Source: Gracilinanus agilis (lineage: Eukaryota). Taken from it: a stretch of 64,000 nt of DNA. Of the stretch, positions 1 through 64,000 are shown one piece after another. The DNA lies in contig NC_058131.1 of assembly GCF_016433145.1 (NCBI RefSeq), positions 669,461,418-669,525,417 of the forward strand, written 5' to 3'. The notes under the pieces are model-generated. The model saw nothing but the letters and a program-made list of their open reading frames with translations. It did no database searches and was not told the DNA's origin. How positions within the stretch are numbered: the stretch's first letter is position 1; the number at the start of each line of letters is the position of its first letter. Both the position numbers and the translations under genes were made by a program.

Positions 1-400
1 CCCGAACCGGAACTGCTTCTGGGGGCGTGGTCTCGGCTGGAAGCGAGGCGGAGCCAAGCCCGGAAAGGGCGCGAGAATGGAGGGAGGGGAGGCGAGGGGA
101 GGAGGAAGGCGGGAGGAAGGGGAGGGGGAAGCCGGGGAGCGAGAGTGCGCATGTGTGAAGGCCGGGGCCCAGGGCCCTAGCGGAGGAAGGGATGAGGGTG
201 GGGAAATAAAGGAGGGGAGGAGCCAATGAGGGAGATAGGGCGTGGCTGAGGTCAAGGGGCGGCGCCTATGAGCGGAGGGCCACCGCCGCTACTGCTGCTA
301 CTGCTGAGTTGAGTGGCAGCCTTCTGCTGGGGGTGTGGAGGGGTGGGGCGGGGAAGGGGTCGAGGAGCGGGAAACCTAGTGAAGCCCATCCTGGGCTCTA
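1..400. promoter_or_regulatory. CpG-island housekeeping-type promoter (by gene order probably the divergently transcribed SAMD8 promoter, 2.35 kb upstream of the DUSP13A ATG)
   Basis: Very GC/CpG-rich against a CpG-poor background. ETS CCGGAA at 7-12, GC box GGGGCGTGG at ~22, NRF1-like TGCGCATGTG at 146-155, CCAAT at 223-227. The SAMD8 assignment rests on the known human gene order only; no SAMD8 exon is in the window. Confidence 0.75.
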
Positions 401-479
401 GCTCCGGAACCTAGAGATGAAGGCCATCTGAGCAGTCACCTCTGGTCAGCCCCTCCCCGTTTCCCAGACAATGCACCGA

Positions 480-930
480 GGGCTTGACTTGGCTGAGTCC
501 GGGTTACCTGAGTTCGAATCCCGACTCAGAAGTTAGCTTGGGTGTCTCAGTTTCCTCATCTGTAAAACGGGGATAATAATATCCCTTGACTCAAATGAAA
601 TAATCTACGAGAAAATGTTGAGAACTTTAAAGCATCAGATAAATATCAGATATTATCACTGAGGACAGATGCCTACAAGGGTCTGAACTGTATTACAGCC
701 TAGCTGCACAGTTGGGGGTGAGGGTGGGAAATCAGCCTTTATAGAACACTGCCTCCCCAGCGAAGCGCTTCCTAAACATAATTTGATCCTCACGATAACA
801 GCTCTATAAAGCAGGAGCTGTCAATACCTTCATTTGACATTTGAGGAAACTGAGGCAGAGACGTTGTTAAGTGAGAGTCTCAGCAAATTTGAGCTCCGGC
901 CTTCCTGATTTGAAGCCCAGCATTCTATCC
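480..930. mobile_element. MIR-family SINE fragments (one + and one - copy)
   Basis: Core motif CTCAGTTTCCTCATCTGTAAAA at ~546 and reverse GAGGAAACTGAGGC at ~843. Confidence 0.7.
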
Positions 931-1198
931 CCCTGTGACACCTAGAATGGGGTAGAATGCTTCCTCTGCACCAGTTAGGACGCTCTCCAAAGAGCCTCAA
1001 ACTCTAAGGCTCCTTCCCAGCTCTGGGGGGAAACCATCCCCACCAGGGTTCAGCCGAAGCCTCTTCCCAGCAAGCTCAGGACAAAAAACACAGAAGCCTC
1101 CTGTGAAAGGACTTCTTGCTCCAAGTCACTCCTGGCAAAAGAGACTGGAGATGTCCAATGACAGACCTACCCATGCCCTGGCTCCAAAAGATCAATGG

Positions 1199-1373
1199 AC
1201 AGCGAGGTGGCTTAGAGCCTAGAGAGCCAGGACTGGGTTTAAATTTGACCTCAAACACTTACTAGCTGTGTGACCCTGGACAAGTCTCTTAACCCCCACT
1301 GTCTAGCCCTTACCACTCTTCTTCTGCCTTGGAACTGATTTTAAGTTAAAAAGGTAAGGGCTCAAAAAAAAAA
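1199..1373 (+). mobile_element. Marsupial (opossum-type) SINE
   Basis: CTAGCTGTGTGACCCTGGACAAGTC core, CTTCTGCCTTGGAAC...AAGGTAAGGG tail and poly-A. Confidence 0.8.
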
Positions 1374-1698
1374 AGCCCTTAGTCCTAATATTTTCCTGTT
1401 TTAAGTATTATTAAACCATTTCTTCCTCAAAATCTCCATTTCCAGTTAGAATACCAGATCCATAGCTTATCATTAGAGTTAAAGCTGGAAGGAATTTAAA
1501 TGGCCACCTTAATCCAAATCCCTTATTTTACAGATTAAAACACACACACACACAACTGAGAAGTCAGACTATTTTATTCATAACTCAACCTTCTGACTGC
1601 TTGAGATCCTCTCTGTTACTTTTGCCAAGATCTTTCTATTTTCAGGATTCCCACCATTCAACAACTCTTCCCAATCCCCACAAATTATCTGTTTAGGG

Positions 1699-1902
1699 CA
1701 GTGATGGGCAAACTTTTTAAAGAGGGGGCCAAAGGAAAGGAAATGCTCATCTGTCAGTCTGTTTCTAAGGCAACTCTTTCAAAGTTTCATTGTATTGTAT
1801 CCTACTCATTGTATTCGTCAGATTAGGAATAATGTTGCACAGCCAGATAGAACATTTCAGGGGGCTGCATCTGGCCCGTGGGCCGTAGTTTGCCCATCAC
1901 TG
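1699..1902. mobile_element. Non-autonomous hAT/Charlie-type DNA transposon (MITE), 204 bp
   Basis: Perfect 16-bp TIR CAGTGATGGGCAAACT; perfect 8-bp target-site duplication GTTTAGGG at 1691-1698 and 1903-1910. Confidence 0.92.
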
Positions 1903-2750
1903 GTTTAGGGGACTAGAATGTTTGAATGGAGCTTGAAGTTCATTGGAAATTTAAGAAAGTTTTCTGGTTCTGTTCACATCCACCTAATCTCTTCTGTAAC
2001 CCAGGCCCCTGAAATAATGTGGGATAGAGTTTTACCGTTCCTGATGAGGTCTTGAGTATCCTCCCATAGTGTCTAGCAGACCCAAGACTTGTGAGTTCAT
2101 GGCTTTCATTTGTCCTTTCAAAGGAGAGAGGAAACCAAAGTCTCTTGTCCAGTAGTTTGGCCTTCTCAGTCTAAGCCTAGAGTATCCCATCTGATCTGGA
2201 TTAGAACATGAAACAGAATATTTTGCTCTCCTGAATCTATCTCTGGTCATTCTCCTCACTCACATCTCCAAATCTGGATGCAGAATTAAGCCCTTGCAAG
2301 AGGCAAGCACTGGGTCAATACAGTGGCCTAAAGTTATAGCTTCATCCCTAATATAGACCCTGGCCACAGCTGTGTTAACCTCTCTCATTTCTCAGTTTTA
2401 GAGCTCTTTGGGGACAGATAGAGATGCTGGGATGAGGGAAAAAAAAAAAAAAAAAAAAAAGGAAAAGAAAAAAGCTAATGGATGCTGGGGTTTCGGGGAG
2501 AGGAAAAAAATGGGAGTTAATCGGGGAAGGAAAAGTGACTGTTTTCTCTCTGGAGGCCACTTGTGCCTTGCTGAGTCACTCACTGCCATCCCACCTGTCC
2601 CTGCCAGTCTCTGGAGAGGAAAAATGATACCTGAGTGAGGAAAGGCACAAGTTCTAGGAAGGATTTGTTTATATCTTCTACCCCATCCCACCAATACAGG
2701 GCATACCCTGAGTTTCTCCAAGATAGAAAGGCTAAGGTCTCCTCCTGCTA

Positions 2751-2911
2751 ATGTCTGGGGAAAAGGTCCCCCCCAAAGAGATCAAAGCTGAGACGGATAA
2801 TTCAGATGTTTCCTGCCCTAGTGTCTCAGACCTGCAACAGCTCCTGCAAACAGGGAAGGTCTCCTGTAACCATGTGGATGAAGTCTGGCCTAACCTCTTC
2901 ATAGGAGATGC
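2751..2911 (+). CDS. DUSP13A: DUSP13A coding exon 1 (ends phase 2)
   Basis: ATG at 2751; encodes ...[13 protein letters not shown]; donor GC|GTGAGT. Confidence 0.93.
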
Positions 2912-5600
2912 GTGAGTGATAGCTTTGGGGCAGGAGGAAACCTGTTCTATTAGAAGTCTTGACAGCAAGAAGTAGAAGGAGACATACTGTGTTTGTAATT
3001 AGAATTGGCATGACTCTGTAGGGGGAAGGGGAAGACAGTTCTTAGGCACAACCATAAGGTAAGATGGTGAAAGCACTCAGTATTCCTAAAGGGGAAAAAA
3101 AAATACTGGGCTTAGAAACTAGGAGTTTTGTGTAGATTCCAGAAATCTCCCCAGAAACTCAGAACTGGTGACAAGCATATGGCAAGGAAGGCTTGGGGAA
3201 CAGAAGATGGAGAGAATAACAGGGATGTGGGTGAAAGACAAGATATAGAGTTAGCCTGGGCAATGTCTTGGAGGTTCCAAGAACCTGCAGGTATGCCATC
3301 TCAACTTATCTTGGTCCATTCTCTCTCTCCTCTTGCTCAGAATGACAGGAGGATGTCAACTGGGTTTTAGGGAACCCCAAGTCTGCCCTTGTCCCTTGAA
3401 AATTTGGCTTGGGGAAAGTCCCAGACTGACCTTGTTTCTGACTGAACAATAAACCTCTTGAAGTATTTAATGATCCCAGGTTAGGTGGGATTAGTAGATA
3501 AATAAGTACCTTTTTTGTCTTAGAAGTCCTTTCCCAGGTAACTCAGCTCCTGGCTGGAATCTTCCTTTTGTATCCATCATAAAGTCTCTCCTTGATAGTC
3601 TAGTCCTGGACTCCTCATTTCCTAGTAGCCATTGTAAAACTAATCAATCATATCTCTCTGTCCTTGGTTCCCCAAAGAGTATATAAGACCTCTATGTTCT
3701 ATTATTCTTTGGAGAATCACTTTTGGTGGTGCATTCTCCCAGAGTCCTAGAACTTTGGCTCTGTGTGGTATTAAGCACTTGACTCTGTGTGGCAGCCAAA
3801 TATTGAGCACTGTCTCTTATCCTGTTTAAAGATTTGGTCTTGCTGGCTACTTTAGTGGTTCTGTGTTTTTGAGTTGACAGGGACCTGGGGGGCAAGCTAA
3901 AAGGTAACTTGTAGATAAGATTAGAATTGATTCTTCTTCCTCAGTACCTGTTCCCTAGTTTCTTCCAGAAACCCTGGGGATTTGTGCTCTTCTGCATTGC
4001 CAACCAAAACTTCCTTCCAGATGTTTCCCATCCCTATATCCATAAGGTAACCAGCCTGGATCGATCAATCTACCAGTCACCCTGTCTGTCATTGTCTTCC
4101 TCCAGGGCCACAGCAAACAATCGCTTTGAGCTGTGGAAACTAGGCATCACTCATGTGCTGAATGCAGCCCATGGGGGGCTCTACTGCCAGGGGGGACCTG
4201 ACTTCTATGGCAGCTCTGTGAGCTATCTGGGGGTACCTGCCTACGATCTCCCTGACTTCAACATCAGTGCCTACTTTTCTTCCTCTGCTGATTTTATCCA
4301 CAGTGCCCTCTGCACGCCTGGGGGTACGAAATGGGTTGGGAATGGGTGGACGAGCTCTTCATTCATCTCTGCTATGCCAGTCCATCTCAGAAATGGACCC
4401 TTCATTTTCCCCTTTCTCTTCAATTAGGACCCGCCTACAGGTCTCCCCTGCCTTCCTATGATAGCCTAGAATCACTAGTTTACTCCCTTCAACCAAGGAA
4501 TATCAGGTGTTAAGAAATCCCCAACTATGATGAGACTCAGTCTTCACCCCAGATGTCTCCAGGTCTCCATTTTTTCACCCTAAAATAATTTCCCCATGAG
4601 CAAGCTGGAGTGGGAGAAAGGAAAGAAGAAGGTCAATGAAGGAACCTGGAGAAGGCAAAAAGGCAACTATTGGAAAGAGTTGGGGACAGTCTCTGCTCCT
4701 TCTAGAGGAGGTCTCAGTAGGAAGGCTTTTTTAGATTGATATGCAACTCTAGATAAGTCATCACCATTTTTTGAGCTTGTTTCCTTATGTGTACAATGGG
4801 ACCAGAGATAATAATGGCTTACTTTTGTACTGCCCTTTATACTTCTGAAAGCCTTTTCACATAGCCCATATTCATAATTGTAATTGCAGGGCAAGCCAAG
4901 TTATTCTACCCTTTTCAGAGATATGGAAAATGAGAATCATCCAATAGGTGCCAACAATCATATGGGTGACCTTTCATAGAACTGGGACAAGAATCAACAC
5001 AGGACCTTCCAATACTTTTGTACTGTCACTGTAAAAATACACACACACACACACACACACATATAGGAAAACCAACCAGAGTCAGGAACCTTGGATCCAA
5101 GTTCTACCCCTAACATATTAGTTATATGGCCATCAAGGATTCACTTCAATTCTGTTTCCTTATCTATAAAATGGGGATGATGAAAATCCTTGTATTACCT
5201 GCCCCACAGGATTATTGTAGAGAAAGTACTCCACAAATGTCATATCACTGTAGAAATATGAGCTGTTATTGCTCCCAGGGGGAGGTTCCTAGAGTAGTGA
5301 TTGAGTTTCTAGTAAGAATGAGAGAGCTCTGCCTCCCCTCTAGAACCTGGACTCTTCTCACCCCCTATTTCCCTCTTTCTTATTCCTCCAGCTAAGGTCC
5401 TAGTGCACTGTGTGGTGGGGGTCAGCCGATCAGCCACTCTGGTCTTGGCTTACCTCATGTTAAGACAAAGGCTAACCCTGATGCAGGCTGTGAGTTCTGT
5501 GAAACAACACCGTTGGATCTTCCCCAACTCTGGTTTCCTCAAGCAGCTCTGCCAGCTGGACAAGCAACTTCAGGAGTCAGGAGCAACAGTGAAGGACTGA
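2751..5600 (+). CDS. DUSP13A: Dual-specificity phosphatase 13A (MDSP/BEDP), 195 aa; join(2751..2911,4106..4323,5392..5600)
   Basis: Spliced frame MSGEKVPP...[67 protein letters not shown].../[23 protein letters not shown]...QESGATVKD*. Closely matches the known MDSP sequence. GT-AG introns, in-frame TAA upstream (2733-2735), 588 nt total. Confidence 0.95.
4106..4323 (+). CDS. DUSP13A: DUSP13A coding exon 2 (218 nt, phase 2-1)
   Basis: Acceptor TTCCTCCAG|G; encodes [10 protein letters not shown]...PAYDLPDF (general-acid Asp); donor GGGG|GTACGA. Confidence 0.95.
5392..5600 (+). CDS. DUSP13A: DUSP13A coding exon 3 (catalytic HCVVGVSRS)
   Basis: Acceptor TTCCTCCAG|CT; HCxxGxxR at 5406-5429; TGA at 5598-5600. 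Confidence 0.95.
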
Positions 5601-6948
5601 GAGAGCAGCCCCTTATTACTTTCTGGCTTCTTCTATAAGACAACATCCTCACCATCATTCTGCCCTTCAAAAGAGGATAGGACAGCAAACAGAAGAATTA
5701 TCACCAGAAAGGAGATTTCTGCCTTGGCAAGGCTAGGGTTGGTTTGGGGTGGGGAGAATTAGGAGCACCTTCTGTCTTTTTGCCAAGATTGGTCTCTCAT
5801 CCAGAAGAGGTTAGTATGGCTCCTGGTCCTAGCTGCCTCAGGGAGCTTAGTGATTTGAATGTACCTACTCTTCCTTGCCAACATGGGGGAAGCAAGGACA
5901 GTGGAAAGATTCCCAATTCAAGTAAATCAAGAGAAGAGTTGAGACTCTTGGGGACAGGAAGATAAGGAATGTTTAGAGGTCTAAGGTCTACTGTCTCCCC
6001 AGTCCACTAATCCCTCAAATTTCTTGTTTCTCAGCCTGAGAACACCTACATACTAGCCACCCCACTCTGTAAGCTACTGGTTCTCCATTCCTACCTAAAG
6101 AACTAGATAGTATTTGGCGGGAGGAAGAAAGAAGAGAAGAAGGAAGAGAATACAAGATGATATAGATTGGGGTTGGGGGAGATCATGAGTGAAATATGTG
6201 TGTGGGTAGAAGGCAAGGATAATGAAACTTGTAAATTGCTCAACTTTGTTTGGGCCAGGTTCTTCTTCTTTTCCCTAAAGGCAGCAAAGGGGTTAGGTTG
6301 AGGAAAGGTCTGAGGGAACCACCTGCAAGGTCCCAATGGTCATCAAATTCTAACTGTAAACTCCACTCCCCACGCCTGCCCCCAACCTTCTATCAAATCA
6401 TACCCAATACCCATCAAAACTAAGGTTTATCATCCAATCCCAGATTCCCTAACACCATTTTGTCTACCCTCTAACCTGCCAACAATGCCTTGGACACCCA
6501 TGCTAGAAGATGTAAGGGTGGGGGGGGGGGTGTTTTTGTATTGGAAAAGAGGTAGGACTATGTCTAGACTTCCCACATTGGAGGAGCAAGACTGATGTTA
6601 GTACTTCTGAGGCCTTCTTCCCTCCTATTCTTCTTCCTCCATTGTGTCCCTCTACCTAAGATTTCTGGCTTCAAACATATCTCCACATACTTCTCCAGGC
6701 ACATCAGGTTTTTCCCTCTCTCTTTCCCTTTCTTTCCAACAACCTCCAGATCTCACTCTTCTACTCCTCCCACCCCACTCTTGACCGCCCCACTCATGGC
6801 ACACATTCAGAGGAAACTCAGGCTCTGGCTCTGTGGGCAGGACTTTCAGGTTAAATTGTCTACTATCTCAGGTACTCTCTCAGAAATGGAGAGAAAGGAA
6901 GCTACACCTTATGAAATAACTACCTCAGGGTTTGATGAGCCTGTCTTT

Positions 6949-6954
6949 AATAAA
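6949..6954 (+). terminator. First canonical AATAAA after DUSP13A stop (candidate poly(A) signal; a second at 7348-7353)
   Basis: Hexamer seen; use as the actual site is inference. Confidence 0.4.
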
Positions 6955-7843
6955 TATCCAAGCTTCTCTAAACCAGAGAATAGTAGACTTTCTTGAGGTC
7001 ATCCTTTATAGCCAAACTCCTTTTCAATGTCAGATTACTTCTAGCCTAGACCAGGAGAGTCTCTCCTATTTTGAGATCTCTAGGAAAGGACATGTCTCAT
7101 ATTCCCTTTGGTCATTAAGTTTATCCTTAAGTCTATTCTGAGTCTCTCCTGTTGTCATTTAAATGCATAGCTTCTTGTTCGGTGTATAGGTGTATAATGT
7201 GTATAATAGAAACAGAAAATGGCCCATATCCCTGCTCCCTCTGAAACAGAAAGAAATTATTCTGTTACTCCTAATTGCCATTCTTCCTAAGTCTTTCCAC
7301 AGACCTTAGTGATGAACTCTGGGGTTTTCTTCCATCTCCAACTGCTAAATAAAAAGGGGATAGACTGTTTTAAGGTTCAGAGATCCAGTGACTGCAGCAG
7401 ACTCTAAATAGATCCATAGGGTAGCAGAGGTGGAGAAAGGGAAAGTTTTAAATAAGAAACAAATAGACTGTTCTTCCTGGAGGGACTATGAACTGCCATA
7501 TAGGTGACACCAGAGAGGCAGAATGGGGTGCTGGAATTAAAATCTGGAAAAGCTGGGTTTGAATTCTGCTTAGACATTTATTAGCTGTAGGCTTTTGGTC
7601 AAGTCAGTGAACTTTGCATCTTAGTTTCCTCATCTATAAACTGAAAGGGTTAAACCTGATGACCTCTAAGGTCCCTTCTACTTCTAAATGGATGATCCCT
7701 ATGAATTAGGGAACAAACTCTTTTTTGTCCAAGTAGTAGTTATTAAAGCCGGAATCTTAAACTTCCCTGGCCTTAATGAATCCTTAAATATCTTTATATT
7801 TTTATTATATCTAGGTGGTCATTGAACACCTAGAAAAGGGAAT

Positions 7844-8080
7844 TCTTCTGTTCAGTTGTTTCCAACTTTCTATGACCCCATTTAGAATTTTCTTAGCAAA
7901 GATGCTAGAGCGTTTTGCCATTTCCTTTTCCAGATCACTTTATATATGAGGAAACTGAGGCAAACAGAGTTAAGTGACTTGCTCTGAATCACAGGGAGCT
8001 AGTAAGTATCCAAAGTTGGATTTGAACTTAAGTCTTCCTGATTTCAGGGCCAGTACTCTATCCCTTGTGCCACCTAGCTG
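7844..8080 (-). mobile_element. MAR1-like marsupial SINE
   Basis: GACCCCATTT...TTAGCAAAGAT...GCCATTTCCTT, GAGGAAACTGAGGCAAACAGAGTTAAGTGACTTG motifs. Confidence 0.75.
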
Positions 8081-8119
8081 TCCTCACAAAGGGAACAGAT
8101 GATTATAAAAAGCCAGAGT

Positions 8120-8835
8120 AGCTTTGTCAAGAACAGGTCAGGCTAGACTAACCTCATTTCCTCTTTTGACAAGATTATTAAACTTGTACTTGAGGGGAAT
8201 TCTGTGGGAACAGCTTATCTTGATTTTAGCAAAGCTTTTGATAACATATCTCCTACTATTTTTATGGAGAAGACAAAGAGATATGGATTAGCTGATAAAA
8301 TAGATTGCTTCACAATGTTGGATGGCTGGATTCAAAGAATAGCTATTATAGTTGAATGTCAACTTGACAAGAAGCCTCTATAGTACCCGAGGGATGTATA
8401 CTTGGCCTCAGACTTTTAATATTTTTTTTAACAATGATTCACATCTGTAAAGGCTCACCAAATTTGCTGAAAACACAAAACTGAGAAAAATAGCCAACAT
8501 ACTGACTCAATCAACTGATGACTCAGAATTTTGCTGAATCTAAAAAGATGAAATTCAATCACAGACATTTCTTAGCTGCCTGACCCCTGGGCAAGGCATT
8601 TAACCCCAATGGCCCTTATCCCTCTTCTGCATTGGAACTAATACTTAGTATTGATTGCAAGACTGAGGGTAAGGGAAAGAAAAGGAAAAAAGAAAAAGGA
8701 AGAATTTCAGTCATGGGACAAGTCTCTCCTTTGGACACAAAGTGTCAACTTCACAAGTACAAAATGGGAGAGGCAAAGTTAAACAGTACTTGTTTTGAGA
8801 AAGATCTAGGGGTTTTAGTAGATGTGTAAACTCGA
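8120..8835 (+). mobile_element. L3/CR1 LINE reverse-transcriptase fragment (5' part, degenerate)
   Basis: From 8123 translates FVKNRSG*TNLISSFDKIIKLVLEGNSVGTAYLDFSKAFD, the CR1 RT signature. Confidence 0.85.
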
Positions 8836-8840
8836 TAGTG

Positions 8841-9598
8841 TGTGAAGTGGAAATTGAGGGGACTTTGAAAATATCAAAGTACACCTTCTTAAATCACTAT
8901 TTAAAAATATGACCAGGGAAATACATCACTTAAAATATAATGCTTTATTGAGAGAGAACTAGAGAAATGGGGGGGATTGTCTCAAGTCACTGACCCAAGA
9001 CAGATCACCCTAACCCCTAAAGATTTACAGAGAAAACGCAGGGAACTGTGTCAAGTCATTAACCCAAGACAACTACCTAAAAATTCACCGGAAAATCCCT
9101 TATTTATAGGAGAATCCAGATGTAACCAAGCCTCCCAGAAGGGATTATAACATTTTTGCAATGGTTGGAGACAGACTGTTGAATATTACAATGGACACAT
9201 TGGAGCTAATTAACATCTTCAAGAAATTGGGGAGTAGCTTTATAGTGGGCACATTCAAGCATTTTAGCATTTGAAAGAAATGATCAGGAAGTTGGAGACC
9301 AATAGAGAATTCCCGGATGGGACTGGATTGTCTGAGAGGAGCTGATGTCAAGTCTTTGGGCTTGACCATCTGGTAGAAGCCTCCAATATAATGGAAGAGA
9401 CTTCTACACAAAAGGATACTAGGAGATTGGTACTAAAGACTTGATCTTTGGGTACTTTCAGGATCAAAGACCGGAATCAGCCTAGGACAAATTCCCTTAA
9501 GGCTGGAAAACCTTTGTAAGGATGGAGGTAGGGTCTTGAAGGAAGAAATGGATAGATATTAATAACTTGAGAATAACACACTAATATCTCATTGCACA
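8841..9598 (-). mobile_element. Probable solo LTR inserted in the L3 element
   Basis: TG...CA-type ends; on the - strand TATAAATA (9101-9108) followed by AATAAA (8944-8949); interrupts otherwise collinear L3 sequence. No clear TSD found, so ends are approximate. Confidence 0.6.
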
Positions 9599-9614
9599 CA
9601 ATTGGAAAGAGCAG

Positions 9615-10100
9615 TGTGATGCAGCAACAAAGAAAACTAATATCATTCTGGGTTGCAGTAAGAGGGGAACAGTTTCCAGAAATAAGGAGAGAATAGTCTT
9701 CCATACTTTCTTCTTATCAGTCCTCATCTGATATATGTGTTCAATTCTGAATGCAAACCTGAGGAAGAATGTTGAAAAGTTAGTGTCGGAGAGGGCAATG
9801 GTGGTGACCAAGTGTGGCAAAAAACCATGAATCTGTGTCATATGAGGTTTGGTTAGAGGAACTAGAGAGGGATGTTTGGCCTGGAGAAGAGAAGACTTTA
9901 GGAAGAACATGATTTGTGCTTTCAAATATTTGAAGGCCTGTTTTGTGAAGGATCCTGAAGGACAAGAAGCCAATTGAGGATTGATGTCAGGAACTTCCAA
10001 ACAATAAAAACTGTCCCAGACTGGAATGGGTCATTTCTAAGGGTAGTAGGCTTTCCCTCCCTGTAGGTCTTCTTCAAGTGCAGGCCAGATGACTATTTGG
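9615..10100 (+). mobile_element. L3/CR1 LINE 3' ORF2 fragment
   Basis: CAGTGTGATGCAGCA...TGTGTTCAATTCTG...GGCCTGGAGAAGAGAAGACT...TTCAAATATTTGAAGG corresponds to the CR1 C-terminal (LEKRRL...FKYLKG) region. Confidence 0.8.
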
Positions 10101-11267
10101 TCAAATTTTAGTCCAGATTACTTTCATGTTGGGGTTGTACCAGATGACTAATGAGGTCCCTTCTAAGTCTCAACTTCTGTAGTTCTATGTCCTAAGTCTG
10201 CTTCTTGAGGAAGTCATTCAGACTTAGATTAAATCTCTGGGAATGACTTTCCTTAGAGGTCATCAAATTCAATTCCTTTTTCAGAAAAGGGAACTAAGGC
10301 CCAAATTAGTCAAATGACTTGCCCCATGTCACAGCTAGTCAGCAGCAAAGCAAGATCCATATTTCTTGATTCCTAGTACAATCCTCTTTCCACTTTATTA
10401 CGTGCTGGGTTCCTCTCTTCTGTAAAATGAGCTAGCAACTGACCTTTCCCCAACTGTGTGGGAGGTCAATCAATTAATCAAACAAGCAGGAAACTCAGGA
10501 AGTAGAGGCTAAAAACCTGAAATTGTTCCCTGGAGAATTCTAACAGACCAATGCTAGGGCTCTCCCTTGGGCTATGACTTAATCCTGTTGTGGACTTAGG
10601 TAAAAAGAGCCAAGATGACTCAACTAAACGATAAGTGGTTATGGCACAACATTATCTTTTTTTTTTTTTTTTTAATTTTTTCCTCACCCCCAAAAAAGGC
10701 TACCAGAGGTAGATGACCTACAAATAGACTTTTGCTTTTATATCATGTTCATTTCTGAACAGGCCCCTACCCTTTTTTTTCTACCTTTGTAACAACAACA
10801 ATTACAACACAGAGTTCAACAAATCAATATAACAACTGTGATTGACAGCATAAAGCAACATTCAACATCCACAATGTTCAACTTCTTCTGTGAAAGGAAG
10901 TTGTTTAACCTTATTTTTCCCATTGTTCCTATTGAAGACTCAAGATATGAAGGGAGTGCTTCTCAGGAAGCTAAATCTTTGGGTCCCTTGGTGGGGAATG
11001 GGTCAGGGGCTACCATCCAACAACCTGTAGGTGAGATCTTTAAGAAAACCTAGGCTTTCCCCCCAATATTCCTCCCCTTGGCACCACCCACACCCTCATA
11101 TAAGTAGGTTAGTATTTCCCTAGAGAAAGTATTTCCCCATTAACTTTCTCTTGCTGATTCTACTTCTTCTGCACTTATTTCCTACCACCTGTCATCTTTT
11201 ATTGTTCTCTGTCTTCAGGGTTCCTTTGGACTGCACCCTGAGTAGAGTGCTCTCCAGTGGGGGTCAA

Positions 11268-11401
11268 ATGGATGGGAAGATGTTTCACAAGATCAGATAT
11301 AAGACACCAGAGTTGAATGACCTGCAGCGACTCCTCTTGACTCAAAGTGGGTCTCGGAATCATATGGACGAAGTCTGGCCTAACATCTACGTGGGAGATT
11401 T
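11268..11401 (+). CDS. Third paralog coding exon 1 (exon probably starts at acceptor 11219)
   Basis: [11 protein letters not shown] motif; donor TT|GTAAGA at 11402. Confidence 0.88.
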
Positions 11402-12807
11402 GTAAGATCTCTCTGCCAATCATTCTCCCTCAGTCTTTCCTGCCTGCCCTGCCTGATTTCCTATCCTGCCCCAAATCGCACATCCTAGAACCCAGCTTGG
11501 GGGTTTGAACCCCAGAGGAATCTGGGGCTTCTCCTGGAGAGGCCATAGAGGAGGGAATATTAAACTAGCTGGGTGTTTCTACCCATTCTGGTCCCTAGAG
11601 AAGGAGCTGTGGCACCGCAGAACCAGAGATGGATTGTAGGGGTGGGGACTAGAGTTGGGTTCTGGCTTAGAATTGAGATTGGGTTTAGGGAAGTATGTTT
11701 GGGTTTTGGTTAAGATTAGGAGGTCATTTCAATTTAGCATGTGGTTTAGGGTAAGAGTTAGGGTTGGGGATTATTGAGGTTGAGGCTGAGTCAGGCTCCC
11801 AGTTATCAGATGCCCCTGGCCATCTGCCCTTGTAGCAATTTCCTGTCTCTTGGGTTTCTTCCCCACTACAGATGGGCTGCCAGGAATCTCAAAATACTAC
11901 AGAGCCTAAGAATCACTCACATCCTCAATGCTGCCCATGGTGGATTAGGCGTATCCACAGGACCAGGTTATTATCGTCACATACCTATGACCTACCTTGG
12001 GATAGAGGCTTTTGATGACTGTGCCTTTGACCTCAGTGTCTTTTTCCATGAGGCAGCAAACTTCATCCAGGGAGCACTAGAGACCCCAGAAGGTAAGAGG
12101 GAGGCAGGTGGCAGGGACTTTCTCTTTTGCCCAAGCCCTATAAGCACTGCACCCTACCCCATTCTCAGGGCTATGCAAAAATGAACAGAAGTGAGTCTGG
12201 AAGTCCAGTGCCCTGGGTCTAGGGGTTTGGTGCGATTTAATACCTATGGTTGCCCCCTGATTTTCTGTTGCATTGGTTGTAAGTTTCCAGCCTGTAAAAT
12301 GGACAGGAGACTCTTCTTTCATTGTCCTTTCCTTTATACCCACTTGGGACTGTTCTTGTGTCCCCAGTTCCATGGCATAATATATTGGATTTGGTGTCAG
12401 GAAGACCCAAGTTCAAATCCAGCCTTAGATACATCCTAGCTGTGTGACTGTGGACAAGTTACCTAATCTTTCTTGGCCTCAGTTCCTCATCTGTAAAATG
12501 AAACTTGGACTCGGTGGCCCTTGGGGTCCCTTCTACATCTAAATCCCTGATTTTATGATTCTTCCCAGGGAAGGTGCTTGTCCACTGTGCCATGGGGCTT
12601 AGTCGCTCTGCTACCCTGGTACTTGCCTTCCTGATGCTCCGGAAGCATCTGACCTTGGTGGAAGCCTTGAAGACAGTAAGTGTCCATCGAAACATCTGCC
12701 CCAATCTGGGGTTCCTCTCTCAGCTGCGTAACTTGGACCTCCAACTTAGCCAGGAACAACATAATAGGGACAGGGAGAGTCTGATGGCACCTACCACTCT
12801 GCACTGA
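11268..12807 (+). CDS. Unnamed third DUSP13/DUSP29-family phosphatase, 197 aa; join(11268..11401,11872..12092,12569..12807)
   Basis: [197 protein letters not shown]. 594 nt, no stops or frameshifts, canonical GT-AG sites, catalytic Cys/Arg and general-acid Asp intact. The start codon choice (11268 vs the next Met or an upstream exon) is uncertain. Confidence 0.9.
11872..12092 (+). CDS. Third paralog coding exon 2 (221 nt, phase 2-1)
   Basis: Acceptor CCCACTACAG|A; [10 protein letters not shown]; general-acid Asp codon 12014-12016; donor GAAG|GTAAGA. Confidence 0.92.
12371..12560 (+). mobile_element. MIR/MAR-type SINE in intron 2 of the third paralog, abutting the 3' splice site
   Basis: GAAGACCCAAGTTCAAATCC, CTAGCTGTGTGAC, CTCAGTTCCTCATCTGTAAAATG, GTCCCTTCTACATCTAAATCC...ATGATTC tail. 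Confidence 0.75.
12569..12807 (+). CDS. Third paralog coding exon 3 (catalytic HCAMGLSRS)
   Basis: Acceptor TTCTTCCCAG|GG; motif at 12583-12609; TGA at 12805-12807. Confidence 0.92.
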
Positions 12808-12808
12808 A

Positions 12809-12814
12809 AATAAA
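12809..12814 (+). terminator. AATAAA poly(A) signal immediately after the third paralog stop
   Basis: TGAAAATAAA seen at 12805-12814. Confidence 0.6.
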
Positions 12815-14299
12815 ATGGTCATTTAAAAAAATAGCTGCAGCTTTATTGACATTTCACTAAGTTCAAAGGTTCTGCCAATGGTGTTATCCTCTGTTAAGAA
12901 AGGATCAGAAGGTTGAGGATCTAGAAGCCATGAGTTTGTCCTCTCAAGTCAGTATCTGTCATATCAAGACTGTGCCTGTGAAGACTGAAATTTTCAGAGA
13001 TCAAGATGGCAGAGAGACACCATGAAGTGGAGACAGGATAGAAGAACTTGGTCAAGGTTTCCTGGGGCTTTTCCAAAGGTCCTAATATGGACTGGAGATG
13101 CGAAGAGCTCTGAGCAAATTCAGGTCACAAATTGATTTCTGTTCAGGGTCTAGGAAATATGCAGTGGTCATTCCTCTGTATACCCTTCCCAACAGTCGCT
13201 TTTCTGAACTCTCTAGGCTCCAAATAGTGCCTATCCTCTACCTGGAACTAATTATGGGCTTTTAAAATAGATTCTTACAGAAAAGACATCTAATTTCTTC
13301 AAACTATAGGCCAAGGAACTGGACTTCATTTCCAGGCAAAATCCCCACAGGTTCCTTGTTACTCTGTCCATTGGTCTGGCATCCTGGGGGGTAAACTCTG
13401 TCAACTCTGTGAAGAGGGATGGACATGGAATACGTATTTATAGAGTCCCTCCTATGGACTAGGCACTGTGCTAAGTGCTTAAAAAATATCTCATTTGAAG
13501 AGCATTTGAACTTCTCTTTCTATTCCTTTCATCGATTTGTTCCTTCCCCACCTTTCTTTCTGGAATAGCCAAGGCTAGTGGGGATGGGGGAAAAGAGAGG
13601 ACTTGTAAGAGTCCAGGAATGGGCTAGATATCTGAGTGGTCAAGAACAGGTGGCCATGGGCAACTAGATGGCTTAGTAGATATAGACTAGAGACAAAAGG
13701 TCCTAGGTTTAAATCTGGCTTCTGATAGCTCCAAGCTGAGCAAGTCGCTTAACCCCATTTGCCTAGCCTTTATCTTCTTTTGCCTTGCAACTAATACTTT
13801 TTATTGATTCTATTAAAAAATAAACAAACAGGTGGCCTATTGGCAAGCCCAGTTTGCCTTCCCTTCTCTCTCATGCCTCCCATCCTAAGTGGGGCAAGAC
13901 CATAATCATGGGCCTTCTCCCATTTTGCCTGCTACCCCTTATTTCTACATAATAATAAAGGCTTGAAAAGAATACCCACACATTTTTAAATCCTCTTGGC
14001 CAAGGATTAGTCTCCTACAGCTTTCCCTGGCTCTTCCTCCCACTTCCCAACAATCATTGACACATACCATATATATAGCCCAGGCTATGACTGGACCAGC
14101 CATCTCCTTAGCATGTGGAGTGCTGGTGTTGGGTCAGAGGGGGTGGAGGCAGGGGTCTGGTGCCAGGACTGCCAGACTAGGCTCAGTCTCGTGCTCTGCC
14201 ATGCCATCCCCTCGGCACCTTCCCCTCCTGGGAATGAACGGGACTGATGGCCCTGGGTAGGGTAAGAAGAGGAGGGCGGAAGGGGGGAAGCGGATCATG

Positions 14300-14428
14300 G
14301 TTTATAATTAAACACAAATTCAAAATAGAAGCAGCCTCAACAGAGCAGAGACAGGCAGTTGGGAACCTGCCTATCGGGAGACCGTAGCCAGTGCCTGGAA
14401 CCAGGCTAGGCCCTCTCCACAGGTGAGT
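14300..14428 (+). promoter_or_regulatory. Candidate TATA-like promoter and non-coding 5' exon ending in a consensus donor
   Basis: TTTATAATTAAA near 14300, E-box CAGTTG near 14357, CAG|GTGAGT at 14422/14423. Confidence 0.4.
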
Positions 14429-15502
14429 GTCACCCCCCTCCTCAGCCCATTCTCAGAATGATCAGAAGCCCTTTTGGGGCATAGGCTTGGGGGTGGCAGG
14501 GGCACACATGGGTGGTGGTAGCTGGGTGTGTGGGAAGAGTTAGAGCCATCTGAGCCACCCGGAGTCAGAGGGAGAGACAGACAGACAGGGAGTCAGAAAC
14601 AAAGAAAACTGACAGTCAAATGCAGAATTGTGGCCCTCCTCATCCCAGCCCAGACAAGACAACCCCCACCTGTGTATTTATAAGAGGTTGGTAAAAGAGT
14701 AATTAATTATACCTGATAAGTAACCTGAGAGTGTAGTAGAGTGGTTAGGGAGACGGTCTGGAGTGGGGGAAAACAAAGATCTATACACAGCTGGTTGTCT
14801 TTGTCATCCACATTTTATTTTATACATTTTAAAATATTATTCTGAAGAGTCCACGGGCTTCATCCGATCCTGGCAAAGGGGTCAAGCACGAGCGCACACA
14901 CAAGACAGTTAAGAATCCTCTGCATAGAAAAAATCTATAGTAAGAGATTATGGGTTCAAATCCCAACGCTGCCACTTACTGCCTTTACATCATTTCAATT
15001 CTCTGGGCCTTGGATTATTCATCCGTGAAATAAGGGGAGACGTTCACAGGCTACTGGCCGGAGAGCTGCCCTAAAACTCGAAGCACTCCAGATGCCTCTG
15101 AAGACTCTGAGTTAGAGAATTTTGCCAAAGAAATCCCCAATCCGAGCCCTTTTCCCTTCCGCCACTCAAAACCCAGGGACAAGACTGGCTGACCCCTAAG
15201 GTCCCTTCCACCTCTGAATCTACCATTTTATAATATGTGTGAGACTTGGATTGTGGTCCGGATACTTGTGAGCTGAGTGACCCTGGGAGAGTGCCTTGAC
15301 TCCTGAGTCTGCGTGGACAGAGTTAAGTCTGCTACTCACCCGCTCCTCTGTTCTGTTCTCAGTGTTTTGGGGGCCCAGAGAGGAAGGGAGTTTCTCAAAT
15401 CAAAGAAAGGTGGAGACACATAATGGGATTGAGGGAGGGCAGAAAAGACGGGGTCTTCCAGCTGCTTGGGGCCAGCCAGCTAAGCCTGGACGGAAGGCAG
15501 CA

Positions 15503-15504
<2 letters not shown>

Positions 15505-15566
<62 letters not shown>
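15505..15566. repeat. (TG)31 microsatellite
   Basis: Direct reading. Confidence 0.98.
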
Positions 15567-15570
<4 letters not shown>

Positions 15571-15710
15571 CCCTTTGGCAGGATCAGACAAAGCTTATGG
15601 ACTCTTCAGAATCATATTTTAAAGTGCATAAAATAAAATGTGTAGGATTACAAAGGAAACCAATTATATTAAGATATTTGTCAAACTATTAAAAAAAAAT
15701 TAGTTCACAA

Positions 15711-15850
15711 GGGGCAGCCAGGTAGCTCAGTGGACAGAGGCAGGCCTAGAGAGGGGAGGACCAGGGTTCAAATGTGGCCTCAGACAGTCCCTAGCTGTGT
15801 GACCCTGGGCAAGTCACTTAACCCTAATAACCTAGCCCTTACCACCCTTC
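15711..15850 (+). mobile_element. Opossum-type SINE whose tail runs into an AT-rich expansion
   Basis: GGGGCAGCCAGGTAGCTCAGTGG head, CTAGCTGTGTGACCCTGGGCAAGTCACTTAACCC core. Confidence 0.85.
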
Positions 15851-15852
15851 TG

Positions 15853-16635
15853 TATTAATATAGTATTAAAATATAATATAGTAAAATATAAATTCAATAT
15901 ATTAGAAATACACCATCATATTATAATACATTATTATATTAAATACATGAAAACATACAATAAAGAAATATAATTGTATAACATATTGCATATATTATTT
16001 ATTACAATATAAATTAATATAATATACTATTTATAAAATATATATTAATATATTAATACAAGTATGTAGGTTTATGATTCTTCCCAGGGAATACAAGTAT
16101 GTATTAATATAGTATTCATTCTAAGTATTAATATATAATATATTAAATATAAATTAAATATAATTATATCTAATATATTGAATATATTAGATATTACACA
16201 TATACTTTTATATATAAATATAAAACATTTATATTTATATACATATTATTTATATGTATATATAATAAAATTGTATGCCAATATAGTATTCATTCTAAGT
16301 ATTAATATATTAAATATACATTAAAATAAATATAATTATATAGAATATCTTGTGTATATTATGTTATACGTACTAATTGTATATAATATATTAATACAAT
16401 TGTGTATTAACATAGTGTTAATTCTAAATATTAATATGTGATATATTAAAATATATATTAAAATAAAGAAATATAACCACATAGAATACATTGTGTATGT
16501 TATATATTCTACATATAATTTTATATATTATTTATATAATATAGGAGTATAATTCTGTATTAATATAATATTAATTCTAAAACAAAGAGTGATGATGATG
16601 ATGATGATGGTGATGATGATAATAGTAATAATAAT
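15853..16635. repeat. ~730-bp extremely AT-rich degenerate repeat followed by (GAT)n/(AAT)n triplets
   Basis: Almost only A/T; recurring AATATAGTATTCATTCTAAGTATTAA-like units. Confidence 0.9.
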
Positions 16636-16639
16636 GGTA

Positions 16640-17850
16640 ATAACAATAATCATCCATCCTGCCAGGGAAGTTGCTAAATTAGTGGTTGTGCTGGTGGGTA
16701 CAATCGCTAAAAGGTCTTGGGGGGACTGAGATTGGGGCTTCTCCTCTACCTTCCTCGCAGTGGGGCTGCAGGGCCGGAGAATGGCCAAGGGAGGGCAGTC
16801 TTCCCCTAGATTTGATCCTGAGAGGCCAGAGAAAAAGATGGCCCAGGGAGAGCTGGGTGGGACCAGTCTCTCCATCAGAACTGCCCAGAGAAGGCAGAGA
16901 CTGCCAGCCTTTGGGGGGACCAAAGCTTCCTGCCCCGCAGCCTTAACTGGGTCAGAGTCAAGGATGAAAGGGCCAGCGGGCAGGGCCAGGCCCCCCACCC
17001 CCACCCCCGAGTGGCCGCTGGTTTGTTGCTGGTACTGGCTGTGACCTCCCCCTTCTCTCGGGCCAACACCCCCTCTCCGGGGCCCCTTTAAATGACATCA
17101 TCCCGGGGCTGCTTAACTCTGGCCTGCCCTGGGCCGGGGGCTGAGTCTCTCGGAGCCTTGAGCCCGCTTCAGGATGCTCCGGGCCACGCTGGGCTCCCCT
17201 TGGGGCAGGGCCAGCGCGGGGCCTCCCTTGGGCTCTCCCCCTCCCCCCAGGGGCTTCCAGGTGGAAGGGCTGGAATCCTAGCCGCTTCACAGCATCTGTG
17301 TTCTCAGAAGGAACCTCATCCCCCTGTTCCGATCCCTACTGTTGAGTCCAGCACTGCCCTGGCCCCCAGAGCCTCCAGACTCGAGCCCTAGACCATGTTC
17401 TAGGTAGGTGGGATTATATGGTTCTATAGACTCAAGCCCTGCACCATGTTCTAGGTAGAGGAGGTAAGACCCCCGTTACTGGAGAAGGGTTGGAGGCCTC
17501 CAGGATCAGGCAGCCCTCCGGTGGGCTTCGACTCCCACCCAGTTACAGCCTGGGACATCTGTCGCCCCACAGCCAGGGTTTCTGGGAGTTCAGCATTCTA
17601 GGTCAACAACCATTTCTGCCACCAACTGGCTGCGGGAGTTTGGGCAGGCCACTGAAGTTCTAGGAGTTTCCCTTCTCCCCCACGGCCCCTTTTTAAGCTG
17701 TGACAGTGGAAGAGCGCTCTCTCCCACGCGTGTCCCTTGCCTAGCGTCCCCCTCGGCGAGGTGGCCTGAGAAAGAAGGCGCCGCCTCCATCTTACACGGC
17801 CTAGCCGCGGTCCTCAGGATGGGAGGTGGAAGCCAGAGGGATACCAGGCC
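16640..17850. promoter_or_regulatory. Internal GC/CpG-rich island between the third paralog and DUSP13B
   Basis: Roughly 30+ CpGs in ~1.1 kb (approximate count by eye); CRE-like TGACATCA at ~17093; strong acceptor CTTCCTCGCAG| at 16760. Confidence 0.55.
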
Positions 17851-20108
17851 CTGATAGATGACCCCACCATTTTATAAGCTCCAACTTCCCAGGCATTTCC
17901 TCATACGGCTGGCTCTCCACATAACCCACCTTCCTGGACAAGACACAACCAGTGTCTCCATTTCCATGCCCACCAAGGCCCTGGAAACACGCTCTGTCAC
18001 CCCAAAATGATGTTTCTGGACACAGCTCAGAATGCAAAGGAGGAGAGGAGAAAAATTAAGGCTGTGGCTAACCTTTCCTCGGTCAGATGGGAAGGTTCAC
18101 GCCTATGAGAGGTGAGGGTCTCAATGGGGATTGAGGGGGGACGGGTCTATGTTCATTTTCACCAGAAATCCCAGGGGCAGCGTCAGCAACAGACCCCCGA
18201 TATTGGGAGAGGAACCCGAAGTGTCCAGGGGTTATGTTCAACCAGGTGAAAACTAGGGCATAGCTTGGGACATTATTATATCCTGGCTAGAGGGGGAAGT
18301 CACTTAAATTCCTAGATTCAGCTGCTTCAACCCCATGTGAGGGTCTCGAAAATATTACTGGTCCTCTCCTTACCTGGGAAAATGATGAGAAGAACTTGGA
18401 TCCCCTCACCTACCCCTTCCACCCAGGGCTAGGGATCCCCCTTCACACACTTGGCAAGTAATATATTTACTACATATTATAATAGAGCAAGCTTTTCAGG
18501 TTTAGTGAATTCTTCCAGCCTGGCCTATGCAATATTAGTTCTTGTTAAAATTTTGAAGTCACTTGGACAGTGTCTATATATATCCCTAAAAATAACAAAT
18601 ATCTCCTAATCCTATTACCTAAGAGGCTACAGCCTAACCCTCAGAACAAGAGGCTGTGGCCCATTGGTTGGTTATTGTCCTTCCTACTCAAAAAGGACCA
18701 AAATGACATCACTATGTTGATATAATGTGTCTGACTCTGGCTGAGCCCACCAATGTGAGCTCAGAAGGCTTTCCTACAAGTCAGGCACAAAAAGCCCGAA
18801 TGAATATTTGGCATAAAAGTTTCAAAGGGATGAAAGTCCACTTTCCTTGAATGGTAGATTTTTTTTAAAGTACTTTGAAGTTCAGTTAACAAGCAATCAA
18901 CTGAGGTCAGTATGTATTCCATAATAATAATAATAATAATAATAAATCATAGAATCACAGAATTTTCAAGAAGGGTTACATGTTTAACCCTAGTCCCCAG
19001 GGACCTGTGGGTCATGTTCAACCACTGAAATGAGGGGAAAACAACTCAACTTTAGGGCTAGTCCATTCCACTCAGACTTTCAGGACACTTGGAGAGAAGG
19101 AAATGGGTTAAGGGCAAGGGGGACTGAGGCCCCTTCTTACTTCCAAATGTCTGGTCCCTTTTGGGTTTTGTTGGAGAGTATGTTAGAGGAAAAATTACCA
19201 TTTCAATTTAATTCAGCAAAAATTAAGCACCTACTATGTGCCCAGGGTCCTGGAAAATCCAAAGACAAAAATTATCTTGTCCCTTGAAATCATTCTACTC
19301 TTCTAAACACTAGTAGGACTCTGAAACCATCATGTCCAGAGGAGGTTGGCTTGACCAGTTTAGGTGCCAGACAAGTATGTGGCTAAGTTCTGGTGGCCAA
19401 TGGGACACAGTAATGAAACCATAAGTGGCCTCAGTTGGGAAGCCTGATAGGTAGCAAGGGACTAGTCTGGGAGAAGAAAGAATGGAGATCCACCTTCCTA
19501 TGAAACACAAACAGATCTCTGAGGGGCAATGGATGACATAAACCCTGCAGGGGTCACTTATCCTCTCAGTCTCCAGGCTAAGCTGAGGCAAGAAAGCTGG
19601 GGAGGTAGATGGGGAAAATGCACAGCCCTCCTTCTGTCCTTGTAGACATCCTTAGCAGAATGACCTCTTCCTATATCCCAGGTAAGGCAGAGATGAGGGG
19701 AAAGAAGATGGTGTGGAATTACTGATAGTTACAGATGGAAGGGAATTTTTAAAGGTCACCTATCCCAACCCCTTTAGGTCTTCCCACCTCCCCATTCACT
19801 TTGTGGATATGAAAGCTAAGGCCCAGAGATGTTAAGTAACTTGCCAGAGGGATAATAGCCACAGCTATTCAGTGTTAGAGTTGAACTATAATCCAGACCC
19901 CATGTTGCATTTTGACTCTAGCCCTGAGATTCCTCCTCTGTAAAATGATGGTGTTAGTCTTGATGACCTCAAAGATCCCCTCCAGCTCCTTCCTGGAGGA
20001 GTTCTTGGGACATGATGATCTTCCCATTGTCAAGCCAGAACTATTTCCACTGGATCGTGTAGTGAAAGTCATCCACAGGTCACACAGCTCCTTGTTGGGC
20101 TGCCAGAG

Positions 20109-20345
20109 GGGATGGGGGATGAGGAAACAGAGTAATAATCCCTGAAGGTAGTGGGACCAATTCTCCAGTGGGATGGGGGATGAGGATGCAGAGTAGTAAT
20201 CCCTGAAGGTAGTGGGACCAATTCTCCAGTGGGATGGAGGATGAGGATGCAGAGTAGTAATGCCTGAAGGTAGTGGGACCAATTCTCCAGTGGGATGAGG
20301 ATGCAGAGTAGTAGTCCTTGAAGGTAGTGGGACCAATTTTCCAGT
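20109..20345. repeat. 61-bp minisatellite, 4 copies (last copy 54 bp)
   Basis: GGGATGGGGGATGAGGATGCAGAGTAGTAATCCCTGAAGGTAGTGGGACCAATTCTCCAGT starting at 20109, 20170, 20231 and 20292. Confidence 0.97.
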
Positions 20346-20700
20346 GGGAGATCCCCAACCCTGTCTCTGCAGATGCTGTGATCTCTCTTTGGCCTTTTTG
20401 ATCCTCTTCTTTCTATAGGCCCCAGAGCATCTCCCACCTTCCTTCCCATGGTTGATTCTATGAGAGGACAAGTCTCCTAGCACCTATTCTTTTACTGCTG
20501 AGAGAGACAGGTCTCTCTCTCTCTCTTATTAAAAACAAAACAAAACAAAAACCACTTATCTTTCCCCCCAGTGATGGGAGAGACAGCTCTTCCTGGATTC
20601 TGGGACTCATTCCTCCTCCCCACTTCCCTCTCACTTCCCCCCTCCCTCCCCCAGGGCCCGCACAAGGACAGCAATGGGATGCCCTCCCCTGTTTTCCAGG

Positions 20701-20888
20701 ATGGATTCACTGCAGAGACAGGACCTGCGGAGGCCCAAGATCCATGGGGCAACCCGAGTTAGCACCCAGAACCTCGCCCCCTACCAGACACCCACTTTGG
20801 CCTACCTGCAGCGCCTGCTGTGGATTCGAAGGGCCACCTCAATGAGCCACATCAATGAGGTCTGGCCCAACCTCTACCTGGGAGACGC
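20701..20888 (+). CDS. DUSP13B: DUSP13B coding exon 1 (acceptor CCAG|G ATG at 20700)
   Basis: MDSLQ start; donor GC|GTAAGC. Confidence 0.95.
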
Positions 20889-23800
20889 GTAAGCCCGCCT
20901 TCCCCAAATTCACTCTGATGGGAGGGAGATTCACATCTGAGGAAGCAAACAGGGATGGACTTGGGCTTCCTCAGGGAGGGCTTCTTCCTGAGGAAGAGTC
21001 TTAAGACTCAGCTCTGTAGTTATCTCTTCTTGGTAGGGGAGGAGAGAATGAGGGAAAACACCCAACTGGGTAAAGTGGGGCAGATGGAGGGCTCTCCAAG
21101 AAACCAACCAAAGCCCTAAGTACATCTCTCTCCTCAGGGCAAAGGGCTCCAGGCTCTGAAAGATCCATTTGGGTGAATTCTCTGGACTACTTTGTCCTGA
21201 CAGCCTCCCGACTATGGGGATGGGTCCCCAGGAGAAGAATTTGTCTGAATCCCAGGAACCCCATTGATGTCTGGGCTTGAGGGCTAGATAGATGACTTAA
21301 GTTAGGTGCTGGAGATACAGAGACAAAAAGGACCCCATTCCTATGTATAACTTGCATTCTACTATTCTACCAAACCTTGGTATGGTGGGTAGAGAGCTGG
21401 CCTTGGAGCCAGGGAGATTTGAATTCAAATCCTGCCTCTGACACATATTGACCAGGTAGGTGACCCTGAGCAAGTCACTTAATTCTGCACACCTTGAGGG
21501 ACTCTCTAAGACAAAGAGAAGGTGCTAATTTGGATAGCTAGGAGTTTCTTATCTTCTACCAATTAAATTACAGCTCTAATATCCCATTTTATAGACAGGG
21601 AAACTAAGTTAACTGGTTTACTTAAAGGTAGCTAGGTCGCACAATGAATAGATTGCTTTTCAGACCTGAATTCAAATCCAGTCTCAAGATAACTTACTAG
21701 CTGTGTGGCCTTGGGCAAATCACTTAACTTCTGTCTGCTTTAATTTCCTCAATTGTAAAATGGGGATAATAAGGACACCTCCCTCCCAAGGTCATTGGGA
21801 GGATTATTGAGATAAGGATTAAATGAGAGAACATTTTGTAAAGTGCTTAGTGCAATGCCTCTGATATAGAAGGTGCTTAATACATGCTCATTTTCTTCTC
21901 TTCTTTGTCCATGATCACACAGCCAGATCATTCAGAGCCAGGCTAAGAAGCCAGATCTCGTGTGTACAAATCCAGCACCCTGTCCTCTACACCTCCCCAA
22001 CTCTGAAGATGACTTGGCACTTCTCTCACCTTGCCAAGGCACCCCCTCATTGGCGTCTCTGGCCTCCTTCCCCACAGCCCATGCTAGGTGCTGACTGCCA
22101 GCAGGAACACTCCATGACTTTCCTTCCTTGTTCCTCTTCCAGATACGCAGCCCGGGATAAGAGCAAACTGTGCCAGCTGGGTGTCACCCACATTGTGAAT
22201 GTGGCTGCTGGCAGGTTCCACGTTGACACGGGCACCAAATTCTACCGAGGGATGCCCGTGGATTATTATGGGATTGAGGCTGATGACAATCCCTTCTTTG
22301 ACCTTAGCATTTACTTTCTGCCTGCAGCAAGATACATCAGAACAGCTCTCAGCAATCAAGGTGAGCTTCCTTCTCCTCCTTTCCTCCTACCCCTTTTCCT
22401 TTTCTGGTAGAGGAGATATATTTGAGAAGAGGAAGAGGATATGTGGAGGGAGGAAACCCAGAAGCCAACCAGCACAACCAACTCTCAAGCCCTGGACTTA
22501 GACCCTTCCAGAACAGTCAGTTGGGCTCCTTCTGAGATGGTCAGGCAAGTGGGCAAAACTCTCAGAAGATCATGCCCCTTTCTCCTCTCTTCTCCACTCC
22601 ATCCCAGAACAGAACCAATACTCTGTTATTCCCCATTTGGGAAGGTTTAGAGTGAAGATTAAAGACTCAGGGCTGAAAGGGGCCTCAAGGTAATCTGGTC
22701 AAATCCCTTCAATGTCCATCTGAAGAAACCAAAGCTCAGAGGACTTCAATGACTTGTGCAGCATCATACCAAGAGACAGTTTGATCTTAGGTCCTTTGAC
22801 TCCAAATCATTGTTCTTTGCATTATTACATCATGCTCCCCTTAGCCCCCTCATTTTTCATTTGGGGAAACTGAGACCCAAAGTCATTTTCCTAAGGTCAC
22901 ATAAATAGGATCATATATTCAAAGCTGGCAAAAACCTTAGAGGTCATCTAGTCCAACCTTCCTCATTTTATAGTTGAGGAAACTCTGGACTTTAAGTGAT
23001 TTACCAAAGGTCATAGTATCAGAGATGGGATCTGAACCCAGGTTTTCTGACTCAAAAGTCAGAACTTTTCCTACTGTACCACTCTTAAAAAAGTAAATTC
23101 CCTTTCCCAATGCAAATCAGCACTTGTTCTACATTTTACCTGTGTTAGAATGTAACTGGGATGGGAAGTCCTGGGTTCAAATATGGCCTCAGACATTTCA
23201 TAGTTGTGTAACCCTAAGCAAACCACTTAACCCTGTTTTGCCTAGCCCTTTGCCCTTCTATCTTAGAGTTGTTACTAAGACAGAAAGGTTGTTTTTTTTT
23301 TTTTTTTTTGTCTTTACTAGGGTCACTGAGGGAAAACTGGAGCTAGGCTAAAAGGTGTAAGTTATGACTTAGACTAGGTAGAACCTAGTCTGACCCTTAT
23401 ACCTAGACAGCAAATGGGGCTCCTGAGAAGTCTCTGGAAGAAAGCTTCATGAACAGTAGGTACTAGATGATGGGTGTGGGATTGTCATGGGTGGCCAGTT
23501 CCACATAGAGGAGTCTAGGATTTCTTGGTCTCAGCAGGGTCTTGCTCAACTCAAGGCTATGGTTGGGAGATACATACCTTGGGTATCTCTACAATCATCT
23601 ATGCACAGGAAACCATCAAGGACATCAAGGGTAAGTAAAAGAGAAAAGGGCTACCCAGAGATGAAAAGAGAGTGGAGCAGCCCTTTTTTGCAATGGGATG
23701 TGTTATGGTTATCTGTATTTGAACTTCAGGTTTGGGGTTGTTGTTTTAATGCCTGTTGTCAAGGCTGACTCCTTGGGAAACAGCATGGAGCAGTAGAACA

Positions 23801-25259
23801 ATCACTGCCTTTGGCATCAGAGGACATAAATTCTAATCTCACTTCTGCCACTTACTATTTTTTATTATATTTTAAAATTTAATTTAATATTTACCAATTG
23901 CACATAATAACAAATTTCCATACAAGTTTTCCTAAGTTATAGTTGAACTTATCTTCTTCCCTCTCTTCTTCCACCTCCTGGTGCTGGCAGGAGATTCATT
24001 CTAGGTTATACATGCATTATCATGAAAAAAATATTTCCATATTGTCCATTTTTGTAGGCCGCTTACTATTTGTGAGATCTCAAATGACTCACTTAACTTC
24101 TCAGGGTCTCAAATCTCCTCTGTAAGGTGAGGGCATTGCCCTAGATGACTTCTGGGGTGCCTTCTAGCTCTATAGGTTAAATACTGGGGTCAGGACAAAT
24201 TTCCATAGACTATGATATGCTGCTATTTTTTTTTTATTCCTCACCAGATAGACCCTAGATTTGAAGCTAAAAGGGAATCTAGAGGTCATTTAATCCAATT
24301 CACCCATTGTACAGTTAAGGAAACTCCCTGGGTCAGAGTGCAGTTGTCTGTGAGAGGACCTTCCTCTCCTTTCTTCCAAACTTCTACCTATCACTTTAAT
24401 TGATTCAAAGTTCCCTCTACTCTAGGGTTAACTCTTAAGTCCTAGTTTGCCTGAAGGAATGAGGCTTGTCCAGCAAGGGATGAACTCAAGATTGGGACAG
24501 ACTTCCATTGTGATGAAGTCTAGTCAGAACCCCTCTTCTCCTTAGATTCCTGTTGCTCAACCTTTGAAGATCCTTGTATCACTGGGGCTATTCACAGTAG
24601 TGCAGTCTAAATCAATTTCTGCTTCTCACTGGACACCAGAACCTTGGAGATGACCAGGATCGAACAAAGAGAAATCTTCCCAACTAGCAGGCACTGACCA
24701 GTCCTCTGAGGGTCTAAGTCTTCTCAAGCAGAAGAGCTCAGAGCTGACTTTCCCAGTTCCTTAGAGGTCTTAGAAGAAGAGGGATGGTGTCTTTCCTTAG
24801 ATGCTCTCTCTTATGATTTCCCCCTCTTGAATCTAGACAGGAAGAAGACTCTCCATGCAGTTCCTGACTGATATCAGGAGTTAGCTTTACATTTCAGTGC
24901 CCAGGAACAAAGCTCCAGTTACCCACCTTAGTGAACATCTTTGTTTTTAATCTTTAAAGGACCTGGTTAGGGTCAGATCCACTGAGTGTTCAGCTTTCTT
25001 AGTGGTCCTGTGGTTGTGGTTGTGATTGTGATCATATCTTTTGTTTCTCCCTGCAGGCCGTGTATTTGTGCACTGTGCCATGGGGGTCAGCCGGTCTGCC
25101 ACACTTGTCCTGGCTTACCTCATGATCTGTGAAAATATGACCCTGGTAGAGGCCATTCAGACTGTGCAGACCCACCGAGACATTTGCCCCAACTCAGGTT
25201 TCCTCAGGCAGCTCCAGGTCCTGGACAGTCGGCTGGGGCGGGACATGGGGAGACTCTGA
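20701..25259 (+). CDS. DUSP13B: Dual-specificity phosphatase 13B (TMDP/SKRP4), 202 aa; join(20701..20888,22143..22360,25057..25259)
   Basis: [16 protein letters not shown]...[43 protein letters not shown]...[11 protein letters not shown].../[67 protein letters not shown]. Closely matches known TMDP. 609 nt, GT-AG introns. Confidence 0.96.
22143..22360 (+). CDS. DUSP13B: DUSP13B coding exon 2 (218 nt, phase 2-1)
   Basis: Acceptor CTCTTCCAG|A; EADDN general-acid loop; donor CAAG|GTGAGC. Confidence 0.96.
25057..25259 (+). CDS. DUSP13B: DUSP13B coding exon 3 (HCAMGVSRS)
   Basis: Acceptor CTCCCTGCAG|GC; TGA at 25257-25259. Confidence 0.96.
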
Positions 25260-25492
25260 CTCGTCAGGTAGCTGGGAATAGAGACCCGTTAGGGGGTCTC
25301 TTCCTTCTACTTGCATTGAAGAAGACTGGCAACCTTCACTGTTTACAAATGGACCCTGAGATGTAAATATCAAACGTAGGGGCATCAGATGGCAGGGGTG
25401 GGGAAAGGTTGAGAGTTGACGTTTAACAGGTGAATTTGCTCAACATGTTAAAAAAAGATTCTTTATGAGTAGAAAGTTTGGTCTCAATCTAT

Positions 25493-25498
25493 AATAAA
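25493..25498 (+). terminator. DUSP13B poly(A) signal AATAAA
   Basis: First AATAAA, ~235 nt after the stop. Confidence 0.7.
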
Positions 25499-26636
25499 GA
25501 ATTAATTCATCAGACCAAAAATGGACTTGTTCCTTGTATTTATAAGGTCCGACCAAATATGTAAGAAATACCCCAAGTTTCTCCCTTTCTCTTTGCTCCT
25601 CGTCTCTTTTTTATTGCCTCACTTAAAGGCCTGCCTAAGACTGGCCCAAATCAATACATTTTGGACCAGGCTTAGATTTTCAGTGCTTTACCATCCCATC
25701 CTTTGCCAGATGTTGCTGTTTTCCTCTGTAGAGCATCTCTTGGGTTCCTCCCTCCTCCTACATGTTTCTCACTAAGTTCTTGGGTTCCCTTTCTCTCGGA
25801 CGCTCATTAACTCCTTCTTACAGGCCTCCTGGCCCCCAGCTATAGCTCTCTTTCCTTTATTATATAGCCTTGCTCCCTAACTATTGTCATGGTTGGCAAC
25901 CCATGGCCACAAACCAGCTAGGGTCATTCCCACAAGGACCTAAAGAGGATGTGGGACTTAAGTTGCGGTAAGAATAGTGGCGCCATGAATAGAAGTGGGG
26001 ATATCAGGTGGGATTGAGCCATTTCTCAATAAGTGGCAAGCTCCCTAAAGGAAAGGAATGGTTTTACTCCTTCCTTAGTATGTCCTATAGATGTTTGGTG
26101 TTCCATGGGCCGCCATTAGACCCTCAGCTTACTAGCCAGTGTTTTCCTATATTCTAGAGAATGCCCAGAATACTGTGGCCCAGGTTGCCAATGAGGCATG
26201 CATAAATTTCCATGCTCTTTTCCATGCCATGTAAAATGTATATGTTTATTGTATATATAAATATATATAAATCACATATATAAAATATATGTATATATTT
26301 ATTCTGTGTATATATGAGATTTTATGATCCTCTTCTTTTTCTAGGTAGTTATTATTCCTGGAGGGCAGAACAGGGATAAGGAATGAATCTGTGATTTCAT
26401 TGACACAGGGAACCCCCAGATGAGGAAGCTCCCTTTACCAATGTAGGCATCCTCTGTAAATTTTGAGTCTTAGTTGGTTAGAGATAATAACTTCTCCATT
26501 TTAGACATAAGAAGAGGCTTGCCCAGGGTCTCACAGCTAGGATAGGTAAGACTTGAACTCCAGTTCTTCTTGCTCCACTGTTTGCTTTCTTTCCTTTATG
26601 CCTCATTGCCTTTCTGTTAGAAGTCAAGTGATTTTT

Positions 26637-26836
26637 TTTACACTGTTTTTTTTTTTATTTTAAACCCTTAACTTCTGTGTATTGACTTATAGGTGGAAGA
26701 GTGGTAAGGGTAGGCAATGGGGGTCAAGTGACTTGCCCAGGGTCACACAGCTGGGAAGTGTCTGAGGCCAGATTTGAACCTAGGACCTCCCGTCTCTAGG
26801 CTTGGCTCTCAATCCACTGAGCTACCCAGCTGCCCC
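26637..26836 (-). mobile_element. Young opossum-type SINE with 16-bp TSD
   Basis: Full head-to-tail copy; AAGTCAAGTGATTTTT at 26621-26636 and 26838-26853. Confidence 0.93.
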
Positions 26837-29800
26837 TAAGTCAAGTGATTTTTAATAAAATAAGACTGTAGTAATAAAATTATGGAAGACCTATTCTTGG
26901 GAGCACCTAAGGGATGAATATTCAAGGAGAGGAAGAGGAACTAGGCAGAGCTGGTAATTCAAACTTGCAATACTTACTGAGCTTTCTGGGCATCTCTGTT
27001 CCATAAATGAAAGAGCAGAGAATTAGAGCTCTCTTTCAGCCTAGGAGCTAGAATTTGGTGGGTAGGCCAAAAGAAGGCCACGTTTTAAAATCAGAGACAA
27101 GAGGTGTACATTTTAGCCATTAGAGGGAGCTGACATGATACAGATGTCCTCCAGGGAATGATAATTCCCACAGTCCAGGCAGAGGAACTATGGCCACATG
27201 TCATGGGGAAGAATCCATTCTCAGGGCTAGCAATCACTAATGTACTGCTCTCCCAGATTCTAGCTCTTTTCCTCCAATGTGGGGAAGGTATTTTTTGGCC
27301 CTGAGGGCTTTTCATCTCTCTCTGCTTCCTAATCACACCCAAAACCCACCTCAAGGCACCAAATCTGGATTTCATTAGCTCCTGAACTAGTCTGTTTCTT
27401 TGGAATCAACAATCCTTTGTGCCCAAACCCTCATGATCCATCCCTTTCCCTCCTCTATTACCACTGTGCTTGGTCCAGTTCTAACATTCCCCTCCTCCCT
27501 TCTTTCTTCTGCAACTCTCTGACAGTTTCTTAGGCAGAGGAATTTTTGTACAAGAGGCAGGAAAGAAGTTGGGGGTGGAAAAGGGGGGTGAAGGGAAAGC
27601 AGAGATCCTGGAACTCTGGGTGTAGAGACAGGGAAAGAGCTCACCCTTTCAAATGATCTGGCAGTTTACAATCCAATAAACATTTATTAACATGAATGAT
27701 AATAACTAGTATTTGCAAACTCTTTTACATGTTATCCCATTTGGTTGTTATGACAATCCTGGGAGCAAGGTACTATTATTACCCCCATTTTACAGGTGAA
27801 GGAGTCAGGTACGGAGCCCGATAATAAAAAATAATTTTTTGAGTAAAGAAATAAACATTTAAGTTTTAAGTCTTTCATACTGCCAAAGTCAGAGGCCACT
27901 TGCAGAGCCTCTTAAAAAGCCCCTAATGAACCAAAGTAACTTCTTTCCCCAATAAACTGCCCCCTCCCCCAACAACTGATAGGGAATGAATTGTCTAACA
28001 GGGATTATCATTAGAGTTGGAAAAAATCTTAGAGGTCATAGAGTCCAACCCTTTATCTTACAGATAAAAAGTTGAGAAAGACTAAATGACTTTCAGGGTC
28101 ACAAAAATAGTAAATGCCTAATGGGGGATTCTGACTGGATTGCCAGGGATAAATTGCCCCCAAGATGGCATCCTCTCCTGACACCAAGAGAGACGAGGCC
28201 AGAGGGGAGAAGATAAGGTGGCCATCACGGGATTACCATTCCAGGCATCCTTCCAGGTTCATTAAGACTCAGAGACAGGAGAGAGGAAGGAGACAAAGGG
28301 AAGGGGCCATAGCTGTCCCAGGATGGTGCAAAATGTCCTGCGCCTCTCCTTTCCACTCAGCCCTTCCACCGCCACATCTGTGGACCACGACTCACAATTT
28401 TCCAAATTCTTCTGACACAGTGTTCCAAGGGACATCTGTTTTCACTCTGGCCGCTTTTTAACACTCCGCTCTAGGTAGCTACAGCTCGTTTTCATTCCAG
28501 CTCTTCCTCTCTACGTGGTAGGCTACATCCTATTAACAAAGAGGAGAGTGTGGCAGCAGGATCCTCTGGTTACCATTTGTGTTTTTAGTCTCATTGATCT
28601 ATTTTTAGACCATGATTGGTATTCCTGGAGATCCACACCCTTCAGCTTGTCTATTCCAACCTTTCCAAGGCAAACAGAGACTCACCCAAACCTGCAGACA
28701 TTTTTTCCTGGGACTTGGGGATGCAGCTTTTGTGGTCCAAGGCTAACAGGAAGACAATACTTTAGGATAAGGGATGAGCTCTTAGGCGCTTGATAACTCA
28801 ATCTCCCTTTTAGGTTGCCCTTAGGGCAAAGAAGCAGAAACTCAGAAAAAGAAGAACCCCATCAGAAATACAGACAAAGTCATCTCTGAAAGACCTCTGA
28901 CTGGGGACCTGAACTTTATAGTGCCTATATTAAATGATCCTGAAATAACTCTAGATAGGTGCAATGAGCCAGAGAGAGATGAAAAATTCTTTAAGGGAGG
29001 GTTGATCGCTAAGACTGAACCCATTTCATGTGAACTCAAGAGTCTTAGGAGGATCTTGATTACAGGTTACAAAGGGAAGGTGCATCACAGCCCAGGACAC
29101 CAGAAATCTGGTTGGGAGTGGGAAGGGGAAAAGTAAAACCTGTAGACTCATCTCCTTTCGCTGCCTCCTTTCTCACTGGCACACAGAAGAGGGCATGTAG
29201 GGACACATCATCCTCAAAGCAAGTTGTCATTCCGGAAACACACACCACACAGCAGTAGCCTTCCTAAGCCTCAGAGGCTCACTTGGGTCACAACCAAATT
29301 AAGAACAACCCAGACTGCTTAAAGATTTTTAAACTGGCCAGTCTGCTCAAATTCACTCGACTAGGAACAAGTCCTTCTCCTCTTCCAATATTCATAGCAA
29401 TATCCCTGCCAAGTGCTGCAATAATGGTAGCACAATGTAGCCCAGTCACTTCAATAATTAGTCCATCAACCACTGGCATCTTTGCTACAGCTAGGTGGTA
29501 CAGAGGAAAGAATCAGGAAAATTGGAGTTCAAATATAACCTCAGACGCTCACAAACTGGACCTGTCTGCCTCAATTTTCTCAGTGGTAAAATGAGGACAA
29601 TACTAGCACCTACCTCTCTGACTGGTAAGGATCAAAAGAGATAATATTTGTTAAGAGCTTAACTCAGTGCCTGGCATGTAGTAAACACAATAAATATGTG
29701 TTCTCTCTTTCCTTCTCTCCACAATCTCTGGCAATGATGGTAACGGTTCCTCTTTTTAAAAAAATTAAATTATTTTTAATTAAAAAAAAAAACAAACATC

Positions 29801-30984
29801 TTACGAATACTGTATATTGGTTCCAAGGTAGAAGAGCAGTAAGGGCTAGGCAATGGGGTTTAAATGACTTGCCAAGGGTCACACAACTAGGAAATGTCTG
29901 AGGCCAGATCTGAACCCCAAATCTTCCATCTCCAGGTGTGGCTCTCTTCACTGAACCCCCTCCACAGATCCTCATAAATAAGGCTTATTGATATTCCTTT
30001 CCCCTCTTCCCACCATTTTTTATTCCACTGGATGGGAGAGTACAACCTTCTCATATGTACTTGTGGAGAAGTTGTCTCATATTGGGAAAGGTAAGGACTT
30101 TCTTCTTTTGTTGGAGGTCCACTTGGTTCCCAATGTTACTCCAGCAGGATGTGGTTGCTTGTCTAGCTTCCCACTCATTGGCTGTTCTACACAACTAAAA
30201 GTCTTCCTCATATCTTAGTGTTCCCCTGCCCCATGTCTCCTCCCTCTATCCCTCCTTTTTGCCTCTCTTGAATGAGAGGTTGGTGCTAATGAGCACTCTA
30301 ATGGGAACCTCTGTCCCTTTTGTATGTTCAGGATTCTGCCAGAAGTGATGGACTCCTAGCAACTTCCTTTTGTAAACTGTGACCACAGTCCTCCTAAGAC
30401 TGAGTTAGAATGAAATGGGTTCAGTCCTAGTGATCAATTCTCCATTAAAGGATTATTCATCTCTCTGGCTCATTGCACCCACCTAGAGTTACTTCAGGAT
30501 CATTTAATTCGGGCACCATAAAGTTCATGTCCAAATTTCCTCCAAGGATCCTCTAAAAGCACTCCAGGCAACAATATGAGGATCTCTTTTTATTTTATTT
30601 TTTAAAATTTCAATTAGCAAAATTTATTCCCTCTTTCCCACCTTCCTATTAAGAAAAACGAAATTCTTGCAACAGATATTCAGTCAAGAAAAACAAATTC
30701 CTACACTGGCCATGTCCATCTTATAATAGTTTCTCCTTGGAGAGAAGTTCAGATGAATGGAATTCCTTCTGCTAATCAGACTTCTTTTTGACTTAAGTAG
30801 TTTTCATTTAGCATTTTAGAGTAACTGGGGAAACAAAGACAAAATTCTATAGCAAAGTAAAACAAGTATATGCTTTAAGTTTAGGATTTTTGTTTTATTT
30901 AAATAGAACAATAGTAATGTTAATTGAGTCTTGGAGAAAATATTCATGAAACCTCAGTTAAATATTGCCCTTTTAAGATGAATA

Positions 30985-32130
30985 GGTAGTTTGCTTACAA
31001 CTATCCATAGCCATATTAAAAAATGCTTCAAATCACTAATAATTAAAGAAATGCAAAATAAAACAACTCTGGGGGCAGCTAGATAGCACTGTGGATAAAA
31101 TGCCATGTCTGGAATAGGGTGGAACTCAATTCAGATCTGGTCTCAGACACTTCCTTGGTGTATGACCTTGGGCAAGTCACTTAAACCCCAAAGCCTAGCC
31201 CTTACTACTCTTCTGCCTTGGAACTGACATTTTGTATTCATTCTAAGACAGAAGGGAAGGTCTAAAAACAACAATCACTACCAACACGGAGTTTCTGTTT
31301 TATATTCCTCAGGTTGCAAAAAGAAAAGTAAAAAAAAAAAAGTAAAAAAGAAAAATGACAAGTGTTTAATGGGCTGAGAGAAAATAGGCACATTTGTGTA
31401 ATATTGGTGCAACTGAGAATTGGTCCAGACATTCTGGAAAATAATTTGAAATTATGTTCCAAAAGTCACTAAACTGTGTTTCCCCTTTGATTCAGCAATT
31501 CCATTACTAGGTTGTACTCCAAGAGATCAAAAAAAGAGGAAAAGGACCCATGGAGGACAAAAGCATTTTCAGAGCTCTTTCTATGGTAGAAAGAATTGGA
31601 AATTGAGAATGCTCACCAATTGTGGAAAGGCTAAACAAATTATGCTATCTAAATGTAATGGATTACTATTGCGCGGTAAAAAATGATGAAGGAAATGGTT
31701 TCAGAGAAACCTGGGAAGACTTGGATAAACTGATACAGATTGAAGTGAGCAGAACCAGGGGAACCATTTATATAATAACAATATTACAAAGAAAAACAAT
31801 TTTGAAAGACTTAAGAACTCTGATCAACACATTGACCAACCACGATTTAAGAGGAACAATGATGAAGTCTGCTACCTACTTCTTTACAGAGAGGTAATGG
31901 AATCAGGAAGAAGAATGAGACATATATTTTTTAGAAATGGCCAGTGTAGGAATTTGTTTTGTTTGACTGTGCACATTTAGTACAAAGGTTTTCTTTTTCT
32001 TCTTAATGGGAAAGGGAGGTTTAAGGCAGCAAAAAAATAATTTTTTATAATTAAAAAATTTTAAAGTGTAAACAAATCCCCTTTGAATCTGATCAAAGCT
32101 AAAAAAACCTTTCCTAATTGGATTAAACAA
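30985..32130 (+). mobile_element. L1 ORF2 C-terminus and 3' UTR fragment, interrupted by a SINE (~31072-31265)
   Basis: ERLNKLCYLNVMDYYCAVKNDE resembles the L1 ORF2 end (KLWYIYTMEYYSAIK); CCTTTGATTCAGCAATTCCATTACTAGG. Confidence 0.85.
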
Positions 32131-32142
32131 AAGGTATTTCTA

Positions 32143-32309
32143 GGGGCAGCTGGGTAGCTCAGTGGATTGAGAGTCAGGTCTAGTTCAAATCTGGCCTCAG
32201 ACACTTCCTAGCTGTGTGACCCTGGGCAAGTCACTTGACCCCCATTGCTTACCCTTACCACTCTTCCACCAAGGAACTAATACACAGAAGTTAAGGGTTT
32301 AAAAAAAAA
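32143..32309 (+). mobile_element. Young opossum-type SINE with 14-bp TSD
   Basis: AAAAGGTATTTCTA at 32129-32142 and 32310-32323. Confidence 0.92.
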
Positions 32310-34280
32310 AAAAGGTATTTCTACTCTTAGTTTGGTTATCACAACTATCACAAAATCTTTTAGGTTCAGGAAATCAAGATCCTTCCCTGGAGTTGATTCA
32401 TTTTCCATTCAAGTTAGACTGATTGGGTCTTTGATTCAAATGAGACTATAGACTTTAGTCTAGGACACTATAATACAATTTCTTAATATTTTAAAATGTA
32501 ACCGAAGTCTTAGTGCCACATACTTCTGCACAACCGTTTCCTATCAGACTTGTACCACCCTAGCAATGTTTGGAAATGGTGAGGAGTTTAAAGATCCAAA
32601 TCTTCTTCATTCCCCATTTCCCCATGACATGAATCCAGTCCTTTAGCTTCAAGAACCATAACAACATTCTTCCTCCCTTTCCAAGATACCATTGAAGAAA
32701 TCCTCTCCTTTTGGAAGACTGGTGCCTCAGTCAGGAACTAATCTAGAACTTGGAGTCACTGATGGAGCAACTCTCAAGACAAGGATTCCTTTCTTGGGCC
32801 AACTGGGCACACATATGCCCACCTGTGCCATTTGTCTCTGAAGGGGATCCCTTAGTGCTCCAGTCACCACCCTCTCCTCAGCCAGAAAAAGTGACTTCCT
32901 TGCATCTCTCCTTCCATGCATCTCTGCCCCAAAAGAGCCACCTCTAACACTGAAAGGAAGTGGGGCTGGGATATTGTGCAGATACACAAGTTTCTTCTGA
33001 CCCAGAACATATGTCCATTCCACTTTGTGCCAGTATGCCACATGAATAGGTGACAAAATCTGATTGATTTTGTCTTAAAATGGAGACCTTGTCTTCCATG
33101 TTTATTCTTTGTTTCTTTTGAAAGAAAGTCCAAAAAGTCTAGCTAGACTGTCAGCTTACTTTCATGGGCCATAGAGCAGGACAGCTTTTTCCAAAAGTCC
33201 ATCAACTTAAGGTCCAGCTGACCAATTATCTTGGAAGCAGCCCCAGTCACTTAGAATTTATCATTAAGGTGACAGTGGGCATGGCAATGCTTTCCACGAG
33301 AAGGGGCCCCTCAGAAGCCCCCACCCAAAGCTTCATGCTATTCAGTCTCATAAATTTAATTGGTGAGCTCCCATCAATCATAGAAGGGCACACAGGGTAC
33401 AATAATAAAACTATCTAGATCTGGATTAGATGTGGAGAACCCTCCCCAATCAGGGATCCAAAGCTCCAGAATGGGAGCTAGAATGCTGGATAGAGAGTGG
33501 AGGAAGTTGGAGCTAGGACTTTGTGGATGCATATGCCCCCACATTTACTACATCAAAATCAGATACCATAGCAGTCCTGAAAAAGCTACCTCTCAGGGCT
33601 GAGTCACAACCTCTGAGCAGAGTGAGCTTAGAATTCTCTTACTACCATAATGACTCAAATTATTCACTCAGTCTCCATCTCTTCCCTCATTCCTACCTCT
33701 AAACTCTGTGTCATTGACTCAAAGTGTTAGAAGGGATGTCAGAGGCCATCTAATCTAACCTATACCTAGTCAATTAAACCCTCTATACTTCCCAGACAAA
33801 TAATCATCTAGTCTTGAAGTTCTCAATAAAGTGGAAATTCTCCACTTCCCTAGGCAACCCATTGCACTTTTAGATAATTCTATCTATGGGATATTTTCTA
33901 TCATATCAAACTTAAATTTGCTCATCTGTACCTTCTACCCACTGACCTTTGTTCTTCCCTGTGGGGACCAAAGAGGACATGTAAAAAGACTGCTAAATTT
34001 CCAGGCATAGGATGCTGCCCTAAATCCTTGCTAATGTCATTCTAAAAGCATTTCACAAGTGTTGCTTCCTTCCAGGCCAGGATGGCTCTGAACAAGCAGA
34101 TCTTATTAAATGAAGCTAGCAATGGGTATCCTCCACCACAATCCCACAATGGTTATAGCTGCATCCTACTTGTGATGCAGTTGGCCTTCCAAAAAGGTAG
34201 GAATGCTGCCTTGAATTGCTTATAACTCTCCAACCAGGGAATCCTTTCTCCCTCCTGAGAACTGCCCATTCCAGGGTATA

Positions 34281-34466
34281 NNNNNNNNNNNNNNNNNNNN
34301 NNNNNNNNNNNNNNNNNNNNNNNNNNNNNNNNNNNNNNNNNNNNNNNNNNNNNNNNNNNNNNNNNNNNNNNNNNNNNNNNNNNNNNNNNNNNNNNNNNNN
34401 NNNNNNNNNNNNNNNNNNNNNNNNNNNNNNNNNNNNNNNNNNNNNNNNNNNNNNNNNNNNNNNNNN
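34281..34466. other. Assembly gap (186 N)
   Basis: Direct reading. Confidence 1.
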
Positions 34467-34619
34467 CTTCTATCTTGGAGTCAATACTGTGTATTGGCTA
34501 TGAGGGTCAAGTGACTTGCCCAGAGTCACACAGCTGGGAAGTGTCTGAGGCCAGATTTGAACCCAGGACCTCCCATCTCTAGGCCTGGCTTTCAATCCAC
34601 TGAGCTACCCAGCTGCCCC
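34467..34619 (-). mobile_element. Opossum-type SINE flanking the gap
   Basis: ...CACTGAGCTACCCAGCTGCCCC head on the reverse strand. Confidence 0.85.
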
Positions 34620-37600
34620 TCCCTCCTCATTTTCTTATCAAAAAGCTATCCTCTCTTGATTTGCCACCAAGGTATGAACCTGTCCATAAAACTAGATCAC
34701 ACAGATCAAGAAAGGCTTGTGCTTGTTCTTGCCCTCTAGAAAGTTAGACAATGATACTCTAGCCAGCTCTGGTGGGGATGGCTACTACTGCAACTTTGGA
34801 CCCTCAAATGGCTGACATTTAGATCATGGCTTTAGATCTGAAAAGTATATTAGAGGTAATTTAGTCCATCCCTTTTATTTCACAGATGAGGAAGCTAAGG
34901 TCTGGCCAGAGAGGTTAAGTGACTTTTTTCCAAGGTTAAATAGGTGATAGAAATAGGATTTCAACCTAGGACTTAAACTCTATGCTCTGTGCTCTTTCCA
35001 CTGTACTACCTTGTTTGTATTCTCTGCTTGTTTTTCCTGAACTTGTTGCATGGTTCCATGGTGACCAGTATGAGGGGCAATTGCTATGACATACCAGCAG
35101 AACTGGGTGGTAGGACTTTTTTAGGGGGGGGAGGGATTAAGGCTCTCAGAAAATGTGGGCGATGACATTTATTTTTAAACAATCCCCTTACTTTCCCACA
35201 ATGTTAAAACGAAGAACTCAAAAGACAGATTATGACTGAGAATTGGTCTTGCTTAGTTCCCAGACAATACCCCGTGGCCAGAGGACTGAATTTGAAAGAA
35301 GACAATCAAATCTGAAGAACCATAAAGCCACTATAAACCCACTCCACAGTTACCTTAACCTCTTACTATTGTATCTTTCCTAAGCCTTTATGAAAGTTGC
35401 CCGCTCTCCCCTTTCAATAGACTAATCATCTTTTTTTGGTAGTTCAGTGGAAGTCCCATACTGCTAGTTCTATGTGGCTTCCCCACCTCAATTAATAACC
35501 CTTATTATAACTACGATGGTAGTTCTGTATTTTTAGATCGATAAAGGTGAGGGAGTGGAGTCTCGTAATGAATACTGTATCACAAATATGGCCAAAGCTG
35601 TCTCTGAAAGATCCTTCAGTATTTGAAGATAGTGTCAGTACTGCTCCAGGAAATCAGAAATCCAGGGGAGAGACACTTAGAAATACAATCTCTCCTACTG
35701 ACTTCCCTTCTGATTAAGAGATATTGAGGCTCATCCACATCAAAGAACTTCCTAAGGAAATACTAACACTGCTAGAGCACCCTTCCCACATCTGTAGGCT
35801 CACCTGGTTATTATGACTCTTGTTCTGTGATCACTACAATCTAAAGGCACCAGTGAAGGTTAGTTTAGTTAATTCCACTGACAGCAGTCATTATCTTTCT
35901 TCTTCCAATTCTTACTACTATGAGAACTTGGGTAAACTCAACCTCCTAAGTTTCTGTTTTCTAATTTATAAAATGAGATAATTGGATTCTATTGCCTCTG
36001 AAGTCCCTTCCACTCCTATATCTATGATCCTAAACATCTCCAGTAATGTCACTACCACTATCCCTCCACTCCCTTAACTAGGCTGTCACCTACTGTGGTG
36101 GTCATGATACTGTATGCTGCCTTGGTGCTGAACTAGCCAGCTAGTCTCAGTTTTGCCTCAAGCACTGGCCATGGTGCTGACTTCCGGTAAATAATGTTAA
36201 TACTACAATGCTTAATTACATGTGATTAAAACCAGCTACATGGTGAAGGGTCCCAATGGAACTTGTGTACTCTCCAATTCCCCATGGAAATGTTATTATC
36301 AATATTCCCATCCACTCCTCATGAGATATTTAAGTTTATAAGGAATGAAAAGTAGCTCCTCTTTCCAGGAAGTTTTGAACCTGTATTTAATAGGATTTTC
36401 CCTAGAAACATAACTCGTGATTTTACTTCATTACATCTTACTTAAAGTCTCTTAAAAGATTTTTTTATTCTGAACTTAAATACCAAAGAAGAGCATTTAC
36501 ACACACACACAACAGAATGCAAAAAGTAGCTTCTGTATGAAACCACAAATATCTATTTCACACTGCTTGATTTAGAAAAAATAAAGTATATTATTAATTG
36601 TATATATGACTTTCAAACTGTCCTATTTGTCTGTGATTCTAAACTTCCTTCTGTTCTCTTCTGAACATTTAAATATATTAGAGAAGTCCTCTTTTTAAAA
36701 ATCTCTATTGCTAATCTCTGACCTCCTCCTGCTGCCCCACATTCCATTAGTGGAGAGGGAAAAAAAGGTGGGGGAACCTTATATTAAATAAACATGTTCA
36801 AGCAGAAATTAATCCGTATAGTGGACATGAACAAAATTATATAACTCTGGGCTTGTGTCCATTACTACTTCTGGAAACATGGTTGATCTTTGCATTAGTT
36901 TAATTTCTTGCATTATTTTTCTTCATCATTTTTTTCTTTTTTTGGTTTGGATGAATTGTTCTCCTGGATCTATTTACTGAACTCTATGTCAGTCAGTTCA
37001 TTCTACCCAGGATTCCATGAAATCATCTCTTTTATCATTGCAATAATGCAATGATATTTCATTCTATTAATATATCACAATTTGTCCATACTGTCTAAGA
37101 GATAATGTAAGGTATTTCTTAAATTCCAGTTTTTCTCACCCCGCCCTTCGAATCTCTGCTTCTAGAAATTTGTTTTGTTTGGGACTACCCCTTCTCTGGT
37201 ACAATCCTTCCCCTTAACTGACTCCTCTGACCTCATTCAGACCCCCAGAGCTTTTTCGTGTTTAATACTCCATCTAATAGTTGTAGGTCTTCTAGTTATT
37301 TAATACTTCAAGGGTACAAATAGAGTGCTAGGGCTGTTCATCTACTATCTTTATCACCATTTTGCCTCTTTTTTTTTGTTATACAAGTTTGATGATATCA
37401 TTTTTAGCACTTCTTAAAAACAAGTCATTAATGGCAATATACTTTAGTTTGCTTATCTGTTTATGCTTAACCTGAATTATCCATAATTTTGATTCTTTTG
37501 AAATTGTGGTATTAAACGATTCCTAGTCTATACCCCTGGAAAGATATTGATGCTAAAAGAATAGATTTGTGGTAGCAAAAATCATATGATTGTTGAAAGA

Positions 37601-38491
37601 CTGTCTTTTGCTTCCATTTTTATTCCTAACCCTTAGCACAGAGCCTGGTACATAGTAGGTGCTTAATAAACGTTTGATTGATTGAAAGTACTGTACAGTC
37701 TACTTAATTCAATCTGGTCCAATCTCTTTCATCAACTTAAACCTGAGCTTAGCTCATTATTAACTTAGCCCATCAAAGATATAGAAACTAACTCAATGAG
37801 GGCCAAACCAGCTACCTGCCACAATTTGGGTAATATGTTTCATCTACTTAGAATTTTAAGTATGGATAGTTAAGTAAAGTCAATCTTTTGAATTATTATG
37901 GAGTCAATTTAAGAGGCTTGATATAATCTGCGACTCAAAACAAATGGCATAAGGTCATCCAAAGATACTAGCCTCTAGAGAATATTGACATTTAAAAGGA
38001 TGCTTTCATTTCTTTAGACTAGGAAAGATCTTTTCCATTTGGCTAGTAAAACATTTGTCTTCCTCTTTCGTGCCTCTCTTCTTGACTATGATTGCTAAGT
38101 CATTAAACAAAATCAACTCCATTATATTATCTATCATAGAATTTTGTATAATATTAACATGCGTGGGAGAGATTTTCTTTGAGACCTTTAAAGATTGTCT
38201 TAAAATTGTTCTCCTGGTTCAGTTTCTTTCAAATAATCAGAAAGGAATAGACACAAATTATAGACAAAACCCTGGACAGTAAGTTCTTTGATGGCAGGAC
38301 TGTTTTTGTTTTAGTATTCCCAGAATCTAGCACTGGATTCAAATCTAGCCTCAGACCCTTCCTAGCTGTGTGACCCTGGGCAAGTCACTCAACCCCCATT
38401 GTCTATCCCTTAACACTCTTCTGCCTTGGAACTAATACACAGTATTGATTCTAAGACAAAAGGTAAGGGCTTTTAAAAGTAAACTTAAATA

Positions 38492-38674
38492 GGGGCAGCT
38501 GGGTAGCTCAGTGGAGTGAGAGTCAGGCCTAGAGACAGGAGGTCCTAGGTTCAAATCCAGCCTCAGCCACTTCCCAGCTGTGTGACCCTGGGCAAGTCAC
38601 TTGACCCCCATTGCCCACCCTTACCAATCTTCCACCTATGAGACAATACACCAAAGTACAAGGGTTTAAAAAAA
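38492..38674 (+). mobile_element. Young SINE inserted in the tail of an older SINE (~38336-38480), 17-bp TSD
   Basis: AAAAGTAAACTTAAATA at 38475-38491 and 38675-38691. Confidence 0.92.
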
Positions 38675-39679
38675 AAAAGTAAACTTAAATAAAAGCCTAT
38701 CAAAATTAGCCTGAGAGAACAGAAGTGCCCAAGAATAAAGCTCGAAGATACAAAGAGAAATCCAATCAATTCAGTTAGTATTTATTAAACACTATTATGT
38801 GCAAGGAATCAAGGAAGTCCTTGCCCTCAGGAGTTTATATTCTACTGGAGAGGATCCAACATAAGTACAAGCAAGTATGGTTGAAGGAAAATTTAGAAAG
38901 AAGAGAGCAGAAGCAATGTTAGGAGAGAGATTAAGAAGAACTTCATGCTCTCCACCTTCAGAGAAAGAACTGATGCAGATTTAAGCATACTATTTTTCAC
39001 TTTATTTTCTTTCGGGTTATTTTTTTTTCTGATGTCTTTCCTTCCACACCATGGCCAATATGGAAATATGTACTGTATGATCACACTTGTAGAACCAATA
39101 TCAAATTGTTTGCTATCTCAGCGAGGAGAAAGGGAGAGAATTTGCAACTCATAATTTTAAAAAATGAATGCTAAAAATTGTTTTTACATGTAATCAGGAA
39201 AAAATAAAATATTTTGTTGAAAAAAATGAAATAAATTTTTTTACATTAAAATTGATTCACTAATCAAACTTTATTAAAATAAATTTTGCTTATAGAAAAA
39301 GAATGTCATAGAGGAAATGACCTACATTTATACATATTCACTTGTATACCTCATATATTCCTCTTCACACATACATGCACATATATGTATTCATATACAA
39401 ATTGATATAAGGTGATTTTGGGGGGGTAGAGAAATCACTAAAAAGTGAGGTTTTACATAGCTTTCATGTAGAAAATGACCCTTAAACTGAACTCTGAAGG
39501 AAATTAGGGATTTGAGGAGGAAGAGGTAAGAAGAGAGTGCATTCCAAGCCCAGGGCACAGACTATGCAAAGGAATGAAAAGTGGAGATGAGAGATGAAGA
39601 GCTGTGTATTAGGACCACTAAGAAGGCCAGTCTGATTAACAGTGATCTACATAAAGGGGAATAACATGTAAGAAGACCA

Positions 39680-40440
39680 TACTCCAGTTCAACTCAGTGC
39701 ACATTTTCTTGCTCATTGTACTGTCCATCGAGAGGTGCATACAACAGACAAACTCTGTAAGTTGTCCCTACAAATTCAGATCACAATTTGTGCAATAGAC
39801 ATTTTTCATTCACTTGGTCTTCCCTGTGTTGATGATTAGACCAAAGTCTTTGCAATGACCATGGATCTCTTTTAGGAATTTCTGCAATGTTCTGGAAAAT
39901 TACAATGTTGTCCACATTCATTGAAATCTCCAAAGACCAAAGTATATGTTGATTTAATTAGGAAGGTTTTATCTAGTACTTCTTAAAAATTCTTTATCTC
40001 TTTTTCCTCTGTGACAGAGTGGTGTGTAAGTTGCAATTATTTCCATATAGGCTGTCTTTCAAATATTTATCATGAGTACTACAATATGTGATGACCAAGT
40101 ATCTGAAGGAAAAAATGTTTCTTGTTGTCTTTGGGTATATACTAAAACCTTTCCAAGAGATACCTGTAAACCCTTCTTTCTTTTAGCTACAACTTCTTTA
40201 CGTCTAATTTCATTTAAAGCTCAAATGTCAAGATGGATGTGATTCAGCTCCTCCAGCAGTGAAGTCCACTCATGGTTCACTGGATAAGGATTTCATCACA
40301 GCCAAGTCAAGTTTGTATATAATCTAAAAATGGATTCTTAGTATCTTCTGATCCCTTTTCTTCCATTCTGTCACCATCATTACAGAAGCAGAAACTGGCT
40401 GTATGGCACAGAGGGCTATTTTGTATTTTTCTTTGCTTCA
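39680..40440 (-). mobile_element. Degenerate RTE-type LINE fragment
   Basis: On the - strand, GDFN (39931-39920, endonuclease motif) and GLIINTGKTK (39842-39813, RT C-terminal motif). Confidence 0.55.
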
Positions 40441-42070
40441 TGGGCTGCCATGGCCAAAAAATTCATTGCCAGTTGGCCAGCCCACTTGTATACATACATA
40501 TAGACATTCATATATTTTATATATATGCATATCTACAAATGTAGATATACATGCATAAATATACCTACATCTAGATTTTGCCAAGAAATTTTATATCTAA
40601 TAGATTCTACATTCTATGAGTTCAAAAAGGCAATGAGCTTACATTAAGTTATTAGAGTTTAATTACATATGAGGTCTTCCCACATTCAAATCCACTCTTC
40701 CAAATACAGTCATATTTCTTTAATTATGATTATATTGCAAATACACCAATTTAATCACTTACTTTTCTTCTAAGTTTTTTCTTGGGAAGACTATAGAGAA
40801 ATACTTAAACCCTTAAAAATCATCCTTCCAAGATCTTTCACTGAAAGTCCTACTATAGCCTAGCAAAAGCATACATGGTTTCATCTTTGCACATTCATCC
40901 AGCTGGGGACCCTTCAGGAGGCTTCTGAGAAGAATCTGGAAGTCGTCAGAATTTTTTTTGGATGTGGTTCAATACAAAAGGCTTGGTCAAAGTTCTAAGT
41001 AAACAGTTACTTCACTGGCAGGATAGGGATGAGATTTAATAGATTTAATAGAGGTCTTCAGAGAAGTCTGGTCAGGCCTAGGACCTCATTTGGAGAGGGT
41101 CAGAGATGAGAAGTAAGTAACCATTTGGGAGCAGAGCCCATGCTGACCTAAAGCCCTAAAACAACAGGTGAAAAAGAATCAGATAAAGAGGGAGAGTGAC
41201 AACCAATTGATTGCCATAGCCCTTCCTCTGGGAGCAGCCTGCTTGGGACTGGACCCTGACTTCTCCTGAGAAAAGGTGACAGTGGCATGAGGTTTATAAG
41301 ACTTTATAGTGACTTTTCTTTAAAATTTTAAAAATTGTTATTTACTTAATATTTCTATGAAATTCTAAAAGGAAAAGCACCAGACCAAATACTGAGTTAA
41401 AATTAAAATTAAAATAAAATAAAATAAAACCCTACCTTAAATATAAACCATTTATATTTTGATCAAGCAGGAACAATCACACAGTCATTTATGTTTTAAC
41501 AAAATACAAACAAACTGGAAAATTGAGAAGTACTTTCAATGATTACAAGCTGTTCCCTGCCATAAAAGACTATCTTATTAACACCAACATTCTCCCAGTG
41601 ATGTTGTTTGATTGTAAATCAGGGAACATTATGATCTCAAAAGAATCCAAATGGTAGGTGATCCAAAGGACAATGGAAAGAAACATGGTGGGTTGGAGAG
41701 CATATTAACCAATGATAACTTGGGCATGTAAAGTAGTATAAAAGATATCATATATATGAAGCTGCAAGTGATACAATAGAATAAATGTTGGACTGACTTC
41801 AGATTCTACTTAATTATGTGACCTAGGGTAAATCATCTCTTGGCTTTTCCCCTCATTTATAAAATGAGGATAATGAGAACATCTACCTCTCAGGATTGTC
41901 CTAAGAGTCAAGTGAAATAATGTATGAACAGCACTTTGTAAACTTTCAAATGTCATATGAGTGCTAGTTATTATTATTATTATACCAGGAAAGGGGATAA
42001 GCCAGACCTGTAAACTAATAATGAATTCAAATCTTGTATTGATTTCCATAGAACATTAAATGATCTAGAG

Positions 42071-42263
42071 CAGTGGTTCCCAAACTTTTTTGGCCTACAG
42101 CCCCCTTTCCAGAAAAAATATCACTTAGTCCCCTGGAAATTAATTTTTAAAAAATTTTAATAGCAATTAATAGGAAAGATAAATGCACCTGTGGCCATCA
42201 CTGCCTCCCTGGATTGCTGCAGCACCCACCAGGGGGCGGTAGTGCCCACTTTGGGAATCACTG
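42071..42263. mobile_element. Second non-autonomous hAT MITE, 193 bp
   Basis: TIR CAGTG(G/A)TTCCCAAA 13/14; perfect 8-bp TSD ATCTAGAG at 42063-42070 and 42264-42271. Confidence 0.92.
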
Positions 42264-43799
42264 ATCTAGAGGAAGCCCTTCCTCTAGTCCATTGGTGAAA
42301 TCTACAGAAAATTTATAGAGACACAGTCAAAGGCAAAGATGAATTTCAATCTTTCTAAGTGAAGGAGGAGACCACACCAATAAGATCACAGAACAGCTGA
42401 AATGTTTAAAATGAAAGCAATACTTCAATTGCTCTGTCTTCTTACTAATGCCTGGTACTTATAAAGATTCATTGCCCTGCTTTTTTACATGTAATTATAG
42501 TTATCATGTATATCATTCTGCTTAGTTTTAAAAAAGATCATTTTAAGAAAATATTTTTAAGACAAATGAATGGAATATTTTAAGATTTTCTCTATACCTA
42601 ATGATATTATATATATATATATATATTACACACACACATATATATATATATATTTAAACTCTTATCTTCTGTCTTAGAATCAATATTATATATTGGTTCC
42701 AAGGCAGAAGAATGCTAAGGGTTAGACAATGGGGATTAAGTGACTTGCCTAGGGTCTCACAGCTAGGAAGTATCTTAAATCAGATTTGAACCCAAGACCT
42801 CCCATCTCTAGGCCTGGCTCTCAATCCACTGAGCTACCATGTTGCTGGCCCCCCAAATGATATTTAAATGTAATTTTATTTTTTCTTTTTGATATGGTTT
42901 ATCCTAGCCCAATGTCATTCATAAATAGGAGTATAGGAAGGATCTCATTAGCCACTTTGACTTGGGCTCTGCCCAGAGTGTCCTCCATCAGAGGTGTGAA
43001 GTCCCTTGGTGAGCATATATCTTCCTATTTTATGTTTCATTTGATATGAATGAACAGAGATTTATAGAATATGGTTATGTTATTAAAACTTTCAGGGAAC
43101 CTTGAATGGTTTTGATGTTGATGTATGGACAGGAGATACCTTATTGTAAAATACTTGACATACTTCTATTTCAGTAACATCAAGGACCTAAGTTTTGATG
43201 GTAAACTCCCTCTACTCATACAGATTATAATTTATAACTCTAGAAAGATGCCTGAGCTCAGAAAAGGTAATTGACTTAATTATGGCCAAAAGGCAAGATT
43301 CCAACCCAGAATTTCTATTTCCAAGGCTGTTTTTCCTTTTATTATAACATACTGTTGTTATGCCTCTCACTTCTTTTAAATTCTCTAAGTTGCATGAACA
43401 TTTAGGTAGTTGTCTCCATATTTTCCTTGATTTCTTTTTATACTTATCACAATTTTCCCTTTTTTGTTTCTCATTTTGATAGTCTGCGTTTTCTCTCTCA
43501 TTTTATTGGGAAATTGTTTATCCAATTGGTAAATCTCTTGCCTTCAGATAACACAGTTTTATAGATAGGTGACATAGTGGGTAGAATACTGGACTTGGAG
43601 TTAGGAAAATATGAGATCATATCCTGACATAGATACTTCTTAACTGTGTGACCCTCTATCAGTCTCAGTTCCCCCATCTGCAAAGTGGAGATAAAAATAG
43701 AACCTACCACAGTATTGTAAACCTCAAACGAGGTTACATTTGTAAAGGGCTTTGCAAATGTTAAAGGACCACATAAATGTTAGCTGTTATTATTTGAAG

Positions 43800-44720
43800 A
43801 GTTTAGGTCTGTGAGCCTTGCTTTTTAATTTTGCATATGGCATATTTTAATTTCTCCAGTAGTCAATGGGAGATTCTTCAATGATCCTAATTGATGTCAC
43901 TGGATATATCATACTTGCCTTTCTTCTTTTAGTTCACAGGATTCCATCCTCATTATTGCATGGTCTAGGGGATTTTATGTTATGTTTCTAGGAGGCTTTA
44001 ATTTCAAGCTTTTCCTTGTTAGTAGCTGTGAATTTTTCTTATTTGTAATTTATAGCCACTTTTTTTAATGATTTGGAAAGGTTTTCTTGACTGACTTCCT
44101 GAAGTATGTGCTCAGATTATTTTCTTCTAAATTTTCCAGGATGTCAGAACTGCTAAGGTGTCGTGACCTAACTTCTAAATTTGTCATTTGTATCTGCATG
44201 ATTTCCAACTTTATTAACAGCTGAGATATTTTCTGAGCTTGTTTTCCCACTTCTATTGTCAGCAGTTTTGTTTCAGCTGTAATAAGTCTATTTTTGGTTG
44301 CTTTTCTTGATGTCCTCAGGTTTTCTATTATATTCTCCATATTGGCCATTTTTTTTCATTATTTCCTCCTGATCTTTTTGTGTGTTGCATCTTTTAGTTC
44401 TTGCCTGAGTTCCTCCCAGGGTCTTTTAACTGCTGTAAGTTCCTCATTTATATCCTCCCCCGATTTTCTTTCCAGTGTTAATTCTTCTCATAAATTCTTT
44501 AAATGTGTCATTTATCCATTCAAAGACATCTCTGGGGATATCTTGCTTTGTCTCTTTTTCCATCAGCATTATTTCTACTGTTTCAGCCTTTGTTTCACTT
44601 TCTCATGGAGTTTTAAAAATTCTATCTGAACCTCTTCTTTACTTCATTCATGGTCTTTTTTTTTTTTTTTGGTAAGTAATTTTATTATGTGGATTTTTAA
44701 GTTATTTGTTTTCTCTTCAG
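43800..44720 (-). mobile_element. Degenerate L1 ORF1 (coiled-coil) fragment
   Basis: ORF 44065-44349(-) heptad-like ...QIQMTNLEVRSRH...ENLEENNLSTYFRK resembles the L1 ORF1 LENRSRRNN region. Confidence 0.6.
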
Positions 44721-45513
44721 TGTTTCAATTGCTATGGGGGATTTAAGAGAGCCCAGATCCCCTGCAACCTCTCCTTCCATCATCTGTCCAATAAGACCCT
44801 GTGTTCAGCCTTTCTATACTTTTAAAATGAGCATCCCAGATTCTCACACTTAGTAACTATGTCCAAGGTTACAGAGACATTTGCAATGGTCTCAGGTCAG
44901 TTCCATCTCTTTCCTTACAAGGAATCAGGGTGCTCAATTAAAGCATCCAATTATCAAAGGAGTCTGATGTCCCACCTGCGTTAGGGAAGGTTGGTTCTTC
45001 ACCACAACCAGAAAGTTTTCATAAGAACTAGTGATGATGATGATAATGATGATAGAGGTAGTGTTGGGTAATGGATAGAGACATAGCCTCTGTCAAGAAG
45101 ACCTGGGCTCCAAAGAGATCAAAGAAAGGAAAAAAACTCATATGTAAAAAAAAATTTATAGTGACTCTTTTTTATTGAAACCCCAGACTGGAAACCAAGG
45201 GGGTGCCCGCCTATTGGGGAATGGCTAAACAAATACAGCACATCTATGTAACAGTTGAGACTCATTTTGACATTTTTTATATCACCATGATATTCTATTA
45301 TATTGTCCTGAGGACCCATAAATTATAATATCCATGTCTTGTCAGAGAGGTGATATATGTAACATCTAGAATAAGACATATACTTTTGGACATGGCCAAT
45401 GAGGAAATTTGTTTTGCTGAACTATGGGTGTTTGGTGTAAGGAATTGAAGAAAATCTTTCAGGGGGGCAGTGAGAGGGAGAGATAATGTTTGTTAAAAAT
45501 CAATGAAAGGGAA

Positions 45514-45967
45514 GGGGCAGCTGGGTAGCTCAGTGGATTGAGAGCCAGGCCTAGAGACGGGAGGTCCTAGGTTCAAATCTGGCCTCAGACCCTTCCTAGC
45601 TGTGTGACCCTGGGAAAGTCACTTAACCCCCACTCTTCTGCCTTGGAGCCAATACACAGTATTGACTCCAAGATGGAAGGTAAGGGTTTAAAAAAAGAAT
45701 CAATGAAGGGGACACAGTTAGGTGGCTCAGTGGATAGAGAACCAGCCCTGGAAATCGGAAGTCTTGGGTTCATAAGCGGTCTCAAATACTTCCTATATAA
45801 TGTGACCCTGGGCAAATTACTTAACCCCCCATTGCCTCTAGCCCTTAACACCTTTCTGCCTTAGAAGCAAGACATAGTATTGGTTCTAAGATGGAAGGGT
45901 TTTGCCTGCCCCTTGCTGCTCTTCTGCATTGGAACTGATGCTTAGACAGAAGGTAAGGGTTTAAAAA
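45514..45967 (+). mobile_element. Two tandem opossum-type SINEs separated and flanked by the same 14-bp target motif
   Basis: AATC(A/G)ATGAA(A/G)GGG at 45498, 45698 and 45968. Confidence 0.85.
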
Positions 45968-48900
45968 AATCGATGAAGGGGTGGCAGAAGCAAAACTGGT
46001 TTCATTTGCCTTATGAGCTGGACTTTTCCTAGGCAAAGTCCTGATAATAACTAAAAATGACACAGACAGATATGGTGCTTTCAAGTTTGTCAAGTGCTTT
46101 CTGGGAGCTGACTCATTTGATCCCCACAATAATTCTGTATTATATTATATCCATTAGCCTGAGGCTCAGAGAAATTAAATGAGTTGCTGCCTATGGCCAC
46201 GGAGCAAATAAGAATCAAAGGGGGCACTTGAACTCCAGGTCTAGGGTTCTTTCCATTACACTGAACCAGCTCTCTGAATGCAGCTGCTGTTTCAAATGGA
46301 AACGGTCCAAAGGGAGGGTCAGAGCTAAAGTATCTGTCAAAGTGTGAACTGGCTAATGTTCACCAGTGGTCAGCAAAGTATTAGACCGTGACTGTGCTAT
46401 CACTTTGGTTCTAAACCTCATCACAGTGGATCCACTTAATTGATGGCTGCTGTCCTCATTAAGGACTCTGCTTCTCCAAAGTGTATTAAAACAGCCTTGG
46501 GAGCAAAAGAATAAACCCAAACCCTCCTTATCCCTTTTGGCACGCTCAATCAACGTCTTTTTGATATACCAATTGCCTTCCCTCCTTCCAACCTGGAGGA
46601 AGGAGAATTAACTTAGTTAACTATTTGTAAAATGAATAAAAAGTAACCATTAGTTAGTCAAACTGACCATTTGGTTCTAGGGTCCGAAGAGCTATCACAG
46701 CTGAATGTTTGGCTTGCCATTCTTGGACATTAGCTGGTTTATGGAGTTCAGCTGATGGGGGCTCGCCAAGACCAGGGCAGAGCTAACCACAGAGATCCCT
46801 TTGGACGTTGAACAATAACTCATCCTTGTAGGGAGAGGGCAGAGGCGCAGAGTCTAAGGAGGGGAGGCACATGCCAACACCCTTGATCCAAATATCTCTG
46901 GGGGTTGAAATAAAGTCCTGAGCAGCAATTTTGACAGGAGAGAGATAGCAGGTGCTCCAATTGTTTTGACAGCCGGGGAGATAAACAGAGATATCTATTT
47001 CATTGTAACATCCAAAGCACTCAAGATTTCACTCCAAATACTTTGTCATCACATCGATCAGACATTCCCACAGCCTCCACTCTCTTGTTACCTATTATAA
47101 AACATCTACTGAAGCATACAATAGATGTGCTGGAGTGTTCTCCACCCTCTCTGTCTTTTCATGGAACCCAGGTCCCTGGGAATGGTATGTGGGAGCTAAA
47201 TGACCAGCCTTTCCCCATATCCAGAGGAAGAGAGGGAATGGACCAGGTGAAAGAGGAGCCAGAATACAGCTGCCCACCAGGACCTAGTTACTGCCTCATT
47301 CTACCTGCCAGGCTTAATTTTTTTTAAGAATTCTTTCTATTTTGTGAGACAATTCCCATTCTGATGTCTAACTTACAGTTCATGCTATCCGCTATGTTTC
47401 ACAGAGACAGTGGCTGTTGAGTAGGTCCTGGGCTGTCAGCTTGGGTGCTTTATACCTGGACACATCCCATCTTTTTTGGAAACTTGGTGTATCCTGTCCA
47501 AAGACATGGGGTCAGGAAGGGAGAGAAAGAGGGGTAGCAATTTGAAAATGAAGATGATTCTCTTGGAATGGATATCTGCTTTGGCCAGCTTCCTGCTGGG
47601 GCCTGAACCTCCACAACTACCCAGGCCTTCTTTGGTGCAAGTAAGAGACTCAGAATAAATAAAGCAGCCAAGTGGCAAACAGCCACTTGCCTAGTTTAGA
47701 TGAGTTATGGTCCAGACCAGGTGAGAAGAGAGGAACGCTGGCCTTTACTCATAGGACTAGGGAAAGTTGAGACAAAGAATAGCAAATGTCCTTACTTAAA
47801 AATAGAGATAGATCATTAGAAAGATAGATAGTCACATGCATTTTTTTTACATCAGCTATTTACAGATACACTCCTTTCCCTACCTCAAAGACTTCCTTGT
47901 AAGGTAAAGCAACAAGTATTTTTAAGTCCTTACCAGGAGCCAGGAATATGTTAGTGATTATTAATAAATGTTAGTGATTATCAGTTAATGTTAATGATGA
48001 TGATTATTATAGATAGAGACAAAAAGTGACTTGTCCAAGGTCTTACAGATGACAGGGAAAAAATCATAATTTTTATTATATGTACTTGTAATGATAAGGA
48101 GAGTACTCATTTCCCTGTTGGCAAGAAAATAGAATAAAGGTTGGCTATCCCTTCCAGCCAATCTGTCTCCTTAGATAAAGCTCCTAGTGTGACTTGTATC
48201 GAACAGAGAGGCATAATGGAAGTTAAAAAGAATTTTCCAAGACAGCTTCAAGATCATAGTCTAAGGAAAAGGGGAAAAGAATAAGGAAAAGAATAAACAT
48301 TTATTAAGTTCTTACTATGTGCCAGGCACTGTGCTTATCATTTTATAAGCATCATTTCATTTGATTCGCACAACAACCCTTCGAGATAGGTGTTATTATT
48401 ATTTTCCCCATTTTATAGTTGAAGAAACTGAGGCAAATGAAGATTAAGTGACTTGCCTACAGTCACACAGGAAGCCTGAGTGCTTCCTTGTTGACTGCAG
48501 AGTTTGAATTTTTAGATCTGAGAAAGCTGCTGAGATGATAAACTAAAAAAAGCAGAATTTCCTAACCCCAAAGCTACAATTCAATGGAGAGCTAACCTGT
48601 GACAGCAGCAGAGACTTAATGTACATCAGCACAGTGGAGAGAATGGACCAGTGGAAAAAGCAGTTTGCAACCCAATGATATCACCAGACTGGTAGATGAC
48701 ATCAGAAACTTTGCAAGGAAAAAGGCAGCAGTGCTGGAAGCAAGGGAGAATTCTAGAGGGGATGCAGCCCTAGGATGAAATGTATGTTTCTATACATGCA
48801 ACTTCTTCCATGCATGTTTCCCACACATATATCCTGAAAATATGTGCTTCTTGGATCAGCATGATTTTATGTGTATTTTCTGTTCCACAGTAATATGGGA

Positions 48901-49449
48901 TTCTGTGGAACATAACTTCATATGGTTTGACCATTTGGAGGTAAAATTCCTTGTCATTTATTTTGTTATATTCAAATGCTTCAATGTCTTTGTGATCTCA
49001 TCATTTTGAAAATTCCTTCCAACAATGGAGCTTTCAATATATCCATATCCTGCCCGTCTTGTATGATTTTTGTATCATCCTCCCCTGAGGTCCCCAGAAG
49101 GAAGCTAGCCAATGCCCTGGAGGACTTTGCTTTCTTATATTGTATGAGAGTACCAGTGGGACATCTATCTCTCCGTCTACCTGTTGTCCTTTGCTTTTGC
49201 TACATAACTAGATCATCTTCTTTTAAACATATAAAATAATATTATATATTACAATATTATTATTTTCTATTATGTATTATTAAATCTTTTATTCTTGTTC
49301 TTCAGAGTTCTTCATTGGTTATATATTGTTGCCTGTTCACATCTACCGTGTGCCTCTCTCCTTTGCCCTCTTTGTGATATTTATTGTTAATTCTTCAGAC
49401 TGTTGTGTTCTATGATCCTCTATCATGCCACAGCATTGGTAGAATGGTG

Positions 49450-50050
49450 ACATTAAAAAAGAAGGATTTTTGCTTTTCTGGAAAATTTGGAGTCATTAAA
49501 GGAGCTTTCTAATTTCCTGAAACTAACTAACTCTGTTCCTTCTGGCCATCTGTACTTTTTTTGTAGCTATATATACTAATGGATAAACACTATAGGTTGT
49601 CCATCCAAATAAAGGTTATAATCCACTCCATAGAGATTCTTCATCCATTTGGTTTACTGTGTGAATGGTCAGACCAAACTCTTTTGTGTGATTATGCAGA
49701 TCTGCCAGTAGAATCTATAGCATTCTGAGATTTGATACATTTGACACAATGTCATCCACAAGTTGGAGCATTCAGAAGACCTCATCATCCAAACTTCTGG
49801 TTGGCTTGGTAAAATAATTATTAGCATAATCGCATGAGCTATGTTGGTTTGAGAGATTGCTCACTCAAAATGTGCCTTGAACTTTGGGTAGATCTGAGGG
49901 GTCCATAACTGCAGAGAGGCCAGGCTACCATATTCTAGTATATCTGTGATCTTATTGATTCAGGAGTTATCTCCAACAGTAAAGATCACTGACCATCCAT
50001 CCTAAATGACTATTGTCCATTTTCTCCTAACAGTTCTCTACAAGTATCTA
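49450..50050 (-). mobile_element. Degenerate RTE-type LINE RT fragment
   Basis: On the - strand, EFGLTIHT...TKWMKN (frameshifted) near 49630-49680. Confidence 0.55.
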
Positions 50051-52919
50051 CCCAGTCTATGGGGTGGGGAGCCTTTTTGTTTTCTATCAAAGGAGTAATA
50101 GAATTCCTTTGAAAAATAATCAGTCTTTCAGGGGTTTTGTTGGTTTGTTTTCTTCATTCTTTTAGAAAAGTCTCTTTCTGATCGCAGCGGGGGGGGGGGG
50201 GGACGTTGAATTGTCTCTCAAAGTCCTTATCTGAATGAAATAGTCTTAATTGCTGTGGGCCCAGGACAGCTGTTCCGAGTGGAAGGAACAGTAATGGCAG
50301 TGGACAACTAAAAAATGCTCAGAAGAACTGAGTCGGCTGGAGACACTGGAGGCAGCTGTGCAAGGTGGCAAGGTCAGAGAGAGATGCTGCTCTGGCCATG
50401 CGCTTAGCATGACCAGGAGCAGGACTAGTTAAGGACAAGAAGGAAGCCAAAGGGCAGAAGAGGCAGAAGGAGGGAATTGTGGACTAGTGGCTTCCAGTGA
50501 GAATGTAAGACTAGGCAGACTGGCAGCAACAGGGCTGAGGCAGCAGTAATATTGCTCTGTATATCTGAGAAGGTCAGCCTGTGCAGAATGCTGCCACCCA
50601 GAGACTTCAGAACTGGGATCTGGGGAGTCTGGCAAGAAGGTAGTGATGGAAGTGGCAAGGGAAGAGACACAAGGGCACTTCATCCCCTCCAGGTAGTGTG
50701 AGGGAGGTGACCACTCCCAGAGTCACAGGGACAGGCTTTCCCCCCATGACTTTTCTTAGCTCTTCTCTCACAACTCATGCTGTTAATCTCTCTAGGCAAA
50801 GTGTTACATGAGTTGGGTGTGTCTTCTGTACAGGGACTATATGAATCTCTTGTGAGAGGGCTTATTTCTTAAACTAGAAAGCATCATGGAAACACAAATG
50901 AGTACAGGTAAGATAATACAAGAAGAATTAATTAAACACCTACTGTATTCAGGTCTCTTCCTTACTCCTGAATATATAATGCTAATAGCAAAAAAACCAA
51001 ACCAAACCAAACAAAAACAGCCACTAAAGGGCAATTAGGAGGTTCAGGGGATAGAGCACCAGGCTTTGAGATGGGAGGCTCTGGTCTCTGGATACTTCCT
51101 AACTGTGTGACCCTGGGCAAGTCACTTAACTCCAATTGCCTAGCTCTTACTATTTTAGAACCAATATTTAGTATTAACTCTAAGACAGATGGGAAGAGTT
51201 TGAAGGGAAAAAACCCCAGCCCCTACCCTTAAGGAATTCTGTTAAAAGAACTGGAACACTCTTTCTTCACAACCTCCCTGGAAAAAGGTATTATAATCCC
51301 CCCCCTTTTTTTGTAAGTGAGAAAAAGACAATTGAGAAGTCTCAGAGTGACTTAATCCACGATCACACATTCTGAGATAGGATTTGAACCAGTCTCTTGA
51401 TGTTGGGTTCAGTGTTTTATCCACTCTACCAGGCGGATCCATCAGATCCGAACTCAAAATCAGCTCTTCATGGAGTGGTGATTTGATATATAGAAGACAC
51501 AAATAAGCTCTTAACCTTTCTAAATGCTAAGTTTTATTTTATTTTCACATCTGATTCTTTCCCTCTCACTTTTTCCCTCATCACCTTCCATCTCCCATCA
51601 ACTTGAGAAAGTAAGAAAAATAAAATCCCCTGTTATACCATGAATAACAAAGTAAAATAAATCCCTGCACTGGCCAGTGCTAAGCTTCTTCCAAAGGGTA
51701 CCCTGATTGTTGGCATTTGCCATCCCAAGAGAAAGTGGATTTCTCTTTCCCGTAGGCTCGAGCAGGTCCAATATATAACATTGGCGACTGAGAATTTCAG
51801 TTTTGAGGTTTGGTCTCTGCTCAGATTTTGTGTTATCTTTTTCTACAGGAGGTGTAGTCCAACCACCCCACCCTACCCCAGCTGAGGGAAAAACAAGACA
51901 AAATGTATATGTTTTCTCTTAACCCAAGGGATGGAGCTCCCCTCCCTTAAGGAGACATTACAAGCAAAGGTTGAACCAGAAGAGTTTAAATTCCTCTTTG
52001 CTATGGGTATAACTTTCCCTCATTGAGGCTTTGTCTTATTTATGCTCAGAACTTAAAATGTACATGTATAACCTAATGGAATTGCTTGTCAACTCTGGGA
52101 GAGGGGAGGGAAGAGAGGAGGGAGCCAACATGAATCATGTAACCATGGAAAACTTATGCATAAATTTGTCACTGGAATAAAATGAAGGGGGAAAAAAAAG
52201 AACTTAAAATGTACACCAGAGATACAACTCGGAATTTCAGCATAAATCCCACAGACCTCAACATCAAACATATTGAGGTAGATAGGAGCTTGCCTCTACT
52301 TTCTTCCTGTTTAACTAGTTATTCTTGCTAACTGTGAAACACTCAATTGTTCCTACACTGCTGAAAGGCTGAAAGTCTTATCAGTACCTTTAAAATTCAG
52401 GGACTTGGGAAAAGTTCCAGCTGTCCTTGTCTAGTTAGAGCTCTTGTGTGTGGCCTCTCTGGCAGCCTTCACTCACCCAAGGATGCAGGCAGAAGCCACT
52501 CAGAAACTTGAACTCTCCCAAAAGTCAAACAGGAAGATCAGAGATTTAGAGCTGAAAGGAAGGAAAAGAACATTTATTAAGCGCCTATTATATATGAGGA
52601 CTATGCTAAATGCTTTACAAATATGTCATTTGATGCTTATAACAACCCTGAGGTAGATGTAATTATTATTATTTCCATTTTATAGTTGAAGAAAATGAGG
52701 CAGAGGTTTAGTGACTTGTCCAGAATCACAAAGCTGAGATAGGATTTGAACCCGGGTCTTCCGACTCCAAATCAGTGCTTTTTCCACTAATTGTTCTGCC
52801 TCTTAGGAGGAGTCTCTTCATCCTCTCCAAAGATCAGAACCAGACTGGCACCCATTGTCTCTTGCTGCTTCTTGAAGTGGCCCAGGAGCACCAGCTTACC
52901 TGACTCACTTGACTCTAAG

Positions 52920-53123
52920 GTTTCAGGTGGCGTCTGGGAATAGTTTCCCCAACAGATGCAGAGCGGGCTCCTCTTGGGCTGGGCAGCACACATGGTCAGA
53001 GTCAGCAAATCCGCCCCTAAAAATAGGCTCTGGTTTCCAAGCTGGTAAGGTCGCCTGTGGGGCTCTGGGACATGCAACTGGGATACCTGCTCCCTCCGGC
53101 ACTCCTGGTGCTCACAGGTAAGC
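52920..53123 (+). promoter_or_regulatory. Muscle-type promoter and candidate non-coding first exon (probably of DUSP29/DUPD1)
   Basis: Perfect MEF2 site CTAAAAATAG at 53017-53026; E-boxes at 52924, 52953 and 52989; GC box CCGCCC at 53011; donors CTG|GTAAGG (53045) and CAG|GTAAGC (53118). The DUSP29 link is inferred from gene order. Confidence 0.5.
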
Positions 53124-56100
53124 CAATCCAGGAGGGAAAGCTTGGCAGGGCTTCTGCTTGGCACCACTTGTGTGTTTCCCTAGGATGCTGGGAGGTGAAG
53201 GAAAGGGACAAATGTTGTCTTCGCTAAGGGAGTTTAGGGGCAAAGAGGCATCCCCTCCCCCAGCAGCCATGAATGAGATATGAAGACTAGGGGTTCAAAA
53301 CTGGAGTGTGTGAGGCTAGATTTGAGCTGAAACTCTTGCTCACAGAGGTTCTCGGTTAAACAGGAGGAAATTGTCCCAAGAAACCAGAAGTTTCTACAAA
53401 TGCTTCTCCTCTGATTTGGTTATCAGGTCCCCTTGGACAGAGTCAGCCTGAGCCTGCTCTTTCTTTTCAGTGGCTTTGTCCTAAACTAAGAGACTTCCTT
53501 TTGGTCTGAAGATTCGTCTTCTTCCCTTCAAATATGATCCCTTGAGTCCAATCACCCTTTCTCCAGGATGAGACTGCAGTGGAAAGTTCTATGGGTCCTA
53601 GTGAGACATGGGTGGCGTATCAAATTCTGGTGCTTTCCACTTTAAATTCGCTGGTTTGGCCAAGAAACCTATTAAGGGAATGAATTCAAGGAATCCTTGA
53701 CAGTGAGTGCCACTGAATTTCAAATGAGGCTATAAAGTAAATGAGAGCTGAAAGTTTATTAATTATTAGATTTGGTAGGTCTATTATACCATCTCATATG
53801 TGTATGATATAGTGGAAAGAACCCAGAGGACTTGTGTTCAAATTCCACATCTGGTATTTACTATTTATATGTCTTTAAACAAGTCATATAATTCTTCTCA
53901 CTCATGTCTCAGTTTCCTCATTTGTAAAATGAATGACTTCAGACTTTGGCAGCTTCTGGAGTGTTTTCTAGCTGTAATTCTAATCCTTTGTACCATGCTT
54001 TTACCCTAAAGTATTTTTCTTCTTTTATTTTTTTTAATCCTTACTTTCTGTCTTAGTGACAACTCTAAGACAGAAGGGCAACTGCTAGGCAAACAGAATT
54101 AGGAGACTTGGCCACAGCCACACAGCTAGGAACTATGTCTGTGGTCACTAGAGCATTATTCTAATTATGACCTTATTTTAACTTCATTTGAACCTTGAGA
54201 GGTGAGAAGGGCCATTTTACCCAGGGGGAGTCTAAGACTAGAGGAGAATTGACTTGCCTGAGGCCACATCATAGGTCTCTGGCAGCAAAGTAGACCTCAG
54301 AGGACTACTACAATCTAACCAGTTTGTTGTTTGTCTCAGTCATGCCTGACTCTTTGGGACACCATTTGGAATTTTTTCGGTAGAGATATTAGGGTGGTTT
54401 GCCATTTCTTTCTCCAGTTCATTTTAGAAATGAGGAAACTGAGGCAAACAAGGTTAAGTGGCTTGCCCAGAGTCTTCATCATCATGAAGATGAGTCTTCC
54501 CCAACTCTAAGTCTGGCACTATTGACTGCCCCACCTAGCTGCCCTTTAACCAGGTGGTTACACTTAGCACCCAAATTCCAGAAATAATTAAATAAAATAG
54601 GAAACTGACAGAACAGCTCTTCCCAATCCCTGCCATCTTCTTCCTTCCTTCCTTTCCCATTATCCTTCAAACAATATCCTCATGGTGGTCCTCATCTCTT
54701 GGGAGATGGGTGTCCTGGAATCTCTGTTTCCCTATCAGGAGGCATTACCCTGGACCTTCTATCCCCAGGGTCTTTGCCCACTTTCATTTGTCTTAGAATG
54801 ATGATCTGAGGACTCTTTCCTGATCCTTGCCCCACACTTTAAACTTGCCATTTAATCTCCTTGCCAAATCTTGAGAGTTCTATCCAGGACAGTGTCCTGT
54901 TCCCAGTCCAGAGCTCTTCCTATTAGATCATGGTGTCCCTTCAACTGTGACTCAGAAAGCACTCCTGTACCTGGAACCCAATAGTCACCATTGAGGGACT
55001 GTCTCATAGCTTGTGAATAGAATGATGTTTAGAAGTGGGAGGTGTGCATTCAAGAAGAGGACAGCAAGTCCTTTTATTTAAAATAATTGGTGTGAGCAGA
55101 TACCAGACATTGAATGGGTTGGGGTTTTTCCCCCCCTTCAGCAGAATTTAATTAGGACTGGATTCTGCTCTTCTCTGAAGAAAATCACTCTGTTCCCTGT
55201 AAAATAACATTTCTCTCAGATGAACAGAGCATAAAGTTTGGGGCCACATCCTCTAGGGATGGGGACAGAGAGAAGAGAAGGGACTTAAATATGGGCATTA
55301 GACTGGCATGAAGATGAGTGGGTAATAGAGTACACAGGAGATTCAGCATTAGAAGAGATCTTAGGGGTCATCTAGTATAGGACTTCTTAACCCTTTTGGT
55401 TTGGGTCATGGACCCTCTTGGAAGTCTAGGGAAGCCTACAACCCTTTTGTCAGAATAATATTTTTAAATGTACAAAATAAAATATGTTGGATTGTAAAGG
55501 AAAACAACTTATATTGAAACATCATTATTTCCCCCCATCTAGTTCATTGCCCTCTCTGAAATCTACCTAGGAATCACTGCGATCCAGGTGAAGAACCTTT
55601 CATCTAGTCTAATCCCCTTAATTTTGCCAGGGAGGAATGAAGAAATTAAATATTTTGCCCAAAGACACATAGGTGGTAAGTGGCGGTGGAATTAGGATTG
55701 AGACCTTAGGTCCTCTTCTCATTTCAAAGCCAATGCTATGGATCTCTTTGATGAAGGCAGCCCCTTCACTGACCACATGGAGCCAGTCTTCTTTGCCTGG
55801 GACTGCAGGGGCAAACTGGTGCAGACAGACTCCCTGTGGCTGATTTGTCATCTCTCTGGACTTCACTAAGTCTCCTTTTGGGAATAAAGTCCCAGAAAAT
55901 AACAGAGCTGGGGAAGAAACCCTCTGCAGGGAAGGCCAGGGCAGGAATCAGAAAGCTTTCAGGCCTCCCACATGGAGGATCAGAGCTCATTGTTGTTGTT
56001 TTTTTGCTGGGCACCCCCTAATGAGTCCCAGGGGCCTGACTCATGATTAACTAGGAGGTAATAGTTAAGATTCTACAAAGAAATGTTGAGTTTCTGAAGC

Positions 56101-56709
56101 CCCTATGGGAGGGCACTGAGGCATTAGTAAGTAAGTCCAGAGGGTGAATTGAGGTAGAATTTCTATCATCAGTGAGAAGTTCACTATGTTCTCACCCAGA
56201 CTGGGCTGACCCCAGTGTGGGCACATTTCCCCAGAGTAGCCACAGAGAGACTGCTTAGAGGAAGGATGAACTTGTCTAATAGGAAAATTCCATGGTTCCA
56301 TTGCCCAGGCACTGAGTCAAGTTTCATCAAATAAATGGGCTGGATCATTTATGGAAACCATCTCTATAGACACCCTGGCTCTCTATTTGCTTCTAGTCAC
56401 TTAGGTTTGCAAATTTGAGGTTAGCCTTACTTTTCTCTCTCCCCTCATCTGCCATATTTAATCAGTTGCCATGTCTGGATAGGTCTCTAATGATTTGAGT
56501 CCTTTTGAGTATTTTGTACTAAATTAAGATCTTTATTGCCATCTGTGTTGTCACAGTCCTTAAATCATCTGGAAACTAACCTTCTTCCATGAGGGTACAG
56601 ACTTACCATGATTAGTGGGTCTGGGGACAATACTTACCCCCAAATTCATGGTTATAAACATGACCAGGGGCTCAATGCCCAATTGTATAAGACTGTTCTC
56701 ATTGGTGAG

Positions 56710-56950
56710 GCAACAAGTGGATAGAATATGAAGGATTGGAGTCAGAAAGACCCAAGTTCAAATCAAGTCTGATTCGATATATGGCCCTAGGCAAGTCATT
56801 TAGCCCTATTTGACTCAGTTTCTTCACCTGTAAAATAAGCAGGAGAAGGAAATGGCAAAGCACTCCAGTGTCTTTGCCAAGAAAATCCCAAATGGGATCC
56901 CAGAGAGTTGATTACTACTACAATGACTCAACAACAACAACAACCACAAT
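56710..56950 (+). mobile_element. MAR1-like SINE (similar copies at ~54310-54550 - and ~60480-60720 +)
   Basis: GGAGAAGGAAATGGCAAA...CCAGTGTCTTTGCCAAGAAAATCCCAAATGGG motif. Confidence 0.8.
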
Positions 56951-57011
56951 TACTCAATGTCTGCATGAGGGATGAAGTTGATGAGAGCTTGAAAGAGGAG
57001 AGAGACCCTGA

Positions 57012-57215
57012 TCTTCTGACTTCCAGCTTTAAGAGAGAAGACTTGGGGATCCAGAATCTCTTTAGGAGGAGGTACCTGACAGGAGAAAAACAGTCTTGTG
57101 TAGTAAGCTAAGGTTAGAAAGGCTTCTGTACCTACCAACTCCTTCCATCAGGTACCTCTTTTTGAAGAGAATCTAGAACCAGAGATCTTCTCTCTCAAAC
57201 TTGGAGGCCAGAAGA
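57012..57215. repeat. Imperfect inverted repeat, 68-bp arms with a 68-bp spacer
   Basis: Arms 57012-57079 and 57148-57215 match at 52/68 positions ungapped as reverse complements (hand count). Confidence 0.85.
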
Positions 57216-60200
57216 CCAAGTTCTCTCTCAAGCTTCCTTATGTAGGCATTGAGTAATTGACTTCCATCAATAAGTTTTAAGCAAATAGGGTCTAAGCCCC
57301 TGGTTACATATTAAAAAATATCATTTTTTTTGCCATATGTCAACAACTGGTAAACTTGGTGATCCAGAAAGGTGGAGAACACACATTTAGAATCCCCAAA
57401 GTCTATCAGAGGTGACAAGATTTTTAAGAAATTTGTTTAAAGATTTTTTTAATAATACAGAGAAACATTTTTTTTTGCAATTTTGCAATCCAGATTGTCT
57501 CCCTCCTTCCTCGAGATGGTAAATAGTTTGATACAGGCTATACCAGTGCTGTCATACAATACATATTTCCATATAACTCATGCCTTGAAAGAAAACACAC
57601 CACATACCAGAAAAAACTCATGAAGGAAATAAAGTGAAAAATGCTTTGATCTGCAATTAGACTCTGTTTCTTCTATGGCTGTGGAGAGCATTTTTTAAAA
57701 ATCATGTGTCCCTTGGGGTTCTCTTGGATCCTTCCTTGCATTACTGATTTGCTTGTATTGCTATTTACTTTCTATTACTGTATACAATGTTCTTCTGGTT
57801 CTGCTCACTTCACTTTGCATCAGTGCACGTAAGTCTTTCCAGGTTTTTCTGAAACCAACCTATTCATCATTTATTATGGCACAACAGTATTCCATTACAA
57901 CCATATACCACAACCTGACAGGCTTTTTGAAAAAGAGCCATCAGTGTTGGTCCATCGTCAGGCAGCCAATGGCAAGCTGCCCCTCTGATTCCATCAGAGA
58001 AACTTCTTTGCACTCTGTAAAGGGATATATCTTTACACTCCTCTTAACACATTAACACCTCATCATTTCCTGTTCCCTTCTGTGATTCCAACAACTGTCT
58101 GGGGACCAGGTGGGGGTGGAACCTATTAGTTGGGGTTGGAGAATCAACTGGATAGGAACCAACCCTCATCCTCCTACATACACAAAATCATTTTGGTTGG
58201 AGTAAGGGAAGAGAGAGTGTAGGAAAGTCATTCTGTGGGAGGTAGCCCTTGTGCTAAAAAAGAAGTTAAGGATTCCAGGAAGTGAACAAGATGTGAGAGA
58301 GCCTTCTAGGTATAACACAGAGGGCATGTACTAGGTAGTCCAGCCTCACAGGATAGGGATGTGTGGGAGAGAAAGTAAGGTAAAGTATCTGGAAGGAAAG
58401 ATTATGAAAGGCTTTAAATGTAAACAGAGAAGTTTTGATCTAAATTTTTGATTTTTGATCTAAATAGGGAGGTACTATGGTTTCTTGAGGAAGAATAACT
58501 TGGGCAGTCCTGTAATTTATGAATTTCAGTTTTGTGACTTTTTATTCTTCAGTAGGGAATCTCTAACTACCACTGCTTATCTTTTCCCTCTAATCCTTAC
58601 AGGATCATCTCTCACTTGATGGCACCTGTGAACCCACATCCATCCATCCATCTATCCATTCCTTCCTTCCTTCCTTTCTTCCTTTTTCCTTCTTTCATCT
58701 CCTCTTCCCTTTCACTCTTTTTCTTTTTCATAAAGAGTTTCATATGAAAATGTTCAGGGGTCCTTCATACTCTTCTCTTCCATGACACATTTTTCTACTC
58801 TTTGGTCTTCTGACCTAAGTTAAAATTCAACATTGCTCCTTCTGGTCCTTTTCCTTTTCGTTTTCACATTGAAGTCTTTCTTGTTTTAAAGGAACACTTA
58901 ATTCTCTCTGTTAATTTACAGAGAATTTCCTTTGGAAAGGAATTCTTCAAGCTTCTTTATTGTCTGTTCTAAGAGGGAGATCAACCTGACGGTGGAGCAC
59001 AAATGATGATTCTTTGGCTATGACAGAAAGAAAAACAAGCAGCACACTGTAAACTTATCACTACAAATTTGTCTTTCTTTCCATATTCCCGGGAATGACC
59101 ATCCTTAGTCCTTTGTAGTTCTTGCTGGTAGCCCTTGTGAATTTCTTTAGAGAATTCTCTCAACCTCATTAATAATTTCTCAGCTTGTCAGCACTCCAGT
59201 TGCCACATTTAACCTCCTTTCCTTCACTTTATCAACTTCCTTATAACTTTTTCTTTCTCCCTTACCTCAAATCCTTCTCTTTCAATTCCTTCTTAAGTAC
59301 TCCCAAATCTCCCTCCTTAGATTCAATCTCTGACTACCATCATATCTTCTTGTTCACAATTCCTTCTCCTCTATTCCAAATCCTTCTCTTTTTCCTGCTC
59401 CTACTCACTTTTCTCTCACAACAGCAAGAACTTACAATTCACAAAAACACACATATGAACTGAAATCTAGCCAAGCTTAGATTTATATTGATTTTTTAGA
59501 TCAAAGGAAAGACTTTACATTTATCGCTATTAAATTTTACCTGTACACTGTCCTTTCTTTTAAGTTCTAGACTTGTTTGTCTAAAAATGCTTATCAATCA
59601 AGAGAACTTCAGTGCCATTGCTGCTAGATTTGTTGTTTTGAACACTGAAACCTAAATGATCATGATAAAGCAACAGTTAAATTGGATTAGGAAATACATG
59701 ATAAAATCAAGAAAAGCATTAGTTATTTGCATTTTAAAATGTGACATTCCAAACATTTCCCAGCTCTAGCCTTCCTTGGAAATTCCATATCTCAAATTGG
59801 TGTCTATTTTAACCTCTTGCTAGGGAAGTAGGTGACTAGTTGCCATTTAGGGGCTGATCAAAGATGCTTCAATAGTGCGGTAAGTACTAATGCCACTTGT
59901 TTCTACAGATGCTGCAGGGTCAGTCATTGCCAGCCTCCATCATCCTTGGGTTTTGTCATGCCCTATCCAGCCTCAGCAGGGCAGGAACAAACAGTTTCCC
60001 CTCTGCTTTGGCTTGAATTCTCCTCCTGGCTTCAGAGCTTTAGTAATGACACAATAGAAGAATTTTAAGGCTTCCTGGAAGAGGAGAAGCTACAGGAGAT
60101 AGAACTTCCAGCACTGTTGATGGCTATTCTTCTCCCTAACTCTGTCTTGGTTCCTCTCTCTGATTTTTTTTCTCTCCTTTTCTGTTCCTCTCCCTAATGG

Positions 60201-63200
60201 AATCTGTGCCACCACTGGTCATCATCACCCATAGTCACTCTATTCATTGATCAGATGCACCCCAGAAGCTGGTCATTCCAAGAAGAAAAGAGGCAAATGA
60301 ACCCATGTCAGAGTGTCAGCATTCTGGCAAGGGACTTGGATGCCCCTCTTTTGGTTCAACATTCTAGTATGTCAGTCTTTTTGGAGCCTAGATTTGTCAT
60401 CTTTCATTGCCCTAATAACAAAAAGCTGATAAAAATTAGATGAAGCTTTTAAATGAATCTGAATTTGTTTTATTTATCACAATAGCATCTGGTGGCACAG
60501 TGGATAGAGTCTAGAGTCAGGAAGGCTCATCTTCCTGAGTTCAAATCTGGCCTCAGAAATTTAATCGCTATATGACCCTGAGCAAGTCATTTAACCCCAT
60601 TTGCCTCAGTTCTTCATCTGTAAAATGAGTTGGAGAAGGAAATGGCAAAGTATTCCAGTATCTTTGCCAAGAAAACTGCAAATGGGGTCAGAGTCAGACG
60701 TGACTGAAATGATTGAAAAACACATCTGAAAAACATTAATAGGTATTTGCATGTGAGTTATTTAATTGGTTTACACAAGAGTGGCTGCTTATTTATTATG
60801 CTAAGTAATGTTACATACTTATTGAAGCTGTCAATATGACCATATTGAGAGCTGGATTTGGAGTCTGAAAAAACTGGGTTCAATTCCCACCTCTGACATA
60901 ATTTACTAATGGGATGGCCCTGGGCAACTCACATTACTGCTCTGAGCCATAGTATTCTCATCTGTAAAATGGGAACAATAATACCTCATAATGTTGTTGT
61001 AAGGACCAAATGAGAGAATATATATAAAGAACATTGCAAAACCAAAGTTTTATTTGAACAGATTCATATTATTTTCTATATATAAATGTTATTTGCACAG
61101 ATTTATATTATTTTCTATAAACAAGCCATTATCATCACAGTTACAATACTTATTATACAAATGGATTTACAGAGCCTTATAATAAGTTTCCAACTCCACA
61201 TTCCATCTTCTCCCCACTCTCCACTCCCCACCCCCCAAATATGGATTCTTGGCTCACAGATAGGGAATCTCTACTCCACAACATGTCTATCAGCTGAAAA
61301 AGACTTGGTTTGGTGAGAAATGAAAATCAGCCAGAACAAAGGAAAGATTTGGAGAAGTGCAAGCAACAGTTCAGGCAACTGAAGAGCTAGCTGATGGGAA
61401 AGTCAGTTGAGACAGCCCACTAGTATTTTTTATGATCTTAATGTTAGGCGCTATGCTAAGCTTGTGGGATGCAAAAAAATGTGAACCCTTTCTTGGTCCT
61501 CCAGGAGCTAATATTTTAATGGAAAAACCCAAGCAAAAGGCTGACTTTCTCAAACCTAACAGCTAAGCACCCATTCCCAAACTATTCCAATTCTCTACAA
61601 TAGCCAGACTTCAAAGCTTGTTTTCCTCCCCTTGTGTTTTATAACATAGGACCTTTGAGAGACTTAAAACTCCCTGGGTGCTTGATGGCAGCGTGCATCC
61701 TGAAGTGGTACTCTAATGAGAAGAGGACTAATTGGCCATTATTTCTGAATTACCACTTTGTGAAACCTACCAGCAATATTTTCATAAATTCCAAGGAAAA
61801 TATTCCAGCCACTTGAGCATTAAGAAAAACAAAGGACTCTCATCAGCTGCTTCTGGGCTCTTTGCGGCATGCAGAATCCTCTTTGCAAGGGAATCGCCAG
61901 AAACTATACTTTTGTCCTAATCACAGCCAAAAAGGAAATGTAATTAGAGTTCTCAGATGTCATTTTCAGGCTTGCACTGACTTGGACCTGCCCCAAAAAC
62001 TGGGATGGAGGAAAATCAATTAGGGACTCATAAGTAATCATTTTGAAACTCTTGAACACTGTTCGAAGAGTTAATCAAATAAGTTAATGACGTCAACAGA
62101 TTTTATAAGGAATTGGAGCTTCCTAAGGCAATATTCAATTCTTACCACTCTAAATGAAGAGCTTAAAAAAAAGATTTCAAATTAATTCATGTAATTTTCT
62201 TCTGTGAACAATCTGCGAGGACCCTTGATCTAAAAGGGAAAAAAAATCTGTCACACTTGGATGACAGCCTACATTTCATGAATTAAATTACATGTAATTT
62301 AAAAATTCCTGGGTTAAAAACTAAAAAAGAAAAAGCCACAGAGCAACTTTTATTTCACATTTGAAATAATCGTTACAGATTTAAGATGTATGAAGGAAAG
62401 TATTGACTGTAGTGAATTTTTTTAAAAAATGAATGCATGGGTATTTTATACCACTACCTTCATTCACTTAATTCACTTACTTTCAAGAAGTATTGTCTTC
62501 AGTAAAGGAATTTACCTAACCATAATGACATTTTCATTTTTCCCATCCTTTCAAAGAACGTTCCAGACCCAACTTGGGTGGTGGTAAGGGCTTGGGAAAG
62601 AAAAGCAGCTCCAAGTAGCTTATATGCACAAACCAACATCCTCTGGCTCCAGCAACTCCAGCTCTCAGTGCCAAATAACTACAGTAAAAAATATGATTCA
62701 TATAACAGATCCACAATGGATTGTTAAGGGAAACAAGAATAACTGTCTCTGACTCTTGTCCTGTACAAATAAGGATGATTATATCTGATTGACCTAACTT
62801 TTGAGAGCAAAGTCAAGGAGGATAATTATATCTGCTCACTTATCAACTGGTACCCTGAAGGGGGAAAAAATAATTGGACCTTTGGAAAGAACAATAGATT
62901 TTTAGCCAAATCCTGGGTTTCAATCTCATTTCTGTCTTTTACTACCAATGAGACCTTGGACACATTTTTTAACTTCTCCTGGCTTCATCTTCTTCATTTG
63001 AGACTGTGGGACTAGATGGCCTCTAAAGTTCCTTTTAGCTCTGAATCTAATCTACTTATGATATATACTATATGTCTGAATTCAAGTAAGAGAAATAGTA
63101 GAAGGCTTAGAATCAAGAATACCTGGGTTTAAATCTTGCCTGAGAAACTTATTAGTTGAATAACCCTGGGCAAATCATTCACTTTCTCTGTGACTTAGCT

Positions 63201-63299
63201 TTCTCATCTTTAAAATGACCGATTAGACTCAATAACATCTAAGGTTTCTTCCAGATCTAAATCTAGGACTCTCTGATCAGCTTATATGGATTTAGTTAT

Positions 63300-63760
63300 T
63301 GTGTCTATGCTGATGACTCCAAAATCTGTATACCTACTGTTAGTCTTCTTTCCAAAGTCCAGGCCTACATCTTCAATTGACCACTAGACACTGAATTAGA
63401 TGGACTGTAGACATCTCAAATTCAGCAAATCCAAAAACAACTCATTATCTTTTCCTCTAAAACCCATTTCCTTTCCCTACTATTCTTAAGGGCTTCAGCA
63501 CTCCTCCAGTCAGTTGGGTTCATAATCTTGGTGTCATCTTTGACTCTCATATCTAAATAGCTGCCAGATCTTGTCATTTCTACCTTGATAACACTTCTCC
63601 CATCCAATCCCTTTTCTCGGCTCACACAGCTGCCATCTTTGTTTATATTCTTAACTCTTATAGTTGCAACTATTATAATAGCTTTCTAACTGGTCTTCCT
63701 CAAGTTTCTTCTCTCTCCAATCTCTCCTTCACACAGTTGCCAAAAAAAAGTCTGAGAAAG
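63300..63760 (+). mobile_element. L2 LINE 3' ORF2 fragment
   Basis: TATGCTGATGACTCC = YADDS RT motif, followed by AGACATCTCAAATTCAGCAAATCCAAAA L2-type sequence. Confidence 0.8.
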
Positions 63761-64000
63761 CCTTGAGGACAAGGCAGGACCCCAACTGGGTCAAGAAGGT
63801 TGGGGAAGTAAAGTCAGCCAGAAGGACAACATGAGCAAGATTGGTTTTGGTGTGTACAGAGGACAATGATGGGAAGGGCCTGGTTGGTGTAGATGGTGCA
63901 TGAATAGGTTCTAGAGCTAGAAGGAATGTTCACAATCATCAATTTCTAAATCCTCATTTTTCAGATGAAGAAATGGACTAGAACTTTGTCCAAGGTTTTG

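Follow-up and report, generated by a model that had tools for sequence, protein, structure and literature searches.

The window, a stretch of 64,000 nucleotides of Gracilinanus agilis contig NC_058131.1 (assembly GCF_016433145.1), carries three phosphatase units on the plus strand, each with three coding exons separated by GT-AG introns (reading of the sequence and script). A tblastn search of the 64 kb window recovered exactly these three units, whose pairwise identity ranges from 39 to 64% per exon. Their features are listed below by position in the window.

2751-2911, plus strand: unit 1 exon 1 (161 nt), from the ATG to a phase-2 donor, gtgagt
4106-4323, plus strand: unit 1 exon 2 (218 nt, phase 2 to 1), with the general-acid Asp loop
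5392-5600, plus strand: unit 1 exon 3, with P-loop HCVVGVSRS and stop codon at 5598-5600
11219-11267, plus strand: unit 2 stretch preceding the ATG, after an AG acceptor at 11217-11218; frame open in this species
11268-11401, plus strand: coding part of unit 2 exon 1, with ATG at 11268 and a phase-2 donor, gtaaga
11872-12092, plus strand: unit 2 exon 2 (221 nt)
12569-12807, plus strand: unit 2 exon 3, with P-loop HCAMGLSRS and stop codon at 12805-12807
20700-20888, plus strand: unit 3 exon 1, with acceptor AG at 20698-20699, ATG at 20701 and a phase-2 donor
22143-22360, plus strand: unit 3 exon 2 (218 nt)
25057-25259, plus strand: unit 3 exon 3, with P-loop HCAMGVSRS and stop codon at 25257-25259

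Identity of the three units

All three units carry an HCxxGxxRS P-loop with the catalytic Cys and Arg. The general-acid Asp occupies an aligned A-x-D position in the three exon 2 translations and, from what is known of VHR, we take it to be the equivalent of VHR D92. The units are predicted VHR-like atypical dual-specificity phosphatases (Pfam DSPc, PF00782). In the comparisons that follow exons were searched singly, and full-length comparisons used database proteins.

Unit 1 is the DUSP13A (MDSP) ortholog, clearly nearer to 13A than to any paralog. Its first exon shares about 60% identity with eutherian 13A exon 1 and its CDS start agrees with that of RefSeq. Exon 2 matches PDB 5xjv (DUSP13 isoform A) with 138 bits compared with at most 64 bits for other chains (phmmer), and is 89% identical to Manis 13A. 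Exon 3 reaches 66.5 bits with Pfam DSPc (cutoff 33.5). In the phylogenetic tree the Monodelphis unit 1 falls inside the 13A clade (support 100/99). DUSP29 was also considered as an identity for unit 1 and ruled out, exon 2 being clearly of the 13A type. An AATAAA scan identified candidate poly(A) signals only at 6949 and 7348, some 1.3-1.7 kb downstream of the stop codon.

Unit 3 is the ortholog of DUSP13B (TMDP), again clearly nearer to 13B than to any paralog. Exon 1 shares 69-75% identity with its eutherian 13B counterpart, and the RefSeq model (211 aa) begins at an in-frame upstream ATG at 20674. Exon 2 matches DUSP13 structures 2gwo and 2pq5 with 125 bits (73 bits for DUPD1), which supports the assignment to DUSP13B made in an earlier sequence-only reading of this DNA, and exon 3 reaches 66.5 bits with DSPc (cutoff 33.5). 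An AATAAA lies at 25493, 234 nt after the stop codon.

That reading had also equated the window with the complex DUSP13 locus producing MDSP and TMDP, and this holds. In the eutherian locus, according to the account of Chen et al. 2004 (J Biol Chem 279:41404) given in PMC11274236, MDSP (DUSP13A) corresponds to exons 1-3 and TMDP (DUSP13B) to exons 7-9. As in eutherians, 13A lies upstream of 13B on the same strand in units of three coding exons, an acceptor is located 1 nt before the 13B ATG and a SAMD8-like neighbor is found upstream on the opposite strand (seen in dasyurid loci). However, the eutherian locus has non-phosphatase exons 4-6 where the marsupial window contains an intact third gene.

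This third gene, unit 2, does not have a clear ortholog among solved structures: exon 2 matches DUPD1 with 60 bits, 13B with 54 and 13A with 50. Exon 3 reaches 62.1 bits with DSPc (cutoff 33.5) and its best PDB match is 13B (83 bits). The exon translations are identical to RefSeq XP_044514982.1 ("DUSP13-like", Gracilinanus agilis, 197 aa; P0160 in the retrieved set), and exon 2 shares 76-89% identity with other marsupial orthologs. In the tree, marsupial unit 2 proteins (support 99/100) are sister to sauropsid DUSP13-like genes (90/81) and stand apart from a clade formed by eutherian 13B and a bird 13B fragment (99/87). A grouping of unit 2 with eutherian 13B is rejected by the AU test (p = 0.016, for a group chosen after the tree had been viewed). 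Both the tree and this test speak against a marsupial-specific copy of 13B, an origin that was discarded. The third unit, which had been taken to enlarge the DUSP13 repertoire, is an already annotated gene, belonging by its phylogenetic position to an old lineage. Separately, none of the sequencing runs recorded as containing this stretch is of RNA, and 21 runs of another organism share only 13-15% of its words, an overlap that may come from a SINE-like repeat within the second intron of unit 2.

The annotation of G. agilis, which may have been built on little RNA, describes three separate genes of 195, 197 and 211 aa, and that of Monodelphis three separate genes of 195, 204 and 244 aa. Three separate genes are also called in koala, Sminthopsis and Sarcophilus (RefSeq-type annotations). 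Across these five marsupials the longest products measure 195-196, 197-298 and 211-244 aa for units 1, 2 and 3 respectively. An old Monodelphis annotation labels the product of unit 2 "DUSP13 isoform X1" and that of unit 1 "isoform X2"; both units could once have been grouped as one gene.

Exon phases and exon-1 acceptors

The three units share the same intron phases, 2 then 1 (script), and their middle exons measure 218, 221 and 218 nt. The exon coordinates, phases and lengths given in the sequence-only reading were all found to be right, as was its observation that each of the ten collinear choices of exons 1, 2 and 3 stays in frame (10/10) without a stop at a junction. For every collinear pair the exon 1/exon 2 junction codon is GCG, GCA or TTA (Ala or Leu) and the exon 2/exon 3 codon is GCT, GGG or GGC (Ala or Gly). 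No stop codon starts with G, or reads TT or GC followed by any base. The absence of junction stops is therefore uninformative, since the end bases allow only Ala, Leu or Gly codons. Similarly, matching phases are expected by descent in paralogs whose intron positions are homologous, as here, and the question of chance hardly applies. The original observation is consequently of little weight.

Each unit includes its own ATG and its own stop codon. A constant exon shared between units was not found, and every exon 3 is terminal and carries a stop codon. In the clustered protocadherins, UGT1A and insect Dscam1, constant exons downstream are shared and the variable exons have neither a stop nor a poly(A) site of their own. 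The present array resembles them in its paralogous exons with matching phases but differs in that each DUSP13-family unit forms a whole gene, terminal exon included.

Exon 1 of units 2 and 3 had in addition been proposed to open behind phase-2 acceptors, so that exon-1 modules could be chained, and the chains 2911^11219, 2911^20700 and 11401^20700 are indeed free of stop codons (script). The acceptor is conserved at 20700 but not at 11219. Directly before the 13B ATG the sequence reads AG|G-ATG (20698-20703), and joining it to the 13A exon 1 donor creates the codon GCG (Ala). The 20700 acceptor and the preceding ~40 nt are identical in four marsupials (97% identity over 81 nt), a perfect conservation of the acceptor which fits a predicted use by upstream exons. 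Moreover, the longest 13B product of Monodelphis (244 aa) begins at an exon lying between units 2 and 3, which indicates that upstream exons do use this acceptor.

At 11219, the acceptor AG is replaced by AA in koala, Sminthopsis and Sarcophilus, where a usable AG occurs 1 nt later. This shifted acceptor is used in phase 1 in Sminthopsis, and phase 2 is found only in G. agilis. The extension of dasyurid unit 2 models aligns with 11219-11267, but in another frame, and the upstream coding exons of these models do not match anywhere in the window. The predicted compatibility of the chain junction at unit 2 exon 1 is not conserved between marsupial orders. We take 11219-11267 to be a putative 5' UTR of unit 2.

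The chain 2911^20700 equals a known eutherian product. Eutherian proteins of 248 aa consist of 13A exon 1, an Ala and the full 13B (e.g. pig, Mus spicilegus and gelada; P0407, P0461 and P0413 in the retrieved set). The 248-aa isoform is given as TMDP-L2 in PMC11274236, which cites Chen et al. 2004 for it. The same source reports that eutherian 13A transcripts run on into 13B exons, which provides a precedent for read-through at the DUSP13 locus, and that mouse and human have shared DUSP13 transcripts; the TMDP-L2 protein itself was undetected in eutherian muscle (PMC11274236). Unlike the window's predicted chain, TMDP-L2 is known from eutherians only and is absent from the models of the five marsupial annotations. 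The three genes, through their RefSeq entries, and the chain from 13A exon 1 to 13B, through the eutherian isoform, are thus already known.

Splicing between units

Judged on its sequence, the window very probably contains an ordinary tandem array of three autonomous paralogous phosphatase genes. Tandem duplication of an ancestral gene gave DUSP13A, the third gene and DUSP13B, in this order. Phases 2 then 1 come down from the ancestral gene and are silent on exon mixing. Inter-unit splicing would be confined to occasional read-through, as in eutherian DUSP13, the likeliest product being a TMDP-L2-like protein in which 13A exon 1 is spliced to the first exon of 13B. Regulated production of ten enzymes would not be expected.

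Such a system, in which any collinear choice of exons 1, 2 and 3 is used to yield up to ten enzymes of mixed modules, was the central claim of the sequence-only reading. It appears extremely improbable. The sole sequence support is that all combinations are in frame, an outcome of inherited phases, although the transcriptional complexity of the homologous eutherian locus (PMC11274236) also speaks in its favor. Against this, the units start and stop independently, with an AATAAA close behind the terminal exon in units 2 and 3, a common constant exon is absent and the phase of the unit 2 exon-1 acceptor varies between marsupial orders. Given the 39-64% identity per exon, the chimeras would combine poorly matching halves of the catalytic fold. 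The five marsupial annotations show separate genes, and a swap of exon 1, 2 or 3 modules was not observed among the ~500 family proteins retrieved. The inter-unit products among the retrieved isoforms are the 248-aa exon-1 chain, whole-gene fusions and frameshifted tails. For example, Manis pentadactyla DUSP13 X5 (390 aa) and Danio rerio DUSP13B X1 (369 aa), both computational models, resemble the predicted products in being in-frame read-throughs of adjoining tandem DUSP13 units, but they concatenate whole domains and do not exchange exon modules.

More limited read-through is a possible but less likely alternative. DUSP13A or unit 2 transcripts would sometimes pass their poly(A) site and splice into 20700, giving a TMDP-L2-like protein with two exon-1 modules together with non-productive forms. 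The eutherian 248-aa isoform as described in PMC11274236, the identical GCG (Ala) junction codon available in the window, the conserved 20700 flank and the Monodelphis 13B product starting between units 2 and 3 all argue for it. However, the flank might just as well act as a promoter or 5' UTR element, and the failure to detect TMDP-L2 in muscle even in eutherians weighs on the other side. So does the annotation survey: a chain beginning at the 13A ATG would be expected to measure ~256-267 aa, and it appears in none of the five marsupial annotations, no longest product fitting it. Chimeras were likewise absent among the longest products of these annotations. For each gene a single product, the longest, is recorded, and chimeras of equal length within one gene model would therefore be invisible. 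It is also very unlikely that unit 2 is a decaying duplicate, that is, a pseudogene in what would effectively be a two-gene DUSP13 locus. The stem branch leading to marsupial unit 2 is long (0.76), some Ensembl wombat models are frameshifted and a eutherian counterpart was not found in the hit lists. Nevertheless, an intact ORF of 193-204 aa that retains the general-acid Asp as well as Cys and Arg of the P-loop is present in at least nine marsupials from three orders, Gracilinanus and Monodelphis share 96% identity in exon 3, and the unit 2 splice sites are all canonical, with an AATAAA (12809-12814) immediately 3' of the stop codon.

The third gene and the eutherian TMDP-L1 leader exon

The preferred reading of three autonomous genes leaves the history of the middle one to be considered. 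Protein hit lists did not include a eutherian member of the unit 2 lineage, and eutherians seem to have lost this third DUSP13-family gene, as far as the sequences indicate. A trace of it may persist. A profile of the TMDP-L1 leader exon, compared with 2195 six-frame pieces of the window, has its best match in unit 2 exon 3. The leader exon aligns with the unit 2 clade with P = 6.9e-5 (hhalign), and 0 of 5000 shuffles reached the real score. The eutherian exon preceding the 13B ATG did not match the window, searched with positions 7933-7971 masked. These results hint that the eutherian TMDP-L1 leader exon could be a fossil of the unit 2 catalytic exon, still spliced to DUSP13B exon 1. If so, splicing from unit 2 to 13B would be older than the loss of unit 2. 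It is a further step, and a very improbable one, to suppose that inter-unit splicing is both real and old and that marsupials produce in-frame chimeric phosphatases to which the third gene contributes modules, such as fusions of unit 2 and DUSP13B exons.

Chimeric splicing, if demonstrated by RNA, would represent a rare vertebrate case in which domain halves are swapped between paralogous enzymes, but nothing seen here points in that direction. The locus is of modest evolutionary interest, which lies in the loss of the third gene in eutherians and in the origin of the TMDP-L1 leader. In the therian ancestor a third gene of the DUSP13 family would have stood between MDSP and TMDP. Marsupials and sauropsids retain it, and in eutherians TMDP-L1, a p53-induced, secreted isoform, may have as its signal-peptide-like leader a recycled piece of this lost gene.

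Structure and identity of the three units

Base-by-base reading of the three units, checked by script, gave the following coding exons (E1 to E3).

Unit 1, + strand, DUSP13A (MDSP) ortholog: E1 2751-2911; E2 4106-4323; E3 5392-5600
Unit 2, + strand, third DUSP13-family gene: E1 from ATG 11268 to 11401, AG acceptor 11217-8; E2 11872-12092; E3 12569-12807
Unit 3, + strand, DUSP13B (TMDP) ortholog: E1 20700 (ATG 20701) to 20888; E2 22143-22360; E3 25057-25259

The exons proposed by the sequence-only reading stand; only its stop-codon ends were slightly off (correctly 5600 and 12807). All internal introns are GT-AG. Exactly three units were found in the 64 kb window by tblastn with the exon peptides, with an inter-unit identity of 39-64% per exon. 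When the exons were compared one at a time with solved structures, exon 2 of unit 1 matched DUSP13 isoform A (138 bits; runner-up 64 bits) and exon 2 of unit 3 the TMDP form of DUSP13 (125 bits; DUPD1, 73 bits). No clear counterpart of unit 2 was found among these structures: its exon 2 scored 60 bits with DUPD1, 54 with 13B and 50 with 13A, and its exon 3 scored 83 bits with 13B. All three E3 peptides pass the Pfam DSPc profile (62-66 bits), and each unit carries the HCxxGxxRS loop and an acid-loop Asp in exon 2. Exon 2 of unit 2 was searched against the whole library and its hits followed to full-length database proteins. One of these, P0160 (XP_044514982.1, "dual specificity protein phosphatase 13-like", Gracilinanus agilis, 197 aa), is identical to the unit 2 exon translations; the window thus derives from this species or from a nearly identical genome, and unit 2 is already annotated. 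Its orthologs (193-204 aa, catalytic motifs intact) occur in Monodelphis, Trichosurus, Notamacropus, Petaurus, koala, wombat, Macrotis, Antechinus, Sarcophilus and Sminthopsis.

All three units possess an ATG and a stop codon of their own. In unit 2 the stop is followed at once by AATAAA (12809), in unit 3 an AATAAA comes 234 nt downstream of the stop (25493), and unit 1 has candidate poly(A) signals at 6949 and 7348. Each E3 is therefore a terminal exon, and a chimera requires transcription past a poly(A) site. Three separate genes are called in all five marsupial annotations.

Longest annotated products of units 1 / 2 / 3 (aa)
G. agilis: 195 / 197 / 211
Monodelphis: 195 / 204 / 244
Koala: 195 / 298 / 211
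Sminthopsis: 196 / 238 / 211
Sarcophilus: 196 / 241 / 211

The locus is thus very probably an unexceptional tandem array of three complete phosphatase genes, all of them annotated already.

The window also contains a tandem repeat (20109-20349; 4.1 copies of a 61-nt unit, 88% matches) some 350 nt before DUSP13B exon 1, a run of 186 N (34281-34466; assembly gap or masked) and what, by eye, looks like a SINE-like interspersed repeat in unit 2 intron 2 (about 12380-12545). The latter is the probable reason why 13-15% of sampled words of the window are present in 21 sequencing runs of another organism.

Exon phases and products joining the units

In all three units E1 ends in phase 2 immediately after EVWPN-x-x-x-GD, and E2 (218, 221 and 218 nt) ends in phase 1, as had been read from the sequence. 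The accompanying claim that every collinear choice stays in frame was confirmed by script: in every pair the E1/E2 junction codon specifies Ala or Leu, and the E2/E3 junction codon Ala or Gly. A junction stop is impossible because E1 ends in GC or TT and E2 in G, and all three exon-1 chains are free of stop codons. Intron positions relative to conserved motifs match among the units; since these are paralogs with introns at matching positions, the equal phases are inherited. Phase compatibility is genuine, yet uninformative on splicing. The combinatorial system of ten enzymes predicted from it is unsupported and highly improbable, and no exchange of E1, E2 or E3 was seen among about 500 retrieved family proteins. 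The inter-unit products among them are a 248-aa eutherian isoform (TMDP-L2) composed of 13A exon 1, an Ala and the complete 13B, whole-gene fusions in Manis (390 aa) and zebrafish (369 aa), and forms in which a frameshifted tail is attached to 13A exons 1-2.

According to the passage of PMC11274236 summarising Chen et al. 2004, the eutherian locus produces MDSP from exons 1-3 and TMDP from exons 7-9, and the MDSP mRNA includes downstream exons as 3' UTR; TMDP-L2 starts in exon 1 and TMDP-L1, another isoform, from an intronic promoter. This account matches the earlier description of DUSP13 as a complex locus yielding both enzymes. The proposed chain 2911^20700 (donor end^acceptor start), which like TMDP-L2 leads from 13A exon 1 into a complete 13B, is therefore an isoform type already known. 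Such a chain is plausible in marsupials, albeit somewhat doubtful, but would be a product of known kind. None of the longest products in the five annotations is a 13A-exon-1 chain (expected about 256-267 aa from the 13A ATG), the longer unit 2 products being N-terminal extensions from unrelated upstream exons or an unspliced upstream ORF.

In koala, isoform X1 (298 aa, XP_078006989.1; L001 10001-10220) has its ORF lengthened, without splicing, through the polypyrimidine tract before unit 2 exon 1, probably an annotation artefact. Unit 2 isoform X1 of the devil has a first coding exon beginning just 742 nt past the DUSP13A stop (L003 9259-10001), possibly within the 13A 3' UTR, which hints at read-through. 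In each dasyurid locus a SAM_1 and PAP2_C gene (SAMD8-like) lies upstream on the opposite strand (L002 1-1974 in Sminthopsis), in agreement with human synteny.

Exon-1 acceptors across marsupials

Of the two phase-2 exon-1 acceptors proposed earlier, that at 20700 is conserved and that at 11219 is not. Gracilinanus, koala, Sminthopsis and Sarcophilus share the same unit 3 acceptor, ttttccAG|G-ATG, and its region is 97% identical across 81 nt and 95% across 300 nt. In these species the DUSP13B exon 1 5' flank (20600-20900) is 95-97% identical, with some 40 nt preceding the acceptor invariant; the unit 2 flank, at about 80-85%, is far less conserved. The DUSP13B flank could act as a promoter, as an element of the 5' UTR or in splicing. 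The RefSeq 211-aa DUSP13B model begins at 20674, with an in-frame ATG that precedes the AG acceptor (20698-9). Splicing into the exon at 20700 would make this ATG intronic, so the two readings are mutually exclusive in any one transcript.

The unit 2 AG (11217-8) reads AA in koala, Sminthopsis and Sarcophilus, with an AG one base further on. In Sminthopsis an upstream exon that ends in phase 1 (L002 10001-10070, donor gtatga) is spliced to this later AG; from a phase-2 donor the frame would be lost there, with a TGA within eight codons. The dasyurid extension, too, matches the window in a frame differing from that of the ATG. For these reasons 11219-11267 behaves like 5' UTR, and that it is open in phase 2 in G. 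agilis looks fortuitous.

Origin of unit 2 and its possible trace in eutherians

In a maximum-likelihood tree of 52 database proteins, marsupial unit 2 forms a clade (99/100) on a long stem branch (0.76), with sauropsid "DUSP13-like" proteins as sister (90/81), apart from DUSP29, 13A and a group of eutherian 13B with a bird 13B fragment (99/87). Grouping unit 2 with eutherian 13B, a group named after the tree was seen, costs 24.7 log-likelihood units (AU p = 0.016).

Unit 2 represents an old DUSP13-family lineage distinct from 13A, 13B and DUSP29. Fused bird gene models place 13A exon 2 before a unit-2-like gene and 13B exon 2 before DUPD1, which suggests the ancestral order 13A, unit 2, 13B, DUSP29. 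No eutherian protein groups with unit 2, eutherian matches to the unit 2 query being 13B isoforms; the lack of a eutherian member among the matches suggests that the third gene was lost there. We found no paper on this lineage or its eutherian absence.

Eutherian TMDP-L1 has a hydrophobic leader exon (e.g. P0264, P0416 and P0417, compared with unit 2 exon 3 at 12559-12804). When 2195 six-frame pieces of the window were scanned with a profile of this exon (14 distinct sequences), unit 2 exon 3 ranked first (E = 0.01), followed by unit 3 exon 3 (E = 0.084); the real score was reached in none of 5000 shufflings of the unit 2 piece. With hhalign the leader aligns to the P-loop and its following helix, and the register is the same for the unit 2 clade (P = 6.9e-5, probability 63%), 13B (P = 1.3e-3) and 13A (P = 0.045). 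The resemblance suggests that part of the lost third gene may survive in eutherians as the TMDP-L1 leader, a possible fossil reused as a signal-like leader.

Follow-up and report, generated by a model that had tools for sequence, protein, structure and literature searches.

Does the opossum DUSP13 locus encode a third phosphatase between DUSP13A (MDSP) and DUSP13B (TMDP) and, if it does, how old is that gene and what became of it in other mammals? Vertebrate phosphatase catalogues are built on human and mouse, each with two DUSP13 products, and a 2004 paper is said to have defined DUSP13 as a two-ORF gene. The initial annotation of a 64,000-nucleotide stretch of Gracilinanus agilis DNA (hereafter the window) had nevertheless placed an intact 197-aa gene between the two.

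Structure of the third gene and its place in the array

The claim of an intact gene was borne out. Splicing of the three segments listed in Table 1 yields a 197-aa ORF of a dual-specificity phosphatase (DSP), with GT/AG introns throughout and with AATAAA, the HCAMGLSRS loop and Asp93 all in place. Its translation matches the NCBI model XP_044514982.1 ("DUSP13-like", Gracilinanus agilis) at 100% identity, indicating that the same junctions had been picked independently; an automated model of this kind had been anticipated. Tblastn together with a profile search of the six-frame translation recovered exactly nine DSP exons in the window, three per gene, all on the plus strand and sharing their intron phases, with no DSP copy beyond these nine. 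Weak tblastn matches at 28349-28487 (E = 4) were lost in the profile searches and were discarded. The flanking genes are true orthologs of DUSP13A and DUSP13B, the latter lying about 8 kb downstream of the third gene and being 75-96% identical to mammalian TMDP. The third gene (gene-2 type) is the third member of a tandem DUSP13 array in the order DUSP13A, third gene, DUSP13B.

Table 1. Positions of the third gene, its landmarks and its neighbours in the window
Feature	Position	Strand	Details
Upstream neighbour, DUSP13A/MDSP ortholog	2751..5600	+	CDS 2751-2911, 4106-4323, 5392-5600; 195 aa
Third gene, three exons	11219..12814	+	197-aa ORF from 11268-11401 + 11872-12092 + 12569-12807
Third gene exon 1	11219..11401	+	acceptor AG before 11219 (AG|exon 11218/11219); donor GT 11402; ends after codon position 2
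First ATG in exon 1	11268	+	MDGKM...
Met common to Australian marsupial species	11280	+	MFHK...
Third gene exon 2	11872..12092	+	AG before 11872; GT 12093; residues 45-119; general-acid loop EAFDD from residue 90; MDSP/DUSP29-like 10-residue motif at residue 60
General acid Asp93	12014..12016	+	within EAFDD
Third gene exon 3, coding part	12569..12807	+	AG before 12569; residues 119-197 and stop TGA 12805-12807
P-loop HCAMGLSRS	12583..12609	+	residues 124-132; catalytic Cys125 and Arg131; ICPN follows, residue 161
AATAAA polyadenylation signal (putative)	12809..12814	+	2 bases past the stop codon; called from sequence only
Downstream neighbour, DUSP13B/TMDP ortholog	20701..25259	+	CDS 20701-20888, 22143-22360, 25057-25259; 202 aa

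Exon 3 of the third gene is 63.1% identical to that of DUSP13B and 61.5% to that of DUSP13A. The earlier figures of 67% and 65% were slightly high, but the description of the gene as roughly equidistant holds, the whole proteins being 53% and 54% identical, respectively. The third gene resembles DUSP13B/TMDP, which is testis- and skeletal-muscle-specific, in its fold (1.0 Å at 56% identity), the HCAMG variant of the P-loop, the ICPN motif, the three exons, the intron phases and the tandem locus; it differs in being a separate gene, 53% identical, that lies outside the TMDP clade (AU p = 0.001). The muscle-restricted DUSP13A/MDSP (PDB 5xjv) is adjacent and shares ITHxLNAAHGG with the third gene, but its P-loop reads HCVVGVSRS and its acid loop VPAxDLPDF, and it forms a clade of its own (support 96-100) from which the third gene is excluded. 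DUSP29 (DUPD1) and DUSP26 belong to the same atypical-DSP subfamily and are about 50% identical to the third gene, but fall outside the DUSP13 clades, the outgroup sequences being taken as DUSP29-type by clustering.

Conservation, fold and predicted catalysis

Intact models of the third gene were found in 12 marsupial species (G. agilis and 11 others) from both the American and the Australian lineages, and the order SAMD8 (minus strand), DUSP13A, third gene, DUSP13B was confirmed in wallaby, brushtail possum and dunnart. The dN/dS (NG86) of the third gene was 0.14-0.28 with Fisher p values of 1e-6 to 1e-12, in agreement with the purifying selection that had been proposed; DUSP13A gave 0.19-0.22. 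Pairs with Gracilinanus accounted for values of 0.24-0.28 and pairs among Australian marsupial species for 0.14-0.18. The N-terminus varies among marsupials, including the position of the start codon, and has low pLDDT. As an indirect hint of transcription, many of the runs guessed to be RNA in a related species hold as many third-gene exon-3 words as the DNA runs of that species.

The protein matches Pfam DSPc (PF00782) over residues 41-173 with 85.2 bits (cut-off 33.5) and, in a family alignment of 40 sequences, retains the residue of every one of the 28 invariant columns, including D93, H124, C125, G128, S130 and R131. The HCxxGxxR(S/T) signature P-loop with its catalytic Cys and Arg is present as HCAMGLSRS, and the general-acid Asp about 30 residues upstream of the Cys is present as Asp93, itself an invariant column. 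An AF2 model of the protein (pLDDT 88.4, pTM 0.85) superimposed with an rmsd of 1.0 Å and TM scores of 0.95-0.96 on 2gwo and 2pq5, both crystal structures of TMDP; its best PDB matches were TMDP, DUSP29, DUSP26, DUSP13A and VHR, that is, the DSP fold. From the intact residues and the modelled fold we infer the usual DSP scheme, in which Cys125 would attack the phosphate, Arg131 would bind the phosphate and Asp93 would act as general acid.

An intact ORF could nonetheless belong to a gene that is silent or pseudogenising in Gracilinanus and so exists as a gene model only. The somewhat higher dN/dS in pairs with this species (0.24-0.28 versus 0.14-0.18) and the shifting start codon would fit such a reading. 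We consider it very improbable, given that the ORF is open in all 12 marsupial species, that dN/dS lies far under 1 and is the same as for DUSP13A, that all invariant family residues are retained, and that small guessed-RNA runs from the relative contain all exon-3 words found in its genome. The third gene is apparently functional and selectively maintained in the opossum. It is likely to encode a working 'atypical' dual-specificity phosphatase that is small, cytosolic and Cys-based, and to belong to an old lineage that has left a relic exon in eutherians.

Phylogenetic placement and age

Phylogeny was inferred with IQ-TREE under LG+C20 from a library of representatives at 50% identity, of which 20 were named first. 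Domains were excised from the many fused multi-domain models, and the outgroup comprised sequences taken as DUSP29-type, assigned by clustering and not by name. The marsupial third-gene clade (100/100) was joined to a sauropsid clade at 89/98; a tree without long branches had the same topology, with 82/89 at this node. Support for the node is moderate (82-89 bootstrap), and long-branch effects are possible on the marsupial third-gene stem, which measures 0.95 changes per site. The sauropsid genes were not the partners of TMDP, which grouped instead with zebrafish dusp13b, sturgeon domain 2 and a caecilian gene (94-96); the node uniting TMDP, the caecilian gene and zebrafish dusp13b received 95/88. 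In AU tests, a single clade of the third gene and mammalian DUSP13B was rejected (p = 0.0011 and 0.0014), and one of the sauropsid genes and mammalian DUSP13B gave p = 0.029.

The closest non-marsupial relatives of the third gene are sauropsid genes labelled 'DUSP13-like', 'DUSP13B-like' or 'DS13B', exemplified by those of turkey (P0106), hummingbird (P0100), snake (P0107) and tuatara (P0109). They form one clade with it and are 59-68% identical to it. Both have GDxWAAR, the 10-residue motif at residue 60, EAFDD, FFxEAANFI and ICPNxGFLSQLR. No monotreme sequence was among the matches listed. The initial annotation had described the opossum gene as a mosaic of TMDP-like and MDSP-like motifs; the motifs are there, but since the sauropsid orthologs share them, the mosaic is simply retained ancestral sequence. 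The duplication is old, as had been proposed, and the suggestion that the gene was kept in marsupials and perhaps in sauropsids is matched by the 12 marsupial species and the sauropsid clade. On this phylogenetic evidence, the third gene is not a recent copy but probably the ortholog, in mammals, of the sauropsid gene to which pipelines give the label 'DUSP13(B)-like'.

A recent, marsupial-specific tandem duplication of DUSP13B or DUSP13A, with equidistance arising only through fast evolution, would account for the long marsupial stem (0.95 changes per site) and for the exon structure and intron phases common to all three genes. It is at odds with the AU rejection of a clade with mammalian DUSP13B (p = 0.0011, 0.0014) and with an identity of 62-68% to sauropsid genes against only 53-54% to the neighbours. 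A relic that elephant and hare carry at the corresponding position (described below) moreover places the origin of the third gene before the marsupial-eutherian split. We regard a recent duplicate as extremely unlikely and close to refuted. A more serious alternative, though still an unlikely one, is a duplication in the amniote or mammalian stem, with the sauropsid gene as a pre-duplication co-ortholog and the observed grouping produced by fast divergence of TMDP. Turkey and snake each have one DSP gene within 10 kb either side, the marsupial-sauropsid node is below maximal support (82-89), and exon 3 of sauropsids resembles the third gene and TMDP to about the same degree. Against such a late duplication, TMDP groups with the caecilian gene (94-96), zebrafish dusp13b and sturgeon domain 2 and not with sauropsids, both sides of the split have amphibian and sturgeon members, the AU test disfavours a sauropsid plus mammalian DUSP13B clade (p = 0.029), and in sturgeon, at the locus adjoining KAT6B, a gene-2-type gene precedes one of 13B type. 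Because of this sturgeon synteny the third-gene paralog is probably older than amniotes, its lineage having probably been apart from TMDP/DUSP13B since before that group arose, and the same arrangement suggests that the split between the third gene and DUSP13B is older than bony vertebrates.

Conservation of the sauropsid position, downstream of a 13A-type gene, is partly shown. In bird gene models an exon 2 of 13A type is joined to the third-gene type, implying that the two are adjacent in birds. In turkey and snake, the 10 kb flanking the gene on each side showed no DUSP13A or DUSP13B exon, which leaves the fused bird models as the basis for sauropsid synteny.

The 'DUSP13B-like' names of the sauropsid genes imply an orthology to TMDP that the tree does not support. 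If these genes are orthologs of the third gene, bird and reptile 'DUSP13B' annotations would be mis-assigned, and work on chicken or lizard 'DUSP13B' would concern a gene other than TMDP. Labels for third-gene-type sequences are inconsistent, ranging over 13-like, 13A isoform, 13B-like and DUPD1-like, the last being borne by one marsupial ortholog. A literature search found no named or characterised third DUSP13 gene, as had been expected, and no characterised sauropsid 'DUSP13B-like' gene; 'DUSP13C' occurred only within a primer name. The third gene belongs to a known family and has been modelled already, though it has no name. The locus points to a third DUSP13-type enzyme that is apparently functional and is present in both marsupials and sauropsids. 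This amounts to a gene-family and annotation correction with an exaptation story and not to a new kind of system.

The eutherian interval and TMDP-L1

The third gene would have been kept in marsupials and sauropsids and have died in eutherians. The eutherian loci examined were the single-product genes of elephant and European hare. Neither has an intact third gene between DUSP13A and DUSP13B; both have a decayed exon-3 relic in this interval, accompanied in elephant by an exon-2 relic, and the catalytic Cys and Arg are lost, as anticipated by the view that the gene was lost or degraded in eutherians. A profile HMM of the gene-2 clade matched the plus strand of the intergenic DNA with E = 0.0025 and 0.04 in elephant and E = 3e-5 in hare. 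Local DNA alignments of the relic in the two species scored 54 and 51, compared with 22-23 ± 2.4 for shuffles, and the relic aligned best to marsupial gene-2 exon 3 (36-56, versus 17-25 for DUSP13A and 17-39 for DUSP13B). The matching stretch spans no more than about 100 nt (35-45 codons), some of it hydrophobic. The polypyrimidine/AG acceptor is conserved, with the AG retained within 2 nt of the marsupial position. No exon-1 relic was detectable in elephant or hare and no exon-2 relic in hare, scores being at shuffle level.

Long DUSP13B isoforms predicted in at least ten eutherian orders include the relic exon as in-frame coding sequence. In human, DUSP13 has a p53-induced, partly secreted isoform, TMDP-L1, whose signal peptide is quoted in PMC11274236 (2024). 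Comparison of this published peptide, together with the predicted isoforms of other eutherians, with the third gene aligned the signal peptide in frame with the P-loop and helix segment, 10 of 24 residues being identical, and the start Met of TMDP-L1 corresponds to the Met of HCAMG. In eutherians, unlike in the third gene, this segment lies outside any phosphatase domain: the Cys, Arg and Ser of the loop are replaced, and splicing attaches the segment to the TMDP domain as an extension at the N-terminus. The relic exon appears to encode the TMDP-L1 signal peptide. The exon-3 remnant and its old splice acceptor would persist as an internal exon of the complex eutherian DUSP13 locus, and the former P-loop and following helix would have become a hydrophobic N-terminus (MGLCHFATLALILLVLL...), the TMDP-L1 signal peptide of the 2024 paper.

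Could the likeness between a signal-peptide exon and a post-P-loop helix be due to chance, the gene itself having been lost without trace? The protein match is short and leucine-rich, the HMM scores, at 5-18 bits, are modest and exceed those of the DUSP13B profile by only about 2 bits, and exon 1 has left no relic and exon 2 one in elephant only. A coincidence would nonetheless have to lift DNA alignment scores 11-13 standard deviations over those of shuffles in two eutherians that are only distantly related. It would also have to place exon 2 ahead of exon 3, as expected, with strand and interval both correct, and start the match at a conserved polypyrimidine/AG acceptor no more than 2 nt from that of marsupials. 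Marsupial gene-2 exon 3 scores far above exon 3 of DUSP13A or DUSP13B, and the non-hydrophobic flanks match too (A-M/T-G-L on the N-terminal side of the helix; K-x-V and R-x-x-x-P on its C-terminal side). We judge chance resemblance to be highly unlikely.

Descent from the third gene being the preferred reading, it is likely that the TMDP-L1 signal peptide is an exapted third-gene P-loop/helix exon in its original frame and with its original acceptor, the primate start codon being the Met of HCxMG, that the 'non-coding' middle exons of the two-ORF DUSP13 gene are the wreck of the third gene, and that the vertebrate ancestor had an array of DUSP13A, third gene, DUSP13B and DUSP29. This would offer a possible origin both for the additional exons that separate the reading frames of MDSP and TMDP in the eutherian locus and for the unexpected signal peptide of p53-induced TMDP-L1. 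A second eutherian N-terminal extension ('...QGQVLVPLTPQLCRV...') was considered as a frame-shifted P-loop relic and dropped as a coincidence; in elephant it maps to 14218-14556 of the locus, after the exon-3 relic and immediately before exon 1 of TMDP.

A third phosphatase gene within the DUSP13 array

Joining the proposed exons across window 11000-13000 yielded an open reading frame of 197 residues with GT/AG boundaries at both introns, confirming the third gene (gene 2) together with the canonical splice sites and AATAAA described in the initial annotation. A tblastn search of the whole window with its protein identified exactly three three-exon units, all on the plus strand and with identical intron phases, and profile searches over the six-frame translation detected no further DSP copy or relic across the 64 kb. 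Sequence comparison identifies the two neighbours as true DUSP13A and DUSP13B genes: unit 1 falls inside the 13A clade in trees and unit 3 shares 75-96% identity with mammalian TMDP/DUSP13B. The third-gene protein shares 54% identity with unit 1 and 53% with unit 3. For exon 3 alone the values are 61.5% and 63.1%, respectively, which bears out the equidistance claimed from an initial hand count whose figures were slightly high. Intron 2 of the gene harbors a SINE/MIR-like repeat (ggaagacccaagttcaaatccagcc...ctcagttcctcatctgtaaaatg; 12380-12500), and 186 consecutive N occupy 34281-34466 of the window.

Positions of the DUSP13 units, related genes and eutherian relics
Feature	Sequence	Position	Strand	Basis
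Unit 1 (DUSP13A)	window	2751-2911, 4106-4323, 5392-5600	+	tblastn
Third gene, 5' acceptor AG	window	directly before 11219	+	sequence
Third gene, coding exons	window	11268-11401, 11872-12092, 12569-12807	+	splicing of window sequence
Third gene, stop TGA	window	12805-12807	+	sequence
Third gene, AATAAA	window	12809-12814	+	sequence
Unit 3 (DUSP13B)	window	20701-20888, 22143-22360, 25057-25259	+	tblastn
Dasyurid upstream coding exon	Sminthopsis (L005)	10001-10072		compared with window about 11012-11219
13A-like fragment (first in array)	A. sinensis (L008)
Gene-2-type gene (second)	A. sinensis (L008)	5052-9657
13B-type gene (third)	A. sinensis (L008)	24738-28650
Assembly-duplicated exon 3 of 13B-type gene, beside N gaps	A. 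sinensis (L008)	33654-33875
Further DSP gene (fourth)	A. sinensis (L008)	35984-37962
Exon-2 relic (acid-loop region)	elephant (L001)	9679-9750	+	gene-2 profile, E = 0.04
Exon-3 relic (P-loop and helix)	elephant (L001)	about 10085-10186	+	gene-2 profile, E = 0.0025
Exon-3 relic	hare		+	gene-2 profile, E = 3e-5

DSP-family enzymes employ a cysteine nucleophile, an arginine and an aspartate general acid. The third-gene protein matches the Pfam DSPc domain at 85 bits (cut-off, 33.5) and retains every residue invariant in a 40-sequence family alignment, including D93, H124, C125, G128, S130 and R131; the catalytic Cys and Arg of HCAMGLSRS and the general-acid Asp noted initially thus lie in invariant columns (C125, R131 and D93). 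An AlphaFold2 model computed with the 40-sequence alignment (pLDDT 88.4, pTM 0.85) superimposed on 2gwo and 2pq5, both crystal structures of TMDP, at 1.0 Å (TM scores of 0.95-0.96); the next-best matches were DUSP29, DUSP26, DUSP13A and VHR. Judging from the intact residues, the fold and what is known of the family, Cys125 would serve as the nucleophile, assisted by Arg131 and with Asp93 as the general acid.

The protein is 100% identical to XP_044514982.1, 'dual specificity protein phosphatase 13-like [Gracilinanus agilis]', so the guess that an automated model might already exist was right; NCBI's pipeline had independently chosen the same junctions. Models of orthologs with 79-90% identity exist for Monodelphis, Notamacropus, Petaurus, Trichosurus, Sminthopsis, Sarcophilus, Antechinus, Macrotis, Vombatus and Phascolarctos under inconsistent labels (13-like, 13B-like, 13A isoform X1 and DUPD1-like), and the wallaby, brushtail possum and dunnart loci share the order SAMD8 (-), 13A, gene 2, 13B. 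Literature searches, whose coverage is incomplete, found no paper naming or characterising the third paralog. The gene is thus modelled but unnamed and belongs to a known enzyme family.

Dasyurid isoform X1 (238-241 aa) has an extra A-rich upstream coding exon joined to the acceptor equivalent to 11219. Gracilinanus carries a stop in the frame of this extension and Monodelphis gene 2 has its start Met at another place; the N-terminus and 5' exon usage therefore vary among marsupials. In read-word data, where run kinds were guessed and splicing is not judgeable, all exon-3 words were present in two small Gracilinanus agilis runs, and many small related-species runs taken as RNA held 55% of them, equal to the share in that species' large DNA runs.

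Selection and ancestry of the third gene

Pairwise comparison of exactly spliced coding sequences from four marsupials gave gene-2 dN/dS values of 0.14-0.28 (NG86) or 0.20-0.43 (ML), the pairs with Gracilinanus being at the upper end; DUSP13A from the same loci gave 0.19-0.22 and 0.24-0.29, respectively. Non-synonymous changes in gene 2 were depleted (p 1e-6 to 1e-12, Fisher tests on synonymous/non-synonymous counts), in line with the purifying selection proposed initially.

The best non-marsupial matches, at 59-68% identity, came from birds and reptiles, about a hundred proteins that carry the label 'DS13B' or '13B-like', and the search returned no eutherian protein close to gene 2 except 13A-13B read-through fusions. 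The family was sampled from a 50%-identity representative library, with single domains cut out and 20 representatives named. In an IQ-TREE analysis (LG+C20, 47 rows), the DUSP13 group split into three clades: 13A (support 96/90); mammalian TMDP with a caecilian gene, zebrafish dusp13b, a frog gene and sturgeon domain 2 (95/88); and the sauropsid genes with marsupial gene 2 (89/98). Dropping six long-branch rows left the topology unchanged and placed a newt gene and sturgeon domain 1 on the gene-2 side (91/90). AU tests rejected a clade of gene 2 with mammalian 13B (p = 0.0011 and 0.0014), and were less decisive (p = 0.029) against one uniting mammalian 13B and the sauropsid genes. The bird models of ~280 aa (P0007-P0099, 'DS13B phosphatase, partial', about 270-295 aa) are in fact chimeras, in which an N-terminal 13A-type exon 2 (VPAHDLPSFDIS, 64% identical to opossum 13A) precedes a gene-2-type ORF. 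Two adjacent genes have thus been merged, making the '13B' name misleading and placing a 13A-type gene directly upstream of gene 2 in birds. No other DSP exon was found within 10 kb either side of the turkey and snake genes.

A 41.9-kb Acipenser sinensis contig carries a one-strand tandem DSP array followed by a KAT6B-like gene on the opposite strand; KAT6B is known to neighbour the DUSP13 locus in humans. The NCBI protein for this array is a single fused model flagged UNVERIFIED_CONTAM. The synteny read from the bird chimeras and the sturgeon contig agrees with the tree. The third paralog is ancient and has been retained in marsupials and sauropsids, as expected from the old rather than recent duplication first suggested.

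The eutherian remnant and long DUSP13B isoforms

In the elephant and European hare loci, reached via their DUSP13B models, the interval from 13A to 13B lacks an intact third gene, and a gene-2-clade profile run against this intergenic DNA detected relics of the gene's exons. Opossum 12585-12680 aligned to elephant 10084-10179 with a DNA score of 54 (shuffles, 22.9 ± 2.3) and the opossum exon to hare 7224-7303 with 51 (22.1 ± 2.5); the elephant exon-2 relic scored 37-41 versus 21 ± 2. Against exon 3 of four marsupial gene-2 orthologs the relics scored 36-56, compared with 17-25 for 13A and 17-39 for 13B exon 3, and the relic polypyrimidine/AG acceptor lies at most 2 nt from the marsupial position. 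Other residues stand in the relic at the positions of the catalytic Cys, Arg and Ser (e.g. SATGLCHFAT), so it cannot code for a phosphatase. The third gene is dead in eutherians. The initial interpretation, including the eutherian loss or decay that it inferred, is supported and extended.

The elephant exon-3 relic sits inside the first coding exon (10001-10294) of an annotated long DUSP13B isoform. In its original frame, the relic segment occurs in 17 of the 91 N-terminally extended 13B isoforms from eutherians, all predicted; these 17 represent primates, lagomorphs, rodents, bats, carnivores, cetaceans, camelids, perissodactyls, sirenians and proboscideans. In human DUSP13, MDSP is encoded by exons 1-3 and TMDP by exons 7-9, with more exons between; p53 switches on a promoter that lies in an intron immediately before the starting exon of the isoform TMDP-L1, whose N-terminus, MGLCHFATLALILLVLLEALAQAD, is predicted to be a signal peptide, the protein being partly secreted (PMC11274236, 2024). 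This peptide aligned ungapped with a 24-residue stretch of the opossum third-gene protein (10/24 identical), the TMDP-L1 start Met corresponding to the Met in HCAMG. From this quoted peptide and the predicted isoforms, we propose that exon 3 of the dead paralog was exapted as the middle exon of the DUSP13 locus in eutherians, its remnant probably being the source of the TMDP-L1 signal peptide.

Long DUSP13B isoforms have a second alternative 5' coding region ('MRGKA...SYWLRGPG...'; elephant 14218-14556), which precedes TMDP exon 1 by about 800 bp, recurs in conserved form in the dugong, orca and hare models and is unrelated to the relic. Eutherian models (P0131, P0194 and other 248-aa isoforms; P0005, ferret, 344 aa) either join DUSP13A exon 1 straight to the full TMDP ORF or run on across both genes; splicing between units is thus common in the annotation of the DUSP13 array.
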